A DNA stretch of 64,000 nucleotides from a virus (Duplodnaviria; Caudoviricetes): positions 85,887-149,886 of the IMG/VR virus record IMGVR_UViG_3300032270_000543. One strand, 5' to 3'. Made by a program: the position numbers and the translations under genes. Below are positions 1 to 64,000 of this stretch, piece after piece. The notes under the pieces are model-generated. The model had not been told where the DNA came from. It worked only from the letters and a program-made list of their open reading frames with translations, and ran no database searches. Positions within the stretch are counted from its first letter, which is position 1. Each line of letters starts with the position of its first letter.

Positions 1-179
1 AGACTGCTTTTCACTGCACGGCACTGCTGACGGAATTCGCCGTCTAGCCGCGCCTTGCGCTCCTTGTGGGTACGCTTGTTGAAACCGAACGGCTTGCACT
101 GCTGCTGCCGTCCTCGGGCTACTGCTGCGCCCTGCCGCTCGGCTTCAATGTCTATGGGGTCTAGAACTCGCTTTGCCAT
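1..179 (-). CDS. hypothetical early protein, runs off the window (MAKRVLDPIDIEAERQG...)
   Basis: ATG 6 nt downstream of a TATACT -10 box; open to the window edge. Confidence 0.6.
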   Translation of the reverse strand, partial: MAKRVLDPIDIEAERQGAAVARGRQQQCKPFGFNKRTHKERKARLDGEFRQQCRAVKSS

Positions 180-185
180 GCACAC

Positions 186-213
186 AGTATAGCGTGTGCG
201 GCGGGAGTGTCAA
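186..213 (-). promoter_or_regulatory. sigma70-type promoter, leaderless start
   Basis: TTGACA-16nt-TATACT-GTGTGC-ATG. Confidence 0.85.
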
Positions 214-242
214 TGGGAAGAAGCGATTCCTGATTATTTGTT

Positions 243-500
243 TTAGGCGAGAACGCCGCCCGTGAGTCCTGCGGCAAAAGAAACTCCCCAAACACGAACA
301 GGGAATATTTCAGTGGTGCTTGCGCCGACTACTACACGAGTTTCTGCTGTTAATCCATTTGGGCGATAAGTAATAAAACCTGCGGTAAGACCAGCACCCG
401 TATTATTTGTAAGAAGAACAGCCTTGGACTTACCAACGGCAGCCGCAGCAGCACCAGCAGCATTTGGAAATTGGGTAAATTCGTTGAAAAGGTAACTCAT
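243..500 (-). CDS. small probable virion protein (85 aa, starts MSYLFNEF)
   Basis: GAGGA SD before ATG 500; ATACATA late-like motif upstream; Gly/Ala/Thr-rich with repeated GLT motifs; C-terminal IFPVRVWGV loosely resembles head-spike base proteins. Confidence 0.6.
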   Translation of the reverse strand: MSYLFNEFTQFPNAAGAAAAAVGKSKAVLLTNNTGAGLTAGFITYRPNGLTAETRVVVGASTTEIFPVRVWGVSFAAGLTGGVLA

Positions 501-526
501 GCGATTCCTCCGTATCCAGTATGTAT

Positions 527-554
527 AAAAGAAAAGGAGCCTTGCGGCTCCTTT
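527..554 (-). terminator. intrinsic terminator ending the tmRNA transcript
   Basis: AAAGGAGCC-GCAA-GGCTCCTTT followed by a T-rich tail. Confidence 0.85.
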
Positions 555-886
555 AGCCCATTCAGATGCGGGAGGGCTAGTCCCCACGGCTTCAAGCCGC
601 CATTGCCAGTTTGTTGGCAATCATGGTTGTAGCAGTTTTTTTAACGAGGATCCACCACACGCCTCGGGCATCTCCTGCTTCAGTACTCCGCACCAGTCGA
701 TTCCTTATCGACCCCGTAAGTCCCGAAGCCTAGGACTTCGGGAGATGCCCCCGCTGCACACGGAGGACTTGACTGCGGGAAGAGGCGGGTGATGCAGTCA
801 CTCCGCATTCGCGCATCTGAGTAATGGAGTCGGGGGGATTCGAACCCCCGTGCTGTATGCGTTTTCGTCCACGATCAACAATACCA
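555..886 (-). ncRNA. ssrA: circularly permuted (two-piece) tmRNA: acceptor piece ~886-825, intervening segment 824-716, coding piece from 715, tag ANKLAMAA* at 618-592
   Basis: T-arm GGGGG-TTCGAAT-CCCCC plus CGACTCCA lies upstream of the canonical 5' end GGGGTCGATAAGGAATCGAC; 7-bp acceptor stem with G3:U70 and A73; pk1-like CCGAGG...CCTCG-TTAAAAAAA; tag GCC AAC AAA CTG GCA ATG GCG GCT TGA. Confidence 0.92.
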
Positions 887-890
887 TTTG

Positions 891-897
891 TATTTAG
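891..897 (-). promoter_or_regulatory. late-promoter-like motif CTAAATA driving the tmRNA
   Basis: variant of T4 late TATAAATA; recurs upstream of many late genes in this window. Confidence 0.7.
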
Positions 898-1244
898 TTC
901 GTCACAACTTCTACACGCACCCAATCAGGACTGATGAGTTCAGAAGAAGGAACCGCAGCCATCTTGATTCTCTTGATGATGCGTAATTCGTCTTCACCAA
1001 CAACGCCATACGAGAACAGGCTGTTGCCAACCTTTACTGTAGGACCACCATCAAAGTCCACATAGTTGATGGTGTCGTCACGCATCTCTTCGGGGTGCAT
1101 GGTGTTCCACCCGTTGCGGATGGTTTCACTGCTGCCCTCGAACCAGTAGGTGGTGTTGTTCACTTTGGTGATCCACCGAATCTGTCCTGTGGTTCCACGA
1201 ACATACCACTGACCCTGATGCTTCTTTGGCTCTTTTGTTTTCAT
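894..1244 (-). CDS. hypothetical protein (YVDFDGGP motif; related to the ORF at 11946)
   Basis: ATGA overlap with the upstream gene; shares D-F-[DE]-G-G-P with 11946..12335. Confidence 0.7.
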   Translation of the reverse strand: MKTKEPKKHQGQWYVRGTTGQIRWITKVNNTTYWFEGSSETIRNGWNTMHPEEMRDDTINYVDFDGGPTVKVGNSLFSYGVVGEDELRIIKRIKMAAVPSSELISPDWVRVEVVTN

Positions 1245-1636
1245 ATAGACTCCATCATTTCACTCTCATTGTAGATGGTTTTCCAAACAGGGAGTGGCAC
1301 AAACACATTTTCTCCACGCTCATCATCCCACACCCACCACCCACCACACACTTCCGCGCAGTACAGTAGAATCTGTCCTTCTTCGGTGTTCTGCCGAAGA
1401 GCAAGTGTCCACAGGTAGTGTTCAAGCCCAATGATCCAACCAGCAGAATACTGTTCTTCGCTGATGTCACGCATCACGCGGAGGAGGATTCGCTTGTGTA
1501 TTTCTCTTGCGGGAAGTTTTCCCTTTGCGGGTGTTCCCTTTGGTGGCTCGTCCTTTGGAGCCAAAGGCGGCTTCCCAATTAGTCTCCCAAGCCACGCGAT
1601 CAACCTTGCGATAAGAGTCACCTTTTCCTGCGCCAT
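1241..1636 (-). CDS. hypothetical protein (MxDISExxYxAGW type); start uncertain
   Basis: C-terminal half looks like a folded phage hypothetical; N-terminal part overlaps ORF 1467..1649. Confidence 0.55.
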   Translation of the reverse strand: MAQEKVTLIARLIAWLGRLIGKPPLAPKDEPPKGTPAKGKLPAREIHKRILLRVMRDISEEQYSAGWIIGLEHYLWTLALRQNTEEGQILLYCAEVCGGWWVWDDERGENVFVPLPVWKTIYNESEMMESI

Positions 1637-1649
1637 GAATACCTTCCAT
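1467..1649 (-). CDS. small phage protein (GKGD..R.VD...NW...F type)
   Basis: MEGIHGAGKGDSYRKVDRVAWETNWEAAF matches a motif common in aquatic phage small proteins. Confidence 0.55.
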   Translation of the reverse strand: MEGIHGAGKGDSYRKVDRVAWETNWEAAFGSKGRATKGNTRKGKTSRKRNTQANPPPRDA

Positions 1650-1719
1650 TTCTGTAGTCCTTTCACATATAGTCACAGACGGAGTTCCCCGTCTACAGTA
1701 TGTATCGCATCAGATTATA

Positions 1720-2352
1720 TCAGCGGCGGCGGCGAGTTGTACCAATAAGTCCACCGATTGCCAAAAGAGAAATTGCGCCAGGTGCAGGAACCTCGTTTGC
1801 ACCGAATCCGCACCAGTCAATCAGATTTCCAATAGTGGGACCACCTGCTGCGGAAACGGCTTCAAACGCAAACCGTGTGGTGTTGCCGATTGAAATAACC
1901 GATCCGTAGTTGACTTCCCACTGCCCTGTGCCTGCCGAGAACTCCTGCGTGAACAGCGTGAAGTCATCGCCGCCGTCCCACTGCTGATCTGCACCAAGAT
2001 CCGTGATGGTGAGGCGCATGGTGTCTACACCCCAACGCCCACGGTGTGCAAAGTGCCAGTTGATGCTGTTGTTGTCACCAAGCCCACCAACATCTTGATA
2101 TAGAGTGGAAGCGTATGTAGCGTTCAGTTCGGCAAAGTTGTTGCCGTGGTACGCTTCAACGCCTTCAGTCCAACTAGACCAAATCTCAAGTGTGTTGTCC
2201 AAAGCCGTGGTTGCCCAACCGTAGTGGGGATCACCACCGTCAAAATACGAATAACTGTCAGCAGGATACGATTCAAAACTGCCGTCTACGAGATCCGCAA
2301 CTGCGGATGTGGTTACAACCGAAGCAGCAAGTGCTGCGAAAACCGTCTTCAT
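1720..2352 (-). CDS. secreted PEP-CTERM-type sorting-domain protein (beta-sandwich, carbohydrate-binding-like body)
   Basis: signal peptide MKTVFAALAASVVTTSAVA; C-terminus VPAPGAISLLAIGGLIGTTRRRR. Confidence 0.85.
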   Translation of the reverse strand: MKTVFAALAASVVTTSAVADLVDGSFESYPADSYSYFDGGDPHYGWATTALDNTLEIWSSWTEGVEAYHGNNFAELNATYASTLYQDVGGLGDNNSINWHFAHRGRWGVDTMRLTITDLGADQQWDGGDDFTLFTQEFSAGTGQWEVNYGSVISIGNTTRFAFEAVSAAGGPTIGNLIDWCGFGANEVPAPGAISLLAIGGLIGTTRRRR

Positions 2353-2368
2353 CTCTTTTCCTCTTTCC

Positions 2369-3205
2369 TTATGCGCGTCTGCGCGTATTTACTATTCCGC
2401 CCACTGCAAACACTGCAATGGTCGATGGCGAAGGGGTGGAGATCGGCTGCACCGATCCCCCGCCACCCATACCGTAGTAGTCACCAAAGCCGTAGTTGTC
2501 ACCCAACGCAATCGTTGTGGAATAAACATCAAACGGTAAAGTGCTTGGAGTCAGGAATGCCGCGTAGTTGTCTGCTGGCAGTTCTGCTGATGCAATCTCG
2601 GGCATCAGACTTTCGGGAGTTTGCGTTAAAGCCTTCACAGGGATTTTTGGTTTCTGTACAACCACCGAAACCTCGGCGGCTTCGCCCTTGCCGTCCCCTG
2701 ACGGCTTTTCCTTGAATGCTTTTGTGATATCGCCGCTGCCCTTGTCCGCAGCAGCCTGCTGCGTCATTGGTTCCTTGGAGCGATACGGCTTCCAACCGCC
2801 CATGCTGATCTTCTCGCCGCCTTTGCCGTCCTTGGGCTTGTCCTTGTCCGTGTTTGCAGGTGCCGCAGGAGCCGATGGTGCGGCACCGCCTCCCCCACCG
2901 CCCATGATTTTTTGTTGTATGCCCTGCAAGAAACCTAGTTTCTCGCCAATCTTGGCAACCGCGTCCTGACCCACAACCGTTGCTCCAACAGCCGTAGCCA
3001 GTTGGAATGCAATGAGTTGTTTCTGCAACTTTTTGAGTTTGCCGTCAGACTGTTCAGCCCGTTCCAACGCCTCACGCTCTCGCGCTGTGCGTTCTGCTTC
3101 CCGTGCTTCTTGGCATTGCTTAAGTCCCTCGCGGAGTGTGTCCCGCTCGGCATTCTTTAGTTTTTCACAATCACACGGCGAATCCTCGCTGTGTTTGTGT
3201 GCCAT
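2369..3205 (-). CDS. coiled-coil/low-complexity protein with PEP-CTERM-like C-terminal signal
   Basis: C-terminus TPSPSTIAVFAVGGIVNTRRRA; internal hydrophobic segment LIAFQLATAVGATVVG; GGAGG SD. Confidence 0.7.
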   Translation of the reverse strand: MAHKHSEDSPCDCEKLKNAERDTLREGLKQCQEAREAERTAREREALERAEQSDGKLKKLQKQLIAFQLATAVGATVVGQDAVAKIGEKLGFLQGIQQKIMGGGGGGAAPSAPAAPANTDKDKPKDGKGGEKISMGGWKPYRSKEPMTQQAAADKGSGDITKAFKEKPSGDGKGEAAEVSVVVQKPKIPVKALTQTPESLMPEIASAELPADNYAAFLTPSTLPFDVYSTTIALGDNYGFGDYYGMGGGGSVQPISTPSPSTIAVFAVGGIVNTRRRA

Positions 3206-3309
3206 CGTTCCCTGTCCTCCGTAAAAATTGGGATCAGGACGAAAAGCAAAAACTCCCGTGAAACTATTTATGTCTCACGGGAGCGCGAAGCAGCGGTTAG
3301 CCGCAATAT

Positions 3310-3444
3310 TTACTTCTTTTGTCGGGTCTTGGGCTTGCGCCATGCACGATTGCACAGGCGATCCACCGCTGTGAACGACAGTGCAATCACAATGCCGCCC
3401 ATGAAGAGTGCCAACAGGTTTCCGAATGCGTTATCAATGTTCAT
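3310..3444 (-). CDS. small membrane protein (44 aa)
   Basis: MNIDNAFGNLLALFMGGIVIALSF... one TM segment plus basic tail; overlaps the 3' end of the upstream gene. Confidence 0.5.
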   Translation of the reverse strand: MNIDNAFGNLLALFMGGIVIALSFTAVDRLCNRAWRKPKTRQKK

Positions 3445-3652
3445 GCTTTTCTTCCTTCTTTATCAACCGCTTCCAATCGTTCAGAGATCGGTACGCGGAT
3501 CTGAATAGAGCGAGGGTGAGAGGGGTGTATCCAATGCGACCGCTCTTGTCGCGCCGATACTTTTCAAGTCGCGGCAGGTCGCCGCATAAGTCATCAAAGG
3601 CTTTCGCCAGTTCCCGAAGGGCTTGTAACTCTTCCGCTTCCCGATCTCGCAT
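3434..3652 (-). CDS. hypothetical protein
   Basis: GGAGG SD before ATG 3652. Confidence 0.55.
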   Translation of the reverse strand: MRDREAEELQALRELAKAFDDLCGDLPRLEKYRRDKSGRIGYTPLTLALFRSAYRSLNDWKRLIKKEEKHEH

Positions 3653-3699
3653 GGCTTCACCTCCATATCGTACTCCGTGGTGTGTGCCGCGAGAGGGGA

Positions 3700-3912
3700 T
3701 CAACCCTGCGGCTTGGCAGAGAATCCAAACGGCTGCGCGGGGACAGCGACCGCAGGGCGATCAAGCCCCGCCACCGCGTTCTGCACAATCTTGTTGATCT
3801 GCTCGTTGAAGGTCATGTTGTTCGCATGAGCCATCTTTGCGATCTTCAGGAACTGTGCGTCCCCAATGTTCATGTCAAGAGTGATCTGTGTGGTTTTCTT
3901 TGGCGTAGTCAT
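3700..3912 (-). CDS. small ribbon-helix-helix-like DNA-binding protein
   Basis: ITLDM...FLKIAKMAH..NMTFNEQIN pattern; GGAG SD. Confidence 0.6.
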   Translation of the reverse strand: MTTPKKTTQITLDMNIGDAQFLKIAKMAHANNMTFNEQINKIVQNAVAGLDRPAVAVPAQPFGFSAKPQG

Positions 3913-3915
3913 GGT

Positions 3916-4212
3916 TTAGTCTCCGATCTTCTTGCCCTTCAGTGCCAGCATTGCAATTTCACGCGCACAAGACGAAACAAGCAGTTCAGTGGGATCAACA
4001 CCCCAATCCAACACCGCTCGCTTCACCAACTTATTTAGGTCGGAATCGCGGTCAATTGTCTCACGGACTTCAGGAATGTTGTCCGCACCCATTTCAAGAA
4101 TTCCGAAAGCCCACAAGCCATCGCCCTCGTAATCAATGAAAGCCACCTGATCGTTTTGCGTGTTGTAGCCGCTGCTGTTGCTGTCGTAGGAGTTGTAGTT
4201 GTCGTAGTGCAT
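3916..4212 (-). CDS. hypothetical protein
   Basis: ORF in tight tandem packing, immediately downstream of the tRNA-like gene. Confidence 0.6.
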   Translation of the reverse strand: MHYDNYNSYDSNSSGYNTQNDQVAFIDYEGDGLWAFGILEMGADNIPEVRETIDRDSDLNKLVKRAVLDWGVDPTELLVSSCAREIAMLALKGKKIGD

Positions 4213-4226
4213 GGTAGTTTCGTAAA

Positions 4227-4297
4227 TAGGCGGTTCAGGTGTCGATCCTGAATGAACCTGGTATAAGCAGGTCTGCGAAGCCGTCCGCCCACCGCCC
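4227..4297 (-). tRNA. atypical tRNA with UAU anticodon (tRNA-Ile(UAU)-like)
   Basis: acceptor GGGCGGT/ACCGCCT + A73; anticodon arm ACCTG-CTTATAC-CAGGT; T-arm TCAGG-ATCGACA-CCTGA; non-canonical G8 and A54. Confidence 0.7.
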
Positions 4298-4307
4298 AGT
4301 GGATTAG

Positions 4308-4487
4308 TTAACGCTTGACCACAGAGATGAACAGCGTGAGTGTGAGCAGCACGGACGCAATAGCCGTAGCAGTCAGCATCACGGTGACAAGAATGCTCTC
4401 AATGTCATCGCGGGTGTAGCACGGAACTGGCGCAGTCTTCTTTGCGGTCTTGCTCTTCTTGGTGGTCTTTTCAATCTGAATCTTCAT
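4308..4487 (-). CDS. small membrane protein (59 aa)
   Basis: basic N-terminus plus C-terminal TM segment; ATGA overlap; GAGGA SD. Confidence 0.55.
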   Translation of the reverse strand: MKIQIEKTTKKSKTAKKTAPVPCYTRDDIESILVTVMLTATAIASVLLTLTLFISVVKR

Positions 4488-4741
4488 AGGGTTTCCTCTG
4501 TAATGGTGATTCGGTTCTTTTGATTGGTGACATGACCACTCGGAGTCTTCACGAAATAGTTGCTCCGCTGCCGATCATCGTCATGTCCCAAACGGTAGTT
4601 AATAGAGGAGACTCCACGGCTCTGGAGTTCCTGAAAGAGTTGAGGGGACTGAAGTGTTCCCACCACCATCTCGGAAATGGTGAGGGCATCTGCTTCACTC
4701 AAAGGCAGAGGGATGTCGATGTGTAGCCGATACGCGCTCAT
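4484..4741 (-). CDS. hypothetical protein (starts MSAYRLHIDIP)
   Basis: AAGGAG SD and promoter upstream. Confidence 0.7.
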   Translation of the reverse strand: MSAYRLHIDIPLPLSEADALTISEMVVGTLQSPQLFQELQSRGVSSINYRLGHDDDRQRSNYFVKTPSGHVTNQKNRITITEETL

Positions 4742-4763
4742 GCCTGACTCCTTTACGGTAGTA

Positions 4764-4791
4764 AGTATAGCATGACGGGGAGGGAATGCAA
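4764..4791 (-). promoter_or_regulatory. sigma70-type promoter
   Basis: TTGCAT-16nt-TATACT. Confidence 0.7.
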
Positions 4792-4952
4792 TCCCTCGTA
4801 TCGGTGTTCCTGTATTTGATTTGGGGTGTCCCTGTGGTATACAGTTGTGTACTGGTGTATTCTTAATACATCTCATCTTCACACTGGACACAGATACTTA
4901 TACGAGTGGAAAATTCACCCGAATATAAAAGTCAATACTTCAGGAAAACGGA

Positions 4953-5126
4953 TTACTTTGAAAGTTTGTGCTTGTCAACGGCTGTCACGCTCTTGCGTAG
5001 CGCGTCCATGACTTGAGCCAATTCGCGCCACCCTATTTGGTCAAGAAGGTATTCCTCATACGAATGAACGGCAAGTGCTGCTGCGTTCAGGAGGTCTTCG
5101 TTGAGTTCCTTCTCGGACTTTTTCAT
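4953..5126 (-). CDS. hypothetical protein
   Basis: GAGGG SD; tandem packing. Confidence 0.55.
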   Translation of the reverse strand: MKKSEKELNEDLLNAAALAVHSYEEYLLDQIGWRELAQVMDALRKSVTAVDKHKLSK

Positions 5127-5130
5127 AGGC

Positions 5131-5451
5131 TTACCCTCGCTTGAAAAATAGCAGGAGTCGCGCAAACCAGTTTAGTTTGGTGTTCTCTGCCTGTGCCTTC
5201 TTTCGCTTCAACTCTGCTGCCTCTTCCATGATTTCGTATGTGAGAATGTTTTGAATCTGCTGGGGCATTACCATTGGCGTGGCGTCCGTGAACCGTGTCT
5301 TTGCGAACTGTAGCAGTTCGTAAATCTTTTGAGACTCTGCGAGTTTCCGCCACTCCTCCCCGCCGTCCACGGATTCGTATATTCCGTAGATGCCGTCTTC
5401 GCCGTCAATGCGAACCAAGTCAATACCGATGATTTTTTCACTGTCAAGCAT
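5131..5451 (-). CDS. hypothetical protein
   Basis: GGAGG SD upstream. Confidence 0.65.
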   Translation of the reverse strand: MLDSEKIIGIDLVRIDGEDGIYGIYESVDGGEEWRKLAESQKIYELLQFAKTRFTDATPMVMPQQIQNILTYEIMEEAAELKRKKAQAENTKLNWFARLLLFFKRG

Positions 5452-5475
5452 GACGAACCTCCAAAAGTATCTATG

Positions 5476-5502
5476 AAAAAAGCCGCCCCGTTGGGGGCGG
5501 CT
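5476..5502 (-). terminator. intrinsic terminator
   Basis: AGCCGCCCC stem followed by a T6 tail on the - strand. Confidence 0.7.
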
Positions 5503-5511
5503 GTGGGCGAT

Positions 5512-5649
5512 TCAACTATTTTGGAGTTCGCGTTTGGCATCACGCCGCGCCTTGCGTGGGCAGCGCGACTTCTTGCCCCATGTCTTCGGGCGCAAGCGTT
5601 GCCCCTCGCGGAGCGCATCGTGTACGAACTTTCCTGCTCTGATGTTCAT
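5512..5649 (-). CDS. small basic protein (45 aa)
   Basis: AGGAG SD; ATGA overlap. Confidence 0.5.
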   Translation of the reverse strand: MNIRAGKFVHDALREGQRLRPKTWGKKSRCPRKARRDAKRELQNS

Positions 5650-5972
5650 GGTGTCTCCTGTTCTCCGCTCCACGGCTTCCAACCGCCTTGGTCAATCAAA
5701 TCGTTCCACACATCGCGCCCAAGAATGGTTCCCATGCTCGTTGGATTGCTTGCTTCCAACTTGATGGTGAAATGGGTAGTCCACACCAACCACTCCTTTG
5801 CCAACCCAAACGGGTGAAAGCAAATCACCACATCGGGATTGTGTGGAACTTCAGGCGTTTCTTCCCACGCAAAGGTGATGACTCCGATCCGCTCGTTTCG
5901 CAGGATTGCCCTGTAGCCCTTGGGGTGGGTGAAGTGTTCGCGGATGGTTCGGTGGCGGTGCAGTTCGGGCAT
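5646..5972 (-). CDS. hypothetical protein with C-terminal R-x-x-W-x-x-L-x-x-x-G motif
   Basis: AAGGAGG SD; stop/start overlap; GRDVWNDLIDQGGW. Confidence 0.6.
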   Translation of the reverse strand: MPELHRHRTIREHFTHPKGYRAILRNERIGVITFAWEETPEVPHNPDVVICFHPFGLAKEWLVWTTHFTIKLEASNPTSMGTILGRDVWNDLIDQGGWKPWSGEQETP

Positions 5973-6184
5973 TATTTGCCGTCCTCCTTTCGTGGCACAG
6001 GGACAATCGTCACCAGATCGTCGGGAGGTGCAGGAAGGTCGCGCACACCGCGTAGCACATCTTGACCGAGCAACAGCAAGCGACATTCCCGCCTCGCCTC
6101 GTCACGCTCACGCAACGCATCAACGAGTTGATTGTTGAGGTTCCTGATCGTTTCGTTCAGGTACTCGCGCTCTTCTTCGCTCAC
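5972..6184 (-). CDS. small coiled-coil 'ERDEARR' cassette protein A
   Basis: GTG start coupled to the upstream TGA; ends KEDGK. Confidence 0.65.
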   Translation of the reverse strand: MSEEEREYLNETIRNLNNQLVDALRERDEARRECRLLLLGQDVLRGVRDLPAPPDDLVTIVPVPRKEDGK

Positions 6185-6422
6185 TTGCCGTCCTCCTTGA
6201 AGCAGTCCCATCCTTTTGAGATCGCCACATCCAATGACGGGAAGGGTTTGAAGTCCCTCTCTCCGTCATTCCACACAGTTTCGTGATGATGTTCAACCTC
6301 CTTGCAATACATCCGCCTCGCCTCGTCGCGCTCACGCAACGCATCAACGAGTTGATTGTTGAGGTTCCTGATCGTTTCGTTCAGGTACTCGCGCTCTTCT
6401 TCGCTCACTTGCCGTCCTCCTT
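6089..6422. repeat. 110-bp direct repeat (6089-6198 and 6313-6422, 1 mismatch)
   Basis: direct sequence comparison. Confidence 0.95.
6181..6408 (-). CDS. small coiled-coil 'ERDEARR' cassette protein B
   Basis: N-terminal ~32 aa identical to cassette A; different C-terminus; ends KEDGK. Confidence 0.65.
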   Translation of the reverse strand: MSEEEREYLNETIRNLNNQLVDALRERDEARRMYCKEVEHHHETVWNDGERDFKPFPSLDVAISKGWDCFKEDGK

Positions 6423-6527
6423 CTTCGTGCGTCTTGGAAACAGAACGCTTAACCCGATCCCTGCGAGGCAACACAGCATCGTCAGGACGATGCCGACAAT
6501 CACTCCGATTCCGAAATCTTCGCTCAC
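6405..6527 (-). CDS. small membrane protein (40 aa) ending KEDGK
   Basis: MSEDFGIGVIVGIVLTMLCCLAGIGLSVLF...; GTGA-coupled at both ends. Confidence 0.55.
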   Translation of the reverse strand: MSEDFGIGVIVGIVLTMLCCLAGIGLSVLFPRRTKKEDGK

Positions 6528-6793
6528 TTGTCAGTCTCCTCGCAGGTGTCACAGGTGTCGTAGTCGGTGTCGTAAACGATTTCGCCGCAGCAGCGGCACG
6601 GGTTCGCGTTGTCATCAGGCACAGGCGCGTCCTTGCCTGACACGATGCCGTAGCAACGGCGGCACAGGGTCGCGCTCTCGCCCACATTGGCGGAAGCCAC
6701 ATCACACGGCAGGGACTCCACCACCATCCGCGCCTTGGCGTGGACGCGGCAACCGCAACTGTCACAGTGTTCGTAATTGCACATTTGAGTCAT
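6524..6793 (-). CDS. Cys-rich zinc-finger-like protein
   Basis: four CxxC pairs; AAGGAG SD. Confidence 0.6.
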   Translation of the reverse strand: MTQMCNYEHCDSCGCRVHAKARMVVESLPCDVASANVGESATLCRRCYGIVSGKDAPVPDDNANPCRCCGEIVYDTDYDTCDTCEETDK

Positions 6794-6800
6794 TCTCCTT

Positions 6801-7571
6801 TTAAGCAAGCACCCAACCGTCAGCGAGGAGCGCGTTCCAAGTACTACGCGCTTCGTCCTTCGTGTAGATGTCATCCACATAGGACTGATCTTCGGAATCA
6901 AGAGCGATACGACCGTCTGCCGTGGTCTGCATCGTGATGATCAGCCCGTTCTTCACGAAAGTCCACACGGTGGGCTTGAACGGAGCCGCAGCAGGAGCAG
7001 CGGGAGCCGCCGCACCGCCAAAGTCTTCGGTGAAGAAATACACGCCCGTAGCGGTGTGCGTGGGGTCGCTCTTCAGCACACCGTGGAACGAGAACACCCA
7101 CTGCTTCTTTAGCATTTCATCAAAGCGGTGCTGCGTGAGGTTGGTGGCATTGTAGTACCACCGCTTGTCATCGCTGCTCCACAGCGCACCCGCGCTCTTC
7201 GCAAAGTCCTTGTCCGCGAACGGCACGGCAAGGTACACGCGGAACGGGTACGCGAGGTTGATGTCCGCGACCGTCATGGCGTTCGGATTGAACACGGGAG
7301 CCTTGCGCTCACCGCGAATCATTTCGTACTGATTGAGCCAATTCACGGTGTCCGCAGTCAGGCGGTTCTGCGGCATCCACCACTTGATCGTGCCCTTGGA
7401 CGCGGGGCAGAAACGCGCACCGCGACCCTTGGCTTCGGAGCGGATAGCAGTGCTGCCCTTCTTGCGGAACGGAATGTCAATCCACAGACCGTAGGGAACT
7501 GCGGACGGATTCAGCGTGTACGGCTTGTAGGTCATGGGCGAACGGGTGGAGCGGTTCATGGTGGTGGTCAT
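6801..7571 (-). CDS. DUF5710-like tandem-domain protein with C-terminal ARxxWxxLxxxGW motif
   Basis: YLAVPFADKDFAKSAGALWSSDDKRWYY plus a related N-terminal copy; strongly biased codon usage. Confidence 0.7.
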   Translation of the reverse strand: MTTTMNRSTRSPMTYKPYTLNPSAVPYGLWIDIPFRKKGSTAIRSEAKGRGARFCPASKGTIKWWMPQNRLTADTVNWLNQYEMIRGERKAPVFNPNAMTVADINLAYPFRVYLAVPFADKDFAKSAGALWSSDDKRWYYNATNLTQHRFDEMLKKQWVFSFHGVLKSDPTHTATGVYFFTEDFGGAAAPAAPAAAPFKPTVWTFVKNGLIITMQTTADGRIALDSEDQSYVDDIYTKDEARSTWNALLADGWVLA

Positions 7572-7590
7572 TTGAGTAGTTTCCTCTATG

Positions 7591-7980
7591 TTAGGCAGCG
7601 CGGTTCTTTGCTGTCTTCTTCACGGGCTTCTTCGTGGTCTTCGGTGCAATGCCAAGGAACTTCTGCACCCACTTCACCCACTTCGTAGTATCCTCTTCGG
7701 GAAGACCGTTGTAGCAGTAGCGAGTCTTTCCCTTGGGGCTGACGAGAACCCAAGTATTTTCAGCGGCGTAGCAGTTGTCTACCGCATCGGTGAATTCAAT
7801 CATGTACGCGCCCACGGGCAGTTCCACGGTGTCGCCGTGGTCTGCTGCATCGCGCAGCATGGTGCGGAGTTCCTTGTCCTTGCGGACATCGTACAGGTAC
7901 GGATTCACGCGCTGCTTCGGCTTCGCAGCAAGAGCGCGGGTGCGAACGGTTTCGGGGAGGTTGTTGAAGAGATTCTTCAT
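7591..7980 (-). CDS. early hypothetical protein (leaderless; MKNLFNNLPE)
   Basis: TATAAT (7992-7987) 6 nt before the ATG. Confidence 0.7.
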   Translation of the reverse strand: MKNLFNNLPETVRTRALAAKPKQRVNPYLYDVRKDKELRTMLRDAADHGDTVELPVGAYMIEFTDAVDNCYAAENTWVLVSPKGKTRYCYNGLPEEDTTKWVKWVQKFLGIAPKTTKKPVKKTAKNRAA

Positions 7981-8102
7981 GCCCCCATTATAAGGGAACG
8001 GCAGGAGCGGCACAAGAGGGTAGGCAAATATGGTCCGATAACTAAACACAAAAACCCCTGTAAAAACAGGGGTTCTGTGCAGGGTGCGAAATATGCAATA
8101 TT

Positions 8103-8699
8103 TTAGGCTGATTCGTGCAGCATGGAGCCGCGCTGCACCGACAGCACGGACTCTTCACCGAATGATCGCCACTCGCCCTTTTCCAAATCAAAGGCTACGA
8201 TCAGATGCGCTGCCTTCGTCTTGCCGCTGCCCTTCGGGTGCTTGTCCTCGGGGATCGCTTCCAAGTTACGAGTGCAGTGCATGACGCGCTCGGTGCCGTC
8301 CTTCTTCTTGAAGGTCACGGTAATGCTTTCGCCGTTCTTGAGGTATTGTTCGGTGATTTCTGCGAGATAGTTCTTGCGAGTGGTGGTCGTGGTGTCAGTC
8401 ATGGGAGTCTCCTGCTTGGGGTTGAACACTTCGGGGTAACGCTCTTGGATGCTGTAGTCCATCGGGAAATGCTTGCACACGCGCCGCGCCCGTTGACGGA
8501 TCTCCTTCGGTACTCGCGGAGTGGCGGACGGGTCAAGCAGGTCAAACAAAAATCTGCGGACGGCTTGTAGGCTTTGGACTTCTTCGTTTGGGAGGGTCAT
8601 GCGCTCTTCCTTTTCGCTTTGGGCTAATCGCTCTAGTGTGCGCTTGTGCAGTGCATTCACGCGCCGCATGGCAGCAAACAGTTCGTCATCAGAAATCAT
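8103..8699 (-). CDS. in-frame chain: short peptide + BPSL0761-like domain + WYL_2/DUF2693-like SH3-fold domain (internal starts at 8600 and 8402)
   Basis: MTLPNE..FL.DL..P..TPRVPKEIRQRA..KHFP and VTFKKKDGTERVMHCT...FDLEKGEWRSF motifs; SD-like sites before the internal ATGs. Confidence 0.7.
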   Translation of the reverse strand: MISDDELFAAMRRVNALHKRTLERLAQSEKEERMTLPNEEVQSLQAVRRFLFDLLDPSATPRVPKEIRQRARRVCKHFPMDYSIQERYPEVFNPKQETPMTDTTTTTRKNYLAEITEQYLKNGESITVTFKKKDGTERVMHCTRNLEAIPEDKHPKGSGKTKAAHLIVAFDLEKGEWRSFGEESVLSVQRGSMLHESA

Positions 8700-9126
8700 G
8701 GTCTTCCACCTTGTACGGCTCCATTACATCGGGATCGGCACAACGGGGACAGCGCGTGTACAGCCAATACCCACCGATGCGACCGTGCAGCGAACCAGGC
8801 GCACCACACGCTTCACAGGTATTTGCGGTTTCGCGCTCGGCTTCCACGATCCACTGAAAAATCTGATCGTCTGCGCCGCACACATAGAACCGCAGCGTTC
8901 CGAACTTCTCCTTGATCTGATCAATCTGAAATCCGTAATCGGGATCGCGGAATCCTGCGGCGTACTTTTCTGCAAGATGCGCTTCAATCTTTTGCAGCAG
9001 CCGCTCAATAATGCCGTTCCATCCGCTGCTGTGTTGAATGCCAAACCCCATGCAAGAGCCTGTGCGCTCAAAGCACAGTGGGAAACGGGTCTTCCAATTT
9101 TCGTATGTGGTGTCTTGATTGCTCAT
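8689..9126 (-). CDS. conserved phage hypothetical (QIKEKFGTLRFY type) with CxxC pairs
   Basis: motif recognition; GGAGG SD. Confidence 0.75.
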   Translation of the reverse strand: MSNQDTTYENWKTRFPLCFERTGSCMGFGIQHSSGWNGIIERLLQKIEAHLAEKYAAGFRDPDYGFQIDQIKEKFGTLRFYVCGADDQIFQWIVEAERETANTCEACGAPGSLHGRIGGYWLYTRCPRCADPDVMEPYKVEDHDF

Positions 9127-9129
9127 GGC

Positions 9130-9594
9130 TCATGCCTCCATTGCGTAGTTGTAGTTGGTGTATTCCGCGATGACAGGGGAAATTTTGTTTTCCGCCTTCA
9201 TCTGCTTGACGATTCTGTCCAACACCGTGGTAAAGGTTTCCGTGTTGGTTTCCTGCGTTTCGTGCTTGACGGCAAAACGAAACGCGATTCCGTGTACCGT
9301 GATTCGGTAGGTGAGCGAAATCCAATTCTTTGGATCAACAGCAGTGTAGTCCCAATCAAGGCGTTCCTTCCAATGCCGCCGCGCCTCTTCCACCGTGAGG
9401 AGATCACACACAGAGTTCTCACTGATGCGCTGAAGCGAATCGGGGCGTGACCCGTCAAAGCCCACCACGATCACTTTGCCGTTCCACGGAAAGTAGCCAA
9501 ACAGCCACGACCCACCGTGGCGGGACAGGTAGTGCTGCTTCGGGAACGGGTCTTCCGTTCGTGCATTACGGGTACTGCGGTCTATCGGAGTCAT
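9130..9594 (-). CDS. early hypothetical protein (leaderless)
   Basis: promoter 6 nt upstream; internal EEARRHW motif. Confidence 0.65.
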   Translation of the reverse strand: MTPIDRSTRNARTEDPFPKQHYLSRHGGSWLFGYFPWNGKVIVVGFDGSRPDSLQRISENSVCDLLTVEEARRHWKERLDWDYTAVDPKNWISLTYRITVHGIAFRFAVKHETQETNTETFTTVLDRIVKQMKAENKISPVIAEYTNYNYAMEA

Positions 9595-9600
9595 GCACAA

Positions 9601-9628
9601 AGTATAGCACACCTAATATGTGAATCAA
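9601..9628 (-). promoter_or_regulatory. sigma70-type promoter, leaderless start
   Basis: TTGATT-16nt-TATACT-TTGTGC-ATG. Confidence 0.8.
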
Positions 9629-9721
9629 GCACCCGCAATATTTGTTTGTTATACTTCGGGAAAAGAAAGAGAGGGCATTTCTGCCCTCCCGTTCGTAATT
9701 AAGTGATTAAGTGTGATTTAA

Positions 9722-9889
9722 TCACTTCACAAGACTGGTGACGGCATTCTCAAGAGCGTGCCACACAAACATCGCACCCTTGATCGCAAACGGAAGAATT
9801 GCGAAAAAGGCAACGAGGTGCAGGGGGTTCTTCCAGCAGAAGCAACCAGTAACGGGGCAAGTCTTGACCGTAGTGTTGTTAGTAGCCAT
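9722..9889 (-). CDS. small membrane protein (55 aa; MATNNTTVKTCPVTGCFCW)
   Basis: AAAAGGAG SD; hydrophobic segment; terminator-like hairpin downstream (~9661-9690). Confidence 0.6.
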   Translation of the reverse strand: MATNNTTVKTCPVTGCFCWKNPLHLVAFFAILPFAIKGAMFVWHALENAVTSLVK

Positions 9890-10006
9890 ATCAACATCTC
9901 CTTTTCATAAGCCCCCTCGGAATTGAGGGGGGTGCTATATCTAGCCTTTCATATATTGGATCGGGAGTATGAAGTATTCGGATCGTATTCTTCACGGGTT
10001 ATATTT

Positions 10007-10130
10007 AAAAGCGAAAGGGGAGCCTTGCGGCTCCCCTCTCTGACGGTCAACAGGTAGCGAAGTTCCCGCAACGCATGAGTAGCGTAATCCAGTTCGCACT
10101 GTCTACAGACTACTGCCCCGATGACTTAAC
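10007..10130 (-). ncRNA. candidate structured ncRNA (~120 nt)
   Basis: lies between CTAAATA (10137-10131) and a GCAA-loop terminator; no convincing ORF; rod-like pairings GTC/GAC, ACAG/CTGT, GCGAA/TTCGC, ACGC/GCGT. Confidence 0.5.
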
Positions 10131-10151
10131 TATTTAGTACGCGAGGAGTTA

Positions 10152-10691
10152 CTAACAGTTCCATTTTCGCAAAGATTTGTTGATACGCGAATCAGGGTCA
10201 CGCGCAGTCTCTGCGGAGGTGAGTTTAGCCTTCATGCCCTTCATTCGTGAGCAGAACGACTTGCGGCGTTTAGCCTTTTTTGAACCTGGCTTTAGTTTGC
10301 TTGGCTTTGTGGTTACCGCGGTTTGCAGTTTGGAGCCTGGATTCTCGCGGCGATAGGACGCAACACCCTTCTTATTCAAGCCGCCCTCGGGGTTCTTGCC
10401 TTCCTTGCGCTGCCACGCACCCACGGCTTCATTCACGGTGTCGCCCACCATATAGTTGCGGACGCTTGACACATAGTCCGCTGCCTTGGTGATCTTGGAC
10501 TGCACCCACGCCTCAATCTCGTCATCCTCGCCAAGCATCTTTAGGAGTTCCTGTGCGTTGGCAATCATGGACTTGAGTTCGCCCCGTGCCATTTCGCCTT
10601 CGTAATCGCCTTCCACCCCGCTGCTTGGAGCCTCTTCAAGGCGAGATACGGATTCGGTGAGTGATCGGTACGCTTGTGAGTTGAATCGCAT
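10152..10691 (-). CDS. modular internal-head-type protein with DUF6321-like C-terminal domain
   Basis: AWQRKEGKNPEGGLN...RRKSFCSRM...SRINKSLRKWNC; LTE/LEE/VNE putative cleavage sites; CTAAATA at 10741-10735. Confidence 0.75.
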   Translation of the reverse strand: MRFNSQAYRSLTESVSRLEEAPSSGVEGDYEGEMARGELKSMIANAQELLKMLGEDDEIEAWVQSKITKAADYVSSVRNYMVGDTVNEAVGAWQRKEGKNPEGGLNKKGVASYRRENPGSKLQTAVTTKPSKLKPGSKKAKRRKSFCSRMKGMKAKLTSAETARDPDSRINKSLRKWNC

Positions 10692-10762
10692 GGTGTGTTC
10701 CCCTAAAGAATAAGAGCGGCATTCCTGCCGCTCCTATTTAGGTTTCACCCGCTCCCCTGTAT

Positions 10763-11164
10763 TTATCGCGCAGCGGACAAACGCTCCCACAGCCGCCGCG
10801 CATCGCTCTTGGCTAACCGCACGGTGTTGTTCGCGTTGAATGTAATACTAATCCCCACCGTCAGGGTGTTGCTTGCCGCGTCATTACGGCTGAATTCCTT
10901 GACTTCAGGGTATATGTTCTTGAACAGCGTGGCGCGTTCGTATTCCGCCCGACACGCGGCGAAGGACAATTGTTTCAGCAGTGCGTTGCTGAAAACCATC
11001 TTATGCACCCATATAAACGGAAAGCCTGTAGTGCTGGGGCGTTGTGGTCGTGCCTCCACAAGCACATCAGGACACGCTGCGGAGTACACAAGAAAACCCC
11101 ACTCGCAGCCCTGTGCGTCCGTGATGCGGTGGATGGCGTATTGCTCCTGTGGTGGTGCGTTCAT
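10763..11164 (-). CDS. hypothetical protein with C-terminal ARRLWERL motif
   Basis: ATGA-coupled start. Confidence 0.6.
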   Translation of the reverse strand: MNAPPQEQYAIHRITDAQGCEWGFLVYSAACPDVLVEARPQRPSTTGFPFIWVHKMVFSNALLKQLSFAACRAEYERATLFKNIYPEVKEFSRNDAASNTLTVGISITFNANNTVRLAKSDARRLWERLSAAR

Positions 11165-11406
11165 TCGTCCTTGTCCTTGCCCCAACCGCGTGGCGCAGGA
11201 GGGTCGTATTCAGGGCGCGAAAAATCAGGAACGCGAATTCCTGTCACTGCAAGCAGTTCTTCCACCTCGCGCTGTAGATCGCGGCAATTGCGTTCGGCGC
11301 GTTGCAGATGGTACTCAAGCATTTCATTCCGAATACTCAACTCTTCGCATTGTGTACGCAAATCACCGATCTGCTTTGTAAGGCTGTCAAAATCGTCCTT
11401 GCTCAT
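11161..11406 (-). CDS. coiled-coil hypothetical protein
   Basis: GGAG SD; heptad pattern. Confidence 0.55.
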   Translation of the reverse strand: MSKDDFDSLTKQIGDLRTQCEELSIRNEMLEYHLQRAERNCRDLQREVEELLAVTGIRVPDFSRPEYDPPAPRGWGKDKDE

Positions 11407-11407
11407 T

Positions 11408-11626
11408 TCACTCTCCATCCGTTGTACGAAAAAATGAGTTCTGTGTGTTTGCTTCGTGGCGTTCGCGTCCCCGTTCGATTTCACGAATAAGCGATTCAAT
11501 GCAATTGGCTGCCAGTTCATCCCCACGCTTGCGGCAGGTGTGTGCCACCTTCGTGGCATTGGCAATCTTCTTCAGAATTCGAATCTCTTCCGTCAGGGTC
11601 TTGTGTTCGTGGTGCAGGTGTTCCAT
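11408..11626 (-). CDS. hypothetical protein
   Basis: TAATG overlap with the upstream gene. Confidence 0.55.
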   Translation of the reverse strand: MEHLHHEHKTLTEEIRILKKIANATKVAHTCRKRGDELAANCIESLIREIERGRERHEANTQNSFFRTTDGE

Positions 11627-11835
11627 TACTCGCTGCCTTTCGTAAAGTCCACGCCCTTTAGTTCATTTGTCTCAAGAGCGTAGCGCATTGCGCGTTCGTG
11701 CAGTTCAGGATTTGTTTCTTTAATGTAGTTTGTGTACACCAAACCAAAATACATCATGGAGTACAATTCTTTGTTTTCGAGATCGGTTTCGGCAGCGATC
11801 TGTGCCTTCAGCGTTTCCTCAAGTTCCTTGTCCAT
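11626..11835 (-). CDS. hypothetical protein
   Basis: AAGGAG SD before MDKELEE. Confidence 0.6.
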   Translation of the reverse strand: MDKELEETLKAQIAAETDLENKELYSMMYFGLVYTNYIKETNPELHERAMRYALETNELKGVDFTKGSE

Positions 11836-11945
11836 TGCGAATCTCCTTTTTGCGAATGCCAAACCAATAAATGAGTGCGCCGATGCCCAAGCCAAAAATC
11901 ACACCAATCAGGAAGTTGCTGTTTCGTGCCACGGCTTCAGCCCTT

Positions 11946-12335
11946 TCACGCGCGTGTCTTCACCAGAGCAAACGACCGCTTGCACAGCGGATCAAGCATT
12001 TCGGTGGGCAAGCCCAGTGCGTGTGCAGCGTTCTCGCGGGACAGCCACTGCGCCTCCACCACCACTTCTTTCGCGCCGATGCACGGGAACGCGCCAATCT
12101 GCCGCACCAAGTACGCAGGGGCTTCGGTGTTGTCAGGGTTCACGAACGAATCAGTGGACACGAAAGGTCCGCCTTCGAAATCAATCATGCCCTCGCCGCC
12201 CCGCACATAGCGGCTCTCGCCCTCAATGATGTACGCGCGAGTGCCGTCACTCTGCACCCCAAGCGGGGACAGCGAACGCGCCTCGCCGTAGCGAGAGGTG
12301 AATGCGTAAGCGTTTGGTGTGGTATTACTGTTCAC
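11946..12335 (-). CDS. hypothetical protein (IDFEGGPF motif)
   Basis: GAGGAG SD, GTG start; paralog-like to 894..1244. Confidence 0.6.
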   Translation of the reverse strand: MNSNTTPNAYAFTSRYGEARSLSPLGVQSDGTRAYIIEGESRYVRGGEGMIDFEGGPFVSTDSFVNPDNTEAPAYLVRQIGAFPCIGAKEVVVEAQWLSRENAAHALGLPTEMLDPLCKRSFALVKTRA

Positions 12336-12480
12336 GGGAAGACTCCTCATCGCTAAACAGGACACGCCCACTTGCGTGTAGCAGTGCATCAACTGCAAGA
12401 ATCAGGATGCACAGTGCGGACAGCAGTGCCAACACGGGAACGCAGTAGTGAAACAGGAACAGTAGAATGGTGTCAGTCAT
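12325..12480 (-). CDS. small membrane protein (leaderless)
   Basis: long hydrophobic stretch; promoter TTGTGT-16nt-TATACT at 12514-12487. Confidence 0.55.
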   Translation of the reverse strand: MTDTILLFLFHYCVPVLALLSALCILILAVDALLHASGRVLFSDEESSREQ

Positions 12481-12663
12481 GCCCACAGTATAGCACAGCC
12501 GTGCGCCCACACAAGCCCTGCACCCGCCCCTTCAGTATTTTATTTGCTGCGGTCGCGGATCGCGCACCACACGCCCCACACAATCAGCCCCGCGCCGCCC
12601 ATTGCCAGCGCACTCAAAAATGCCATGACACTCAAATAATCCCATGCCGATGCTGTAATCATG

Positions 12664-13338
12664 TTATTTGCCTCCTGCCAGCGCAATGAGTTTTTTAAGT
12701 ATGGCGGCATCGTCCCCGCCGAATTCGTCGTGGCGACAGAACGCCGCGCCCTTCAGGGGCAGACTGTCCACGGAAATGATTTCACGCTGATACGAGAACA
12801 CCCCCGCCAGTCGCGGCGTGTTTTCGTATGCGGTGTCGGGATTCATAAAAAAGCCCCCACGGTTCTGGTTCAGGTCGCACACGAAAATCATGTGGTACGC
12901 ACCAGGGTTGCGGCGGTAGAACGCACCACCGAAATCCCGCAACAAGCGTGGCATGATGCCTGTGTCCACTGTCCATGAATTGATCCGCCCCTTGTGGGGG
13001 CTGTACCGCCCACCGCCCACCCAGCCCCACTCGGTGCCGTCCTGTGGAAATGACGGAATCAACTTTTTTGCAACCGCCGCAGGAATGTCGTTAATGATGC
13101 GGTACGCCCGCGTGTACTTTTTGGGAACTGTCAGGTAGTCCGTGTACCACCCACTGTCCCGTGCAGTCAGCACTTCGTCTACCAGCGCGTTCAGGCGGTC
13201 ATCCTTGCCCCCAAAGTAGTGCTTCTGAAACGCATCCCATGCCGCTGCCTCTTCGGGTGTGTTCCGTTCAGGGGGCTTCGGCGCGTCTGTGCGGTGGGGG
13301 GCAAAGATGATCTGCCCGTAGTCAGGTACTTTAGCCAT
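12664..13338 (-). CDS. putative ADP-ribosyltransferase-fold protein
   Basis: R-S-E-type motif order AYRII...INSWT...YQREII; CTACATA motif just upstream of ATG 13338. Confidence 0.5.
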   Translation of the reverse strand: MAKVPDYGQIIFAPHRTDAPKPPERNTPEEAAAWDAFQKHYFGGKDDRLNALVDEVLTARDSGWYTDYLTVPKKYTRAYRIINDIPAAVAKKLIPSFPQDGTEWGWVGGGRYSPHKGRINSWTVDTGIMPRLLRDFGGAFYRRNPGAYHMIFVCDLNQNRGGFFMNPDTAYENTPRLAGVFSYQREIISVDSLPLKGAAFCRHDEFGGDDAAILKKLIALAGGK

Positions 13339-13389
13339 ACAGGTATGTAGAGTGCGCGGGGGAGGCTCCACAGGGGAGGTGGGGCGGCT

Positions 13390-13440
13390 CCAATATTTGA
13401 AAAGTGTGGTGGAGGCGTATGGGAACCCAATATTTGAAAA
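13390..13440. repeat. 14-bp direct repeat CCAATATTTGAAAA x2 in a non-coding, G-skewed gap
   Basis: 13390-13403 and 13427-13440, each followed by GTGTGG/GGAGG-like sequence. Confidence 0.8.
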
Positions 13441-13639
13441 CTGTGTGGGGAGGGAGTCCCACGGTGATTTTTTGAAATCCGTTTTGTGGATTTTGGTCGG
13501 AGGTGCTAACGCGCCCACTAAACCCCCACACCGATTGCCCAGCACTGTTGTCCGAGTGTAAATGAAAAAGCCCCTGTCCGTGCGTAGGCGGACAGGGGCG
13601 TTGTAGCGATGCACGGGACGAATCCCACACGGCTACGAT

Positions 13640-13960
13640 TTATTTAGTACTGACAGGCGCACCAATGCTGCCACGCGCAATCTCTACCCATCCCTCTGAC
13701 AGCAGTTCACTCCACACACGCCGCGCGTTGTCAGTGAACAGTGAAATATGCCAGTCGCGCTCTAGTGCGTAGTTCCCACCGTCCACATACACAGGCTTGT
13801 CGTCTGTGCTGGTGGCAGTGAGCCACACGAATGCGAACGCACCAGTGGGATCGTAGTTGAAAGTCACAGTGGTGCGCCCTTGGCTGTACGGCTGCATGAG
13901 GGTGACGGAGCGATGGCAGCGGTGTTGGTGTACGGTGTTGCGGAATTCGTGAGTTCGCAT
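13640..13960 (-). CDS. hypothetical protein with ARRVWSELLSEGW motif
   Basis: starts right after tRNA-Leu; motif shared with other early ORFs. Confidence 0.65.
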   Translation of the reverse strand: MRTHEFRNTVHQHRCHRSVTLMQPYSQGRTTVTFNYDPTGAFAFVWLTATSTDDKPVYVDGGNYALERDWHISLFTDNARRVWSELLSEGWVEIARGSIGAPVSTK

Positions 13961-13972
13961 GGTGTTCTCTAA

Positions 13973-14045
13973 TAGCACTGGTGGGAGTCGAACCCACACT
14001 AGTTCGATTTTGAGTCGAATGCCTCTGCCATTGGGCTACAGTGCC
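13973..14045 (-). tRNA. tRNA-Leu(CAA), short variable loop
   Basis: cloverleaf GGCACTG/CAGTGCT, anticodon arm TTCGA-CTCAAAA-TCGAA, T-loop TTCGACT; CCA not encoded. Confidence 0.92.
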
Positions 14046-14058
14046 GATTTTTTAGTGA

Positions 14059-14223
14059 TTAGCGGCGGTCATCGTCACCATCGTCCTCGTCTTCCCACTC
14101 GTCATCGTCGGTGGGGCGACGAATTTCACGCGGATCAGCGTCCGAGCGAATGGAATTTGCGAATTCATCCCAGTCAATGGTGTCGTCACGGAGGTCGGCT
14201 TCAAGCAGGGCGAGGCGGGGCAT
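14059..14223 (-). CDS. small acidic protein (54 aa)
   Basis: AAGGA SD; D/E-rich C-terminus. Confidence 0.5.
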   Translation of the reverse strand: MPRLALLEADLRDDTIDWDEFANSIRSDADPREIRRPTDDDEWEDEDDGDDDRR

Positions 14224-14235
14224 GATTTTTTCCTT

Positions 14236-14439
14236 TTAGCGAGTGGTGCGGAGCGCGTAAGCGTTCGAACCGTTGGGAGTAATGCGAAAAAGCGTGGTGG
14301 AGCCGTTGCGGAAGGTCACAATCAGGTCGGTGCCGTACACAACCGCGTTCACAGCGTCCTTGCACACGGTGCAGAGGGGCGAATTCCAGCCCTTGCGCCA
14401 CAGTTGAACACGACCAGAGGTGATTGTTGCGTAGTTCAT
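14236..14439 (-). CDS. small beta-rich hypothetical protein
   Basis: biased codon usage; located between the two tRNAs. Confidence 0.6.
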   Translation of the reverse strand: MNYATITSGRVQLWRKGWNSPLCTVCKDAVNAVVYGTDLIVTFRNGSTTLFRITPNGSNAYALRTTR

Positions 14440-14450
14440 GGTGATGGGAG

Positions 14451-14524
14451 CGTCCCTGAGTGGATTCGAACCACTGACTTATTGCTTAGAAGGCAATTAC
14501 TCTATCCAACTGAGTTACAGGGAC
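14451..14524 (-). tRNA. tRNA-Arg(TCT)
   Basis: canonical cloverleaf GTCCCTG/CAGGGAC, anticodon loop CTTCTAA, GGTTCGAATCC. Confidence 0.97.
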
Positions 14525-14530
14525 GAGTTT

Positions 14531-14761
14531 TTACGAGTTCCAGGTGTCCGTGCCGTTCGTGGGATCAACAAATTCGTGCCCACCAAGCGAATAATCGGGT
14601 TCAGTGGTGCGCGTGGCGTTCGGCAGGTAGCCCGTGTTGTACAGCAGAGCAGTGAGTCGCGCCTCAAGTTCACGATTCTTGTGCTTCAGTGCGGTATTTT
14701 CTTCGGTCAGACCCTTGATGCGAGACTGCATGATGCGCGTAGTGATGTTGGTGTGTGCCAT
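14531..14761 (-). CDS. small coiled-coil protein
   Basis: AAGGA SD; heptad repeat. Confidence 0.65.
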   Translation of the reverse strand: MAHTNITTRIMQSRIKGLTEENTALKHKNRELEARLTALLYNTGYLPNATRTTEPDYSLGGHEFVDPTNGTDTWNS

Positions 14762-14781
14762 TTGAGCGATTTCCTTGTGTG

Positions 14782-15159
14782 TTAGGCGTTGGTGGTGACG
14801 AACTGGGGCTGCGCGGGCGTCGGCGCAGGGGCAGAACCCGCTGCGCGACCCTTCTGATTGGGCGAACCAGGCTTGCGACCGCGCTTGTTGTTGTTCACAG
14901 TGAGCGTGTTCACATCCGCAGCGAGTTCAGGGATGAGGTAATTGCCACGACCAGCGCGGCGAGCCTTCGTAGCGGCGATCCACGCGGGAACCGCGATGTA
15001 CGGCGAGGTCTGGAGCAGGGTCACCAAGTCCTTGCGGGACACCGTGCAGGTGTCGTACACGGTCAGTGCAGCGCGATTTGCCTGAAGAAACTTGATGAAT
15101 TCAATCTGACCAGGCGTGTAAGAGGCGAGGAGGGGGAGCGTGTTGTTCGTAGTAGTCAT
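14782..15159 (-). CDS. stand-alone paralog of the AAA+ ATPase N-terminal domain, with AT-hook-like KRGRKP
   Basis: AVPAWI...RAGRGNYLIPELAAD...KRGRKPGS vs AVPAWC...KCGRGVYALPELFAD...KRGRPAGS. Confidence 0.7.
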   Translation of the reverse strand: MTTTNNTLPLLASYTPGQIEFIKFLQANRAALTVYDTCTVSRKDLVTLLQTSPYIAVPAWIAATKARRAGRGNYLIPELAADVNTLTVNNNKRGRKPGSPNQKGRAAGSAPAPTPAQPQFVTTNA

Positions 15160-15179
15160 TGAAGGCATTTCCTTTTGTG

Positions 15180-15497
15180 TTAGCGAGTCGAAACCCAGTT
15201 GAGAATCTGAAACAGTTCGGTGAGCGGGACGAATCCCTTGACTTCGGTGCGGTCCTTGAACGGGACGGGTTCGTTTTGCGGATCGTAGATTGCGATCTCT
15301 ACAGTGGCAGCGTACTCCATGTCTCCGAGCGGTGCGGTGATACGCTCACCGCGTTCGTTTGTACTGTACGCGAGTGCGCCATAGATCACACTTGCGGAGT
15401 ATCCGTTCGGAAACTTCAGTTTGAGTTGGTTGTGTTCGTGAAGTGTTTTCCCCTGTTGGGGGGTGTGGACGATCTTGATTCCGCCGATGGTTCCCAT
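15180..15497 (-). CDS. conserved phage hypothetical (FPNGYSASVI type)
   Basis: motif recognition; GGAGG SD. Confidence 0.7.
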   Translation of the reverse strand: MGTIGGIKIVHTPQQGKTLHEHNQLKLKFPNGYSASVIYGALAYSTNERGERITAPLGDMEYAATVEIAIYDPQNEPVPFKDRTEVKGFVPLTELFQILNWVSTR

Positions 15498-15509
15498 GTG
15501 CGCCTCCAA

Positions 15510-16859
15510 TTAGAACGGGCAAGCGTTGGGGTTGTCCGTCTTCGCCGCAGCAGGAGCGGCAGCGTCAGTGGTCTTCGGCTGCGCGTCCGCGTCCACCTTC
15601 GTGTACATCTGCGTGAACGCATCCTTCGTGGTCGGGTCGAACCGCGACACGCACCGCTCAATCGCGGTCATCTTGTCACCGAACACGGAGTACGCGAACA
15701 CGATGTCGCGCAGACGGCGCGTGGTGATGATCTCGCTCACCACCTGCTGCTTGAACGACTTGCGGATGATGTCCGCCCAAGTGACGAGGTTGTCAAGGAA
15801 CGCATCGTCCGTGACGCTGAGCGAGTCCGCGACCTTCTTGAGAATGCGCTTCTCGATCTTCGGGTCGGCGTAGTCCTGCTCGTAGGTGAACGCGAAACGG
15901 TCAAGGAACGCTTCGTTCAGGATGTTCGTGCCAGCGAAACGACCGTCATCGCTGCCCTTGCCCTTGGTGTTCGCAGTGGCGACCACGGTGAAGCCAGGCG
16001 CAGGGCGCACATACTTGCCGATCTTCGGGATGAACTTGCCCTTGCCTTCAAGCACGGACTGAAGGCACATGATGAGGTGACCACCGAGGTCGATCTCGTC
16101 AAGCAGCAGCACCGCACCGCGCTCCATCGCAACGAGAACGGGACCAGGCACGAAACGAGTCTCGCCACCGATCAGACGGAAACCGCCAAGCAGTTCGTCC
16201 TCATCGGTCGCAGCGGTGAAGTTCACGCGCACACACTCGCGCTTCAGCGAGGCGCACACCTGCTCCACCATCGTGGTCTTGCCGTTGCCGCTCAGACCCG
16301 TGATGAACACGGGGCAGAACCGCTTGGACTTGATGATGGACTTGATCTCGTTGTGGTAGCCCCACGGAATGTAGTTGTCGTCCGTGGACGGCGTGAACGA
16401 TTCGCTCTCGCCCTGCGTGATGGTACGCGCGAGTTCAGCCGCGTCCGTGCCAGCAGTGAGCGCAACCGCGCTGCACTCCTCAACAGCAGGAGCGTTCGCA
16501 GTCACGGCAGGAGCCGCAACAGTCTTCGGCTCCGCGATCTTGACGGTCTTCGCGGTCTTCGAACCCGCAGGGCGACCACGCTTCACTTCGGTGATCGTGA
16601 ACGCGGCATCGTCCGCGAAGAGTTCAGGCAGCGCGTACACGCCGCGACCGCACTTGCGGCTCTTATCCATGCACCACGCGGGCACAGCAGCGTAGCCAGC
16701 GGCGTGAGCCGCCTTGAACAGCGGCGAGAACGACACGGACTGCCCATTGCAGGTGGTCTTCGCGGTCAGACCGTTGGAGGCGAGGTGGTTGCGAACGGCG
16801 GAAACGAAAGCGAACTGCGTGGAGGTGAGGTTGAACATGGTCTTCATAGCGGTCTTCAT
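15510..16859 (-). CDS. MoxR/CobS-like AAA+ ATPase
   Basis: Walker A GLSGNGKT, Walker B LLLDEID, ATANTKGKG, NEAFLDRF; typical T4-like phage cobS family; ATG 7 nt after TATAAT. Confidence 0.93.
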   Translation of the reverse strand: MKTAMKTMFNLTSTQFAFVSAVRNHLASNGLTAKTTCNGQSVSFSPLFKAAHAAGYAAVPAWCMDKSRKCGRGVYALPELFADDAAFTITEVKRGRPAGSKTAKTVKIAEPKTVAAPAVTANAPAVEECSAVALTAGTDAAELARTITQGESESFTPSTDDNYIPWGYHNEIKSIIKSKRFCPVFITGLSGNGKTTMVEQVCASLKRECVRVNFTAATDEDELLGGFRLIGGETRFVPGPVLVAMERGAVLLLDEIDLGGHLIMCLQSVLEGKGKFIPKIGKYVRPAPGFTVVATANTKGKGSDDGRFAGTNILNEAFLDRFAFTYEQDYADPKIEKRILKKVADSLSVTDDAFLDNLVTWADIIRKSFKQQVVSEIITTRRLRDIVFAYSVFGDKMTAIERCVSRFDPTTKDAFTQMYTKVDADAQPKTTDAAAPAAAKTDNPNACPF

Positions 16860-16900
16860 GTGGTTCATTATACTGGAAACAGGCTTTATTTCAAGGCTTG

Positions 16901-16947
16901 CGGGGACAGCGCGTCCGATAATACTTGCTGTAAACCCTTGTGCAAGA
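16901..16947. promoter_or_regulatory. conserved upstream element (21-bp repeat + imperfect 11-7-11 palindrome)
   Basis: CGGGGACAGCGCGTCCGATAA is identical at 19408-19428; adjacent TGTAAACCCTT-N7-AGGAAGTTACG. Confidence 0.7.
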
Positions 16948-16981
16948 GGAAGTTACGAGGTGTTTGAAAAACTGCGGATTT

Positions 16982-19327
16982 TTAGACCGCGAGGTATTCT
17001 CCAATGTGGGACGCAACAGTGCGGAGCGCACCGTGCGCGATCTGCGTTTCCATGAACGCCTTCGCAAGCGAGTTGTTCGTCTTCGCGGTGTCCATCTTGG
17101 ACTCTGCCTTCGTGATGGCGTCCTGTGCGTTGCGCGAGATTTCGCCGTTCGCATCGCGGCTGAAACGATCAGCGTCCACGATGATGGCGGAATCCCAACC
17201 CCAAACATCGCCACGCAGGAAGCCGTCACGCTTCCACTCGTTGGTCTTGCAGACCATGCCGTAGTGCGAGGGTTCGATGCCACGGCGGCTGTAGCCCACC
17301 AGACCGATCCAATGCACCTTGGAGCCAGTGCGGCGGCGCAGGATGTCCACCGCAATCATGCACTGCGGGTGGCGCACGGTGTCGGGGATGCCGTTCGTGC
17401 CAAAGTTGAAGTAGCCCATGTGGCTGCGGTAGCCGTAGGCATCCTTGCCGTACTTCGTGACGCGGTTGAGGTCATACGCAGCGCCAGTGCGCTCGTCAGT
17501 GAGGACGACCGCGGTCTTGGACTCGCGGCGGTAGCCAGCCGAAGGGTTGAACTTGTGCCAGTTGAAATCAATGGCATCGGTCGGCTCACCGTCCGTCAGC
17601 ACCACGGTGTGGGCAATCTGAATGCGGCTACGCTTGATGAACGCCTCCACAAGATCAGCAGCGGCAACGAGCGCGGCAGTGGTGGGCGTACCATTGAGTC
17701 CGTAGCGGTAGTCGCACGAACCCATCTGGCGCCAGTTCCACAGGCAGGTCTTCGCCGCCTCGTAGTCCGCGCCGTTCATGCGCGAGGACAGCAGGTTCAT
17801 CATGGTAAGACCCTTCGTGGTGAGCAGCGCGTTCTGACGGCGTTCCACATCCTGCGTGTAGGCAGCATCGCGTTCAGCCTTGCCCTGCGCGGAGTAGCCG
17901 TCCTTCGTGGCAAAGTAGCCCATGTCGGAGAAAGCGTAAACTTCGAACGGAATGCCACACTTGCGGCAGAAGTCCGCGAGGATGAACAACTGACCCATCG
18001 TGGACTGCATGATGTTGCTCATGGAGGACGACCAGTCAAGCAGAATCACGATGCCGTGGTTCTTGCCGTCAGCCACGCGGGTGGTGCGGCGGAAGATGTC
18101 GTCCGTCCACTTGTACTGGTTCATGCGGAGGGTATCAAGCGAACCGCTCTTGGACACCGAGGTGCGGCGCCAGTTGTCAGCAGCCTTGCGGCGGTTGAAC
18201 GCGGTCGCCATCGTGGTGGACGCGGTGGTGTAGTCGGTGATGCGGATGGGCTGTGCCATGTAGCGGCTCATGCCAGACGAGCGCATATCCCCGAGGAACT
18301 GCGTGTAGTCCAACACCTTGCAGGACTGCGACAACTCCTTCGTGGTGACGCGCACAATCTCCTCAACTTCACCCATATCGCTCTTCGCAAACTCCTCAAG
18401 AGCCTTTTCGAGGTTCTGATTGGTCTGCGGAGCAATACCGCTGGTCATCTCGTTGGACGGCTTCTTCTTTTCCGCCTTGCCGTTGGCTTCGGACTCGCCC
18501 TGCGGCTCGTCTTCGGACGGCTCATCGCCAGCAGCAGCACCCTGCGACTCGCTCTCGCGCTCGTCACCCTCGCCGCTGCCGCCGTTGGAGCCACCCTCGT
18601 CCGACTGCTCCTGCGAATCGTCCGTACCACTAGCGTCCACTTCCGCGTCGCCGTCCTCGCCGTCTTCAGGAGTTTCCACCGACTGCGGCTCGTTCGACTG
18701 CTGCTGCTGCTTCGCCTTCTGCTCCTGCGCGTACACGATCATGTCCTGCGCGAGGGCGACAACTTCCGCCCAAGTAGCCACCGTTTCGCCACGGGTCACG
18801 AAAGCCGCCTCCTCCGTGGAGAAGCGGATCACCGTGCCAGCGTGAACGCCGCACTTGAAGTGCAGGTTGAAGCGGTCAGCAAAGATCATGCTGTTGGGAT
18901 TCGAAATATCGCCAAAGAACTCGCGCTCCATCAGCGTCTTGTACGCATTGATGAAGTCGCTCTTCAGACCACGGAACTTCGTCTGGATCATGCGCTCAAT
19001 GCGCGCGTCTTCCACGATGTTCAGGTACTGCTTCGCAGTGTTCTGATCGCAACCCGTGGCAGCAGCGATGGAGTCGATGCCCGTGCGCCAACCGTCAGCG
19101 GGGGTGAACAGGGCATGAGCCACTTCGTGACCCACAAGCATATCGTACAGCGAACCGCTGGCGTTGCTCCACATGGGGAGGTGCAGCGAACGGGTACGCA
19201 GGTCAAAGAACGCGGTGGGGATGTTCTGGTGAACCACCGAAATATTTTCAGTGGCAAGCAGACGCGCCAGCATGGACTTCGCGGCGTTGGGAGCGGACGG
19301 GGTAGTGGCAGAGAGGATCGGAACCAT
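16982..19327 (-). CDS. metallopeptidase-like (HExxH) + VWA domain protein, CobT-like partner of the AAA+ ATPase
   Basis: GHEVAHALFT, NIVEDARIE, acidic linker, MIDAS DWSSSM, NGTP, LTDGE; ATG 6 nt after TACAAT. Confidence 0.9.
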   Translation of the reverse strand: MVPILSATTPSAPNAAKSMLARLLATENISVVHQNIPTAFFDLRTRSLHLPMWSNASGSLYDMLVGHEVAHALFTPADGWRTGIDSIAAATGCDQNTAKQYLNIVEDARIERMIQTKFRGLKSDFINAYKTLMEREFFGDISNPNSMIFADRFNLHFKCGVHAGTVIRFSTEEAAFVTRGETVATWAEVVALAQDMIVYAQEQKAKQQQQSNEPQSVETPEDGEDGDAEVDASGTDDSQEQSDEGGSNGGSGEGDERESESQGAAAGDEPSEDEPQGESEANGKAEKKKPSNEMTSGIAPQTNQNLEKALEEFAKSDMGEVEEIVRVTTKELSQSCKVLDYTQFLGDMRSSGMSRYMAQPIRITDYTTASTTMATAFNRRKAADNWRRTSVSKSGSLDTLRMNQYKWTDDIFRRTTRVADGKNHGIVILLDWSSSMSNIMQSTMGQLFILADFCRKCGIPFEVYAFSDMGYFATKDGYSAQGKAERDAAYTQDVERRQNALLTTKGLTMMNLLSSRMNGADYEAAKTCLWNWRQMGSCDYRYGLNGTPTTAALVAAADLVEAFIKRSRIQIAHTVVLTDGEPTDAIDFNWHKFNPSAGYRRESKTAVVLTDERTGAAYDLNRVTKYGKDAYGYRSHMGYFNFGTNGIPDTVRHPQCMIAVDILRRRTGSKVHWIGLVGYSRRGIEPSHYGMVCKTNEWKRDGFLRGDVWGWDSAIIVDADRFSRDANGEISRNAQDAITKAESKMDTAKTNNSLAKAFMETQIAHGALRTVASHIGEYLAV

Positions 19328-19380
19328 GCCCCAATTGTACTGGAAAATAGGGGTTTTCGCAACCGCTACCCGTATATTTT

Positions 19381-19428
19381 CGTAAACCCTTGGGATATAA
19401 GGACTTACGGGGACAGCGCGTCCGATAA
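19381..19428. promoter_or_regulatory. second copy of the upstream element
   Basis: CGTAAACCCTT-N7-AAGGACTTACG overlapping CGGGGACAGCGCGTCCGATAA. Confidence 0.7.
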
Positions 19429-19610
19429 CCTTGCGGACAGCCCCATTTTTCAATGGGCACGCGCCTGCACGCGCGGCACGCACTGGTGTCGAGAGCCGCG
19501 CACTGCACCCATTACGCGCAACCCCTTAACTCCTCAACACGCACCGCTCCCCAGCAGCCCGCAGGCAGCCCATATTTGAATGCGTTTGAAATGATTCCAC
19601 ACCACTATTC

Positions 19611-19638
19611 TTGACGGATTGGCGTGGTAGACTAGACT
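19611..19638 (+). promoter_or_regulatory. sigma70-type promoter at the strand switch
   Basis: TTGACG-16nt-TAGACT; GAGGAG SD downstream. Confidence 0.6.
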
Positions 19639-19671
19639 ACCTATTAGTAGCACCTAACCCGAGGAGTTCCA

Positions 19672-20091
19672 ATGGCTTACATGAACAACCCCCGAGTACA
19701 GCACTTTCTCAAGACCGTCCGCTCACAGTGCAAGAAGTGCAATGTGCGGTTTACCCTGTCCAGTGGGTACGAGGTGAACGGGGGCGGTGAACGCTGCCAA
19801 GGATATTTCACAGAACCGTGGCACTCCCGTGGGCATCAGGGCGAACTGCGGGTAGCCATTGGCGGTCGCCGCACTTCCGACTGGCTGTACACCCTTGCCC
19901 ATGAGTACGCCCACTTTCTACAGTGGATGCGTGACGATCCCATCTGGGGTGAAAAGGACTATGTGACCCTAGAGAAGCAGACGGAGCGCGAGGCTCTAGA
20001 ACTGTGCAAGACTTTTAAATTGCCCATTCCGCGCCGTGTACTGCTGAAGGAACACCGCAAGTACATGAGGAAACTTGCACGGGAATGCTGA
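19672..20091 (+). CDS. zinc metallopeptidase-like protein (ImmA/IrrE-like HExxH)
   Basis: TLAHEYAHFLQ...E.EA. Confidence 0.75.
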   Translation: MAYMNNPRVQHFLKTVRSQCKKCNVRFTLSSGYEVNGGGERCQGYFTEPWHSRGHQGELRVAIGGRRTSDWLYTLAHEYAHFLQWMRDDPIWGEKDYVTLEKQTEREALELCKTFKLPIPRRVLLKEHRKYMRKLAREC

Positions 20092-20115
20092 TACATAGGT
20101 GTAGGAGACTACACT

Positions 20116-20400
20116 ATGCCCACCTATGAGTACCAGTGCAAGCGGTGCAAACACGCTTTCGAAGACATTCAGAAAATCGCAGACCGTGACGCGCCGTGCA
20201 GTGCACCGTGCCCACAGTGTGGGAAGCGTGGTGTGGAGCGCGGGATCAGCGTACCAGTGATGGGCGCGGATGCCACGGCGGGACCAGGTGCAGACTTTAA
20301 AGAACTCACGCGCAAAATGAGCGCGGGTCTGCCCAAGCGTTACCGTGAAAATTTGGATCGCGCAGCCTCCCTGCGTGGTCGCAAGTACGGACCCCAATAA
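20116..20400 (+). CDS. FmdB-family zinc-ribbon protein
   Basis: MPTYEYQCKRC...F...CPQCG. Confidence 0.9.
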   Translation: MPTYEYQCKRCKHAFEDIQKIADRDAPCSAPCPQCGKRGVERGISVPVMGADATAGPGADFKELTRKMSAGLPKRYRENLDRAASLRGRKYGPQ

Positions 20401-20575
20401 ACACCACCACACACGCACCCCCATTATTTCACCCATTCCCAATGGTGGGGCAAAGTGTACCAGTGTGGGGCATAATTCTCAAATATTACGCACAATCCCT
20501 CACCAGACACTCCAAATGCGGTTTCCGTCCACCACACCACTCTCAACGGTTTTCTACATAGTGTGGAGACTGCCC

Positions 20576-20779
20576 ATGATGAAGTTTACCCATTTCCTCT
20601 CGTCCCTCGCTGAAGCCACCACCATACAACGGGTGGCGCGTACCCTGTTCCCACGCAGCACACAGCGTAAAATAGAACAGCGTCAAGCAGCACGGGGCTG
20701 GGCAGCAGTCCGCCGCGCACAGGAAAAGAAACTAGCCGCATACGAAGCCCGCAAAGCCGCACGAAAGGCACAGCCATGA
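20576..20779 (+). CDS. small basic internal-head-type protein
   Basis: N-terminus MMKFTHFLSSLAE; CTACATA motif upstream. Confidence 0.6.
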   Translation: MMKFTHFLSSLAEATTIQRVARTLFPRSTQRKIEQRQAARGWAAVRRAQEKKLAAYEARKAARKAQP

Positions 20780-21321
20780 AACCATTTCTTGACCCGTTTC
20801 CGTTCCGTAATCCCGAAAACCGCAGCGATCTGGCAGCGGTAATTGCTGAAATCACAACGGAAAAGACTCCTGCTCCCATTCCGCCAAGCAAGGCTGGCAC
20901 ACGGTACGACAAGTACGGGGACAAGTTCGCCAAGAAGAGCGTACCCACAAAGGCGAACCCCACCACTCCCCGCGTGAGCGAACCCCTGAAGACCGAAAGC
21001 GTGGTGGCTGAATCCCACTCCCGCGCTGCACTGGAGCGACTGTCCACCACCGAACTGCGGGAATTGAAAAAGAAGTACGAGCGGCTGGTGCTGCGGGGCG
21101 ACCGCAAGGCTTCCGAAGAACTGGCAACCATTCGTGGTCTGCTCCGTAGCAAGGGCGGCGGACACGCACTGGACGAAGCCGCAACCCCATGCGAACGCGC
21201 TGCACTGGCGCGGCTGAAGAGCGCAAACACCGCCGACCTACAGGACGCGCCTGGTGCAGCAGGTGAGCGGGCACACGCGCGGCTCCACAAGACCATTGGT
21301 AAAGTGCTGAAGAGTAAATAA
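20776..21321 (+). CDS. internal-head-type protein
   Basis: ATGA-coupled; IAE/VAE/LDE sites; terminator at ~21348-21372. Confidence 0.65.
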   Translation: MKPFLDPFPFRNPENRSDLAAVIAEITTEKTPAPIPPSKAGTRYDKYGDKFAKKSVPTKANPTTPRVSEPLKTESVVAESHSRAALERLSTTELRELKKKYERLVLRGDRKASEELATIRGLLRSKGGGHALDEAATPCERAALARLKSANTADLQDAPGAAGERAHARLHKTIGKVLKSK

Positions 21322-21386
21322 ATGCAGTCCACCTTGGCAAACGATCAGCCCCCGCAAGGGGGTTTTTCTTTTGGCTAAATAAGTGC

Positions 21387-22112
21387 ATGAAGCCATTCCG
21401 CCAGTACATCACCGAGCGTCTTGCCATTGAGGACAACCCCAATGCGTACACGCCACCCGCTACGAGTGGAGCGCGTAGTCGTGCAGACATTGCGTACGAG
21501 CGGCGGCAAGCACGGCTTTACGGTGGAGTCATGGCACGGGTAGCCGCAAAGGCTCTTGCAAAGTCGCAAGCACAGCACCGCACACAGGCGGCGCGTCAGC
21601 CGTTTCCGTGGAGCGGTGGAGGCTACAACATGAAGCCAGGCTGGTGGCATCCCACCAAGCAGTGGTTCCTGTTCACCCGCGACTACCATGTCACGCAGAT
21701 TGTAAAGAATCCACGGGCATTCGGCATCTCCACCGCAGAACTGAATGGGGGACTGCTGAAGGAAGCAGAGCATTTGGTGTCGCGCCACATGAATTGGTAT
21801 GACAGCGAAGGCACTCCACAGGCACACACAGCCGAAAGTGTGCGCGACAGCATTTTGAAGACGGACATTGATCTGGCTTATGAAGTGCAGCGCGTGGCGT
21901 ACATGAAGGGCTGGCTGAAGGTGTACTCAGGAAGCGCACGAAATTCACCGTCACTGGAAGGCATCAACGGCGACTCCATTCGTGCAGCACTGCGCGAGAT
22001 CAGCGAGAGCGGTGGCAACTTCAACACAGTCGTGGTGGAGCGCGTTGGACTGAATCGCGGACTATCGGATTTCAAGCGGTACAATCCAAACGAGTGGAGA
22101 ACCGTGTCGTGA
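21387..22112 (+). CDS. internal-head-type protein of unknown function
   Basis: N-terminus MKPFRQYITE; CTAAATA at 21375-21381. Confidence 0.75.
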   Translation: MKPFRQYITERLAIEDNPNAYTPPATSGARSRADIAYERRQARLYGGVMARVAAKALAKSQAQHRTQAARQPFPWSGGGYNMKPGWWHPTKQWFLFTRDYHVTQIVKNPRAFGISTAELNGGLLKEAEHLVSRHMNWYDSEGTPQAHTAESVRDSILKTDIDLAYEVQRVAYMKGWLKVYSGSARNSPSLEGINGDSIRAALREISESGGNFNTVVVERVGLNRGLSDFKRYNPNEWRTVS

Positions 22113-22621
22113 AGTCGTTTCGCGTCCACATCACAGAATACTTTTTTCGTGGTGCAAATCCCACGGTGGATCTTGTGGTGTTTCGTGAAGGCGCGAACGG
22201 AAAAGAACTGCTGCTCATCAAGCGCAAGACTGGCAGCGTGGAAGGCGGCAAGTGGGCAATCCCTGGTGGCTTCATCAACACCACGGCACAGCGCGGAGAA
22301 GAGTGGAAGGGTGGGGCGGAATCGCCTCTGCAAGCAGCGGTTCGTGAATTGGAAGAAGAAACAGGACTGCGACTCACCCCTGCACAGCAGCGAATGATAA
22401 AGCATATCGGAGTTTTCGAGGGTGGTGGACGCGATCCACGCGACAGTGCAGAATCGTGGTCGCGCTCCCATGCGTTCACCGTTACGCTTCCGAAGGGCTT
22501 CAATCCACGGGTTCGCGGTGCAGATGATGCAAGCGCAGCAGAGTGGTTTCCCGTGAACAAAATGCCTCAACTTGCATTCGATCACTCTGAAATAGTAAAA
22601 CGCGCAAGGAAAATCGCATGA
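22109..22621 (+). CDS. Nudix hydrolase (ADP-ribose pyrophosphatase-like) with capsid-targeting-like leader
   Basis: WAIPGG...AAVRELEEETGL Nudix box, RDPR, GADDA, LAFDH as in NadM-Nudix/NrtR-type domains; GTG start MKSFRVHITE. Confidence 0.88.
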   Translation: MKSFRVHITEYFFRGANPTVDLVVFREGANGKELLLIKRKTGSVEGGKWAIPGGFINTTAQRGEEWKGGAESPLQAAVRELEEETGLRLTPAQQRMIKHIGVFEGGGRDPRDSAESWSRSHAFTVTLPKGFNPRVRGADDASAAEWFPVNKMPQLAFDHSEIVKRARKIA

Positions 22622-23190
22622 AGTCTTTTACTCAACATCTACGCGAAGCCGTGATCTCCAAGACCAAAGCCGTAAAGGGCGCACGGAAGCCACGCGGCTA
22701 CAAGAAGACCGCAGAGAAGACTCTTGAAAAGTTGCGTGCTGAAACCACATGGGACGGCAAGAACTACGCTGCATACGATTCAACAGGGCACGACAACCCT
22801 GCGCCGCACTGGTTGGAGAAGTGGGGACTGCCGCCCACAACCGATGTACAGACGCTGCGCGGCTACTTGCCGCTGCTGTGGTGGTGGGACAACGGCAAGA
22901 TCGTGGTGTACGAGATTCCACCTGATGCCGATGCGCTTGGTGCCATGCACGGTGATCTGCCTGAATACCTTACTGCTGCAAAGAAGGCACGACACGCAAG
23001 CGGCATGACTGACTATCAGGGTCGCGTGGATCGCTTCCGCAAAACTGTATCGCTCATCTCTGCGGCAACAGGACAGAATCTCCTGCGTGATCGCGCACTT
23101 CAGCGCGGCAAGAACCGCGTCATCAACAATCTGGCGCGTATGTTCCCAGGCTACACGGTGATCGACATGGATACGGAGGGTGCAATATGA
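22618..23190 (+). CDS. internal-head-type protein of unknown function
   Basis: N-terminus MKSFTQHLRE; ATGA-coupled. Confidence 0.75.
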   Translation: MKSFTQHLREAVISKTKAVKGARKPRGYKKTAEKTLEKLRAETTWDGKNYAAYDSTGHDNPAPHWLEKWGLPPTTDVQTLRGYLPLLWWWDNGKIVVYEIPPDADALGAMHGDLPEYLTAAKKARHASGMTDYQGRVDRFRKTVSLISAATGQNLLRDRALQRGKNRVINNLARMFPGYTVIDMDTEGAI

Positions 23191-23996
23191 AGCGATTCGT
23201 GCAACACATGGACGAAAAGTGGTCGCAGAAATACAAGCGGTCAATTAATTGTTCACATCCCAAGGGATTCTCGCAACGAGCGCACTGCCAAGGACGCAAG
23301 ATCCACGAAGGCTCACATGACTTCAAGGATTTCAAAGATCCGTGGGCTGTGATGTCACCTGAAGACCGCAAAGAAGCAAATCGCCTGACAATCAAGATCC
23401 TGAAAACCATGCCCGCTTCACCACGGCAGCGAGAACTGCAAGCCAAGCGAGATGCAATTTTGAAGAAGTACGGGATTGGTCAGAAGAAAACCGTGAAAGA
23501 AGGCGTGGAACAAGGCGACACACCGCAGCCCAAACCCGAGTACTTTCGTAAGCCGTTCAACATCAGCGGCAAGATTGTGCAGTTGCATCCTGTGTTTGAT
23601 ATTCCCGTGAAGACCAAGAAGTACAGGAACACGCGCTTCCGCATTGGAGAACGAGATGGGAAGAGTCCGTATGTGGATACTCCTGGTCAGAAAGCGTATG
23701 ATGCCAAGATGAGCGTGTGGCGATGGCGTGTTCGCATTCAGACTGATGAAGGCTGGATGCTCATGGGCTACATTGGCACATCGGATCGCAAGGAAGGGTT
23801 GCCGCCCATTCGCTTGGGTGACACCGTTGAAGTCACTAATTTGAAGTTGTCGCAGATGACAGGCGGAAATCAGATGACCTACGCTGATTCGTGGGTAAAG
23901 GGCGGCTACACCACATACACGGACAAGGCTGTGGACTACCGCTCCGAAATTTTCTCTCGTCAACTGCACGGAAAGGTGAAGCGTAAAGCCGTATGA
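23187..23996 (+). CDS. modular internal-head-type protein
   Basis: MKRFVQHMDE then KWSQKYKRSINC..PKGFSQRAHC module; IHE and VKE junctions. Confidence 0.75.
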   Translation: MKRFVQHMDEKWSQKYKRSINCSHPKGFSQRAHCQGRKIHEGSHDFKDFKDPWAVMSPEDRKEANRLTIKILKTMPASPRQRELQAKRDAILKKYGIGQKKTVKEGVEQGDTPQPKPEYFRKPFNISGKIVQLHPVFDIPVKTKKYRNTRFRIGERDGKSPYVDTPGQKAYDAKMSVWRWRVRIQTDEGWMLMGYIGTSDRKEGLPPIRLGDTVEVTNLKLSQMTGGNQMTYADSWVKGGYTTYTDKAVDYRSEIFSRQLHGKVKRKAV

Positions 23997-24739
23997 TAGA
24001 CTTCCGTTCATATCTCACCGAACTGTTTGACACAAAGTTTTCCCTGCACAGCATGGGCTACAACCAATTCATTTTTCATGTGCAGGAAAAAGACGGTCGC
24101 TTGATGCCTGTTCCTGATCGTGGAAGCAAACTCACGCAGTGGGTGGAAACGGAATTGGGAGTCACGCCAGAGAATCACTTTGACAGTCTGCATAAGTTCT
24201 ACACAAAAAAAGCAAGAGTGTATGTGTACTCGGTGGAGTTTACTCCACTTGTGCAGATCCGAAACGAATACCCTGAATTTTTGCTGTTCTACGGTTTGGA
24301 GCCTGACGGCATCTACGAGTTGTCGTTTTCTCGCCACGCAACATCGCTTGAGCGTATGCCGCCTCGTCCGTATCCAGTTGGCTCAAAACCCAAAGACATC
24401 AGCAAGTTCTATTGGAAATTTGATAGCGGCGGCACGGACGAAGACCTGAACTGGTTGAGTACAGGCGGCGCGGCTTCCGTGCTTGGCGCGGTGGTGGACG
24501 CTTCGCGTGAATTCGTCAAGAACAACCATCCCGTTCGCGGAATCATCATTGGAACCAAGACCAGTGCCAATCCTGCGCGTGGTCGCATCTACAAAGCACT
24601 TGCGCGTAAAGCAGCCGCCGCAGTGGGCGGCACGGTGCATGAGTTGGACATTGCGCGTGAGGGCATGGCAGCACCCACCATTGTTTGGTTGGACAAACAG
24701 CACAAGTTTGGTGAGTTGTATCAGGGAGGTAAAGCGTGA
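23993..24739 (+). CDS. internal-head-type protein (domain shared with the N-terminus of the next gene)
   Basis: MIDFRSYLTELFD; VLGAV..EF...K...RGRIYK pattern. Confidence 0.75.
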   Translation: MIDFRSYLTELFDTKFSLHSMGYNQFIFHVQEKDGRLMPVPDRGSKLTQWVETELGVTPENHFDSLHKFYTKKARVYVYSVEFTPLVQIRNEYPEFLLFYGLEPDGIYELSFSRHATSLERMPPRPYPVGSKPKDISKFYWKFDSGGTDEDLNWLSTGGAASVLGAVVDASREFVKNNHPVRGIIIGTKTSANPARGRIYKALARKAAAAVGGTVHELDIAREGMAAPTIVWLDKQHKFGELYQGGKA

Positions 24740-26091
24740 ACACATTTCGCTCCTATCTCACTGAACTGTTTGATCGTCCGCTTCCTGTGCGTGAAATGAA
24801 GCGGATCGGTCACGGCATGACAACCATTGAAGTCACCTATCAGGCACAGACCGAAAACGGTCAGTACCTGAACATTGATATTACAAAGATCAACAACGGG
24901 TGGGAGATCAACTTCACGCTTGACGGCTCACATGAACTCACCCACGCAGGCAAGCCGTACCGCATACTGGCAACGGTGATTGAAGCCGTAAAGATGTTCT
25001 TGAAGTGGCATACCGAAACATTTGAGGAATTGCCCAAACAGTTTGACATGGTGTCCAAGACATCCGAAGGCAAGCGCGATGCCGTTTACAGTGCCATGAT
25101 GCGGCGGTTTGGCAAGCAGTACGGTTATGAGATCACAGATCGCATGGTGAGCGGTCAAGGACCGCTTCAGAACAAGCGCACGGTGACCACGGCTAAACTG
25201 GCTGTGCTACCGTGGAGCAAAGTGGAAGCGTCTGCCCATCCACCCAAGGGCATGAAGTGGAAAGATCCGCTCAATCCACTGCGCGGCATGATTCCTGAAT
25301 CAAAGGAAGCACGCAAGGCTCTGCGCGTATTTGATTTTGATGATACCCTCGTACACACCAATGCTCCTGTGGGCGTTGTTCGTGACGGCAAGCAAGTACG
25401 CAAACTCACTTCCATGAAGTTCAGGGAGTATTTGCTGCAACCAGGCGAGTCATACGATTTCAGTGCAGCAAACGAAGTTGTTGATCCTCGTCCCATCGGT
25501 GCAGTGCTGAAAGTGCTGCGTCAGGTGATTGCACAGGGAAAGAAAACCGTGATTCTCACGGGACGAGCAGACGGAAACGCTGTTCGTGAATGGCTCAAAA
25601 CCATCGGCATCAACATTGAAGTGTTTACCGTGGGACACAAGGAAGCCACGCACACATCAATTGCACAGCGAAAGCGTGATTGGTTGGTGGCTGCAATCCA
25701 ACAAGGCTATAACGACATTGAGTTCTGGGATGACAATGCAAAAAACATTGAACACGCCAAAACACTGAAGACGGATTTCCCCCACATCAAGTTGCGGACA
25801 CGGCTTGTGAAATACAAGTCGAAGCAGGGCGTACACGAAGAGCGGGACTACAAAGCCGAATATCAAAAAATGTACGGCGGCGACAACCCCACGCCCAAGC
25901 AGCGCAAAGCCATGAAGAAGAAAACCGCACGGAAGCGTGTGCTGCGGCGCATGGGGCGAGAAGGCAACAGCACAGACGGCAAGGAGATTGACCACAAGAA
26001 CGGCAACGCACTGGACAGCCGCCCGTCCAACCTGCGTTTGGTGTCCCGCCACACCAACCGCTCCAAAGACAACAACAAGTGGCGTAAGTAG
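24736..26091 (+). CDS. three-module protein: unknown domain + HAD-family phosphatase + HNH endonuclease-like module
   Basis: MNTFRSYLTELFD; FDFDDT...LTGR...K...WDD; EIDHKNGNALDSRPSNL...N. Confidence 0.8.
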   Translation: MNTFRSYLTELFDRPLPVREMKRIGHGMTTIEVTYQAQTENGQYLNIDITKINNGWEINFTLDGSHELTHAGKPYRILATVIEAVKMFLKWHTETFEELPKQFDMVSKTSEGKRDAVYSAMMRRFGKQYGYEITDRMVSGQGPLQNKRTVTTAKLAVLPWSKVEASAHPPKGMKWKDPLNPLRGMIPESKEARKALRVFDFDDTLVHTNAPVGVVRDGKQVRKLTSMKFREYLLQPGESYDFSAANEVVDPRPIGAVLKVLRQVIAQGKKTVILTGRADGNAVREWLKTIGINIEVFTVGHKEATHTSIAQRKRDWLVAAIQQGYNDIEFWDDNAKNIEHAKTLKTDFPHIKLRTRLVKYKSKQGVHEERDYKAEYQKMYGGDNPTPKQRKAMKKKTARKRVLRRMGREGNSTDGKEIDHKNGNALDSRPSNLRLVSRHTNRSKDNNKWRK

Positions 26092-26180
26092 TATTTTTGA
26101 ATCGTCAGGTCTTTCCGCTCCGACACGCTGGCATTACTAAATAATGCTGACAAGCCAAAATCACTCAAAGGAGAACTCTT

Positions 26181-26909
26181 ATGGCATTCACAGCAGGATC
26201 AGTAGAACTCGCAAAGGCACAGAAACTCGGCAACCAACTCTCTCACTTGTTTAGTTCGCACGGACTGACGGGTGCTGTTGGCTCCACAGGAGCCAGAATG
26301 TTGGAGAAGTACGCGAAGAAACTCGGATTCGGTATCACTGGTCTTACCAGTGGTACTGCATTCCCCCCATTCGGAACCGCCAACTCCACTCTCGGACTCG
26401 GAATTGAGGCTGCTTTGCAGAATCCTCGCGGCGAAACAATGGCAAGCGGATTCAGCCTCGGCGCGTTCGAAGGACAGACTGTTGGTATCTACCTGAAGAA
26501 GTTCGTGAACAGCGGAGCAGGCTACAAGGCTACTCTCCGCACAGGTGTCACGCTCTCGGTTGGAGCCACAAGCGGCGCGGGAACCACATTCGTGGCTCGC
26601 GGTCCTGTTGCCGTGTCCACCTACGACACACTTGACTTCGGTGACGGAGTTCTGTACACCGTTCGCGGATTCACCGCCGCTGCCACAGGAGAAACCGCAC
26701 ACATCGGTGTGTGGAACACAATCACATCCACATACGCCACGGGTTCTGCGTTCACGGTTCTTGCGAACGGAATCACTCGCGGAACAAGCGGAGTTGCTGG
26801 TTCCACCTCCGAGTCGTACACCAGAGGAAACCTAGTGAATGGTGGATACACCGCTGCGGTCTTCTTTGGCAACCCAGCAGGCGGAAGCGCGTACTTCGCG
26901 GTTTCGTAA
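26181..26909 (+). CDS. probable virion structural/decoration protein (G-x-T rich)
   Basis: CTAAATA at 26137-26143; AAGGAG SD; G/A/T/S-rich composition. Confidence 0.7.
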   Translation: MAFTAGSVELAKAQKLGNQLSHLFSSHGLTGAVGSTGARMLEKYAKKLGFGITGLTSGTAFPPFGTANSTLGLGIEAALQNPRGETMASGFSLGAFEGQTVGIYLKKFVNSGAGYKATLRTGVTLSVGATSGAGTTFVARGPVAVSTYDTLDFGDGVLYTVRGFTAAATGETAHIGVWNTITSTYATGSAFTVLANGITRGTSGVAGSTSESYTRGNLVNGGYTAAVFFGNPAGGSAYFAVS

Positions 26910-26915
26910 TAGCAA

Positions 26916-27398
26916 ATGTCAGATGAGTTTGATTTTGGCTTCACGGCGGTAACAGGGGAGGAGTTGGGTTTGGTGGCAACACCACCGACTCCTCCCCCGC
27001 CTTCCGTTTCACCTGATGCCATAGCAAACATCACAGCACAAATTGCTGAACTAAAGAATGCAGTTGCGGCTATCAAGCCTGTTTCCGCATCACAGATCAC
27101 TCGCGTGGAAGAAAAGATTGATCGTGTACTCAATATGGAACTGCATGAATTGAATGCAGCAGTGCAAAGCCAAGGCGAAAATCTGTCGTCCGTGCTTGAC
27201 GAGGTTGAAGAACGCGCCAATGCCACACGGGAAGAGTGCAAAGAAAAATTGCAAGCCGTGGAGAAGATGATTCTGCCTCTCCTAACTAATCTTATGAAGA
27301 ATCCCGAAAAGCCGTACATCAAATGGGAAGGTCGTGCAGAAAAGATTGCTGCACAGATTGATAAGATAACAGCCATCACACGCAGTTACGGAGTCTGA
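26916..27398 (+). CDS. conserved T4-like phage coiled-coil protein
   Basis: FDFGFTAV...PLL.NL.KNPEK.YI.W..R motif. Confidence 0.75.
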   Translation: MSDEFDFGFTAVTGEELGLVATPPTPPPPSVSPDAIANITAQIAELKNAVAAIKPVSASQITRVEEKIDRVLNMELHELNAAVQSQGENLSSVLDEVEERANATREECKEKLQAVEKMILPLLTNLMKNPEKPYIKWEGRAEKIAAQIDKITAITRSYGV

Positions 27399-27400
27399 AC

Positions 27401-29731
27401 ATGGAAGACCTAGAGCCATACAAGAGCCTACGCACAATCATTTTCGAAATTCAGGAGGCTGCGGCTGTTGCTGCTGCTCCAAAGAAGCCAGCACCAAAGG
27501 CTTCGCAACAATCATCACAGCAGAATGCTCCGCAATCAGCGCACAGACCAGGCGAATCATGGGAAACGGCTAGTGGCTGGGCAGCAATGAACAAAGACGG
27601 TGTGAAGGAATACGGATTCTCGGATGAAAAAGCAGCAAAGTCTTGGGCAACAGGCACAGGACCAGGCACGGGCAAGAGTGGCGAGGGTATGGATACCTCT
27701 CGTCCTGTTCAGTTGGACAAGAATGGTGAAAAGCAGAAACCAACAGGAGCAGCACAACCGAATGCAACACCCACAGCAGCCGCAGGAGCAAAACCCGCAG
27801 CACCTCAACCCGCAGGAGGAGCCGCCCCTAAAGCGCAAGCGGCAGCCAGTGATACGCAGCGTACAGCACAACCGCAAGGTAGCCAAAAAGGTGCAGAACA
27901 AAAGCCTGCACAAGCGCAACAGCAGCCAGCGGAAGATCCAGAAGTAAAGTCTGTAACAGGAGAAGATCCGCAGTCCGCGTTTGACGCTCAAGGGCAGGGC
28001 GAGACTGGCAAGGACAACGCTGGTTTCAAGAAGACGGGCAAGAAGGCAAAGTTCAAGACCGAAGAAGACAAAGCCAAGAGTGTCCGAAAGTCTAAAATGC
28101 TTGCTTCGGCAATCAAGAGCGGAAAGATGACTGGTCCGCAGGACGATTCCGAATCGCTCACTGGCAATGCGGAAGCAGAACGCGCTTATGTCGCGGAACT
28201 GAACCACGCTGCTCTGCAATCGGGAATGGGTGGAGATGTGATCGACCACGAACCGTGTTCAAAGATGTTTGCTGCACTGGGCTTTTGCTACGACAAGGAA
28301 GGCAAGCAAACGGACAAGGGCATCAAGCGTCCCGAAATGCCGCAGTTGTCAGGAATCGTTGATACAGACAGAACGGACTCTGTTGCATACAAGGAAGCAC
28401 TGAAGCAAGCCAAGCGTAAGAAGGCAGCAAAGGACAAGTTCAAGACCAACGATCCCACGAAGGATCAGTTGAAAGAAGTGTCCGATGACGAGATTGCTGC
28501 TGCACAGCCATCAAACGAAGAGACTGGATCTGAAGAAGTAAACTTCGAAGAAAAGTTCATTGAAGCACTGAAGAACGCGGGCTATGATGTAGAGGAAACA
28601 GAAGTCAATCCTTCCACACTCAAGCCCATTCAGACAGAGATGCAGGGATCAAAGATTGCAGGAATGTACAGCACCATTGCTGCTGCTGAAGTTGACCCAC
28701 AGACATACGGCAAAGAAGCCGAGCGTCTGAAGGCTCCCATTTTTACATCGGGAGGTCATGTGATTGACGGTCACCACCGTTGGGCTGCCATGATTGGTGC
28801 AGACATGGCAAATGGCAGGGGCACAGACATGAGGATGAAGACACGCAACATCAAGAAGGGCGGCAAGGATGTTGACATTGACGAGATGGTTGCGTTCTCC
28901 AACGCATTCCAACACGCAATGGGAATCACGAATCAAGACCGCAACAGCAAGCCTACTCGCAAGAATTTCTCCGATGCGGAATTGAAGACATCGGAAGAGA
29001 TTGCCAAGGGACTCGGCATCAAGGAAAACAAGCCACAGGCAAAACCACAACCACAGAAGGAATGGACCATGAGCAAGTTTGGCGCAAAGCGTATGCAGAA
29101 CCTTGTCGAATCCCTGAACGAAGCCGCCAAAGCCAAGTTCAAGAAGCCGCGCATCGCAAGCGATGAGCCTGATACATTCGGTGGCGCACCACTAGAGAAG
29201 TCCAAGGCTTCGGTTGGTGGAAAGATGGGCATCAAACCCATCAGCATTGCACAGCAGGTCACCCGCGATGCTCGTTCTGAACTCGCTGTGAAGAACAATG
29301 AGAAGACCGCAGCCGATCTTGTTGCAACGATGGACAAGAAACCTGAAGGCACCACATTTGAAATCTACGGCAAGAAGAACGGCAAAGAAACATCCGTCAA
29401 GGTAAAGAAGGTGCGCTACATGGGCAGTGTGGTGTACATGGTTGGAACCAATCAAGTCGAACTGCGCGTTGCGGGTACAGGACTTCAGATCATCAACAAG
29501 AAGACTAATCGTATGCTGCTTGACCGTGGTGCAGACCTGATTTGGGAAAGCGCAGACTTGTGTGATGTCGGTATGATCTCCATCACAGAGGCAGAATCAA
29601 AGATGCCCAAGAATCGTAAAATGAACGATTGGGATTTGATGTATGTGGATGACTACAAGCGGAAACTCATGGACAAGAAACTCGCTGCACAACAGGCTGA
29701 ACGCGCAAAGGGAAACACGCCGAAGAAGTGA
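27401..29731 (+). CDS. large modular protein with ParB/Srx-like catalytic domain
   Basis: LKPIQTE...PIFTSGGHVIDGHHRWAA; A/P/Q-rich linker; possible internal start at 29069. Confidence 0.75.
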   Translation: MEDLEPYKSLRTIIFEIQEAAAVAAAPKKPAPKASQQSSQQNAPQSAHRPGESWETASGWAAMNKDGVKEYGFSDEKAAKSWATGTGPGTGKSGEGMDTSRPVQLDKNGEKQKPTGAAQPNATPTAAAGAKPAAPQPAGGAAPKAQAAASDTQRTAQPQGSQKGAEQKPAQAQQQPAEDPEVKSVTGEDPQSAFDAQGQGETGKDNAGFKKTGKKAKFKTEEDKAKSVRKSKMLASAIKSGKMTGPQDDSESLTGNAEAERAYVAELNHAALQSGMGGDVIDHEPCSKMFAALGFCYDKEGKQTDKGIKRPEMPQLSGIVDTDRTDSVAYKEALKQAKRKKAAKDKFKTNDPTKDQLKEVSDDEIAAAQPSNEETGSEEVNFEEKFIEALKNAGYDVEETEVNPSTLKPIQTEMQGSKIAGMYSTIAAAEVDPQTYGKEAERLKAPIFTSGGHVIDGHHRWAAMIGADMANGRGTDMRMKTRNIKKGGKDVDIDEMVAFSNAFQHAMGITNQDRNSKPTRKNFSDAELKTSEEIAKGLGIKENKPQAKPQPQKEWTMSKFGAKRMQNLVESLNEAAKAKFKKPRIASDEPDTFGGAPLEKSKASVGGKMGIKPISIAQQVTRDARSELAVKNNEKTAADLVATMDKKPEGTTFEIYGKKNGKETSVKVKKVRYMGSVVYMVGTNQVELRVAGTGLQIINKKTNRMLLDRGADLIWESADLCDVGMISITEAESKMPKNRKMNDWDLMYVDDYKRKLMDKKLAAQQAERAKGNTPKK

Positions 29732-29739
29732 GGTGAATC

Positions 29740-30645
29740 GTGGCAGACGCAAAACTTGATCCCCGTGAATTCAAAATGGCTGGTGATGCCATTACATTCA
29801 CGGAGTACAAGAAAAGATTGAATGCTGGTATCTCAAAGATGCCAAAGGATCTTGGTTTATACCTTGATCTGTTGATTGGTTATTTGAATGGCGAAAAAGT
29901 TTCGGACGATGACTTGAAGAAAGCCCTCTCCAAACCCTCTGTGGTTTTGCACAAGAGAAAGATACTTACAGACTTCGGTGAGACACTTGGTCCTTTAGGT
30001 ATCGTCAGGTTCAAGTTGTTTGATGGCACACCCGCAAACATAATGATCAGATATCCCACTCGTCAGAATGAGGGTATGTACGACTACATGATGTCTTTCA
30101 ACAAAGGTAAAAATTGGAGAAAGATATCGGCAAAGGCAAAGACAGGAAAGTCGAACACGGTCAAGCCAGGAGACATACTCAAACTCCTTGAGGGTGCAAC
30201 CATTCCAACAGAATTGAAAACTGCATACGAATTCGTCAAGATCATTTCGGAAAACACCACTAACGAAGGCTCACAGATTGCTATGAAGTTTTTGCAGTCA
30301 AAGGGTGTTTCAGGAATACCATCCAAGAAATTTGACAAAAAAGTTCTGTGTGAAACAGTGTTTGAAGACATCACAAAGGACACAGGCAATCGTTTTGGCA
30401 ATCAGATGAATGATCTTTTCTGGTTGGCTATTGAGAATGGAGAACTGAACTTCATCAAATTCGGATTGCATGGCGGCACACCAATCTATGATCGTGTCAA
30501 TGACGGCATAGATGTTGTGTTCGAGGACGGTAAAAAGATGAAGCGTGTGGCAAACAAAGAAGACATCAAGCCGCGAGTGTATTTCAGAGGCAAGGGACGC
30601 GAGGCGGGAGAGAAGCGGGCAGAAAAGCCAGGATTCCAAACATGA
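29740..30645 (+). CDS. restriction-endonuclease-fold (PD-(D/E)xK-like) protein
   Basis: DFGE.LGP...NEGMYDY...ISAK motif order; visibly AT-richer than neighbours. Confidence 0.55.
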   Translation: MADAKLDPREFKMAGDAITFTEYKKRLNAGISKMPKDLGLYLDLLIGYLNGEKVSDDDLKKALSKPSVVLHKRKILTDFGETLGPLGIVRFKLFDGTPANIMIRYPTRQNEGMYDYMMSFNKGKNWRKISAKAKTGKSNTVKPGDILKLLEGATIPTELKTAYEFVKIISENTTNEGSQIAMKFLQSKGVSGIPSKKFDKKVLCETVFEDITKDTGNRFGNQMNDLFWLAIENGELNFIKFGLHGGTPIYDRVNDGIDVVFEDGKKMKRVANKEDIKPRVYFRGKGREAGEKRAEKPGFQT

Positions 30646-31184
30646 AACCATTCAAAGACCTACGCGACCACGCATTCGGATCACTTCAACGAATCATGTT
30701 TGAAGAGTTCGATGCTGAACTCACCGAAGAGCAGATCGTTCTTGATATGCCCAACTTCTCGCGTGAGGATGTTATTGATTATTTGGATGAGAATGAGGTT
30801 GAATGGGAAGAGAAGGACGGTATCATCTACATCTTAGATCCTGTAGAAGAAGCAGAGATCACAATTGAAGATGACGAAAACGAAGAAGAGATTGAAGAGT
30901 CTATGGACATCGAAAGCGAAATGCTGAACGAGGTCGCAGCCAAGCGTAAGATCGTGGTTCGTAGAGGACGCAAGAGGATACTGTTCAAGTGTGCGCCTGG
31001 CTTCAAGAAAAAAGGTCCGCGAGTTTGTGTTCGTAGAGCAACAAGTCAGTTGCGTAAAATGAAATTCCGTGCTAAACGAGCAGCAAGAAAGGCTCGTAGC
31101 AAAAAGGCTCAAGCACGCAGAAAGCGCAAGATGTCCATGAGAAAGCGGCTCACATTCGGGCTGCGTCCCCGCAAGAAGAGGTAA
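30642..31184 (+). CDS. prohead-core (gp68-like) protein: acidic N-half, very basic C-half
   Basis: LNE junction then ...AQARRKRKMSMRKR..FGL, resembling the T4 gp68 tail. Confidence 0.6.
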   Translation: MKPFKDLRDHAFGSLQRIMFEEFDAELTEEQIVLDMPNFSREDVIDYLDENEVEWEEKDGIIYILDPVEEAEITIEDDENEEEIEESMDIESEMLNEVAAKRKIVVRRGRKRILFKCAPGFKKKGPRVCVRRATSQLRKMKFRAKRAARKARSKKAQARRKRKMSMRKRLTFGLRPRKKR

Positions 31185-31187
31185 AGC

Positions 31188-32000
31188 ATGATTCAACATG
31201 AGAAGACCGACAATGGTGGGTCGGTTCGCGTGAAGTCGCCCGAAGGATTTTCCACCGTCCATTTCACATACTCCAATCCTGATTCTCCGCTGTCACTGTG
31301 GTGCAGCGTAAGTGCGGGATCATTGCCCCATCTGTCATCAGCAGTGGTCAGCAGCCTTGTGGAACGATATGCTCCATCTGTTTTGTTGGTGGAAAGTGAC
31401 CGCACGGAGATTCGATACGCACCAAAGATTGGCTCTCTGTTTCGTTGTTGGACACACGGCAAACAATCTGTATTAGCAGAAGCGTTCTCTTCACGCGATA
31501 TGTTTAATCGTGTGTGCAGTCTATCCTATGCCATGCAGAATACGGATTTCGTGCGCGTGGAAGGTGATGAAATGAAACTGTATGGATATCATGCAGTGCT
31601 TTCAAAACTGCGAGAGAACACAATGCCTTTCGAGTTCTTAAACCTGAAAGAGGAGTGCGATCACAGCATCAAGTTCGCATCAGCGAAATGTGTAGAGCGA
31701 ATCACTGCTGCCGCTATTGCTGCTCTTCCTACTTTACCAAAATCACAATACAAACGGTTTGATCAAGCACTGCACGAAATATCAGTCAGGCAGCAAGGTG
31801 AACGGGGGTTCGACACCCGCTACTCGTATATTCAAGAAGTGGTGACTGCTGTTCTGTTGCCCGCCGTTGTGCGATTCGGCAGCGATCACCCCTTCACGCA
31901 AACAGTATTTGCAGAGTTTTCGGATAGTGCTTCCATATATGTGAAAGCGTGTGAGGACTTCCTGACAGAACATGGTGAAATAGACGATTCGTTTTCATAA
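31188..32000 (+). CDS. hypothetical protein
   Basis: long ORF in operon packing; GAGG SD. Confidence 0.7.
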   Translation: MIQHEKTDNGGSVRVKSPEGFSTVHFTYSNPDSPLSLWCSVSAGSLPHLSSAVVSSLVERYAPSVLLVESDRTEIRYAPKIGSLFRCWTHGKQSVLAEAFSSRDMFNRVCSLSYAMQNTDFVRVEGDEMKLYGYHAVLSKLRENTMPFEFLNLKEECDHSIKFASAKCVERITAAAIAALPTLPKSQYKRFDQALHEISVRQQGERGFDTRYSYIQEVVTAVLLPAVVRFGSDHPFTQTVFAEFSDSASIYVKACEDFLTEHGEIDDSFS

Positions 32001-32038
32001 ATACTTGTATCATCCCTACATACTAACAGGAGACTACC

Positions 32039-32218
32039 ATGAGCAACATGAGACAATACCTTGCGTGGGTTCAGCAGAATCAGAAAAACAATCCAGCATG
32101 GCGCGATGCCAATGTGTGGCAGAATCGTCATCAAAGCAAGGTTGACGAGCAGAAAAAGCCACAACCAAATCAGTTGCCTGAAGGCACGGAGATTGTGGAA
32201 GAGAAGCCCGAAGAATAA
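32039..32218 (+). CDS. small protein (59 aa; MSNMRQYLAWVQ)
   Basis: AGGAG SD; ATAAATA and CTACATA motifs upstream. Confidence 0.6.
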   Translation: MSNMRQYLAWVQQNQKNNPAWRDANVWQNRHQSKVDEQKKPQPNQLPEGTEIVEEKPEE

Positions 32219-32220
32219 AC

Positions 32221-32889
32221 ATGAAGACCTTTCAGCATGAACTAGTGACGCTAGACGAAAACATAGAAAGCGTAGAAAGCGGCAACGGCAGGAGGTATCA
32301 GACCCCTGACGGTCTTTTTCCGTCTGTGACCACCGTGACAGGATGGAAGAAGCGAGCATTTTTTGCAAAATGGCGGCGCGACAATCCTGAAGAATCCAAG
32401 CGAGTACTATCCCGTGGCACAAAACTACACGCTATCATCGAAACCTATCTCAAAAACGATCTTACGCCAAATACGCTCTCTGAGGCGGCGGGGACCAGTG
32501 AGGCGGATCTTTTTCTGTCCATGCAGTCAGATATTGATCGCATCGGGAAGATTTACGCCATCGAAGTGCCGCTGTGGTCGAAGAAGATCGGCTTGGCTGG
32601 ACGAACGGACTGCATTGGTGAATTCGATGGAGTGCCGTCAGTCATTGACTTCAAGTCATCGAACTATCCAAAGTCAGAGGACGCCATTCAGGACTACTTC
32701 ATGCAGGCTACCGCTTACGCGCTCATGTGGCAGGATCGCACGGGTCAGCAGTTGCGAAATATTGCCATTCTGATCGGTGTAGAGGACGGAGGCTGTCAGG
32801 TGTTCACCGCTGATCCAATGGACTATGTTCCTGATTTGGTGGAAGCAATACAGACTTATCGTGCGGAGCAACCTGTCCGCGTTTCCTAA
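32221..32889 (+). CDS. PD-(D/E)xK exonuclease (RecB/Cas4-like phage exonuclease)
   Basis: PSVTT, RGTKLH, AGRTDC, IDFKSS, Q..AYA. Confidence 0.9.
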   Translation: MKTFQHELVTLDENIESVESGNGRRYQTPDGLFPSVTTVTGWKKRAFFAKWRRDNPEESKRVLSRGTKLHAIIETYLKNDLTPNTLSEAAGTSEADLFLSMQSDIDRIGKIYAIEVPLWSKKIGLAGRTDCIGEFDGVPSVIDFKSSNYPKSEDAIQDYFMQATAYALMWQDRTGQQLRNIAILIGVEDGGCQVFTADPMDYVPDLVEAIQTYRAEQPVRVS

Positions 32890-32904
32890 ATACGGAAGCG
32901 GAGG

Positions 32905-34113
32905 ATGCCTTTGATACGATTCACCGAACATCTGGTTGAGGCTGTAAAAAAGACTGGAAAGAATGTCCACTTGGAGCATCTTGAAGACGAGATGCTGAAC
33001 AGCGGATACTCTGGCTTTGTCAGCAGCATGAAGTCCATCACTGGTTTGATGGACGCTTTGGGCGCAAACGAACCAAGCGCATACGATGTCACCGTGAAGT
33101 GGGACGGCGCACCCGCAATATTCTGCGGAACAGATCCATCAACTGGCAAGTTCTTCGTTGGTACGAAGAGCGTGTTCAATGTGACACCCAAGTTAAACTT
33201 CACTGATGCGGACATAGACGCAAACCACCCCGAGGGTGGACTAAACGAAAAACTGAAACTCGCTCTGAAGCACCTGTCTAAACTAGGTGTGCGTGGTGTG
33301 CTGCAAGGAGACTTCTTGTTCAAGCACGATACTCTGCAACGAGAAAAGATTGACGGAAAAGCCTATCTCACTTTCCAAGCAAACACCATCAGGTACGCAG
33401 TGAGTGCCAACAGCGATTTGGCGAAGCGTATGAGTGCAGCCAAGATGGGAATCGTGTTCCATACTGCATACGAAGGCAACACCATGCAGGACATGAGTGC
33501 GCGGTTCAACCCCGATATCTCGTACTTGAAGAAGAGCAAGGATGTGTGGTTCGACAACGCCACACTTCGTGTTGCCTCTGGCTCGGCACTGTTCAGCCCA
33601 ACGGATCGTAGAACAATTGAAGCCTCAATCCAATCGCTCACGCGCACTGCCGAATCTCTGAAAGCAATACTCAACGCCATCGGAAAGAACGATGGGGTGA
33701 AACAGGCTATCAAAGGATACATCAACTCTCTTGTATCTAAAGGGATTGCCAGTTCACACGCTGATGTGAATCAATTGATTGCATTCCTGCAATCAAAATC
33801 GGCACTCGTCAGGAAGAAACCAAGCACAAAGCCAACACCCACGATGGAATGGATACGGAAAAACCGTAATCAGATCGGTCGGGTGTTCGCCCTACATAAC
33901 TCTGTCGCGCAGTTGAAGTTGGTTGTGCGCGACAAACTTGCATCCCTTGAGGGTGAGGTTTCGACCTTCATCAAGGACGGCAAGGGATATCGCGTCACGA
34001 CACCCGAAGGTTTCGTGGCAATCGACCGCTTGACCAACCAAGCGGTGAAAATTGTAGATCGCCTTGACTTCTCGCGCAGCAACATGACCGTAGAGAAGTC
34101 TTGGAAAAAGTAA
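32905..34113 (+). CDS. DUF6267-like, ATP-dependent ligase-fold protein with capsid-targeting-like leader
   Basis: HLEHLED, TVKWDGAPAIF (KxDG motif I), QGD, PEGFV, VKIVDR; MPLIRFTEHLVE; CTAAATA at 32886. Confidence 0.8.
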   Translation: MPLIRFTEHLVEAVKKTGKNVHLEHLEDEMLNSGYSGFVSSMKSITGLMDALGANEPSAYDVTVKWDGAPAIFCGTDPSTGKFFVGTKSVFNVTPKLNFTDADIDANHPEGGLNEKLKLALKHLSKLGVRGVLQGDFLFKHDTLQREKIDGKAYLTFQANTIRYAVSANSDLAKRMSAAKMGIVFHTAYEGNTMQDMSARFNPDISYLKKSKDVWFDNATLRVASGSALFSPTDRRTIEASIQSLTRTAESLKAILNAIGKNDGVKQAIKGYINSLVSKGIASSHADVNQLIAFLQSKSALVRKKPSTKPTPTMEWIRKNRNQIGRVFALHNSVAQLKLVVRDKLASLEGEVSTFIKDGKGYRVTTPEGFVAIDRLTNQAVKIVDRLDFSRSNMTVEKSWKK

Positions 34114-34147
34114 ACGAGCAGTTGGTTCAGGAAGTGCAATATCGGAG

Positions 34148-35203
34148 GTGATCCCCGTGGCTAAACAGAAAGAGAAAACTCAGTCTGCGCGACCTAGCAA
34201 AACCATCGTGGTTGCATTCGGTCGCTTTCAGCCACCAACTTCAGGACACCAACTGCTCGTTGACAAAGTGGTGGAGACTGCCAAGAAACATGGCGCAGAA
34301 CACGCCATGTTCAGCAGTCGCACCAACGATCCAAAGAAGAACCCTCTAACCCCCAAGCAGAAGTTTCACTATCTGAAGAAGTTTTTTCCCGAAGCGAACT
34401 TCATCGACAACGCCAAGATCAAGAATCCAGTGGATATGCTGTTCTGGTTGGCAGACAAGGGCTACGATCATGTGCTGCTTGTTGGTGGAGAAGACCGCGA
34501 GGGTGGTTATGAAATGTTCAAGGACTTGATGAAACCCACCGCCACGGAAAGGCTCAAGTTGAAGTCGTTGAACATTGTCAGCGCAGGCAAGCGCGATGAG
34601 AAGGCTGGTGGAGTTGTGGGAATGAGCGCATCTAAACTTCGCGCCGCCGCTGCTGAAAATGACTTTGCGACATTTAAAACTGGAATGCCTCGCCGCGTAA
34701 ACACAGCAGACGCAAAGGCACTGTTCAATGACCTAAAGAAAGGTATGCGTACAGTCCGCAAGGAAGATGTGGACTACGGTGACATTTATGCCACTGCTGC
34801 GATTCGTCTTGTGGAAAGCGACAAGAAAAAGCGCAGACCCGATACACCTGGTCAGACTGGTGGCTTCTCCAAGCACAATAAAATATTCCCCACTCCCCCG
34901 TGCAAGATTGACGAAGACTTGGCGCGGTGGTTCAAAGAGAAGTGGGTGAATATTGGCGGCAAGAAAGACCCCAAGACAGGGCAGTATCCGCCCTGTGGTC
35001 GCCATGACACCTCTACGGGAAAATACCCCAAGTGCCGTCCCGCCAATAAGGTAAGCAGTGAAACCCCCGAAACCGTGGGCGAGATGACTCCCAAAGAGAG
35101 AAAATCGGCTGTGATTCAAAAAAGACGGGTTGAACCAGAGACACAAAGAAGCGGAAAAGGCAACGCCCCGCATATGACTAGCCACTTGAAAAAGCCTAAA
35201 TAA
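34148..35203 (+). CDS. HxGH-superfamily nucleotidyltransferase ('cytidyltransferase') + C-terminal basic module
   Basis: FGRFQPPTSGH, KNPL, G.DR, MSASKLR; IDE junction before LARWFKEKWV module. Confidence 0.85.
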   Translation: MIPVAKQKEKTQSARPSKTIVVAFGRFQPPTSGHQLLVDKVVETAKKHGAEHAMFSSRTNDPKKNPLTPKQKFHYLKKFFPEANFIDNAKIKNPVDMLFWLADKGYDHVLLVGGEDREGGYEMFKDLMKPTATERLKLKSLNIVSAGKRDEKAGGVVGMSASKLRAAAAENDFATFKTGMPRRVNTADAKALFNDLKKGMRTVRKEDVDYGDIYATAAIRLVESDKKKRRPDTPGQTGGFSKHNKIFPTPPCKIDEDLARWFKEKWVNIGGKKDPKTGQYPPCGRHDTSTGKYPKCRPANKVSSETPETVGEMTPKERKSAVIQKRRVEPETQRSGKGNAPHMTSHLKKPK

Positions 35204-35220
35204 TCAAAACGGAGGCTCAC

Positions 35221-36444
35221 ATGGACGGAATCGGAAACGATGGCGGAATCACATCCAAATTGAATACCCTGCTACGCATGGGTCTGGTGTCGCGTAACAA
35301 TGTGCGCCGCGCCCAATTCCTGTTTCAGAATCCTGAAAAGGCAATGAAGAACCCCGCGTACCGCCTGCTAATGCAGGAAATCCTCATGGATGTGGTGGAT
35401 CGCGTCCTGAACAACCGCCAACTTTACACCGTCCTGCGGCAGACCATCTCCAAGGAACCGAACCTGACCACAGAATCCGTTCAGGGGGAGCGCATGAAGA
35501 CCCTGTTGAGAAGCGGTCTTGTGAAAAAGAAGAATATGCTTGCTGCTCGTCGCGCCCTGGAGTCGAATGCCAATGCCATGCAGATGAGCGCGGTCAAAGT
35601 GTACCGCGAGATGATGATTGACATGATGGACACTATGGTGAGCAAAATTACTGGTTCTCCTGTGCTGTTCAACGCATTCAAGCGCACGATGGGCAAGCAA
35701 GAGGTCGAAGAGTCATTCGAGGTTCCAACACAGGAAAGCCTTGAAGAATTCTTCTACATGGAAGATGTGCAGACCCTCATGGAGAAGAACAAGCCAACCA
35801 ATCCAAGCCTGTGGGCAAAGATGAAGGCTGCTGCCAAGAAGAAGTTTGATGTGTATCCGTCTGCCTACGCCAACGGTTGGGCTGTCAAGCAGTACAACGA
35901 AAAGGGCGGCGGATGGAAGAGCGTGAGCGAAGGCAAGACATTCTTCAACTTCATGGACGAGTTGGACGAGGAGATCACTCCCGCTCGTCAGGCTGTGATT
36001 GACCGCGAAAAGGAAAAGGCTTCAAAGGCTCTGAACAAGGGCAAGACCGCCAAAGAACGCGACAGAGGATACGCCCGTGGTTCGCGCATCAACTACCTTG
36101 AACTCGTACACAAGTACGGACGCAAGTCGGACAAAGAAGGCAGTCCGTATCAGGTAAACAAGCGTGAACTGAACAAGTGGCGCAAGGCTGAACACAGCAT
36201 GAGAGAAGGATGGGAAGGCTCTCCTGCCCAATCCAAACTAAAGAAAGCCAAGGCTGACTATGCCAAGCACTCCGCTGAAATGAGCAAGCCTGTTCCGCCA
36301 ACAAAGGGTTCCACCAATCCGATGGCGCGACAGGACACCAAGAGCGGCAAGATGTATTGGGCGGCGGATCGCCGCAAGAAGAGCGGAACAGGAACCAAGC
36401 GAGCGTCCGATGCGGACTACCGCTCAGACACAACTTCAGAGTAA
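35221..36444 (+). CDS. modular internal-head-type protein
   Basis: duplicated TLLR.GLV module; NKPTNPSLW...YPSAYANGW..KGGGW module; many xxE junctions; CTAAATA at 35196. Confidence 0.75.
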   Translation: MDGIGNDGGITSKLNTLLRMGLVSRNNVRRAQFLFQNPEKAMKNPAYRLLMQEILMDVVDRVLNNRQLYTVLRQTISKEPNLTTESVQGERMKTLLRSGLVKKKNMLAARRALESNANAMQMSAVKVYREMMIDMMDTMVSKITGSPVLFNAFKRTMGKQEVEESFEVPTQESLEEFFYMEDVQTLMEKNKPTNPSLWAKMKAAAKKKFDVYPSAYANGWAVKQYNEKGGGWKSVSEGKTFFNFMDELDEEITPARQAVIDREKEKASKALNKGKTAKERDRGYARGSRINYLELVHKYGRKSDKEGSPYQVNKRELNKWRKAEHSMREGWEGSPAQSKLKKAKADYAKHSAEMSKPVPPTKGSTNPMARQDTKSGKMYWAADRRKKSGTGTKRASDADYRSDTTSE

Positions 36445-36456
36445 AAGGTAAATCAC

Positions 36457-37929
36457 ATGAGCGAACACAAGAGATTCAAGGCATTCCGCAGCGAACTGAC
36501 CGAGAGTGAGTACAAGGAAACCCTCACGGGCTATCCCAATCGTGGCATCAACACCGAAGACGGACCCGTCAACTTTGGTCCTGAGCGCATGGCACAGATC
36601 AACGCCATGTTGAATGCCATCAGCCACAGCACCTTTCAGTCTCCCAACGAAGCGTTCATCCGCATCAAGACGCGCCTGAACCTGCTCATGCTGGACTTCC
36701 CGTGGACACCGTATCTGTGGCAGGATGGCGGCACTGGTCCTGTTACTCTCACCGTAACCCTGTTCGGTCGCGTTGACGGCATTGACGGCAACACAGGCAA
36801 TGTCGTGATGAACGGCAAGGCTAATCCCACCGCAGGACTGCAAGAGTTTACCCTGCTGGCTTCCATTGAAATGGCAGAAAACGGGCTGTATCGCGTCAAC
36901 GCCAAACTCATGCCCAAGGCTGATGCAGTGGTAGCCGAAGAAGGCGTAGAGCATGACGGCGACAGCCTTGACGAGATGGCACAGACTCCTGCTCGTCAGC
37001 GGGACATGGAACACGCGATTCAGCGTGCCGATGTCAAGGCTCAACGCGGCTACGAAGCCAAGATGAACAAGACGGGCAAGGCTGCGGAGCGTGGACGCAA
37101 ACTGGAAGACAAGCACGATACTGCTGTGCGCCGTCTGATTGCGCGTGATACCAAGGAATACGAGTCTGAAAAACTGTACGGTCGCGGCGGCAAGATCGTG
37201 AAGGGCAAGCGCAAGCCCGTGAAGGAAGAGGTTGAGCCTATTGAAGAAATGCACAAGGCGGGAGATTCCGTCAAGGTTCCCCACAAGGGCAAGATGGTGA
37301 AGGGTAAGATCGTTCGCCACGACAGCGGCGGCAGCGGCAAGGCACAGCAGCACGGCGGCGGTTATGTGGTTGATGTTGGCGAGTACGGCAGCATCACCGT
37401 TCCCCACCACAAGATTGTGAAGGAAGCCGCCGAACAGATTGACGAGTTGAGCAAGAAGACGAAGGACGCATATGTTGCCAAGCGTGGTTCGCAACTATCG
37501 TCCATGTTGAGCGGACACACCCGTGGCAAGCAACTCACTGGCAAGCAGCAAGCCAATGCCGTCAAGGGCATCAAGCAGGCTACGGGCGTGAGCGAAGAAC
37601 TCGTTGGCGGTCAGAAGAAGATTGATGCCAACAAGAACGGCAAACTTGACGCACAGGACTTCAAGATGCTCCGCGCCAAGAAGAAGCCTGTGAAGGAAGA
37701 GACTGTTGCCGAAGCCAAGAAGTTCAAGGCATGGACTCCTCGCTTGGACAAACTGATGAAGAACCGTGACGCGGTTCGCAGCAAGCCCAAGAAGACCGTC
37801 AAGGAAGACAACACCACATATGTGGGCGGAATCTCCCTACAGCAGCCAGACCCAACCGTTTCGCAGGCGGATCAGAGCGGCAAAGGTCGCCGCTTCCACA
37901 AGAAGGCGCAAAAAGGCGTCTTCGAATAA
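36457..37929 (+). CDS. modular internal-head-type polyprotein
   Basis: KRFKAFRSELTE leader; modules bounded by LDE, VKEE, IEE, IDE, VSEE, VAE, VKE; EF-hand-like DANKNGKLDAQD. Confidence 0.78.
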   Translation: MSEHKRFKAFRSELTESEYKETLTGYPNRGINTEDGPVNFGPERMAQINAMLNAISHSTFQSPNEAFIRIKTRLNLLMLDFPWTPYLWQDGGTGPVTLTVTLFGRVDGIDGNTGNVVMNGKANPTAGLQEFTLLASIEMAENGLYRVNAKLMPKADAVVAEEGVEHDGDSLDEMAQTPARQRDMEHAIQRADVKAQRGYEAKMNKTGKAAERGRKLEDKHDTAVRRLIARDTKEYESEKLYGRGGKIVKGKRKPVKEEVEPIEEMHKAGDSVKVPHKGKMVKGKIVRHDSGGSGKAQQHGGGYVVDVGEYGSITVPHHKIVKEAAEQIDELSKKTKDAYVAKRGSQLSSMLSGHTRGKQLTGKQQANAVKGIKQATGVSEELVGGQKKIDANKNGKLDAQDFKMLRAKKKPVKEETVAEAKKFKAWTPRLDKLMKNRDAVRSKPKKTVKEDNTTYVGGISLQQPDPTVSQADQSGKGRRFHKKAQKGVFE

Positions 37930-37948
37930 ACACTGATCTCTTTTCATC

Positions 37949-38332
37949 ATGGACTTCAAACAGTTGAACCGCGAAAACTTCATGCTTTATGCCATCGGGA
38001 ACTACACCAATCCCGATTGCTTGGGCATGAACGAGTTCAATGAAGACATTTCAAAAATCAAGTATGTGAAGCGGTTGCTGAAGAAGTATCAGCGAACGGG
38101 ACGAATCCGTCCGATCCTGCTTCTGAACCATCTAATGATACTTGGAAATGTGTTTGGGCGTGAGCCTGCATCACGAATGCTGTTCTATAAATTAGAACCC
38201 GATATCCATTCCGCCCTCAAGACAGTCCTCTTGTTCATCGAATACATAGAGGACGGGGCAATGCTTGACGGACGAGCATTGGCAGACATCCCGCTAGACT
38301 CCAATCTTGCACGGATACTGAAGCAACTGTAA
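37949..38332 (+). CDS. conserved T4-like phage protein (DUF7207-like)
   Basis: L...NFMLYA..Y.NP.C....F.ED...KYVKRL...LLNH...L.NVFG. Confidence 0.8.
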   Translation: MDFKQLNRENFMLYAIGNYTNPDCLGMNEFNEDISKIKYVKRLLKKYQRTGRIRPILLLNHLMILGNVFGREPASRMLFYKLEPDIHSALKTVLLFIEYIEDGAMLDGRALADIPLDSNLARILKQL

Positions 38333-38769
38333 TGGCAAACACCACAATAAATCCATTCGTTCCCCACAACAGCACGGTAAAAGCGTGGTGTTCCGTAAGT
38401 CCACACCATGCAGACCCGCCAACACAGGAGCGAATTGATCTGCGTTCGTTCTGTGACGGCTACAACCTGTATTTGGATATCGAATCGCAGACCTATGCAG
38501 CATCAACTGCTGGTACAGGTGCTTTGAAATTCACCTTTGTCAACCCCATGCAGGACGACAAATACAAGGTTTTCGTTCAGGTGTACGCAGATCCGTCTTT
38601 CTCTCCCGCTGTTGCCCATGTGCTGAACTCACCCCAATACCCGAAGACAACTGATTCGTTTTGGATTCGATTGGGATCGTCGTACAGAGGAAGTCAAGAC
38701 AATATTGGGCTGTATTCCACGCGGCTGTTGACTTCAGGAAAAATCAAACTCAAAGTGGTGGTGCTATGA
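38332..38769 (+). CDS. virion accessory protein (KAW...F..PM....Y.V domain)
   Basis: same domain pattern occurs twice at the N-terminus of the next gene; TAATG coupling. Confidence 0.65.
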   Translation: MANTTINPFVPHNSTVKAWCSVSPHHADPPTQERIDLRSFCDGYNLYLDIESQTYAASTAGTGALKFTFVNPMQDDKYKVFVQVYADPSFSPAVAHVLNSPQYPKTTDSFWIRLGSSYRGSQDNIGLYSTRLLTSGKIKLKVVVL

Positions 38770-41700
38770 CATCGGTTTCGCAATATACATCCAGCACAGT
38801 CAATGTTCCAACTTGCAATGCGTGGGCAAACATTGTTCTTGGAAACCAACTCAACTCGTCCCTTATTAGTGATCATTACGGCATAACGGGAACCCGTAGA
38901 ATTGTAGCGGGACACCACGGTATTTGCTTCAGCAATTCCAACGAGTTTGCATCGGGAGAGTATGTGGTTGTGTACACTCCCGAACTGCGGTACGATGGAT
39001 CTGATTGCGTTCTGTTCGTTGGATGCGATTACAACATGGAGAAATCCTCCACATGGGTTCCTTCAGGTGGAGTATGTGCAGGACCAACTGCATCAACCGA
39101 AGTTCGTGTGTGGTTTATGAACTCTAGCCAAGCAGGATTCGTTTCTGGTAGTGGTCTTGGTACAAACACAGGCAGAGGACCGCACATTTCTAACAATCCG
39201 CTTCCTGACATTGGTACAGGCAGCAATGGAAACGGTGTTGCCAATGGAACAGTCGATGATACAGGAACTGGTCCAGGAACTGGTGGAGGAACTGATCCTG
39301 ATGACAATACTAATACAGGTCAAGGACCAGGCAGCGGACCAGGTAGCAATCGTGATGTTACTTTCGGTGAAGTAGCACTCAACATGGCTGCTTTCTCGTT
39401 CAGCAAGGACAACGAGATTCACAGTCGCTTGGGTGGTACATTTGATTTTATTCCTGGCGCTTCTGGCTACGGTCTTCAGGGAAACACCTACGCTTCTACT
39501 GCAATGAACCTTTCCGAAAAGCGAAAGGCTGTTGCATACGGAACGATTGTGATTCCAGGTATTGAAACCACTGCGTCAACGGTGCATCCGTATTTCGAAA
39601 ACTCGCTTGGGATTGCAGGACTATCCGCAGGAGAAAACTCTGTTTTTGATGTGTACTTCAATGGAACTATGAAGAATAGTTCGTACTGCGTGATACTAAC
39701 GGCAGAATCAGAGCAGGGATATCGGGGTGGATTCGATCCTAATCTGCCTGGCGACATTCCAACGGAAGGCGAGTTCTCCGTAGTCGCGGTTCGCGCTGGC
39801 AGCAACGGTGACACAAAAACTCCATCGTTCTTCCGTATTGAACAGTATAAGAAGGATGCTGCGAGTGGATTCTGGGGTGTGTCTCCTATTGCAATGAAGG
39901 CAGGACGCACAGAGCGCATTCACTTCATGGTGTTTGGAGAGACAAGTAACGGCAAGTCTTGGCTGACCAATCCAAACCCACTCTCTTCGTTTGGCGGAAG
40001 TCTACAAAACACCGACTACAATGTTTGGGCGGTTGATTTCTTCGGAAGATCCAATGCGTCAGCCCCATCGGTACTTCCTATGATATGGGAGTCTGGCAGC
40101 ACTCCGTATATTCATCCAGAAGCAGGATACACTGCACATCCAGATGATTTCATCAGGCAAGCAGCGGAAAAATTGAAGACTGTGCCAGAGGGCAGACGAG
40201 TGTACTGTCCAGGAATGTATTACACTGTTGCACCCGTTTCAAGAACAAATCCTGTTTCAAGTGAACGGCTAGTACAATACTACGCCATCAAGGATGGATA
40301 CACATACTCAAGCACTCTGTATCCTGCGGGAATAACAAACAGTGAAGTAAAAATCAACGGTATCACTTTTTACGGTGCAACTCTTGCAGGTACTCGTAGA
40401 GTTCTGTCGCTGTACGCCGACAACCAAGTAGAAGACATCAAAACTTCTCTAGAGAATTTCCTGACCAAACTGTCAGAATACGGTGCAAGCGTTAATTACA
40501 TTTCCGATGATGCAGAAAACCTTGCTGGCGTTGGAATGTATGATGTTGGTGGTGGTCTTGCAACTGAAGCAAAAGGTGGTGGGTACGCTCAGGGAAGACA
40601 ACTGCTCACCAATCAGGGGATGATTGGCAACACTCTGGAAATGCTGTTCGACTATTACGGCATCTCTGCTGCGGGTTCCTGTGGAGCAAAGATAAACGCA
40701 TTTGATCCTGAATTGCTGCGTGCATGGGCATACGATCCACGCAACACCACATATCAGTTTTCCACTGATGGTGTTACCGCAAGCGACTCTCCCACTATTT
40801 CTTCCCGCTTCTTGGACATATACAAGTCTTTGTTTGCGTACTACGGAGGAACAGGAACAACCGCTTCCTCTTATACAGGTGCAATCGACCTCCTGTATAA
40901 CAACGGAACCAATGTGAGTTCAACATATCGTTCTGCATATTGGGCTACGGACTACAGCCCGTATCAGGGAATGACGACAAACAATTTTGCTAGATTCCAC
41001 ATTGCTTATGCACACGAGCAAACAATGGTGGAACTGTATTACGGGCACTATCGGTACAAAGCGTACAAGCCTGCACTGGATCGTGGAGCAACATACACAC
41101 AGTACGATTCTGTAAAGGTTAATCTTGAAGACCTTCCGTTTGCATCAGATGCAAACTCTTATCCTAAAGTCGGTTCTTCTCCCGTAAGACAGGGAATGAT
41201 TGCTCCTGTTCTGTATGGTGATGGACTTGGTGCTTGGGGTAATGATTATCACCTGATCCGAAACATCGGATATTTCCCAAATCCAACTAACGATGCCGAG
41301 AAGTACTACTTCTCTGGCTACACATACCCACAGGGTAGACCGTATTCAGAATACGGAAGCATTCGTGATGGTTGCAAGCATTTCTATCCTAGAACGGCAC
41401 TGCTTGGTGGTGTTGGTGGAAGTAGTCCAGGCTTCACAGGAAACACCGCTGCCAATACAGGAGTTCAAGGCGCAACAATTGCGGTTGCTCCTGCCTCTGG
41501 TGGAAAAACACTTGAAGTATGGGGTGGATTCACTGCAAAAGCAGGTGACTACATTTGGTTCCGCTCACACGGTGCGTCTGCATACAGTACACCATTCACT
41601 GTTGCAGCAGGTTTGACAGCCAGCACAGGTCAAAAGAAAACGCTGTCTGTGTTTGAGGATCTGGGTGGTTACGGATTGGTCGCGGGTCATACTTTTGAAA

Positions 41701-42287
41701 TAGAAAGAACGGCATCGAATGGAGGTTTTGCACAGTTTGTCCACAGTCTTCAGTATGTAAGAGCGATTCTGCGTGGAAATTCAGAAATTGCAACTCATGG
41801 AATGTGTCCTTGGGTAAGCGGTCCTGGCTTTGGATTTGGTGCCCAATGGCACTACAACGAAGACAATCGGTATTGGTGGGAGCAGAATTACCACTTGTTG
41901 GTATCAGGAACTAGTTTCTTCAACTTCTTTGATCAAGGCGGGGAATGGCTTACAATGGAGAAACTGCTGTCCAACTGGCGGAATCTCACCAGCAACTCCC
42001 GCTGCATTTCAGCAACAAAGAGCAAGATAGCCTTGAACTCCGAAGTGTTTACTAGCGGTGGCGTTTTGAAAGAAGGACCAAACAAGGGATTGTATCTGTG
42101 GAGAATCACGGTTCGTCCTGGTCCTCTGGAAGAAACTGTTACGCTTGTGCAAAACCGCCGTCAGGACATTCCACGCACACTTACGGTTCCTGGTGGAGAG
42201 TATCCCGATCACAACAACATGGGTACACGCGGTGTGTGGTTGATCACTTCGTCATCACTGGCTCCAGAGTACAGCATTCAAAAATAA
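38766..42287 (+). CDS. large virion-associated protein, possibly with a carbohydrate-active C-terminal domain
   Basis: ATGA-coupled start at 38766; two N-terminal repeat domains, G/T/D/N-rich insert, Y/G-rich globular C-terminus. Confidence 0.75.
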   Translation: MTSVSQYTSSTVNVPTCNAWANIVLGNQLNSSLISDHYGITGTRRIVAGHHGICFSNSNEFASGEYVVVYTPELRYDGSDCVLFVGCDYNMEKSSTWVPSGGVCAGPTASTEVRVWFMNSSQAGFVSGSGLGTNTGRGPHISNNPLPDIGTGSNGNGVANGTVDDTGTGPGTGGGTDPDDNTNTGQGPGSGPGSNRDVTFGEVALNMAAFSFSKDNEIHSRLGGTFDFIPGASGYGLQGNTYASTAMNLSEKRKAVAYGTIVIPGIETTASTVHPYFENSLGIAGLSAGENSVFDVYFNGTMKNSSYCVILTAESEQGYRGGFDPNLPGDIPTEGEFSVVAVRAGSNGDTKTPSFFRIEQYKKDAASGFWGVSPIAMKAGRTERIHFMVFGETSNGKSWLTNPNPLSSFGGSLQNTDYNVWAVDFFGRSNASAPSVLPMIWESGSTPYIHPEAGYTAHPDDFIRQAAEKLKTVPEGRRVYCPGMYYTVAPVSRTNPVSSERLVQYYAIKDGYTYSSTLYPAGITNSEVKINGITFYGATLAGTRRVLSLYADNQVEDIKTSLENFLTKLSEYGASVNYISDDAENLAGVGMYDVGGGLATEAKGGGYAQGRQLLTNQGMIGNTLEMLFDYYGISAAGSCGAKINAFDPELLRAWAYDPRNTTYQFSTDGVTASDSPTISSRFLDIYKSLFAYYGGTGTTASSYTGAIDLLYNNGTNVSSTYRSAYWATDYSPYQGMTTNNFARFHIAYAHEQTMVELYYGHYRYKAYKPALDRGATYTQYDSVKVNLEDLPFASDANSYPKVGSSPVRQGMIAPVLYGDGLGAWGNDYHLIRNIGYFPNPTNDAEKYYFSGYTYPQGRPYSEYGSIRDGCKHFYPRTALLGGVGGSSPGFTGNTAANTGVQGATIAVAPASGGKTLEVWGGFTAKAGDYIWFRSHGASAYSTPFTVAAGLTASTGQKKTLSVFEDLGGYGLVAGHTFEIERTASNGGFAQFVHSLQYVRAILRGNSEIATHGMCPWVSGPGFGFGAQWHYNEDNRYWWEQNYHLLVSGTSFFNFFDQGGEWLTMEKLLSNWRNLTSNSRCISATKSKIALNSEVFTSGGVLKEGPNKGLYLWRITVRPGPLEETVTLVQNRRQDIPRTLTVPGGEYPDHNNMGTRGVWLITSSSLAPEYSIQK

Positions 42288-42295
42288 GGACTAGC

Positions 42296-42475
42296 ATGGC
42301 ACAAAACATCAAGAAATTCTCTGCATTCATTAAAGAAGATATGCCACCTCCCATCGCACCTCCCACAAATATTGCGGACGGTTCAAAAATTGCAGGGCTT
42401 CCACCTGATCTTCCCCCTGTTCCACAACGCCGCAATAAATCAAAAATAGGTCGCCGTAAACCCCCTGTAGCCTAA
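42296..42475 (+). CDS. small Pro-rich internal-head-type protein
   Basis: IKKFSAFIKE leader; AAGGA SD. Confidence 0.65.
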   Translation: MAQNIKKFSAFIKEDMPPPIAPPTNIADGSKIAGLPPDLPPVPQRRNKSKIGRRKPPVA

Positions 42476-42515
42476 ATACTTTGGTCGGTGGGCTTTACAG
42501 AAAGGAAGTGACCAC

Positions 42516-42953
42516 ATGATTAGTCCTGAACTAATTTCACTCGTAGGCGGTTCTGCTACAGGCTTCCTGTTCCGTTTCATGGCAGAGAAGCGGCAAGATC
42601 AGAAGGAAATGTTCGAACGCCTCATGGCGCAGAACAAGCAGACCACAGAGAACCAAGACAAGGCAGCAGAGCGCGTTCCGCTTGATTTGGGCAAGGGCAT
42701 TCGCCAACTCATCGTGCTTGCGGTGCTGTTCGCCACCCTGATGGCTCCTTTCATCCTGCCGTTCTTTGGTCTGCCCACATTCGTGGAAGTGGACGCACAG
42801 AACCCCGAGGGGCTGTTCGGACTGATCCCCGCCACTACTAAGAAGTATTTCGTTGAGGTCAACGGCTTCCTGTTTGCGTCCGAAACTCGTCAAATTCTCG
42901 TAAGCATCGTGGGCTTCTACTTCGGTAGTGCCGCTGCTTCCAACAAGTCGTAA
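42516..42953 (+). CDS. multi-TM membrane protein (holin-like candidate)
   Basis: hydrophobic segments, C-terminal IVGFYFGS; CTAAATA at 42472. Confidence 0.6.
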   Translation: MISPELISLVGGSATGFLFRFMAEKRQDQKEMFERLMAQNKQTTENQDKAAERVPLDLGKGIRQLIVLAVLFATLMAPFILPFFGLPTFVEVDAQNPEGLFGLIPATTKKYFVEVNGFLFASETRQILVSIVGFYFGSAAASNKS

Positions 42954-42964
42954 AGGAGCCGCAC

Positions 42965-43273
42965 ATGAAAAGACTTCCACTACTACTCCTTGCCTTCCTG
43001 TCTGGCTGCGCCAGCATGACCGCGCCCGAGATGGTGCCTGACAACACCACCGACAGCGTGATTATGATGAAACTGAAGCACGAAATCCTCAACGGCGATC
43101 AGATCAGTCAGAATTGGGGATGGATTCTTTGGTACCTGCCCGTGCTGTTCTTGGTCGTAGCATGGGCTTGGAAGGAGTTCGTCAAGAAGAAGGACGATTG
43201 TGACGAAGAAGAAACAGAGGCTCCTGTCAAGGGACAGCCTGCTCCACAGGACGACACCACTACGGTTCCTTAA
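42965..43273 (+). CDS. lipoprotein with C-terminal TM helix (unimolecular-spanin-like topology)
   Basis: lipobox LSGC; TM WGWILWYLPVLFLVVAWAW; AAGGAG SD. Confidence 0.65.
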   Translation: MKRLPLLLLAFLSGCASMTAPEMVPDNTTDSVIMMKLKHEILNGDQISQNWGWILWYLPVLFLVVAWAWKEFVKKKDDCDEEETEAPVKGQPAPQDDTTTVP

Positions 43274-43848
43274 TCGTCCACGCAGCGCACATCTTCAGGC
43301 AGTGATTCGTACATCTTCTTGCAGATGTAGTACGAGTCAACAATATCTGAAACTGGACTCACGCACTCCTGACGCTTCGGTGTCAGGAGTGTTTTCAAAT
43401 CCACACCTGTTTCGTGCGCCCATGCTGCGTACATGGCGTTCTTGTCTGCGTTGCCCTTGCCTGTGGCGTACTTCTTGACTTCGGTGGGTGGAATCACCGT
43501 AAGCGGCACACCCAACTGGTATAGTTTGTACTTCAGGATGCCAGTGTTCTCGGCAATGTGAAACACCCGTCCACTTGCAGAGTACGCATAGCCTTCAAGG
43601 GCTACATGGGTGCAGCCCATCACGATGTCCATTGCCCAATCTGCAATGGTTTCGTAGCGGTGCTGATCGTTGTCCCAATCGCTCAACCGCTCACCAAAGA
43701 TGTTCATGGTGCGGATCTCGGACTGCCGCTTGTTGTCTGTCAGGAAATAGAAGGAGCAGCCACCATAGGAGAACTTTCCTGTGGCGTTGGCGCGGAATAG
43801 GCAGATGGCTGGACCGCACAGAGAATAATCAATACCTGCTATCACCAT
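43270..43848 (-). CDS. RuvC-like Holliday junction resolvase
   Basis: AGIDYS, LEGY, P..VKK.ATGKGNADK, DIVDS. Confidence 0.88.
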   Translation of the reverse strand: MVIAGIDYSLCGPAICLFRANATGKFSYGGCSFYFLTDNKRQSEIRTMNIFGERLSDWDNDQHRYETIADWAMDIVMGCTHVALEGYAYSASGRVFHIAENTGILKYKLYQLGVPLTVIPPTEVKKYATGKGNADKNAMYAAWAHETGVDLKTLLTPKRQECVSPVSDIVDSYYICKKMYESLPEDVRCVDD

Positions 43849-43950
43849 GACCATATTTAGGTCATAGTCCGACAGCCCTCGCAAGCAATACTCCAACACA
43901 GAAAGAGATTGCGCCAAGCAGAACTCGTTGAGTTTGAGTTAGTTCGCATT

Positions 43951-44712
43951 TCATTGGCTTGCCTCCTGTATCCATTTGGTAAATGATTCAAGACGAGTCG
44001 CAGAGTTTTCATACAGATGCCCGTTGAATATTCCAAATGATGCCACTAGTCCAATCACATTGCCCCCATCATCAAGCACGGCACCTCCTGAATCACCAAA
44101 CCAAACCGTGCCGTCCAGTGGGAGGAACTTAAATACTGCGGGTTCCTCCACGATGGTTCCAAAATAATGGAACAGGTTGGGCACAGAACGGCGTTTAAAC
44201 CCGCCTCCGTAGCCGATCACGGTGAGAGGCTGCTGACGGTGGTACTCGTATCCCGACCTCACCAGAGGCAACGGCGGTGCCGCGCAGGGCGTTTCTAGAA
44301 CACCCACGCCCAAGTCCACCAAGATGGTGTCTCCTGTTTTGTAATATGGATGCAGGGTGCATTTTTTGATTCGATAACACGCTTCCTGAGTCACGAACCA
44401 CGCAGCAATCCCGCCTTCCATGCAGTGCCCTGCGCTAATTATTGTGGTGGGTGAAATCAGTACCGCGCTCCCAATCATTTCTCCGCTTTCGCGTTCCAAA
44501 TATCCCACAGCAGGATCGGTGTACTCGTCCAATAGCGAGAAGCCCCGCATGAAGAACGGAGTCTCCACGGGGGCTTCTCGTATTGGTTCAGACTCCCCGC
44601 ACTTCGGCGGGGGTGCGCTCTTCGGCGCGTTGGCAGTGATATCTGTCGCACAGGCTTGCAGCAAGACGAGTGCAAGAGCCAGCAGAAGAGAATGGACACC
44701 GTGTCTCTTCAT
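43951..44712 (-). CDS. trypsin-like serine protease, predicted lipoprotein
   Basis: SAGHC, VDL, GDSGG catalytic triad; lipobox LQAC. Confidence 0.88.
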   Translation of the reverse strand: MKRHGVHSLLLALALVLLQACATDITANAPKSAPPPKCGESEPIREAPVETPFFMRGFSLLDEYTDPAVGYLERESGEMIGSAVLISPTTIISAGHCMEGGIAAWFVTQEACYRIKKCTLHPYYKTGDTILVDLGVGVLETPCAAPPLPLVRSGYEYHRQQPLTVIGYGGGFKRRSVPNLFHYFGTIVEEPAVFKFLPLDGTVWFGDSGGAVLDDGGNVIGLVASFGIFNGHLYENSATRLESFTKWIQEASQ

Positions 44713-44759
44713 GTAAATATCTAGCCCACCCACCCACACAAAAATGTCTGGATTTGTAA

Positions 44760-44789
44760 AAAGAAACAGCCCCCATTTACGGGGGCTGT
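44760..44789 (-). terminator. intrinsic terminator after nrdJ
   Basis: CAGCCCCC...GGGGGCTG stem with T tail on the - strand. Confidence 0.7.
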
Positions 44790-44822
44790 CGGACGGGAGA
44801 TGCGATCTCCTGTGGGGTTACT

Positions 44823-46742
44823 TTATGTAGTCAGGTCAACCACTTCGCACTTGTCTCCGCTGCACGCAAAGGTCTGTGTGCCCTTCGTGCTGTCGGTCTT
44901 CTCGTATTGGGTGAGTTCGCTCCACTCAATACTCTTGGGCAGTGCCGCAGCAGCAGCCTCGTACTGCTCCGCTGTGCAGTCCTGATACGGAGCCTGTTGA
45001 TAGGTGTGATCGGAATGGGGCAGGAACGAAATGCCGCTGATCTCGTCAAAGTGCGCGTACACCCACGCACCCACTTCCATCCACTCATGCTCCTTTACGG
45101 TAACAGTAATGGACGGCTTGTGTTCGCACCAGTGCCGCTGATAGGTGAGCCACAGTTCAAGGTGTTCAATGGCAGTCATGTCGTTGCGCGTCACCGATCC
45201 CACAGCCTTCTGCGGGAACGAGAACACCATTGTGTGGTCGGGGCGCATGACACACGGTTCCGCAGGGAAGCCACAGTCAATCATAAACTGACACATGGGG
45301 TCTTTGCGGTCTGCACGAACAGTGCGGATGTAGTACTCGTTGTGACGAGCGTGGATGCCGCTAGCCGCATCGGTCAACTGCGATACCGTGCCGCTTGGCT
45401 TCACGCAAGTAATAGCCGCTGCGGGATTGATGCCAATCCGCTTTGCCCACTCCTTGTTCGTAGCCACCGCGTCAGCCTTGAGCAGTTCAAGCAGCACATT
45501 CAGATTGTCGCCCTGTGTCCGCATGAAGTGGTTGTCAAGAATGCCTGTGAGCGACACACCAAGCAAGCACTCTTCTTCGCAGTTCTTGCGCCACTCACTG
45601 CTGAGGTACGGGAAGTTCGTGAGAGAAGCCTGCCAAGTGCCAAGAATGGCTGCAAGTCGCACCTTGCGCTTCAGGGTATCAGGAGTGTCGTCTGCGCGAA
45701 CAATGACTTCGCTCAGATTGCAGAACTCCTTGTCGCGCAGAATGATCTCGGAGCAGGGGTTTGTGCCGAACTCATAAGATGCGTCACGGCGGTCGCCTAG
45801 TTTCTCCACGGTCTTCTGACACGCTTCGCGGTTGAACAGTCCACGCTCACCGCTCTTGGACTTGTACAGCGACACCCACTCCTCCATGAATGTGCCGATC
45901 TCGGGCTTCTCCTTGAATGCAACAGAGTTGTTGGCTAGTGCGCGTTGTGGATTTTCCAACCACCACTGCCCCACCTTAGCATCACGCATCCGCTCGTCCG
46001 TGAGATTGGAAAGCGAGATAAGAGCCGATCTACGCACTCCTCCGACAACGACAATCTCTGCAATCTTACAGATAATGTCGTGGCATTCAATAGAGGTGAG
46101 TTTGCGACCAGCACTCTTCTTAAAAGTACTGACGGTAAATCGGAACAGGTCTTCCAGTGGCTGCGGTCCACTTGCGCGTCCACCGAAAGTCTTGAGGCGC
46201 GCACCAAGAGGACGAATGTGAGACAGGTCCCATCGGGGGATTTGACCTCCAATAAGTAGGGATACCAGTTCTCGGTAGGCTTTTGCCCAACCTTCCTTGG
46301 AGTCCTTGACCACAATGAGCGTATCGCTGTTGGTAAACTCTTCAGCAATTGTAGGAAGTTTTTCAACATACTGGCGCTCCACGCTAAAGCCTACACCCGT
46401 TCCGCACATGAGAACATACAGGATCTCATCAAATGCGCGAACCTTGTTGACCGCAACATACGAGCAGTTGTAGCCTGCTGTGTTGTCCCGCTTGAGTGCT
46501 TCTCCTGCGGTCATTAGTGAGCGCATGGACGGCATGACTTCAAGATTCAGGACGGCTTCACGGAGTTCTTCGCGGACTGCCTTATTTATCTTCACGCCTT
46601 TGTCGGCAAAATGCTCATCAAAGAATCGGAAGTAACGGTCAACCGTTTCCTCCCAAGTCTCGCGCCGCATTTCAGAATCAAGCCAGCGCGAGTAACGGGA
46701 CAAGTGAATAAACTCTTGGTAGAGAGTGGGCAGTCGCTTCAT
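44823..46742 (-). CDS. nrdJ: class II (adenosylcobalamin-dependent) ribonucleotide reductase
   Basis: YNC, GTGVGFS, GGVRRSA, TNPCSEI, CNLSE, CVKPSGTVS, EHKPSIT, C-terminal CxxxxC; AAGGAG SD. Confidence 0.93.
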   Translation of the reverse strand: MKRLPTLYQEFIHLSRYSRWLDSEMRRETWEETVDRYFRFFDEHFADKGVKINKAVREELREAVLNLEVMPSMRSLMTAGEALKRDNTAGYNCSYVAVNKVRAFDEILYVLMCGTGVGFSVERQYVEKLPTIAEEFTNSDTLIVVKDSKEGWAKAYRELVSLLIGGQIPRWDLSHIRPLGARLKTFGGRASGPQPLEDLFRFTVSTFKKSAGRKLTSIECHDIICKIAEIVVVGGVRRSALISLSNLTDERMRDAKVGQWWLENPQRALANNSVAFKEKPEIGTFMEEWVSLYKSKSGERGLFNREACQKTVEKLGDRRDASYEFGTNPCSEIILRDKEFCNLSEVIVRADDTPDTLKRKVRLAAILGTWQASLTNFPYLSSEWRKNCEEECLLGVSLTGILDNHFMRTQGDNLNVLLELLKADAVATNKEWAKRIGINPAAAITCVKPSGTVSQLTDAASGIHARHNEYYIRTVRADRKDPMCQFMIDCGFPAEPCVMRPDHTMVFSFPQKAVGSVTRNDMTAIEHLELWLTYQRHWCEHKPSITVTVKEHEWMEVGAWVYAHFDEISGISFLPHSDHTYQQAPYQDCTAEQYEAAAAALPKSIEWSELTQYEKTDSTKGTQTFACSGDKCEVVDLTT

Positions 46743-46841
46743 GTGTAACTCCTTTTGTTGGGTAGAGTATGTAGAGTGCAGCATAGCATAAAGAGGGGCT
46801 TTCGCCCCTCTAAAGTATTGCCTTGAGTATTTGGTTTTTGA

Positions 46842-47057
46842 TCAGAACTCTACTGATTGAACTTCCACAAAATCATCGGGATACATCCATCCAATCCGCT
46901 TGGCATCATTCAATCCAAACACAAAACAGCGACCGTCACCGTTCGGGATCTCTCCAAAATAGATGAACCTGTCGCGGTCTTCTATTTGAAACAATATAGC
47001 CCGTTCGCTAGTGGGATCAGCAATTTTTACTACGGATAGTGGTCTTGGTGTTGGCAT
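46842..47057 (-). CDS. hypothetical protein
   Basis: tandem packing after the fibre cluster; hairpin terminator at ~46793-46811. Confidence 0.55.
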   Translation of the reverse strand: MPTPRPLSVVKIADPTSERAILFQIEDRDRFIYFGEIPNGDGRCFVFGLNDAKRIGWMYPDDFVEVQSVEF

Positions 47058-47059
47058 GG

Positions 47060-47911
47060 TTATGGTGCTATTAGAATTTCTCGGGAAACTGGTCTACGAA
47101 TCCTTGTACCTATGTAGTCCACATACAGGGATATTCCTGTGACAGTAGCGGTTACTGCTTTGGTGCAAATCGTTGTGCTTGCCAAATAATCGGTTAGCGC
47201 ACTTGGATAGTGTGTAACAGAACTAGGAGAAGCAGTGCCTTCGGTGTTTGCTCCTGTTGTCATGTTCTTGATCTTGTAGTTGGTTGTGTATGTGCCTGCG
47301 GAGTTTACTTCGGTTGCAAGATACATTCGATATGTGGTGGACGCAGAAAGAGTAACGCCTGTATCCACGCGAGTAGATCCTGATGAACTGATAATCACTA
47401 CTTTCCATGTGGTGTCTGTTATCGTTCCATTGCACAGAAACTCAAAGTACACACCACGGACAGGTGCTGTGTTGCTTATGCTGTCTTGAAATCCAAGTCT
47501 ATACGCTCCACGCACAGCGTTGGTGTGTACTGCTGCTAATGTCCGTATCCCTGCTTCGTATTCGTACTTTGTGATCAATCCTGATGTTGGAGCCGTGATG
47601 CCTGCTACAAGGTTGGTGGTTGTATAAACTACTCCATGTCCAGTTGCATTGTTGGTTGTGCCACAGTTCAATGAATTGACACCCGAACACCCAGTATATC
47701 CAAAAGCGTTCAGCATGATTGCTGTATTGTTTGTGACGGTTCCACCGTTTGCACCTGTTGCTTGGTAAATAGTACCATCAAGATAAAACGGATTGGTTGA
47801 TTGTGCTTGCGTACAATCAGTAAAAAACATAGTGTCTAGTTGAGTTAGACTTTCTGTCGTTTCTACTCCGACAAGGGCTTGATCGTTGGTTGCGTCTATA
47901 CCGTATGACAT
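47060..47911 (-). CDS. tail-fibre tip / receptor-binding paralog 3
   Basis: shares KYE.E..IRT, EVNSAGTYTT.YKI and DY...RIR.P..REIL with the two upstream paralogs. Confidence 0.75.
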   Translation of the reverse strand: MSYGIDATNDQALVGVETTESLTQLDTMFFTDCTQAQSTNPFYLDGTIYQATGANGGTVTNNTAIMLNAFGYTGCSGVNSLNCGTTNNATGHGVVYTTTNLVAGITAPTSGLITKYEYEAGIRTLAAVHTNAVRGAYRLGFQDSISNTAPVRGVYFEFLCNGTITDTTWKVVIISSSGSTRVDTGVTLSASTTYRMYLATEVNSAGTYTTNYKIKNMTTGANTEGTASPSSVTHYPSALTDYLASTTICTKAVTATVTGISLYVDYIGTRIRRPVSREILIAP

Positions 47912-48810
47912 CAGATTGATCCTATGAGAATTTCACGGGTGATGGGTCTGCGAATTCGCACACCCATATAGTCGATATACAGAGCAACCGTGGTAGTTGT
48001 GGTCGTTTCCCCCAAACCAGCCTTGCAGTTTACAACGGCTGCGCCCATTGCGTATGTTGTCCAACCTTCACCTGTGTTGTGTGAGGATGCACTGGGAGAT
48101 GCGGTTCCTTCGGTTTTGGTTCCTGTGTTTTCGTTCAGTATCTTGTAGGTGGTAGTGTATGTGCCTGCGGAATTTACTTCGGTTGACAGATACATTCGAT
48201 ATGTGGTGGACGCAGAAACAGCAACACCTGTATCAAAGGTAGAGTTCAGTCCCGAAAGTGGATTGATCCAATAGATCATCCAGTTGGTGTCTGTCACGCT
48301 TGCATTACACATGAACCTGAAGTGTGGTCCCGCAGATGCGAAATTACCCGCAGTATTCATACCACCTGAATCCATGAATCCTGCACGGAATGCACCACGC
48401 ACCGTATTAGAGTGAATAGTTGCAGTAGTGCGAATGCGAGTTTCAAACTCGTACTTTGTCACAAGTCCCGATGCGGGAACAGGTATACCAGGCAGAAGAT
48501 TTGTCTGCGTATTGATTGATCCAATATCCGTGGCATTGTTGAGTGATGAGGTTGTAATGCTGATTGCACTTGCAGGACCAGTCAGTCCGCCAAATCCTGC
48601 GGTTGAAGTGGAGTTGGATGCTCCAAGCGAAGCAGATAGAGCAGCAACACCAAAGCCTACACCTTCAGTTCCCACAGTTGAGGAATTGACTGAAAATGTC
48701 TGGTAGTTGTTGAAATCAGAAAACTGAACCACATCCAATTGTGTGACTGGTCTTATCTGCGATGTTGCAAACAGAGTTGGATCGTTGATGTTGAGTACGC
48801 CGTGTGCCAT
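47911..48810 (-). CDS. tail-fibre tip / receptor-binding paralog 2
   Basis: same motifs; TGATG coupling. Confidence 0.75.
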   Translation of the reverse strand: MAHGVLNINDPTLFATSQIRPVTQLDVVQFSDFNNYQTFSVNSSTVGTEGVGFGVAALSASLGASNSTSTAGFGGLTGPASAISITTSSLNNATDIGSINTQTNLLPGIPVPASGLVTKYEFETRIRTTATIHSNTVRGAFRAGFMDSGGMNTAGNFASAGPHFRFMCNASVTDTNWMIYWINPLSGLNSTFDTGVAVSASTTYRMYLSTEVNSAGTYTTTYKILNENTGTKTEGTASPSASSHNTGEGWTTYAMGAAVVNCKAGLGETTTTTTVALYIDYMGVRIRRPITREILIGSI

Positions 48811-49691
48811 CAGAATGTTCCCAAAAGAATTTCACGGGAGATGGGTTTGCGAATGCGAACAGCAAAATAATCAACCCACATAAGGATTGGGGTTGTATAG
48901 GAGGTTCCCCCTCGCTTTGACATCATCAACATGGGAGCAATACCTGTAGTTCCATCACTTGGATTTCGGTTTGCTGTTGCAGGAGAAGCAGTGCCTTCGG
49001 TGTTTGCTCCTGTTGTCATGTTCTTGATCTTGTAGGTTGTCGTGAATGTGCCTGCTGTATTCACTTCAGAACTCAAATAGAGGCGATACACAGTATTTGC
49101 TGAAAAGGTGACACCTGTGTTTGATCGCTGCTTTGTATTGCCTGATGTTTTCCACGCTACTTGGAATGTAGTGTCGTTTGTTGTTCCATCTGTAAGGTAC
49201 TCTAGCCATACACCATTTGACGGATCAACAAAACTGATATTATCGGCGAACCCAAATATAACAGTTCCGCCAAGGGTTACTCCATTGTTGAAGATTGTGG
49301 AGTCTGTACGGATCATGGTTTCTATTTCGTACTTGCTGACCAAAGAAGATGATGATGGAGTTTGTAGTCCCCCAAGCAGATTGGCTGAACTTACACTGCT
49401 GAATCCCGTTGCTACTCCAGCATACCCAGTGATATTGCTAGTTGAACCCGTTGACATCTGAACCGTACCCGAGCAAGCAGTTATGCCAAATCCCGTAAGA
49501 CCATTTGTTGGGTTGGTAGTTGTTGCTGCACCATTTGCCGTAAAAAAAGTCATTACCCCACCTTCTCTGTATGTGATTGAGGCGTTTTCGTGGAAATCGC
49601 TGAAGTAGAAAGTGTCGTACTGATTCTTGTTCTGTGGACGAGACACAGGCTTCAAACTCTGTTGGTTTGGACTTTGTACTCCGTATGCCAT
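48810..49691 (-). CDS. tail-fibre tip / receptor-binding paralog 1
   Basis: same motifs; GGAGG SD. Confidence 0.75.
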   Translation of the reverse strand: MAYGVQSPNQQSLKPVSRPQNKNQYDTFYFSDFHENASITYREGGVMTFFTANGAATTTNPTNGLTGFGITACSGTVQMSTGSTSNITGYAGVATGFSSVSSANLLGGLQTPSSSSLVSKYEIETMIRTDSTIFNNGVTLGGTVIFGFADNISFVDPSNGVWLEYLTDGTTNDTTFQVAWKTSGNTKQRSNTGVTFSANTVYRLYLSSEVNTAGTFTTTYKIKNMTTGANTEGTASPATANRNPSDGTTGIAPMLMMSKRGGTSYTTPILMWVDYFAVRIRKPISREILLGTF

Positions 49692-49703
49692 GCGAACCTC
49701 CGA

Positions 49704-52700
49704 TTACAGGATGTGCCAGTTGGCGTTGTCACTGATGAAGTCTACTGCCTGATACTGTTTGTTCAGGTTGTACGCGGTAACGCCGTCCATTGTCTGCGAT
49801 GATGTGGTCAGTATCGTAATGGTTCCTGTGCTGCTCTGCTTGACGGTGTAGCGATTGGTGTTTGACACCGCAGTAGGCAGGGTAATGTTGATGTTGCCGC
49901 TTGTGGTTCCGATGTACACATAGTCGGTGGACGCAGCCGAACCCGCGCTGGCAGAAACACCAGTGGTTACGATGGTGCGGGTGAAACCGCCGCCAGTGGT
50001 GGACAGAGTAATGGTTCCACCAGAAGCAGTGAAGGTGATTCCTGATCCCGCAGCAAAAGTGATTCCTGCCGTGAATCCGTTTACGCGGCTGACACCCTGC
50101 ACCTCACCAGTGGAGCCGTTGAAAGACTGTACGCCTGTGTTGGTGATGGTCACGGAACCTGTTGCACCGCTCACGGAGATGCCTGTTCCTGCCACCGCTG
50201 CGGATACACCTTGAACAGCACCTGTGCGTCCGTTGAAGGTTCGCACCAAAGCACTGTCTGCACCAATACCAATCAGACTCATATTGGCAAAATCAGTTTG
50301 TCCGTTACCTATGGTTACATAGTATCCGCCACTTTGGGCACTGTAGTCTCCAAGTTTAACATCAACAGCATCCACAAAAACCGAACCGAGTGCGCTATCC
50401 GATACACTGACAGTTCCTCCCCCACCATCAATCACAACACCTGCACCATTACCACCAATGCTGTCAACATTCAACGAGGAGCCAGTATAGGCTGTGGTGT
50501 TTGATCCAATTGTTCCACTCGCAGCGATATTCGATACAGTGAGTGTGGATGTGGACGGTTGATACGACAGCGGACCAGTGACATCATCCACGAATAGACT
50601 TGCGCCGTTGGCACACGCACCCGTCACGAATGTCAAGTAGCGGGTTGCGTTGATATTGGAAGATGTGGTTACGGCATAGGTTGCGGTCGCACCACTGCTT
50701 ACTGCTGCTGCGCTGATCGTGAAGGTGTTTCCACTCTGCGTGATGGTGATGTTGCTGCCCGCAGTGATGCCCACCGTGCCTGTGAGTCCACCGAAAGACC
50801 GCACACCTGTATTTGTAATGGTGACCGTACCAGTCGATCCGCTGACAGAGATACCTGTGCCAGCCACAGCAGCACAAACACCCGTGACCGCACCCGTGAC
50901 ACCGTTGAACGATGCTACTGCTGTCACCGCGCCTGTGAGTCCGTTCACCCGTGTCACACCAATGTGCTGTAGTGGAGTGTTCAACCACTGGCTTGTAGCA
51001 GTATCGTAGATGAGTACATCATCGTCCTGCACCGATGTAATGGTGACATCGTTCAGCGAGTCCAAGTTCGTGGCAATGGTTCCGCCGCCGCTTGTGGTGG
51101 AGCGGAACTGCCCCGACTGAATAATGCGTGCATCATCCGCAGCAATGGCTGTGGTGAGATTCGTTGTGCCCTTCTTTACAAGCAGGTAGCCCGCAAACAC
51201 TGCATTGGTTGCGGTGTTCGTGATTTCCGTGAAGTCTTCAAAGGTGACATTGTTGGCTGCTTCGGAAATGCTGGCGTAGGACGCGTGTCCGTAGTACACG
51301 CCAAGCACCGAGGGTGTGCCTGGGAAGAAGAACAGCCGCTGAATGGTGAACGGCTTGTTTGAGGGTACGATATTCAGGGTTCCCGTGCCGTCATCGTAGT
51401 TCTCGGGATCAATAGCAGTCTGATTCAGCACCGTGACAAACGAGCCTGCGGTTGCACCACGGTAGTATCGCCAGAAAGTGCAGTCTGTCTGCGCGTTGTC
51501 CGACACCACGCTTGGATTGTTGGGATCGTTGGGGTAGTTGCGCCCCAAGATGAACGCTGTTCCGCTTGTGCGGTTCAGTTTCAGATTTGCGCCGTTGGCT
51601 TGAATCGTGTGACCGCTCACCTTGAGCGGACCAAACGCACGGATAAACTGCTCGTACTGCTTGTCTGTGGCATACGACACATTGGGAATGGTCTTGGCAA
51701 GCGAAATGTACGCACGGCTTGGGTGTACAAGTGCGCCAACCGCAATGGTGTTGTTTACCTGATCGTCCGTGAAGAATGCCGCTTGCTGCTGCAAGTTGCC
51801 GCTGCTGTCAAAGTAGATCCATGTGGTGTCTTGTGCCGTGAGTCCCGAAAGAGTCACACCTGTTTTGGCAGTCCATGTGACACGGGTAATCACGGGGGTT
51901 GGATCTGCGGTAAAGGTGGCTCCCGTGGCGACAATGTAGCCTGCGCCTGCGGTGACATCAAACGCAGCACTGTTGCCTGCGTTGATGGTGACTAGTCCAC
52001 CGTACAGCAGACCCGTGGACAGGCTTGAAGCGTAAATGGCTGCGGTGACACCGTACAGTTGACCTGCGTCCAATCCCGAGGTGGGTCCGTCATTCAGCGA
52101 GTGCCACACCTTGCCGCCGTCAAGGGTCATGCCGCCTGAAGCAGAAATGCCGCCGCTTGCAGTGAGTCGGCGGGTGAAGGTAGCCGTTGCGCCTGTGACT
52201 GCACCGTTGAAGGTAATGCCGCCGTCAGCGCACAGCCCTGCGGTAAGGGTTTGCAGACCCGTGAAGGTGTTTGCGCCAAGCGATGCACCTGTGACCGCAC
52301 CAGTGGCTCCGTTGAACGAAGACACCACATTCTTGGTGAGGGCAATTGTTCCTGTATCGTCAGGCACATACAGGAATCGGTCTGCTGTCAAATATGTCTG
52401 TGGAGTAATTGTGGAGGAACCCGACAGTGTATCGGTATCGTCTGATTTTATTTTCAGACCGCCGATGTATGGACCAAGAACAGTTTCTTGCCCCTTTTGT
52501 ATATCCACAATACCTGTTGCGGAATTCAGGGAAAGATTGGTGGTTACCTGTCCCGAAAGAACTATGCTGTTTGATGCAACAGGAGAAGCACCCGTGCTGA
52601 TTCCCTTGATGGTAAGCGAAGCACCCTTGCCTGTGATGCTGCGTGTACCGCTCAGGTTTATGTTTCCTGCTGCTGTCAACCCACTGTTGAAGTTGTTGCT

Positions 52701-53585
52701 GCCACCAAAGTCGGTGCGGTTTTGGAATGTGGTTCCCGAGTATACATTCAGGGTATCCGTGTTTCCATCACCAAATTGAGCGTCATTGACCGCTTTGAAG
52801 GTTCCAACCACATCCACGCGACCTGAGAAGGTTGCGCCACCGTTTACTTGCAGAGTTGATCCAAAGGTGGAACCCGTGGAGGCGTACAGATACGAAGTGG
52901 TGAGTCCTGCGGTGAGTGTCTGTGTGCCTGTAAAGGTGTTTGCGCCAAGCGATGCACCAGTAACTGCTCCTATTGCTCCGTTGAATGATGTCACAACGGA
53001 TGCAGCAGTCTGACCAGGCAGTTTCAAATACGATGTGGCTTCAATTACTGGCGCAAGAACCGAGTGAGAAGCAATGATTCCGCCTGTGCCTTGGTGTGAG
53101 AACGCATAAATTCCTGTATTGGCAACGATGTTTCCCGCATTATTGTCAACAGCAAAATATGTTCCTGTTGTACCAAAGCGTTCACCAATGGACACATATC
53201 TGCCAGCAAGAGTTATTCCTGCCGAATAGTCTACTGCAAATATGCCACCCGAAATACCCAAGCCACCAGAAGTGATGTCTTGTCTTCCCGTGAAGGTGTT
53301 GGCACCAAGCGATGCACCCGTGACCGCACCAGTGGCTCCGTTGAACGAAGTCACGAAGTTGTTGCGGACATAGTTGTATACACCGCTCTGCGTGGGAACA
53401 CGGGTGGCTGAAACAGCCGAACCTGCGCCCATGTCCACGCCAGCAGTGACCTCGCCACCCACCCAAACCGTACCGCCAGTGCCACCAATGTAGATTTGGT
53501 TGGTGTTGGTATTGACAGCCTTCTCACCAACCGTGAGTCCCGATGGGGTGGTAGTACCGCGCTTGATTTGAATCTGTGTTGCCAA
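49704..53585 (-). CDS. long tail-fibre protein
   Basis: N-terminus IQIKRG...L..GE; repeated SFNGxTGAVTG(ASLGANTFTG) units; CTAAATA at 53611-53605; TTG start with AGGAG SD. Confidence 0.88.
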   Translation of the reverse strand: MATQIQIKRGTTTPSGLTVGEKAVNTNTNQIYIGGTGGTVWVGGEVTAGVDMGAGSAVSATRVPTQSGVYNYVRNNFVTSFNGATGAVTGASLGANTFTGRQDITSGGLGISGGIFAVDYSAGITLAGRYVSIGERFGTTGTYFAVDNNAGNIVANTGIYAFSHQGTGGIIASHSVLAPVIEATSYLKLPGQTAASVVTSFNGAIGAVTGASLGANTFTGTQTLTAGLTTSYLYASTGSTFGSTLQVNGGATFSGRVDVVGTFKAVNDAQFGDGNTDTLNVYSGTTFQNRTDFGGSNNFNSGLTAAGNINLSGTRSITGKGASLTIKGISTGASPVASNSIVLSGQVTTNLSLNSATGIVDIQKGQETVLGPYIGGLKIKSDDTDTLSGSSTITPQTYLTADRFLYVPDDTGTIALTKNVVSSFNGATGAVTGASLGANTFTGLQTLTAGLCADGGITFNGAVTGATATFTRRLTASGGISASGGMTLDGGKVWHSLNDGPTSGLDAGQLYGVTAAIYASSLSTGLLYGGLVTINAGNSAAFDVTAGAGYIVATGATFTADPTPVITRVTWTAKTGVTLSGLTAQDTTWIYFDSSGNLQQQAAFFTDDQVNNTIAVGALVHPSRAYISLAKTIPNVSYATDKQYEQFIRAFGPLKVSGHTIQANGANLKLNRTSGTAFILGRNYPNDPNNPSVVSDNAQTDCTFWRYYRGATAGSFVTVLNQTAIDPENYDDGTGTLNIVPSNKPFTIQRLFFFPGTPSVLGVYYGHASYASISEAANNVTFEDFTEITNTATNAVFAGYLLVKKGTTNLTTAIAADDARIIQSGQFRSTTSGGGTIATNLDSLNDVTITSVQDDDVLIYDTATSQWLNTPLQHIGVTRVNGLTGAVTAVASFNGVTGAVTGVCAAVAGTGISVSGSTGTVTITNTGVRSFGGLTGTVGITAGSNITITQSGNTFTISAAAVSSGATATYAVTTSSNINATRYLTFVTGACANGASLFVDDVTGPLSYQPSTSTLTVSNIAASGTIGSNTTAYTGSSLNVDSIGGNGAGVVIDGGGGTVSVSDSALGSVFVDAVDVKLGDYSAQSGGYYVTIGNGQTDFANMSLIGIGADSALVRTFNGRTGAVQGVSAAVAGTGISVSGATGSVTITNTGVQSFNGSTGEVQGVSRVNGFTAGITFAAGSGITFTASGGTITLSTTGGGFTRTIVTTGVSASAGSAASTDYVYIGTTSGNINITLPTAVSNTNRYTVKQSSTGTITILTTSSQTMDGVTAYNLNKQYQAVDFISDNANWHIL

Positions 53586-53607
53586 AGGTGTAGTCTCCTA
53601 CCGCTAT

Positions 53608-54126
53608 TTAGTAGGTGTCGCCACCCATGACGGCGGCTTCCTTCTTGCCTTTGCGCTTGGATGCAGGCTTTTCAGATTCAGCAACAGGTGCCGAAACAGG
53701 TACAAACACTGCAAGTTCCTTTTCAAGAGCAGCAATTTTTGCGTTGGCTGCCTCAAGTTGCGAGTACAGACCCTGAATCTGTGCCTTCAGATTTCCTGTC
53801 TGTACATTCAACTCGTTCTGCCAGTTCTGTGCAATAGTGTGCTTGCTTGCTTCTGCTGTTTCGTGCAGTTGTTTCTTCTCTTGTTCACACGCATTACGGA
53901 TGATCTGCGTTTGTTCCTGTAGAGCCTCCGTGAAACGAGCCTTTTCGCTTTCAGCGGCTTCAACAACACGAACCTTCTCTGCTTCAAGAGCGTCTTGCAG
54001 TTCCTTTTTCTCTTCTTCTGCGTACAGCAGTTTGGCTTCAGTCAAAATATTGGCTGTCGTGAGTTCAGTCACGCGCTTGTTCAACAGGGGAATCAGAATG
54101 GTTTCGTTGGGGTTTTTGCCTTCCAT
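53608..54126 (-). CDS. coiled-coil protein in the fibre cluster (chaperone/connector candidate)
   Basis: heptad repeats; AAGGAG SD. Confidence 0.7.
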   Translation of the reverse strand: MEGKNPNETILIPLLNKRVTELTTANILTEAKLLYAEEEKKELQDALEAEKVRVVEAAESEKARFTEALQEQTQIIRNACEQEKKQLHETAEASKHTIAQNWQNELNVQTGNLKAQIQGLYSQLEAANAKIAALEKELAVFVPVSAPVAESEKPASKRKGKKEAAVMGGDTY

Positions 54127-54211
54127 AGTGTATCTCCTTTCAAGAGGCTATAGTATGTATGTGAACAGGGGAGCCTTTCGGCTCCCCCTTTTGTCCACCG
54201 TATTATTTGGA

Positions 54212-55765
54212 TCAGAACGATCCGCCGTCTATTGCAGTGACCGATGCACTCAAGCCACTTACCGTAAAGTTTGCAGGATCGAATTTTGCAAGTCCCTTCA
54301 CGGTTGTGCTTGCATTTTGAATAGTCATTATCAGGGTTCCTGTTCCAGTTGATTCGCTTGAAACGCTTACTGCGTCAGCATCACGAATCAGTAGTTGCTT
54401 GTATTCAGGAGCAGTACCTGCACCAGTAGACGACAGCAAGCGTCCTGCGGTAGAGGCTCCAAGCACTGTGAGAGAACTTGTGCCGTTTGCGTACAGTACA
54501 TCACCGATGGTATACGATGTTCGTCCTGTACCACCGTAAGTAGCACCAACAGCGGTGGCTTGCCATACACCTGTAGCGATGGTTCCCACCGATGTCAGGC
54601 TTGAAGACACAACGCTGCTGCCGAGTGCGGTGGCAGTCAGTACGCTTGCTCCACTGATGCCGTATCCGTAACCTGTTGCAACATTTACGCCCTGATTGCT
54701 TTCCCAAGACGAGCGGGTGTTGCTCCATGTCCATGTACGAGCAGCGGTTCCCGACAGACTCAAACCACCGCCGTCTGCAAGGGTATCGCTTGCAAGGGTG
54801 CGACCCATTGTGATGGTCTTGTCGTCAATGTTCAGGTCAGTGCGGTTCACGGTGGTGACCGTTCCGCTCACGAAGAAGTTGCCGTTTACGGTTAGGGTTG
54901 CACCGACAGTCACATCACCTGTAGTACGGGCTGTTCCGCTGACATCAAGAGTAGAAGCGGTCAATCCTCCGTTTGCTGTGACTGCTCCTGTTGATGTGAT
55001 GGTAGAAGCGAATCGTGCAGCACCTGCGTGATCGGTGGTAGACTCGAATGTAGCACCGCCCACCACATCAAGTACGCTGGCAGCATCAAGGCGACCCGAC
55101 ACGGTTACACCAGAGGCAAATCGCGCAACACCACTGTGGTCTGTTATTGCCAGTGTGGTGCCAGCAACAACAGTAAGAACATCGCTTGCTGCATCGCCAA
55201 CCGTGACATTTCCATTGAACTTGGCGTTGCCTGTGACATCAAGACTGCTACCAACGGTCATTCCGCCAGTAACGGTCATTACATCTGCCGCAGCGTCGCC
55301 AAAGTTTACATTTCCGTTGAACTTGGCGTTGCCTGTGACATCAATGGTGGAGGCAAAGGTTACGCCACTGTTGAATGTCTGTACCGCCGTGAATGTATTG
55401 GCTTGTGCAGCAGATACACCGTAGCCTGTAATGGTGATGCTGCTGCCAGCAGCAGTGACTCCAATATTGGTTCCGCCACTGATTGTAACCGCACCAGTCA
55501 GGCTGTTCAGCGAGGAAACACCTGTTGCGGTGTTTGTCACATAGTCCTTGACCGCAGCCATTGTGGGAACCTGATAGGTGATTCCCGCCGCGATGCCGCC
55601 AGATGCACCACAGATACCCGCACCTACCCATGCAGCAGTGACACCCGTACCCTTACCGATGAAGAAGGTGTTCAGCGTGGTATTGAAAGCGGGTTCACCA
55701 AGGGTCAGACCCGATGCCTGTGTGGGGTCTGCTGTGCCTCTACGGAATGTAATTGTGGTTGCCAT
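54212..55765 (-). CDS. tail-fibre protein
   Basis: ITFRRG...LTLGEPAF N-domain; beta-repeats; C-terminus IDGGSF; terminator at ~54167-54192. Confidence 0.85.
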   Translation of the reverse strand: MATTITFRRGTADPTQASGLTLGEPAFNTTLNTFFIGKGTGVTAAWVGAGICGASGGIAAGITYQVPTMAAVKDYVTNTATGVSSLNSLTGAVTISGGTNIGVTAAGSSITITGYGVSAAQANTFTAVQTFNSGVTFASTIDVTGNAKFNGNVNFGDAAADVMTVTGGMTVGSSLDVTGNAKFNGNVTVGDAASDVLTVVAGTTLAITDHSGVARFASGVTVSGRLDAASVLDVVGGATFESTTDHAGAARFASTITSTGAVTANGGLTASTLDVSGTARTTGDVTVGATLTVNGNFFVSGTVTTVNRTDLNIDDKTITMGRTLASDTLADGGGLSLSGTAARTWTWSNTRSSWESNQGVNVATGYGYGISGASVLTATALGSSVVSSSLTSVGTIATGVWQATAVGATYGGTGRTSYTIGDVLYANGTSSLTVLGASTAGRLLSSTGAGTAPEYKQLLIRDADAVSVSSESTGTGTLIMTIQNASTTVKGLAKFDPANFTVSGLSASVTAIDGGSF

Positions 55766-55835
55766 GTTAGTCTAGCCCTTTTAAATTATTCCCAATACTT
55801 AGAAACAGTCTGTCATTTACTATGTATATCAACAG

Positions 55836-57482
55836 TTACGAGAACGATCCACCGTCTATTATTGTGATGGAGGATTGAATATACGGCATTTGATCTGTTA
55901 TAGAAACATACCCCTCAACTCCTCCACCACTAGTCATCAAAAACGAGTTGATTGATGACGGAGCAATCGGATCAGTACTTGCTTTTGGAGAAATGAGTTG
56001 ATAAACAGGCAAAATCCACTTGTCGTAGAAACTTTGCTGTGTTGCCAAATACATGGTTTGGGCAACACCACCGCTCTGCTTGACCTGAAACAGCATCAGG
56101 TCTGTACCTGCCAAATTAGCCGCAGTCCGTGTTTCGAATGTCTGTCCTGAATTGGTGTAGTTTACGCCTAAAGATATTCCATTGTTGCTGATGGAATATG
56201 TGATTCCCTGTGCTGCGCGTAAAGCAACTTCTCCACTCAATCCGTTTAGTGTTGATACACCACCGCTGTTGCCGCCGCCCCCACCCGTGTTGGTAAAGTT
56301 AACGGTGACCTTGCCGCCCACCTTACTAGCCGTGACCCCTGCGCCTGTAAAGTCCAGTGTGCGAACATCAGGCGTGATCTTGGAGCCGTTGATGTACACA
56401 GCCACCTTGCCACCACCGCCAGTGGACGCAAGCCAGCCCATGTCTTGTGCGGAAACCTTTCCGCCGCCCATGATCTTTTTCAGGATTTTGTCTAACCGCT
56501 CTTCGTCAATGGAGATGGACTTCTCTTGCGGATCGTAGACGAGCGGGAACTTGGCTGTTACAACGCCAGACTCTCCAGCATCTCCTTTGTCGCCTTTATC
56601 CCCTTTCGCACCCTTTGTTCCAGTTTTGCCTGCTGTGCCTTGAGGACCAATTTCGCCCCGTTCACCCCTTTCACCGCGCTCACCATCAATGCCATCCCGA
56701 CCGTCAGCACCCGCAGCACCAGGCTCACCGCGCTCACCGCGTAATCCTTGCGGACCCCGTTCTCCAATGTCACCTTTTTCACCCTTCTCACCCCGTTCGC
56801 CTTGTATTCCTGCATTTCCCTGTTCCCCCTTATCACCTCGTTCACCGCGTTCGCCTTGTGGTCCAACCTCCCCACGCTCGCCCGTTTCTCCACGCTCACC
56901 TTGTGGTCCCCGTGGACCGATTTCTCCTGTATCACCCTTTTCACCACGCTCACCCGTTTCTCCACGCTCACCTTGTGGTCCTTGTAGTCCCACATCTCCA
57001 CGATCTCCCTGTACACCTGTATAACCGCGAGGACCACGATCTCCGCGTTCGCCGCTCTGCGGACGAATCACTGCCAGTTCCTTCAAGACATCAGCCAGTC
57101 CTTTGCGGAAAGCAGTAAATTCCGACTCGCTTAAGTAACGCGATGGCGGTGGAACAATCTTTATCTCTTCAAGGATGGGTTTTGGCTTCGGGTCTTGTAC
57201 CAACTCAAAAATAGAGTCGATCTGTGTGTCTCCCGCTTCAATCTTGAGGGGGCGACCACGGGGATCAATGAAACAGGTTTCCCCAATACCCCCTAGTTTC
57301 AAGATATTGGGATTGTGGCAATCATCCGATTCAATCAGCATGAACTGATCGCCCACAGAGTACGCGGAACCACGGATTTCGCGCACTAAACGAAATACGG
57401 AACCCGACTCAAACTGACCACTGGAAACAGCAGCAGTTCGGCGTGGCTCTGTGGGCTTGGGAGAATCGGAAAAGTGGGTCAT
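55836..57482 (-). CDS. collagen-like (Gly-X-Y) fibre protein
   Basis: long uninterrupted GER/GPQ/GEK triplet tract (~56570-57055); C-terminus IDGGSFS; CTAAATA at 57494-57488. Confidence 0.88.
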   Translation of the reverse strand: MTHFSDSPKPTEPRRTAAVSSGQFESGSVFRLVREIRGSAYSVGDQFMLIESDDCHNPNILKLGGIGETCFIDPRGRPLKIEAGDTQIDSIFELVQDPKPKPILEEIKIVPPPSRYLSESEFTAFRKGLADVLKELAVIRPQSGERGDRGPRGYTGVQGDRGDVGLQGPQGERGETGERGEKGDTGEIGPRGPQGERGETGERGEVGPQGERGERGDKGEQGNAGIQGERGEKGEKGDIGERGPQGLRGERGEPGAAGADGRDGIDGERGERGERGEIGPQGTAGKTGTKGAKGDKGDKGDAGESGVVTAKFPLVYDPQEKSISIDEERLDKILKKIMGGGKVSAQDMGWLASTGGGGKVAVYINGSKITPDVRTLDFTGAGVTASKVGGKVTVNFTNTGGGGGNSGGVSTLNGLSGEVALRAAQGITYSISNNGISLGVNYTNSGQTFETRTAANLAGTDLMLFQVKQSGGVAQTMYLATQQSFYDKWILPVYQLISPKASTDPIAPSSINSFLMTSGGGVEGYVSITDQMPYIQSSITIIDGGSFS

Positions 57483-57490
57483 CCCTGTAT

Positions 57491-58216
57491 TTAGGCTTCA
57501 GGGACGGGTGCTTTCACGGTCAAAGCCGCCCACGAATGGGGGAAAAGTGGCTCTATGATAAGTGAGATGGCTTCAGCGTATTGGCGGCATTCCCATTGGG
57601 CGTGGGGATCGCTGCGCTGTGCGAACACACGGGCAAACGCTGCAAGCGAACCCGTCCACCACCATTCGGTATATGTTCCCTGCGGCAGCACCGACCGCGC
57701 TTGTTCAGGAGCCACGCCCCGCTTCAGCAGTTCTTCGTAGGTCTGAAGCGCGTCCCGAACGCACATTTCGTAGTGGCGGTTCACGGTGTTGTAGTCATCG
57801 TCAATAGGCATGAAGTCTTCCGACCCTTGCTTCGCACCGTTCGTGGGCTTGCCGCGCCACCGTGGCATATAGACGCTTGGCGGATCGCTCACATAGCGGC
57901 GGCTCACCTCGTTCTCGGTAAAGCCCACCTTGTGCTTGAACAGTTGGGTGCGGATGAAGATGGGAGCCTTGATCCGCAGGGTAATCTGTGGATGCGCGAA
58001 CGGAGTCCAATGCTTGTGCTTGGCAAGATAGCCGATCAGTTTCTGATCGCGCTCTGCTAGTTTGTGTTGGCGTGAACCTGTCCAATGATGCTCACTATCC
58101 CAATCGCTGTCCTTGTTGAAGGAAACACGCGCAGAGTTGACCACCGTGAGATCGCTGCCCATGTGGTCAACATACTGCACGAAACCCTTGTCCAAAACCA
58201 CAACATTTTCAATCAT
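57491..58216 (-). CDS. thyX: FAD-dependent thymidylate synthase
   Basis: VNSARVSF, HWTPF, QLFKH...NEVSRRY, EQARSVLP, R...HAQWE. Confidence 0.95.
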   Translation of the reverse strand: MIENVVVLDKGFVQYVDHMGSDLTVVNSARVSFNKDSDWDSEHHWTGSRQHKLAERDQKLIGYLAKHKHWTPFAHPQITLRIKAPIFIRTQLFKHKVGFTENEVSRRYVSDPPSVYMPRWRGKPTNGAKQGSEDFMPIDDDYNTVNRHYEMCVRDALQTYEELLKRGVAPEQARSVLPQGTYTEWWWTGSLAAFARVFAQRSDPHAQWECRQYAEAISLIIEPLFPHSWAALTVKAPVPEA

Positions 58217-59205
58217 CGCATTCTCCATTGTGAAAACCGTGCAAGAGCCGTGAGTCCGCTGCAAGCACACTCGTCAATGATACGCTGAACTTCCTGCGGT
58301 GACCGTCCCGCAAGCACCATGTCGTTGATGTCCTTCTCGTCTACGCTGTCAGACCACACGCATACGGTGTATCCGCCACGAATGGCTTCTTCAACTTTGG
58401 AGACAATCTCCGCATTGCGAGGCTCGTTGTCGTAAACAACAACGCAATCACTGAAAAGCCGAGTAGCGTGGGCGAGTTCGCTGCCAGCAAGAGCAACAGC
58501 GTTGTCAAGAAACACAGAGTCGATTGGTCCTTCAACCGCATAAATCCTCTTGGAATAATCCAACCGATCTTCTCCGTAAATCGCTCGTCCGTCCTTGACA
58601 AACTTCACGGTGATGTATCGGATAGCGTTCTTGGAACCGCTCAAGCAGCGTCCTTGCGCCGCGACAAGTTCCCCCTTCTTGTTGACGAATGGGATGACGA
58701 TACGCTCGTCATTCGGAATGGTGGTGTATGTAGGGTCAATAGACCGTACCCAATCGCCAAAAGCATTTGAAAAATAGAAACGGTCGGGATGTGGGATCTT
58801 GCGGGACTCCACATACTGCCGTCCAATGTGGTCTTCAGGCAATGAAGTGATTTTTGGCAGGCGGATGTCAGCCCGTGGCAGAACCACTTCGGCTTCCACG
58901 GGTTTTACATAGTTACTCTTGCCGTTCTCGCCGTTGCGCCACCGCTCAAGCGCGTACTCCTGCGCGAGGGCAGGAGCCACGAACTGCAAGAAGCGGTACA
59001 TGGAGTGTCCCACACCGCAGTTGTGGCACTTGAAAAAGTAGTCGTTCTTCTTCGGAAAGAAAAATCCACGAGCCTTGGTCTTGTTCTTCTGTGAGTCGCC
59101 ACAAATGGGACAACGGCAGTTTGCAAGACTTGCGCCCTTCCACTTGAATCGCTCAAGTTGAGGCGACACAAGGTTTATGTATTTCTTGTCAATATAAGTG
59201 GACAT
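58213..59205 (-). CDS. DNA primase (T4 gp61-like)
   Basis: CPICGDS...CHNC zinc finger; EGPIDS; DNEPRN; KDIND. Confidence 0.95.
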   Translation of the reverse strand: MSTYIDKKYINLVSPQLERFKWKGASLANCRCPICGDSQKNKTKARGFFFPKKNDYFFKCHNCGVGHSMYRFLQFVAPALAQEYALERWRNGENGKSNYVKPVEAEVVLPRADIRLPKITSLPEDHIGRQYVESRKIPHPDRFYFSNAFGDWVRSIDPTYTTIPNDERIVIPFVNKKGELVAAQGRCLSGSKNAIRYITVKFVKDGRAIYGEDRLDYSKRIYAVEGPIDSVFLDNAVALAGSELAHATRLFSDCVVVYDNEPRNAEIVSKVEEAIRGGYTVCVWSDSVDEKDINDMVLAGRSPQEVQRIIDECACSGLTALARFSQWRMR

Positions 59206-60212
59206 TACGGCTTGTGCTGTTCTCGCTTGTAGTCAGAGTCGTACATCATCTTTGCAAGGGAGATCATATCATGCTGTGGCTCCCACTTCAAGACCCGCTT
59301 GGCTTTTTCAGGATTACCAAGCAAATACGGAACCTCATTCGGACGGAACAGGCGTGGATCTGTTTCCACATATTTGGTGTAGTCGCCAAGTCCTGCGTAA
59401 TCAAATACTACTTCCAAAAATTCACGAACCGAATGGGTGCGATTGGTGGCAATCACATAATCGTCAGGACGCTGCTGTTGCAACATGAGCCACATGGCTT
59501 CCACATAGTCTCCCGCAAATCCCCAATCGCGCTTGGCATCAAGATTGCCCAAGAACAACTTGTGCTGTTTTCCCTGTGCAATTCGTGCAGCAGCCATCGT
59601 GATCTTGCGAGTCACAAATGTCTCGCCACGGCGCGGGCTTTCGTGATTGAACAGAATCCCTGAACTGGCGTGTAGATTGTACGCTTGCCGATATACCCGC
59701 ACCATGTGATGAGCATGAAGTTTCGCTACTGCATACGGAGAAACAGGCATCATGCGGCTGCTTTCGGTGTATCCTGTATCACCGTGATCGGTTGAGTCTC
59801 CAAACATTTCGGATGACGAAGCCTGATAGAAACGAGTACCAGGTGCAACGGTACGAATGGCTTCAAGAATCTTCAGGGTTCCTTCAGCAATACCTTCACT
59901 TGTGTACTCAGGCAGTTCAAACGAAACACCCACATGGGACTGTGCTGCAAGATTGTATACTTCATCTGGCTTGTAGTAGTGAATAAGGCGGGTGATTGCG
60001 GATGCGTCCATGAGATCGTAATAGCACAACTTGAATTGTGAATTAGAAACCTCGTTGTTGTAAATATGATCCACGCGCTCGGTGTTGATGAGCGATGTAC
60101 GCCGCTTCAATCCAATCACATAGTAGCCCTTGGAAATCAGGAAGTCCGCAAGGTACGAACCGTCCTGACCGTTTACACCCGTAATGAGTGCCTTCTTGGG
60201 TAGTATGCTCAT
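59205..60212 (-). CDS. gmd: GDP-mannose 4,6-dehydratase
   Basis: ITGVNGQDGSYL, YNLAAQSHV, YQASSSE, SPYAVAK, FNHESPRRGETFVTRKI, RDWG. Confidence 0.95.
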   Translation of the reverse strand: MSILPKKALITGVNGQDGSYLADFLISKGYYVIGLKRRTSLINTERVDHIYNNEVSNSQFKLCYYDLMDASAITRLIHYYKPDEVYNLAAQSHVGVSFELPEYTSEGIAEGTLKILEAIRTVAPGTRFYQASSSEMFGDSTDHGDTGYTESSRMMPVSPYAVAKLHAHHMVRVYRQAYNLHASSGILFNHESPRRGETFVTRKITMAAARIAQGKQHKLFLGNLDAKRDWGFAGDYVEAMWLMLQQQRPDDYVIATNRTHSVREFLEVVFDYAGLGDYTKYVETDPRLFRPNEVPYLLGNPEKAKRVLKWEPQHDMISLAKMMYDSDYKREQHKP

Positions 60213-60213
60213 G

Positions 60214-61629
60214 TCAGATATTCCAATCGCTTGTGTCACGCTTTGAGCCGAACTTCGCGGTGAAGTCCTTCGCTCCGTATCCTGAACCAAACCCATCGTC
60301 CTTGCCCTTTTGGATGTTTGCGTCCATCAGGTCTTCGGACACGCTGCTGTCAATGTCGTAGAACTTCATCTTGGCGTAGTTCAGCCCCACGATGAACTTC
60401 TTGTTTGCAGCCTTGCCATTGTAACGGTTCTTCAACTGCTTTACCATGATCTGCCCTGCCTTTTCCAATTCTTCAGTTGTAATAAGGGCAATCATCAGAT
60501 CAGCGGTGTGTGGAAGCCCGAAAGATTCTGAAGTGTCTGTCAAGTCAACATCGGTGGACGAGAACCCTGCTCGGTTGACCTGAGTGGCAGACACAATAGG
60601 CACATCCCGTTCCATTGCCAAGCCTCGCAACTCTTCTGCTATAGCCTTGATGTAGCCATAGGAGTTGATGTTGTTGCCGTGCTTGAAACGCGCTGAAGAG
60701 CAGATATTGATGTAATCAATGAAAATAATGTCGGGAGTAAACTGCTTCTTCAGTCGTAACTCGTCCAAAAGGATACGGAAGTGATTGGCATTGGCGAATG
60801 AAGTAGGGTATTCCTTCACGATGAGTTTTCCCGAAACTCCCCGTGTGCAAGACTTCAATCGCTTTTCATACATTTCCAATGGCAAGTCCGCAAGTTCATC
60901 CATAGTAATGTCCATGATGTTTGCGTCAATCCGCTCGGCAATGCGTTCCTCTGCCATCTCAAGTGTGATGTACAGAACATTCTTGTTCTGCATGAGACAC
61001 GCAGCGGCATGATGGCACATGAACAGGCTTTTGCCTACACCTGTTCCTGCCATGATGATGTTCAGGGTCTTGGGAGAGATGCCGCCTTTGGTGATGGCAT
61101 TAAACATCTCCAAGTCAAACGGAACCTTCCGCTCAACCCTGTGATAAAATTCGTGACGAGCCTCGTAGTCCTCAAGGAAATCGTGTCCCACATTGGTGTC
61201 AAACGACACAGCCAATGCCTTGGACAGAATCTCAGGGAGGGCATGAGGAGTTCGTGCCTTGTCTTTGCCGTCAATGATCTGAATGGATTCAAGAATGGCA
61301 TTGTAGATGGCTTTGTCCTTGCAGAACTTTTCCGTGGTATCCAACATCCACTTGGTGTCCTGCTTGACTGTCTTGCCCATCTCACCAACAAGAGACTTGC
61401 ACTTGCTGAATTCGTCTTCAGTCAGGCTCTTGTTGTTTTCCAAGGCAATGAGCAGGGCTTCCTTGGTGGGAACGCCCTTGTACTCATTCACGAAATCCTG
61501 TAGTGAACGGAACACTGCACGATCAACCCGATCAAGGAAATACTCCTCCTGCAAGAACGGAATGGTCTTCTTGCAGAAATCGGAATCGTTCAGCAGTCCT
61601 GACAGGATTGTCTTTTCAGTTTGACTCAT
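60214..61629 (-). CDS. replicative DNA helicase (T4 gp41-like)
   Basis: AGTGVGKS, TLEMAEE, IDYINI, SATQ.NR, SESFGLP, KQLKNRY. Confidence 0.95.
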   Translation of the reverse strand: MSQTEKTILSGLLNDSDFCKKTIPFLQEEYFLDRVDRAVFRSLQDFVNEYKGVPTKEALLIALENNKSLTEDEFSKCKSLVGEMGKTVKQDTKWMLDTTEKFCKDKAIYNAILESIQIIDGKDKARTPHALPEILSKALAVSFDTNVGHDFLEDYEARHEFYHRVERKVPFDLEMFNAITKGGISPKTLNIIMAGTGVGKSLFMCHHAAACLMQNKNVLYITLEMAEERIAERIDANIMDITMDELADLPLEMYEKRLKSCTRGVSGKLIVKEYPTSFANANHFRILLDELRLKKQFTPDIIFIDYINICSSARFKHGNNINSYGYIKAIAEELRGLAMERDVPIVSATQVNRAGFSSTDVDLTDTSESFGLPHTADLMIALITTEELEKAGQIMVKQLKNRYNGKAANKKFIVGLNYAKMKFYDIDSSVSEDLMDANIQKGKDDGFGSGYGAKDFTAKFGSKRDTSDWNI

Positions 61630-62695
61630 TTAGTCCAAGTTCCTCATCAAGTTCAGCCAGACGATCCATTGCCTTATCTGCTTCGTCCTTGCCGTAGCAG
61701 AACTCCTTCTTGGCAGCAATGTCAATAGCCCGCAGGATGTCTTCGTTGTAGTACTTCTCGGGGTTCTTGTTGATCTGCGATTCAAACGCAGTCTTGCCGT
61801 TGGGCAACTGAATCTTTGTGGACACCTTGGTAAAGATACCGTACTTCAGGGCAATATCCAACAGTCCGTAGTACTTGTTTAGTCCTGTCTCAAAATTCAA
61901 CTGCACATCCACCATCTTGTCCTGCTTCGTCAGGCGGCTCTTGTGTGCCTTGCAGTGGATGATGTTGCCCACCACCTCGTTGTCCACCTTGTCCTTCTTC
62001 TTGGACAGGTAGATGATGGTGGACGCGGCATACTTCAGACCGCTACCGCCACCCATCTCCTTCATGGGCACATACGCACCCACCACATCGTAGGTGTGGT
62101 TCGTCATCAGCAGGGGAATCCGTGCATGACCCAACTTGATGGTAAGGACGCGGAACGCCGCCTTCGTGACCTGTGCGCGAGTCATGTCGCGGGTGTTCTT
62201 GCCCTCTGCGGTGTCGTTCATCTCCTTCTCGGTGGACAACATTCCAAGGGAATCAAGCACAATCATCATGCGGGGGCGAGTGTCCTTGTCTGCTTCAAGG
62301 TACTTGTCCACCGACAGCACACACTGGTGGCGGAACTCTTCAACTGTAGCCACAGGCAGCACAGCCACGCGGTCGGTGTCAATGCCACGATCCCGCAGTA
62401 GATCGGAAGTAATGGATTGCTCGGTATCAAAGTACATCACCATAGCGTTGTGATCGGAGTTCAGGAACTCGCGCACCACATTCAGGGCAAAGTAGGTCTT
62501 GCCCGTGGCTTGCTCACCCGCAAGGGCAATGATCTTGTTGTCAGGCATTCCTCCGTGGATGGAACCGCTCAACAGGGCGTTGAACGCATACGACCCCGTG
62601 GAGATGAATCCCTTTACATCGCTGCCTTCCAAGCCGTCAGAGGCTACGGTGGCGTACTTGTTTCCTGCTGCCTTCAGAATGTCCTTTAGTTTCAT
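61616..62695 (-). CDS. uvsX: UvsX RecA-like recombinase
   Basis: GEQATGKT, FDTE, LDSLG, DMTRA, TNHTY, GGGSG. Confidence 0.93.
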   Translation of the reverse strand: MKLKDILKAAGNKYATVASDGLEGSDVKGFISTGSYAFNALLSGSIHGGMPDNKIIALAGEQATGKTYFALNVVREFLNSDHNAMVMYFDTEQSITSDLLRDRGIDTDRVAVLPVATVEEFRHQCVLSVDKYLEADKDTRPRMMIVLDSLGMLSTEKEMNDTAEGKNTRDMTRAQVTKAAFRVLTIKLGHARIPLLMTNHTYDVVGAYVPMKEMGGGSGLKYAASTIIYLSKKKDKVDNEVVGNIIHCKAHKSRLTKQDKMVDVQLNFETGLNKYYGLLDIALKYGIFTKVSTKIQLPNGKTAFESQINKNPEKYYNEDILRAIDIAAKKEFCYGKDEADKAMDRLAELDEELGLNESN

Positions 62696-62868
62696 GCTTT
62701 CTCCAATTCTTTCATCTGTGCGTCAATGAGAGTCATCTCGGACTCGTTAGCCCGTATTGTATCCAACGGCGTAAGTTTGTCAACGATCATCTGTTGAGTT
62801 TCACGCCGCAGCAGGTCTTTTCTATTTGAGAGAAGACCTTTCAAGTATTCAAGATTTAGAGTACTCAT
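62692..62868 (-). CDS. small helical protein (58 aa)
   Basis: coupled at both ends (TGATG and ATGA). Confidence 0.6.
   Translation of the reverse strand: MSTLNLEYLKGLLSNRKDLLRRETQQMIVDKLTPLDTIRANESEMTLIDAQMKELEKA
62756..62783 (-). promoter_or_regulatory. sigma70-type promoter for uvsX-helicase-gmd-primase-thyX
   Basis: TTGACA-16nt-TACAAT inside the upstream ORF. Confidence 0.75.
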
Positions 62869-63194
62869 CAGGTGGTGAGTTTGAGTCCTGCGTGGGGGGC
62901 ATTGGCGGTGGGAACCACAAGCCCGTTGAACGCGCCGTTGAACTCGTTTGCAAGATCCGTAGCAGGATCAGCAGTGAACATGACATAGGACGCAGGCACA
63001 GTCACCTTGGTGTCCTTGACCGATGCCATCCACGGCACGACCGCAATATTTGCACCGCCGTTTTTGGTGGGCATGGGCACAACCATGCACGGATTCTTGA
63101 AGGTGTACGACACAATCTTGTCGCCTTCAAAATTCTCGGTGACGCTTGCAATAAGTTCTTCGCCAGTCTGAACCTTCACGATCTTTGTAGCCAT
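62868..63194 (-). CDS. Sm-like-fold conserved T4-like phage protein
   Basis: KIVKVQTGEELIA...KNP...PW...F.G motif; AAGGA SD. Confidence 0.75.
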   Translation of the reverse strand: MATKIVKVQTGEELIASVTENFEGDKIVSYTFKNPCMVVPMPTKNGGANIAVVPWMASVKDTKVTVPASYVMFTADPATDLANEFNGAFNGLVVPTANAPHAGLKLTT

Positions 63195-63241
63195 TACGAA
63201 TCCTTTTGTTAGGGGGTTAGATACTGTATGTAGGGAGGCGG

Positions 63242-64000
63242 TCACGCAAACAGAGACTCAAGAGTATTTCTTTCCTCGGGACTCCACCCCACCGCATCGG
63301 TGATGGCGCGTAGAGGCTCAAGGAAAGTCTTTTTGAATTGAGTGTCGTAGTCAATGTATTTCTGAAGATCAAACTCCTTGGGCATGGTGGTGGGGAAACC
63401 AATCACGCCTTCGTGGATGGGATTGGGAGTCTTCAGGTAGATGAACTTCATCTTCTCGCCCTCACCAATCAAGCGGTACTTCTTGTCTAGTTTGAGTCGC
63501 TTCACAATTGAGTTGTGCAGCAGAGCCGCCTTCACCGCGATGGGAGTAGCCTTCTTGTAAATGGTAAGCGCGTTGGCGTACTCGTCCATGCTGCTCACGG
63601 AACGAGGCGATGCAACCTCTTCCACAGGCAGGGACTTGAACTCCCGCTCTGTCTTTATCACAAACTGCTGTAGCGTGGGTTCATCGCCCATGAGAACAGT
63701 TTCAATCGCGGTCTTCAGTGCCTTGCGAACATACGCAGGAGTGGACGAACGCGCAGTCTCCATGCCCATGATCTTGAACTTGGGAGTCTTGTAGCGGACA
63801 CCTTCGGCATCCCACACAGACAGCATATACCGCTTCTTGGCAGTCCACACGCCCTTCTCCGCGATGACTTCGCGTCCCATTGACATCTTGTTGGCGTAGG
63901 CATTCATATTCGTAGCCAGTTCCGCAAACTGCTTGTCAATGAACGGTTGCATTACCCGTTCACAGAAATCATTCAAGAAGTCCACGCGCTTGCCTGTGTC
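63242..64000 (-). CDS. family B DNA polymerase (T4 gp43-like), 3' part
   Basis: REVIA...AKKRY...KIMGME..RSSTP; ends LESLF; continues past the window edge. Confidence 0.95.
   Translation of the reverse strand, partial: DTGKRVDFLNDFCERVMQPFIDKQFAELATNMNAYANKMSMGREVIAEKGVWTAKKRYMLSVWDAEGVRYKTPKFKIMGMETARSSTPAYVRKALKTAIETVLMGDEPTLQQFVIKTEREFKSLPVEEVASPRSVSSMDEYANALTIYKKATPIAVKAALLHNSIVKRLKLDKKYRLIGEGEKMKFIYLKTPNPIHEGVIGFPTTMPKEFDLQKYIDYDTQFKKTFLEPLRAITDAVGWSPEERNTLESLFA

Follow-up and report, generated by a model that had tools for sequence, protein, structure and literature searches.

A conserved gene pair of freshwater T4-like phages encodes a candidate substrate of host exosortases with a PEP-CTERM-type tail

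Two adjacent minus-strand genes, pB and pA, located at positions 1720 to 3205 of the 64,000-nucleotide stretch of phage DNA analysed (the window), constitute a conserved two-gene envelope cassette in a clade of freshwater T4-like phages, and the pA product is probably sorted to the host cell surface by an exosortase of the host (estimated probability of this explanation as a whole, about 0.6). The original prediction, made from the sequence alone, described two tandem proteins of PEP-CTERM type. Its coordinates and C-termini were correct, and both proteins end, as it claimed, in a Pro-x-Pro motif, then a hydrophobic helix, then a cluster of Arg residues. The features of the locus are as follows.

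3252-3284, minus strand: stem-loop with a 13-bp stem; loop AUAAAUA (ATAAATA) at 3265-3271
3242-3251, minus strand: T-run following the hairpin
2369-3205, minus strand: pB, 278 aa, ORF confirmed
pB residues 1-62, minus strand: coiled-coil helix containing His and Cys
2966-3019, minus strand: pB residues 63-80, hydrophobic segment (hydropathy)
pB, about 160 residues, minus strand: Gly/Pro/Lys-rich region, low-confidence
pB, ahead of the tail: conserved motif FLTPSTLPFDVYSTT..GDNYGFG.YYG
2372-2437, minus strand: pB tail, TPSPSTIAVFAVGGIVNTRRRA
2353-2368, minus strand: pB-pA spacer, 16 nt, inside a purine-rich SD-like stretch, AAGGAAAGAGGA
1720-2352, minus strand: pA, 210 aa, ORF confirmed
2296-2352, minus strand: pA residues 1-19, signal peptide, MKTVFAALAASVVTTSAVA/DL, the slash marking the junction (inspection and a hydropathy peak)
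1795-2295, minus strand: pA residues 20-186, beta-jelly-roll (predicted structure, pLDDT 79)
1723-1791, minus strand: pA tail, VPAPGAISLLAIGGLIGTTRRRR

An SD-like sequence precedes each gene, and in relatives pB and pA are contiguous or share a few bases; the pair is probably a single bicistronic unit. The clade comprises more than 240 protein clusters and 39 IMG/VR contigs, and pB and pA are adjacent in 38 of 39 viral loci, wherever this could be observed, the flanking genes not being conserved. PHROGs include no family for pA, pB or most of the neighbouring genes. Among deposited phages, homologs of the pA core were detected only in four 'Listeria phage LM' contigs that lack annotation, as stretches of 35% identity, and no homologs of pB were found.

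In the PEP-CTERM/exosortase (EpsH) system as first described (Haft et al. 2006, PMC1569441), sorted proteins have a hydrophobic stretch of ~14 residues followed, at the very end of the chain, by a cluster of basic residues. The tails of pA and pB have the same tripartite form, with a Pro-rich motif (PAP in pA, PSP in pB), ~14 hydrophobic residues and a terminal basic cluster (RRRR and RRRA, respectively). When ORFs of at least 40 aa in all six frames of the whole contig (149,886 bp, 83% complete) were screened for P-x-P followed by an uncharged hydrophobic stretch and then by at least two terminal basic residues, only 2 of 1,239 matched, and these were the adjacent pB and pA. The contig includes no exosortase (PF09721), which extends an absence previously noted for the window; unlike known PEP-CTERM proteins, the pair is encoded by a lytic-type T4-like phage without an exosortase of its own. 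Further resemblance lies in the signal peptide of pA, its low Cys content (residue 181 is the only Cys) and its Thr/Ser-rich body. A signal peptide had been noted in one of the two proteins, and it is pA that has such an N-terminus, with no other transmembrane segment ahead of the tail as judged by inspection and hydropathy. The junction A/D-L-V-N-G-x-F-E is conserved across the pA family and reads AVA/D in pA itself.

Comparison with the sorting-signal models bore out the PEP-CTERM assignment in part. The pA protein lies just at the TIGR02595 cutoff (16.1 bits against 16; 19.8 bits in a six-frame scan) but below that of PF07589 (15.1 against 20.7 bits), and pB matches neither model. Seven of 18 pA family members are matched by TIGR02595 at E values up to 10, and one member, NDB81700.1, is named PEP-CTERM by NCBI. 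The phage tails have Ala, Gly, Ser or Thr where PEP-CTERM signals have a near-invariant Glu; among 120 phage pA proteins, the motif is PAP in 70, PGP in 16, PSP in 12, PTP in 11 and PEP in only one. The sequence evidence supports pA as a PEP-CTERM-type protein, filed because of this replacement as a variant and not as a canonical member. P-x-P-G stands directly ahead of the helix in 116 of the 120 proteins, and in the pA and pB families alike P-x-P is most often separated from the basic cluster by 14 residues, the length given in the original account of PEP-CTERM.

Cellular proteins homologous to the pA core have VPEP, TEPG or IPEPG tails, and an exosortase was found in all five MAGs holding such homologs, compared with 1 of 14 control genomes; in these canonical tails and exosortase-bearing genomes the pA core again resembles the known system. 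The C-termini of pA-core relatives differ but are mostly PEP-CTERM tails, and the end of one relative, P0175, resembles by eye a T9SS sorting domain.

Structure prediction for the 210-aa pA, proposed at the outset as a check, was run, and the core is predicted with pLDDT 79 to be a CBM4/9/16/22-like (galactose-binding-domain-like) beta-jelly-roll, a fold that in itself says nothing on function. The Foldseek probability is 1.00, and VIA-align Z scores range from 12 to 15.5, being highest for CBM4-2 (4bj0; Z 15.5, rmsd 2.7 A, 150 aligned residues), followed by CBM16 (14.0) and CBM61 (13.8). Mean column identity of this domain in the family is 68%. The fold is shared with the CBM4/9/16/22/61 jelly-rolls and with DUF642/'choice-of-anchor C' proteins; in contrast to those families, no Pfam or NCBIfam model is significant on the pA core. 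Neither DUF642 (PF04862) nor any other Pfam model matched it in 18 members, and TIGR04362 (choice-of-anchor C) matched one of the 18 at E 0.024. The ESM Atlas neighbours of pA are bacterial PEP-CTERM/DUF642/CBM_4_9 clusters, in which 19-38% of members carry DUF642, and a search of BFVD returned generic CBM-like tail-fibre domains only.

The case for pB as a sorting substrate, judged from its sequence, appears weaker than that for pA. In contrast to PEP-CTERM proteins, pB has no cleavable N-terminal signal peptide, only the internal hydrophobic helix at residues 63-80, and does not score on the curated models (TIGR02595 and PF07589 match neither pB nor any of 15 family members); no Pfam or NCBIfam family was matched either. 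In the Pfam and NCBIfam comparisons of the pA core and pB, weak MARTX_Nterm matches (E 1e-5 in some members) were far under the 700-bit cutoff. The predicted structure (overall pLDDT 52) consists of a helix at residues 12-100, with pLDDT below 50 over most of residues 102-265, and all Atlas structural matches were below 0.9 or had TM below 0.4. Tail scores are uneven across the pB family, the tail is poorly conserved and is absent in a subclade, and about 10 of 39 loci, or roughly a quarter of the related phages, carry a short pB without a tail. Since what is conserved in pB is chiefly its N-terminal head and helix, pB would more likely be an escort or regulator of pA than a displayed protein.

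The original prediction linked the PAPG variant to Phycisphaerae, and the genome comparison agrees. A profile of the phage tails matches 56 of 61 Phycisphaerales genomes, at scores up to 44 bits and with as many as 45 proteins per genome, whereas matches occur in none of 101 Alphaproteobacteria and in 1 of 101 Gammaproteobacteria, a set that under GTDB includes Burkholderiales and Methylophilales; in Verrucomicrobiota the matches are solely Glu-containing (22 PEP and one PEA). The order was identified as Phycisphaerales from an exosortase that shares 100% identity with one encoded by a Phycisphaerales MAG at NCBI, and three exosortase paralogs per genome are present in the four Phycisphaerales genomes examined for them. 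Of 35 Phycisphaerales tails that were read, 33 have P[ATGS]P and end in RRRR, the general form being (V/I)P[ATG]PG...RRRR. The phage pA family has the same PAPG/PTPG/PGPG set, the same spacing and the same RRRR end, the difference being that the Phycisphaerales tails are cellular, number tens per genome and sit on unrelated passenger domains. These host PAPG tails also score low on TIGR02595 (20-25 bits), PEP-type tails reaching 31.6, and as far as the scans made here show, the Glu-less Phycisphaerales tails are not a named NCBIfam variant. An HMM built from host tails only gave 27.9 bits for pA, 18.2 for pB (second among 2,004 frames) and 4.4 for the next ORF. The high pA score is partly circular, because the host tails were first found with the phage-derived profile; this does not apply to the score of pB or to the contrast between taxa. 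Abundant Glu-less P[A/G/S/T]PG tails were seen only in Phycisphaerales among the genomes sampled, from which Cyanobacteriota, Acidobacteriota and other phyla were absent.

The PAPG tail therefore points to a Phycisphaerales host, a group whose class, Phycisphaerae, dominates the planctomycete communities of lakes (PMC6461901). As a pointer to the host, the prediction stood with respect to the tail variant, but a GC gap of 10-30 points (50% in the phage and mostly 35-42% in relatives, against 59-71% at PAPG-type Phycisphaerales loci) and the lack of a spacer link speak against it. A comparison of positions 20-40 kb of the window with 201 Phycisphaerales genomes for spacer-like or shared DNA, a shallow search in which two candidates per genome were scored, gave short imperfect matches only, and four Phycisphaerales genomes searched for the pA core yielded no homolog.

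It is possible, though unlikely, that the sorting signal is correctly read and the host is another exosortase-bearing lineage, such as picocyanobacteria or a different freshwater group, in which P[AGST]PG tails are used or tolerated. In addition to the GC gap and the phyla outside the search, Cyanobacteriota among them, this would fit the gp41 helicase, for which the closest cultured phages infect Methylophilales (59%) and Synechococcus (53-57%), and the permuted tmRNA, which is of the type of Alphaproteobacteria, some Betaproteobacteria and Cyanobacteria. However, the Melnitz study showed that phage and host tmRNA types can differ (PMC9004378), and for this reason tmRNA was dropped as a host marker; when the tmRNA was compared with phages by blastn, the conserved T-arm alone matched. 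The near absence of comparable tails from the Alpha- and Gammaproteobacteria sets likewise argues against such a host, as do the phage tRNA arrays, which serve A/U-ending codons and would suit a low-GC phage on a high-GC host. A cyanophage was considered and set aside, since the 83%-complete contig carries no psbA. The labels of the MAG bins in which family members lie (Alphaproteobacteria, Bacteroidota) were also discarded as host clues, being mutually inconsistent; the 'Bacteroidota' contig is plainly phage, with 16 tRNAs, a tmRNA and the pB-pA pair.

Upstream of pB, an ATAAATA motif had been placed inside a hairpin at about 3254-3284. The hairpin is real and is refined to 3252-3284 (-23.8 kcal/mol, z = -5.5); together with the T-run that follows, it is terminator-like for upstream transcripts. 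Its loop holds the T4-late-promoter-like motif 59 nt ahead of the pB ATG. The exact TATAAATA is absent from the window, and the enriched element is the shorter TAAATA core. At 21 of 51 sites it lies in the 60 nt that precede a gene start on the same strand, where ~3% would be expected, and 16 of 30 distinct relatives have it ahead of pB, the background being 8%.

Late expression would also suit tails that are generic C-terminal membrane anchors of proteins with a late envelope role, such as lysis timing of a holin/antiholin- or spanin-like kind, with no exosortase involved. The T4 holin T has a cytoplasmic head, one transmembrane segment and a large periplasmic part, and the layout of pB recalls it; the T-type holin model (PF11031) is unmatched on the contig, though the control was also silent. 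Melnitz-type phages and pelagimyophages carry CsgGF curli-pore genes beside ssrA, and these envelope pore genes have been proposed as lysis timers (PMC9004378). Like the phage studied here, they are related aquatic T4-like phages with a two-piece tmRNA and host-envelope genes in the same genomic region, but pA and pB are unrelated to the curli-pore proteins, and a Melnitz-like curli module was rejected as CsgG is absent from the contig. A spanin is not indicated for either protein: pA has no lipobox and is thus not an o- or u-spanin, its only Cys being residue 181, and the coiled coil of pB precedes the transmembrane segment and does not follow it, prediction beyond residue 100 being of low confidence. 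The conserved P-x-P-G directly ahead of the helix, the canonical PEP-CTERM tails of cellular pA homologs and the precise match to a lineage-specific cellular sorting signal, down to the terminal RRRR, make generic anchoring improbable.

Under the preferred reading, sorting by a host exosortase, a T4-type late promoter embedded in the loop of the upstream terminator would drive pB-pA transcription. Sec would export pA, and its C-terminal helix would hold it in the inner membrane with RRRR in the cytoplasm. A host exosortase would then recognise PAPG at the periplasmic face, cleave there and hand on pA, either to the cell surface or to the layer of exopolysaccharide, as with the host's dozens of PAPG proteins. 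The lectin-like domain so displayed may bind a surface glycan, and surface display of a glycan-binding-like protein would be the function. Possible pay-offs are receptor masking, giving late superinfection exclusion or keeping progeny from adsorbing to debris, and the sticking of infected cells to particles or neighbouring cells; the original prediction had put forward superinfection exclusion, aggregation and grazing avoidance as candidate functions. The pB protein may be a membrane partner with a cytoplasmic Cys/coiled-coil head, a single membrane helix and a disordered part in the periplasm; most members of the clade have a pB that bears a second, looser copy of the tail, and the protein would more likely escort or regulate pA.

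Jamming of the host sorting pathway, suggested in the original prediction, is disfavoured. As decoys, the proteins would keep the host exosortase occupied or blocked, which would stop host surface display, and would not themselves be displayed, and the presence of two tails in the cassette and the atypical nature of pB as a substrate (signal anchor, long disordered region, looser motif) are compatible with this. However, the Glu-less motif is no phage peculiarity but the usual one among the proteins of the candidate host itself, so that the phage tails look like ordinary substrates and nothing marks them as uncleavable, and a decoy has no need of the conserved globular CBM-like domain of pA; we consider decoys very unlikely.

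The T5 Llp and phi80/N15 Cor lipoproteins and T4 Imm and Sp are phage envelope proteins that modify the surface of the infected cell by way of host sorting routes. The pA protein is likewise small, exported and plausibly at the cell surface during infection. It differs from them in having no sequence similarity (no PHROG match), in a proposed route through exosortase and not lipoprotein sorting, and in pB-pA expression that looks late, not early.

No paper describing phage-encoded exosortase substrates was found in full-text literature searches and, if the explanation is true, pA would be the first virus-encoded exosortase substrate. Exosortase sorting is widespread and experimentally poorly characterised, and a viral substrate that is small and abundant and has a compact passenger domain would be convenient as a probe of it. 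More tentatively, and with some doubt, a large, globally distributed freshwater T4-like clade may infect uncultured planktonic Phycisphaerales (possibly the lake lineage CL500-3), copying their Glu-free exosortase signal for late, lectin-like surface display. We know of no cultured lytic phage of Phycisphaerae; were the tail-variant match a true host signature, a common freshwater T4-like clade would be linked to this class. Sorting-signal variants could then allow the hosts of uncultured phages to be predicted from sequence alone, the general method being to read the host lineage from the sorting-signal dialect of phage exported proteins. Surface display of a lectin would add to the ways in which phages may remodel infected cells.

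A simple tail rule, applied to all 1,239 ORFs in six frames of the whole contig, matched pB and pA alone, and as these two genes are adjacent, the matches are not due to chance. The C-termini of both proteins, each with a Pro-x-Pro motif, a hydrophobic helix and an Arg cluster, were confirmed as quoted in the original prediction. The pair and the RNA features of the window are as follows.

592-885, minus strand: permuted (two-piece) tmRNA (Rfam RF04321, 64.2 bits, gathering score 47; the tag predicted by ARAGORN ends in ANKLAMAA and stop)
1720-2352, minus strand: pA, 210 aa, 16 nt downstream of pB, with an SD-like sequence
2369-3205, minus strand: pB, 278 aa, with an SD-like sequence
3252-3284: stem-loop (13-bp stem, loop AUAAAUA, then a T-run; -23.8 kcal/mol, z = -5.5)
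4226-4298, minus strand: tRNA-Ile(UAU)
13973-14045, minus strand: tRNA-Leu(CAA)
14450-14524, minus strand: tRNA-Arg(UCU)

The IMG/VR contig (149,886 bp, of which the window is the final 64 kb; CheckV completeness estimate 83%) belongs to a T4-like phage. Its gp41-type helicase is 59% identical to that of Methylophilales phage Melnitz and 53-57% to those of cyanomyophages, and the window also encodes tail-fibre proteins. In 38 of 39 IMG/VR loci, pB and pA lie side by side in the same orientation; in the single exception pA is cut by the contig end. The pair usually lies in the tRNA/tmRNA region, with 1 of 10 flanking ORFs conserved, and clustering at 90% identity divides the pA family into at least 241 clusters (mean column identity 68%). 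Similar tmRNAs of relatives directly adjoin the pair (tags AAPMAMAA, AAPMRMAA, ANQLAMAA and GAQMRLAA), and their tRNA arrays reach 16 tRNAs, mostly for A/U-ending codons (L041, 1-7700). The L041 contig, binned as a 'Bacteroidota MAG', is misbinned phage and not bacterial. In a 145-kb viral contig (L037, 5995-6527), pA is split into overlapping ORFs of 165 and 53 aa by a frameshift, pseudogenisation or an assembly error.

The N-terminus of pA is signal-peptide-like, with a conserved junction A|DL(V/I)(N/D)G(G/S)FE. Its core, covered by no Pfam or NCBIfam model, is confidently predicted as a beta-sandwich (pLDDT 79) of the CBM4/16/22/61 type, the best match being 4bj0 (Z 15.5, rmsd 2.7 Å, 150 residues; also by Foldseek). 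An exhaustive profile search gave 2,769 cluster representatives, which range from proteins of ~230 aa with a single domain to giants of up to 5,420 aa. Most short cellular relatives terminate in canonical VPEP tails, MAG homologs (Planctomycetota, Rhodospirillales, Colwellia) carry VPEP, TEPG and IPEPG tails, and an exosortase is encoded in 5/5 MAGs with pA-core homologs versus 1/14 control genomes. The ESM Atlas neighbours of pA are one viral cluster and bacterial PEP-CTERM/DUF642/CBM_4_9 clusters. Together, these tails, the exosortase co-occurrence and the Atlas neighbours indicate that the pA tail is, by its context, a homolog of genuine PEP-CTERM tails.

Among other core relatives, two tandem cellular paralogs in a Planctomycetota MAG (L042, 7809-9448), 43% identical to pA, bear C-terminal extensions after their canonical VPEP tails, and a longer protein, P0175, has a C-terminus resembling, by eye, a T9SS sorting domain, which would be choice-of-anchor behaviour. 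In the P0001-P0120 family, 6 of 18 pA members gave weak local matches to a short part of the MARTX_Nterm model (best E 1.2e-5; pA itself ~12 bits against a 700-bit cutoff), probably reflecting shared beta-strand repeats. The pair was absent from the deposited phages searched; four records of 12-16 kb, unannotated and labelled 'Listeria phage LM 4-11-1 / 4-14-1' (OR846807.1 and three related), include a 35%-identical stretch matching core residues 46-179. A Gram-positive host is odd for such a match, and these records may be contaminating contigs.

The original prediction that the tails would score with sorting-signal models held for pA, which just reached the TIGR02595 cutoff of 16 (16.1 bits; 19.8 in a six-frame scan), and failed for pB, as neither it nor 14 relatives matched the curated HMMs. 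Of 120 phage pA proteins, 70 have PAP as their tripeptide, 16 PGP, 12 PSP, 11 PTP and one PEP, and the basic cluster most often follows after 14 residues, as in the founding description of PEP-CTERM. A3, a profile with 28 positions built from 26 phage tails, was run on GTDB genomes of Planctomycetota, Verrucomicrobiota, Alpha- and Gammaproteobacteria. It matched 8 of 81 genomes Planctomycetota-wide, three strongly, and 56 of 61 in the order of those three (E up to 1e-4); single genomes of this order had as many as 45 matches, and the top score was 44 bits. An exosortase of this order has a 100%-identical counterpart in an NCBI 'Phycisphaerales bacterium' MAG, and its named relatives are all Phycisphaerales, Phycisphaera or Phycisphaeraceae, which identifies the order as Phycisphaerales. 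The 35 tails read there follow (V/I)P[A/T/G]PG..ALLGLxGLVxxRRRR right up to the last residue (PAP 22, PTP 7, PGP 3, PEP 2, PSP 1). Controls gave 0/101 Alphaproteobacteria and 1/101 Gammaproteobacteria (E up to 1e-4), and 11/81 Verrucomicrobiota (E up to 1e-3), where all 23 tails read keep Glu (22 PEP, one PEA). The association of PAPG with Phycisphaerae in the original prediction is borne out among the genomes sampled. The further proposal that pA and pB block the host sorting pathway is disfavoured, as the Glu-less motif is the normal dialect of the candidate host.

PAPG-type tails of the candidate host themselves score just 20-25 bits on TIGR02595, so the borderline score of pA is typical of the variant. 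In one PAPG-type genome (G171) the model found 7 tails versus 45 by A3; a PEP-type relative had 47, up to 31.6 bits. The four Phycisphaerales genomes searched for exosortases encode three paralogs each. The one examined (L077, 715-3557, genome G046), next to EpsI-like and glycosyltransferase genes, matched generic 8TM_EpsH only (135.6 bits), did not reach the cutoff of any named Xrt type, and may represent an unnamed exosortase type that goes with the Glu-less PAPG signal.

On an HMM built from 45 Phycisphaerales tails alone, pA scored 27.9 bits and pB 18.2 versus 4.4 for the next of 2,004 frames, and hence this pB tail does resemble the signal of the candidate host. In the wider pB family, scores drop to 11 or less, or none, and in ~10 of 39 loci, a subclade (L002, L006, L007, L013, L029, L031, L033, L038, L039, L041), pB is short (~100-118 aa, a Cys/coiled-coil head and one membrane helix), lacks the Pro-x-Pro tail and has an ORF extending into the pA start. 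This unevenness makes the N-terminal half the conserved core of pB and the tail a less constrained accessory. No signal peptide was found in pB; its head holds Cys 11, 13 and 31, and its AlphaFold model (pLDDT 52 overall) has a single long helix (12-100, hydrophobic at 63-80), a ~160-residue low-confidence region and a C-terminal helix. A spanin role for the pair is counted against by the missing lipobox and the wrong order of helix and coiled coil, and exosortase-independent, lysis-related membrane anchors are an unlikely alternative to display.

The predicted ATAAATA motif within a hairpin upstream of pB is real, and the hairpin resembles an intrinsic terminator whose loop holds a T4-late-like box. 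Exact TATAAATA does not occur in the window. At 21 of its 51 sites, the TAAATA core stands no more than 60 nt ahead of the start of a gene on the same strand (~3% expected), and it is found ahead of pB in 16 of 30 distinct relatives (8% background), making late expression of the pair plausible, as inferred from these motifs.

The GC gap between phage (50%; most relatives 35-42%) and PAPG-type Phycisphaerales loci (59-71%) is large; T4-like cyanophages have gaps of about 20 points, and tRNA arrays for A/U-ending codons fit phages of low GC whose host has a much higher GC content. A shallow search of 201 Phycisphaerales genomes with one 20-kb DNA query gave no spacer-like match, four Phycisphaerales genomes had no pA-core homolog, and the permuted tmRNA is not informative as a host marker.

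No paper describing virus-encoded exosortase substrates was found, the nearest mention being a PEP-CTERM domain in a Dehalococcoides element. An all-viral ESM Atlas cluster (104 members, ~143 aa) with PF07589 PEP-CTERM in 63% of members is a low-score (0.80) neighbour of pB and a lead only. The distribution of virus-encoded PEP-CTERM proteins may thus extend beyond this phage clade.

No exosortase is encoded anywhere on the 149,886-bp contig. The most likely reading (probability about 0.6) is that pA is a true substrate that a Phycisphaerales-type exosortase would process for display as a glycan-binding-like protein, with pB serving as its putative membrane partner. Candidate pay-offs of such display are superinfection exclusion, progeny protection or aggregation.

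Follow-up and report, generated by a model that had tools for sequence, protein, structure and literature searches.

Proteins packaged in the head of bacteriophage T4 are the first phage products to face the defences of the host and one of them, IPI*, blocks a restriction enzyme. In the giant phages phiKZ and SPN3US, a prohead protease related to gp21 reportedly matures many head-internal proteins, which are then ejected (PMC5694885; PMC7411985). The Dar anti-restriction proteins of phage P1 are likewise said to be packaged in the head (PMC9024508; PMC12810830). To our knowledge, T4 Alt is the only precedent for a head-retained enzyme that passes through the tail. Alt is a head-packaged ADP-ribosyltransferase, which is processed by gp21, is also processed at its C-terminus and is injected (PMC9026906). 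The T4 internal proteins (IPs) IPI, IPII and IPIII carry a capsid targeting sequence (CTS), and proteins bearing the same tag stay in the head and are injected (PMC9026906; PMC3012670). In the T4 genome (NC_000866), ipII and ipIII start with MKTYQEFIAE and ipI with MKTFKEF...ITE. Mutagenesis by Mullaney and Black indicated that residues 4 and 7 are involved in targeting and residues 8 and 10 in processing (cited in PMC9026906).

The current study concerns a stretch of 64,000 nucleotides from an uncultured relative of phage T4 (the window; positions 85,887 to 149,886 of IMG/VR record IMGVR_UViG_3300032270_000543), in which a series of genes share similar N-termini. We consider it likely that these N-termini are T4-type capsid targeting sequences, operating together with late transcription, core binding, gp21-type cleavage and exit with the DNA. 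The mechanism is already known from T4; the lineage differs, as the nearest named relatives of this phage are Methylophilales phage Melnitz and the cyanomyoviruses (a Kyanoviridae-like lineage, not Straboviridae). Our literature search found no paper tying a T4-type tag to Kyanoviridae, and no virion proteomics of tagged relatives.

The leader motif and the genes that carry it

When the entire genome (149,886 bp) is translated in six frames, the strict motif [KRIN]xFxx[YH][ILM]xE is matched seven times, and all seven matches are residues 2-10 of ORFs in a single plus-strand cluster of the window (21387-34113), whereas about 0-0.2 matches are expected by chance at internal positions. As a positive control, a start-anchored pattern recovers ipII and ipIII in T4. 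An eighth gene has the canonical F-x-x-F-I-x-E spacing, set four residues in.

21387..22112, plus strand: tagged gene 1, 241 aa, MKPFRQYITE followed by R
22109..22621, plus strand: tagged gene 2, 170 aa, GTG start, MKSFRVHITE followed by Y; Nudix hydrolase
22618..23190, plus strand: tagged gene 3, 190 aa, MKSFTQHLRE followed by A; basic stretch behind the tag
23187..23996, plus strand: tagged gene 4, 269 aa, MKRFVQHMDE followed by K
23993..24739, plus strand: tagged gene 5, 248 aa, MIDFRSYLTE followed by L
24736..26091, plus strand: tagged gene 6, 451 aa, GTG start, MNTFRSYLTE followed by L
32911..34113, plus strand: tagged gene 7, 400 aa, TTG start, MIRFTEHLVE followed by A; DUF6267
42296..42475, plus strand: eighth tagged gene, 59 aa, proline-rich and basic, MAQNIKKFSAFIKE followed by D

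The seven canonical tags have F at residue 4, Y or H at 7, I, L or M at 8 and E at 10, and these conserved positions are the same four that were mapped in T4. The register is also that of the CTS on T4 IPI, IPII and IPIII, with M1, K2, aromatic residues at 4 and 7, an aliphatic residue at 8, Glu10 and often Ala11 (PMC9026906), which bears out the resemblance noted in the preliminary description. Ala follows the Glu in two of the seven tags, and R, Y, K or L in the other five; Ala directly after Glu is the commonest arrangement in relatives and is the one found in T4 ipII, ipIII and ipI. Coupling between the cluster genes is tight, their stop and start codons overlapping, and the tag is free of a hydrophobic stretch of the secretion-signal kind.

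The carriers had been described as otherwise mostly unrelated, and this agrees with an all-against-all BLASTP comparison, in which no relatedness was detected past the first 16 residues (best E = 0.006), and with their differing families and folds. The exception is the pair at 23993 and 24736, which share about 40 N-terminal residues, more than the tag alone (hhalign probability 94%). The 30-nt stretches encoding the leaders have a mean identity of 55% and a longest common run of 8 nt, and synonymous codons vary at the conserved residues; therefore, the tag is shared as a peptide and does not represent a DNA repeat.

Several of the tagged proteins resemble enzymes. The product of tagged gene 2 matches Pfam NUDIX (E = 1.3e-17, 64.5 bits against a cut-off of 21.1) and the MutT/NUDIX PHROG, and its Nudix box is intact (E-x7-REUxEExGU; here E-x7-R-E-L-x-E-E-x-G-L). 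That of tagged gene 6 comprises an N-terminal domain, a HAD phosphatase (DFDDT) and an HNH domain (Pfam HNH_3, E = 4e-8, 33.2 bits against a cut-off of 24.8); residues 189-394 match PHROG 415, a polynucleotide kinase family (E = 1.8e-12), and HAD motif I, DxDxT, is present as VFDFDDT. Tagged gene 7 encodes a DUF6267 protein (Pfam, E = 1e-101); the ATG at 32905 is not kept in relatives and the start at F-3 is. We predict that DUF6267 is a ligase-like nucleotidyltransferase. The segment T-x-K-W-D-G-A-P-A (KWDG) is invariant in an alignment of 16 orthologues, and the top 17 VIA matches of the AF2 model (pLDDT 79) consist entirely of RNA or DNA ligases (Z 9.1-6.0), among them 5cot (Z 9.1, rmsd 3.8, 182 residues aligned), REL1 (Z 8.0) and T4 Rnl2 (Z 8.0); Foldseek and a PDB sequence profile search returned nothing significant for this protein. 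In the model, the tag is disordered, of low confidence and apart from the fold. The product of tagged gene 5, which has no Pfam match, is a probable GNAT-like acyltransferase fold, as judged from its AF2 model (pLDDT 81, pTM 0.80); GNAT-family or related acyltransferases make up most of the top 50 VIA matches, with Z only 5.9-7.8, and the Foldseek matches have E >= 0.048.

For tagged gene 1 no match was found in Pfam, PHROG or PDB, and it has a 97% orthologue in a related locus (L014). The tag of gene 3 is retained in orthologues (e.g. MHTFRQHLRE in L080), and in the close relative L005 the C-terminal part of gene 4 is joined to another tagged N-terminal module. Among 51 homologues of gene 5, the tag stays MIDFRSYLTE even at 28% overall identity, which suggests that it is under purifying selection. 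The eighth gene was skipped by the gene caller; AAGGA precedes its ATG and it is kept in nine related loci.

Three further genes carry variant tags, and one other ORF on the same strand is a weak candidate.

27401..29731, plus strand: variant-tag gene, 776 aa, EPYKSLRTIIFE or MEDLEPYKSLRTIIFE followed by I
30642..31184, plus strand: variant-tag gene, 180 aa, MKPFKDLRD...IMFE, possible extended tag MKPFKDLRDHAFGSLQRIMFE followed by E
36457..37929, plus strand: variant-tag gene, 490 aa, KRFKAFRSELTE or MSEHKRFKAFRSELTE followed by S, tag two residues longer
20579..20779, plus strand: weak candidate ORF (20576), 66-67 aa, MKFTHFLSSLAE followed by A

All three variants are conserved in orthologues. 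In the 27401 product (PHROG 2859) the first 16 residues are conserved and the linker behind them diverges. The 30642 product has an acidic N-terminal half and a very basic C-terminal half, with a weak match to a head-scaffolding PHROG (E = 7e-5); its leader resembles the 19-residue leader of T4 IPI. A coiled-coil protein is encoded at 26916 in the same cluster. Outside the window, 3.3 kb upstream, lies a gene for a SAM-lyase-like protein that bears a variant of the tag; this gene has a late promoter.

Every N-terminus quoted in the preliminary description is found in the sequence at its given position; the 30642 leader was missing from that list. Its count of at least 11 leaders is not borne out as it stands: we count eight solid tags and three plausible variants, and two of the ORFs that it mixed in with these are weak. 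The one at 20576 has a low coding score (7.9) and neither relatives nor a family match were found for it, and YRSLTE at 10691 is encoded on the opposite, minus strand in a group of small genes. The statement that the leader sits on enzymes holds for the Nudix hydrolase, the HAD phosphatase with HNH and the ligase-like DUF6267. It was not confirmed for the ParB-like protein, which the description did not assign to a particular ORF: Pfam searches of the cluster outside 32039-32218 (21 ORFs at E <= 0.01, and the ten proteins without a match at E <= 5), PHROGs and, for three proteins, PDB sequence searches gave no ParB-like domain.

Late-type promoters and head-assembly genes

An intrinsic-terminator-like hairpin sits directly upstream of the leader array, and CTAAATA motifs resembling late promoters occur within it.

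21347..21364, plus strand: terminator-like hairpin and T run, 7-bp stem with 5 GC pairs, tail TTTCTTTT
21375..21381, plus strand: CTAAATA late-promoter-like motif; the first tagged gene has its ATG 5 nt further on
26137..26143, plus strand: CTAAATA late-promoter-like motif, upstream of 26181
32886..32892, plus strand: CTAAATA late-promoter-like motif, upstream of the DUF6267 gene
35196..35202, plus strand: CTAAATA late-promoter-like motif, upstream of 35221

The motif is also found 14-37 nt ahead of the gp22 scaffold gene, the genes in the gp68 and tail-tube positions and others. Genome-wide, 16 of 27 sites are at most 60 nt upstream of gene starts, compared with about 0.9 expected; head and tail genes are among the genes concerned, and the tagged cluster contains five or six of the sites. 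The motif is consistent with the earlier description of the tagged ORFs as late. A point against is that the first CTAAATA is only 5 nt from the ATG, compared with 14-37 nt at most other late-type sites, and its mRNA is possibly leaderless; a spacing of 5 nt is likewise seen at the site before 57482.

The machinery for the use of a T4-type tag is present in this genome. It encodes a gp21-type protease (Peptidase_S77, PF03420, E = 5e-42, 140 bits; genome positions 29965-30396, minus strand) with 45% identity to T4 gp21, a gp22-type scaffold (PF25623, T4_CASP, E = 5e-59) and a capsid protein (Gp23, E = 6e-132), in the head gene order 20-67-68-21-22-23, as in T4. The sequence MLVE followed by A in its own gp23 aligns with FLTE followed by A in T4 gp23, which we take to be the maturation cleavage site, and this alignment is consistent with a retained [L/I]-x-Glu specificity of the protease.

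Proposed fate of the tagged proteins

We propose a series of steps in which the tagged genes would be transcribed late from the CTAAATA promoters, residues 1-10, with their aromatic residues at 4 and 7, would bind the gp22-type scaffolding core, so that the protein is built into the prohead, and the gp21-family protease would cut behind [ILM]-x-Glu10, leaving the mature protein free inside the head. The mature protein would then stay with the DNA and leave along with it at infection; for this, folded enzymes of 20-50 kDa would have to be kept in the head and to pass through the tail. The tagged products of at least eight unrelated late genes are thus probably packed in the virion, and together with the DNA they may get into the host; a role early in infection, or against host defences, is something that we infer only. 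The motif alone is insufficient proof of packaging, because T4 gp61.1, a 54-aa protein annotated as hypothetical and encoded beside the primase gene, also starts with MKTFKEFIKE.

The tags could direct targeting and cutting at the prohead core for cargo that consists of assembly or DNA-condensing components, degraded or expelled at maturation, and not of delivered enzymes; we regard this as unlikely. In T4, the core components gp22, gp67 and gp68 are degraded or expelled at head maturation and many gp21 substrates are destroyed, not injected, and the present cluster does encode scaffold-like or charge-rich non-enzymes (30642, the coiled-coil protein at 26916 and the basic 59-aa protein at 42296). 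However, the catalytic motifs are intact in several tagged enzymes (Nudix box, HAD DxDxT, HNH, ligase KxDG) and a scaffold-filler role is hard to explain for this reason; moreover, T4 proteins with the same tag are kept in the head and injected (PMC9026906; PMC3012670). It is distinctly improbable that the N-terminus serves a purpose unconnected with head targeting, as a translation-initiation or mRNA signal, as a shared tag for regulation or degradation, or as a peptide for docking to another phage or host machine. Such a purpose would suit T4 gp61.1, whose identical start pattern occurs in an early-gene region, and the overlapping stop and start codons could place start regions under translational constraints. 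Against it, the peptide is what is conserved: the key residues show synonymous and codon-family changes, and shared runs are at most 8 nt. In addition, the conserved positions are those mapped in T4 for targeting and processing, a secretion-signal-like stretch is lacking, and the tags occur only in a cluster that contains late-type promoter motifs, with the cognate protease and scaffold encoded in the same genome. Leftover paralogy, i.e. tandem duplicates diverged except at the start, or chance is hardly credible, since the shared 40 residues of 23993 and 24736 stand against an otherwise undetectable similarity, distinct families and folds (Nudix, HAD/HNH, ligase-like, GNAT-like), one enzyme with both tagged and untagged orthologues, and a number of matches well above that expected.

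Read as T4-type capsid targeting, the locus resembles the T4 IP system in its protease family (gp21, Peptidase_S77), its gp22-type scaffold and its late-type promoters. It differs in being known from sequence alone, in having 8-11 tagged genes compared with three in T4, and in the nature of the products, many of which are 20-90 kDa and several recognisable enzymes, whereas those of T4 are small basic proteins; the tag is also found here on DUF6267, where it comes and goes between orthologues. As with T4 Alt, the head would take up enzymes, which the prohead protease would trim and which would reach the host along with the DNA before phage gene expression; in contrast to Alt, no ADP-ribosyltransferase was recognised in the cluster (a DRAT match, E = 0.079, is below threshold). 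The inner-body proteins of phiKZ and SPN3US have a different cleavage motif and longer propeptides, and the tag here is the short T4-type one.

More tentatively, and with considerable doubt, the head could be pre-loaded with a kit of counter-defence enzymes acting before any phage gene expression. The kit would include the ligase-like DUF6267 and the PNKP-type 3'-phosphatase/HNH protein as an RNA-repair pair, the Nudix hydrolase, the GNAT-like modifier and the SAM-lyase-like protein. It would share with P1 Dar, from a phage that is not T4-type, the idea of head-packaged proteins guarding the incoming DNA, and at DNA entry could counter anticodon nucleases, SAM-dependent restriction or BREX, and immunity based on nucleotide signals or NAD. 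In that case, the ten-residue tag would allow injected effectors to be predicted from sequence only in aquatic T4-like phages at large.

Turnover of the tag among relatives

Across 65 related IMG/VR loci, there are 100 cases in which the motif lies exactly three codons past a start codon, compared with 1-7 for composition-matched control patterns. Among 72 unique contexts in these relatives, the start is at F-3 in 58 and Ala follows the Glu in 30. About 19 credible tagged cargo families (from 21 clusters, of which two are spurious short ORFs) are found within 10 kb of DUF6267, and gene content differs among relatives whose DUF6267 is 98% identical. DUF6267, tagged here, is without the tag in cyanophage S-PM2 and in L047; the reverse is seen for an untagged neighbour.

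34157..35203, plus strand: cytidylyltransferase-type nucleotidyltransferase (GRFQPPTSGH) with DUF5872

Its orthologues are tagged in L032 and L038 (MQIKKFSDYITE) and in Melnitz (MKKFSEIIE). The unrelated carriers, the gain and loss between orthologues and the turnover of the tagged set among close relatives indicate that the tag is a portable module, much as in the variable IP loci of T-even phages, where the tag is likewise on unrelated, fast-turning-over genes (Repoila et al. 1994, cited in PMC9026906). At the level of sequence, the comparison shows a tag that is common to Straboviridae and Kyanoviridae-like phages and moves from gene to gene. If the tag works in this lineage, the set of injected proteins would be predictable from sequence in uncultured freshwater and marine T4-like phages, including the relatives of Melnitz and some cyanophages. 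Concrete candidates for new early-acting effectors are named here, and the majority of them fall outside all known families. A gp21-family protease can also occur without the tag, because S-PM2 has the same protease family and no canonical tag. The DUF6267 gene itself is found in 463 phage records, mostly of cyanophages.

The tag array and the genome that carries it

The window spans positions 85887-149886 of the IMG/VR source contig (149,886 bp, estimated completeness 83%), which belongs to a T4-type phage. Its genes include those for a prohead protease of the gp21 family (PF03420, E = 5e-42; genome 29818-30459), a scaffold of the gp22 type (PF25623, E = 5e-59) and a capsid protein of the gp23 family (PF07068, E = 6e-132), and the T4 gene order 18-19-20-67-68-21-22-23 is kept. 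Megablast of the 22-kb region revealed no DNA-level relative in the phage collection, and the nearest named phages, by protein search only, are Kyanoviridae, i.e. Methylophilales phage Melnitz and cyanomyoviruses. A codon-usage caller, trained on this same genome, gave 164 genes that cover 93% of the sequence. The tagged genes occupy a plus-strand block (about 20.6-42.5 kb of the window), bordered by minus-strand genes for CobS/CobT-like proteins and a class II ribonucleotide reductase.

The tag is a ten-residue N-terminal peptide resembling the T4 capsid targeting sequence (CTS), with F4, Y/H7, I/L/M8 and E10. When the entire 150 kb is translated in six frames, the pattern [KRIN]xFxx[YH][ILM]xE has seven matches, and all seven are residues 2-10 of an ORF inside the block, versus 0-0.2 N-terminal matches expected from the internal-position rate.

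Genes with a tag or variant tag (window start or span unless a record is named; slash, predicted cleavage point)
21387, plus strand, tag MKPFRQYITE
22109, plus strand, tag MKSFRVHITE
22618, plus strand, tag MKSFTQHLRE
23187, plus strand, tag MKRFVQHMDE
23993, plus strand, tag MIDFRSYLTE
24736, plus strand, tag MNTFRSYLTE
32911, plus strand, tag MIRFTEHLVE
42296-42475, plus strand, MAQNIKKFSAFIKE, same tag spacing offset by four residues, missed by the codon-usage caller
27401, plus strand, variant tag EPYKSLRTIIFE, conserved in orthologues
36457, plus strand, variant tag KRFKAFRSELTE, conserved in orthologues
30642, plus strand, variant tag MKPFKDLRD...IMFE, conserved in orthologues
G000:C1:82546-83388 of the source genome (locus L112:1547-2389), minus strand, 280-aa gene 3.3 kb before the window, start MKKFTQYLNAQQLSE/A
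NC_000866 18966-19130 (locus L111:967-1131), minus strand, T4 gp61.1, canonical CTS pattern, labelled hypothetical in the record

The ORF at 42296-42475 has a ribosome-binding site and is kept in nine related loci, and the sequence immediately after the variant tags of 27401, 36457 and 30642 diverges among orthologues. Where the preliminary description counted at least 11 leaders, eight are solid (the seven strict matches and 42296) and the three variants are plausible. Two of its items, the 20576 ORF and YRSLTE at 10691 on the minus strand, are weak candidates. The exonuclease at 32221 (MKTFQHELVT...) was rejected as a tagged gene, as it lacks an in-register [ILM]-x-E and a distant orthologue starts differently.

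Comparison with T4 and the proposed route into the head

The resemblance to the T4 CTS, which had been proposed from the sequence alone, was confirmed on the T4 record (NC_000866), where ipII and ipIII begin MKTYQEFIAE and ipI begins MKTFKEFTSTTTPVSTITE, each followed by A, in a register identical to that of the tags in this phage. Residues 1-10 of IPIII suffice for head loading, with residues 4 and 7 chiefly responsible for targeting and residues 8 and 10 for processing (Mullaney and Black, summarised in PMC9026906); positions 4, 7, 8 and 10 are the four conserved here. In T-even phages the tag, its cleavage and the variability of the tagged proteins are already established (PMC3012670, PMC9026906), and the tag has been proposed in review as a possible general head-loading route of T4-like phages (PMC9026906). 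We found no paper that associates cyanophages, pelagiphages or Kyanoviridae with a capsid targeting sequence, subscription journals being outside the coverage, and Sullivan et al. 2010 are silent on internal proteins and on any such sequence.

We consider it probable that the T4 mechanism operates here in another lineage. The tagged genes would be expressed late, residues 4 and 7 of the tag would dock each protein on the scaffolding core, the prohead protease would cleave after Glu10 and the head would retain the processed protein; injection and early action would be a further step beyond that retention. Alignment of the phage’s own capsid protein with T4 gp23 places MLVE/A over FLTE/A, the latter being the maturation site of gp23, in keeping with a conserved cleavage preference.

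As a positive control, the start-anchored DNA pattern recovered ipII and ipIII from the T4 record, and it also matched gp61.1, a 54-aa protein whose gene adjoins the primase gene and which starts MKTFKEFIKE; because gp61.1 of T4 has the tag motif too, the motif alone does not prove packaging. It is unlikely that the tagged proteins serve as core components and are lost at maturation, and less likely again that the conserved N-terminus has a different role. Paralogy or chance is the least credible source of the shared N-termini. Two checks dispose of simple explanations: all-against-all BLASTP without the first 16 residues yields no significant pair (best E = 0.006), and the 30-nt tag-coding stretches are only 55% identical. 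Those stretches share no run longer than 8 nt and vary in synonymous codons at F, Y/H, I/L/M and E, and therefore the conserved object is the peptide.

Predicted identities of the tagged proteins

Of the enzymes that the preliminary description had placed behind the leader, the Nudix, HAD/HNH and ligase-like proteins were recovered, but no ParB-like domain was found in Pfam (E <= 0.01 for 21 ORFs of the cluster, E <= 5 for ten proteins that had no match), in PHROGs, or in PDB sequence searches of three proteins. The product of 22109 is a predicted Nudix hydrolase with an intact box, and that of 24736 a predicted HAD phosphatase of the polynucleotide-kinase/phosphatase type (DFDDT) with an HNH domain; a shared fold between the N-terminal domain of 24736 and 23993 was not supported, hhalign covering the first 41 columns only. 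The gene at 32911 is assigned to DUF6267, in which TxKWDGAPA is invariant across 16 orthologues. In the wide structure search VIA, RNA or DNA ligases make up all of the 17 best matches to its AF2 model (pLDDT 79, tag disordered), among them 5cot (Z 9.1), REL1 (Z 8.0) and T4 Rnl2 (Z 8.0), and neither Foldseek against PDB nor sequence profiles gave a significant match; the protein is predicted to be ligase-like, short of a proven ligase. The best 50 VIA matches to the AF2 model of 23993 (pLDDT 81) are mostly GNAT-family or related acyltransferases, phage Mu Mom included, at modest Z scores of 5.9-7.8; no PDB entry was a significant Foldseek match, and ESM Atlas returned viral hypothetical clusters only. 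For both models, consistent families came from the VIA search only. Assignment of 23993 as a DRAT (ADP-ribosyltransferase) was dropped, its E value of 0.079 missing the threshold.

Neither Pfam (at E <= 0.01 and again at E <= 5) nor PHROGs nor PDB sequence searches yielded a match to 21387, 22618 or 23187, and ESM Atlas gave nothing above 0.76 for 21387. Pfam and PHROGs gave no significant match to 36457, the sub-threshold Pfam rows being EF-hand-type only (E 0.025-0.22), and the sole match of 27401 is PHROG 2859, a family without assigned function.

The cytidylyltransferase at 34157-35203 (plus strand) contains the motif GRFQPPTSGH. Positions 5-209 of the PHROG 395 profile match this protein and positions 246-370 match the tagged Nudix protein at 22109-22621, so that the two resemble the halves of a nucleotidyltransferase-Nudix fusion; the S-PM2 transferase is joined to DUF6267 instead. 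The short cysteine- or aromatic-rich motifs KYKRSINCSHPKGFSQRAHC and PSAYANGWAVKQY recur in 23187-23996, 34157-35203 and 35221-36444 (all plus strand), PSAYANGWAVKQY within a DUF5872-matching region.

The 280-aa gene upstream of the window has TATAAATA 24 nt ahead of its start, and its Pfam matches are S-AdoMet_lyase (33 bits against a cut-off of 28) and DUF3293 (40 bits); PDB sequence searches gave no match, the SAM-lyase assignment coming from Pfam alone. As a lead only, it may encode a head-targeted SAM-degrading anti-restriction enzyme. We tentatively suggest that an RNA-repair pair, a Nudix hydrolase, a GNAT-like modifier and a SAM-lyase-like enzyme could form a pre-loaded counter-defence kit. 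The array is directly testable and gives many candidate effectors without a known family.

Tag mobility among relatives and expression signals

Searching IMG/VR with the DUF6267 protein gave 65 loci (738 kb in total). F-x-x-[YHF]-[ILMV]-x-E lies exactly three codons after the start codon of an ORF 45 codons or longer in 100 cases, versus 1-7 cases for each of three composition-matched control patterns in the same loci; the loci are not independent, and DUF6267 itself accounts for about half of the 100. The start is at F-3 in 58 of 72 unique contexts, Ala follows Glu in 30 of the 72, and near-T4 tags occur (MISFKTFIAEA, MIKFKQFIAEA, MQSFKEFIVEA); the consensus is M-I-S-F-K-T-Y-L-T-E-A. The tagged ORFs form about 19 credible families (21 clusters, two being spurious short ORFs), nearly all without a Pfam match.

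The tag moves between genes. Close relatives with 98% identical DUF6267 differ in the tagged genes that they carry upstream. DUF6267 has the tag here and in the majority of loci, and in cyanophage-type loci (S-PM2, L047, L059) begins a few residues ahead of its first conserved block; the cytidylyltransferase is tagged in loci L032 and L038, Melnitz and C48C1, but not here. In the 23993 family, MIDFRSYLTE is identical in homologues of only 28% overall identity. Melnitz, C48C1 and Synechococcus phage S-CRM01 are tag-bearing relatives that can be cultivated.

Convincing tags in whole-record scans
S-PM2: 0
HTVC008M: 0
S-CRM01: 4
Phage C48C1: 6
G001, a 113-kb relative: 5

Of the 27 CTAAATA copies in the genome, 16 are co-oriented and at most 60 nt upstream of called starts (about 0.9 expected), including those of the scaffold, the gp68-position gene, the tail-tube-position gene and two large fibre-like genes. 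In the block, sites of this type precede 21387, 26181, 32039 (ATAAATA), 32911, 35221 and 42516, and no further [CAT]TAAATA copy occurs on its plus strand. The array starts directly after the region’s sole strong terminator (21347-21364), and the cluster shows no excess of sigma-70-like promoters (10 versus 12.2 expected). The CTAAATA copies at 21375-21381, before 21387, and before 57482 (minus strand) lie only 5 nt from the start codon, versus 14-37 nt elsewhere. Both genes may have leaderless late mRNAs, or the site at 21375-21381 may serve another gene than 21387.

Three further arrangements were observed in the window. Opposite-strand ORFs of about 850 aa each overlap at 16940-19579 (plus) and 16982-19483 (minus); coding signal and a PHROG 459 match (E = 1e-139) are confined to the minus-strand ORF, and the plus-strand ORF is an antisense artefact. 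The adjoining small minus-strand genes 5972-6184 and 6181-6408 are identical in their first 32 residues (MSEEEREYLNETIRNLNNQLVDALRERDEARR), which looks like a tandem duplication. At 47060-49691 (minus strand), a tandem trio of about 290 aa each with similar starts (MSYGIDATND, MAHGVLNIND, MAYGVQSPNQ) adjoins a fibre-like gene of 1293 aa.
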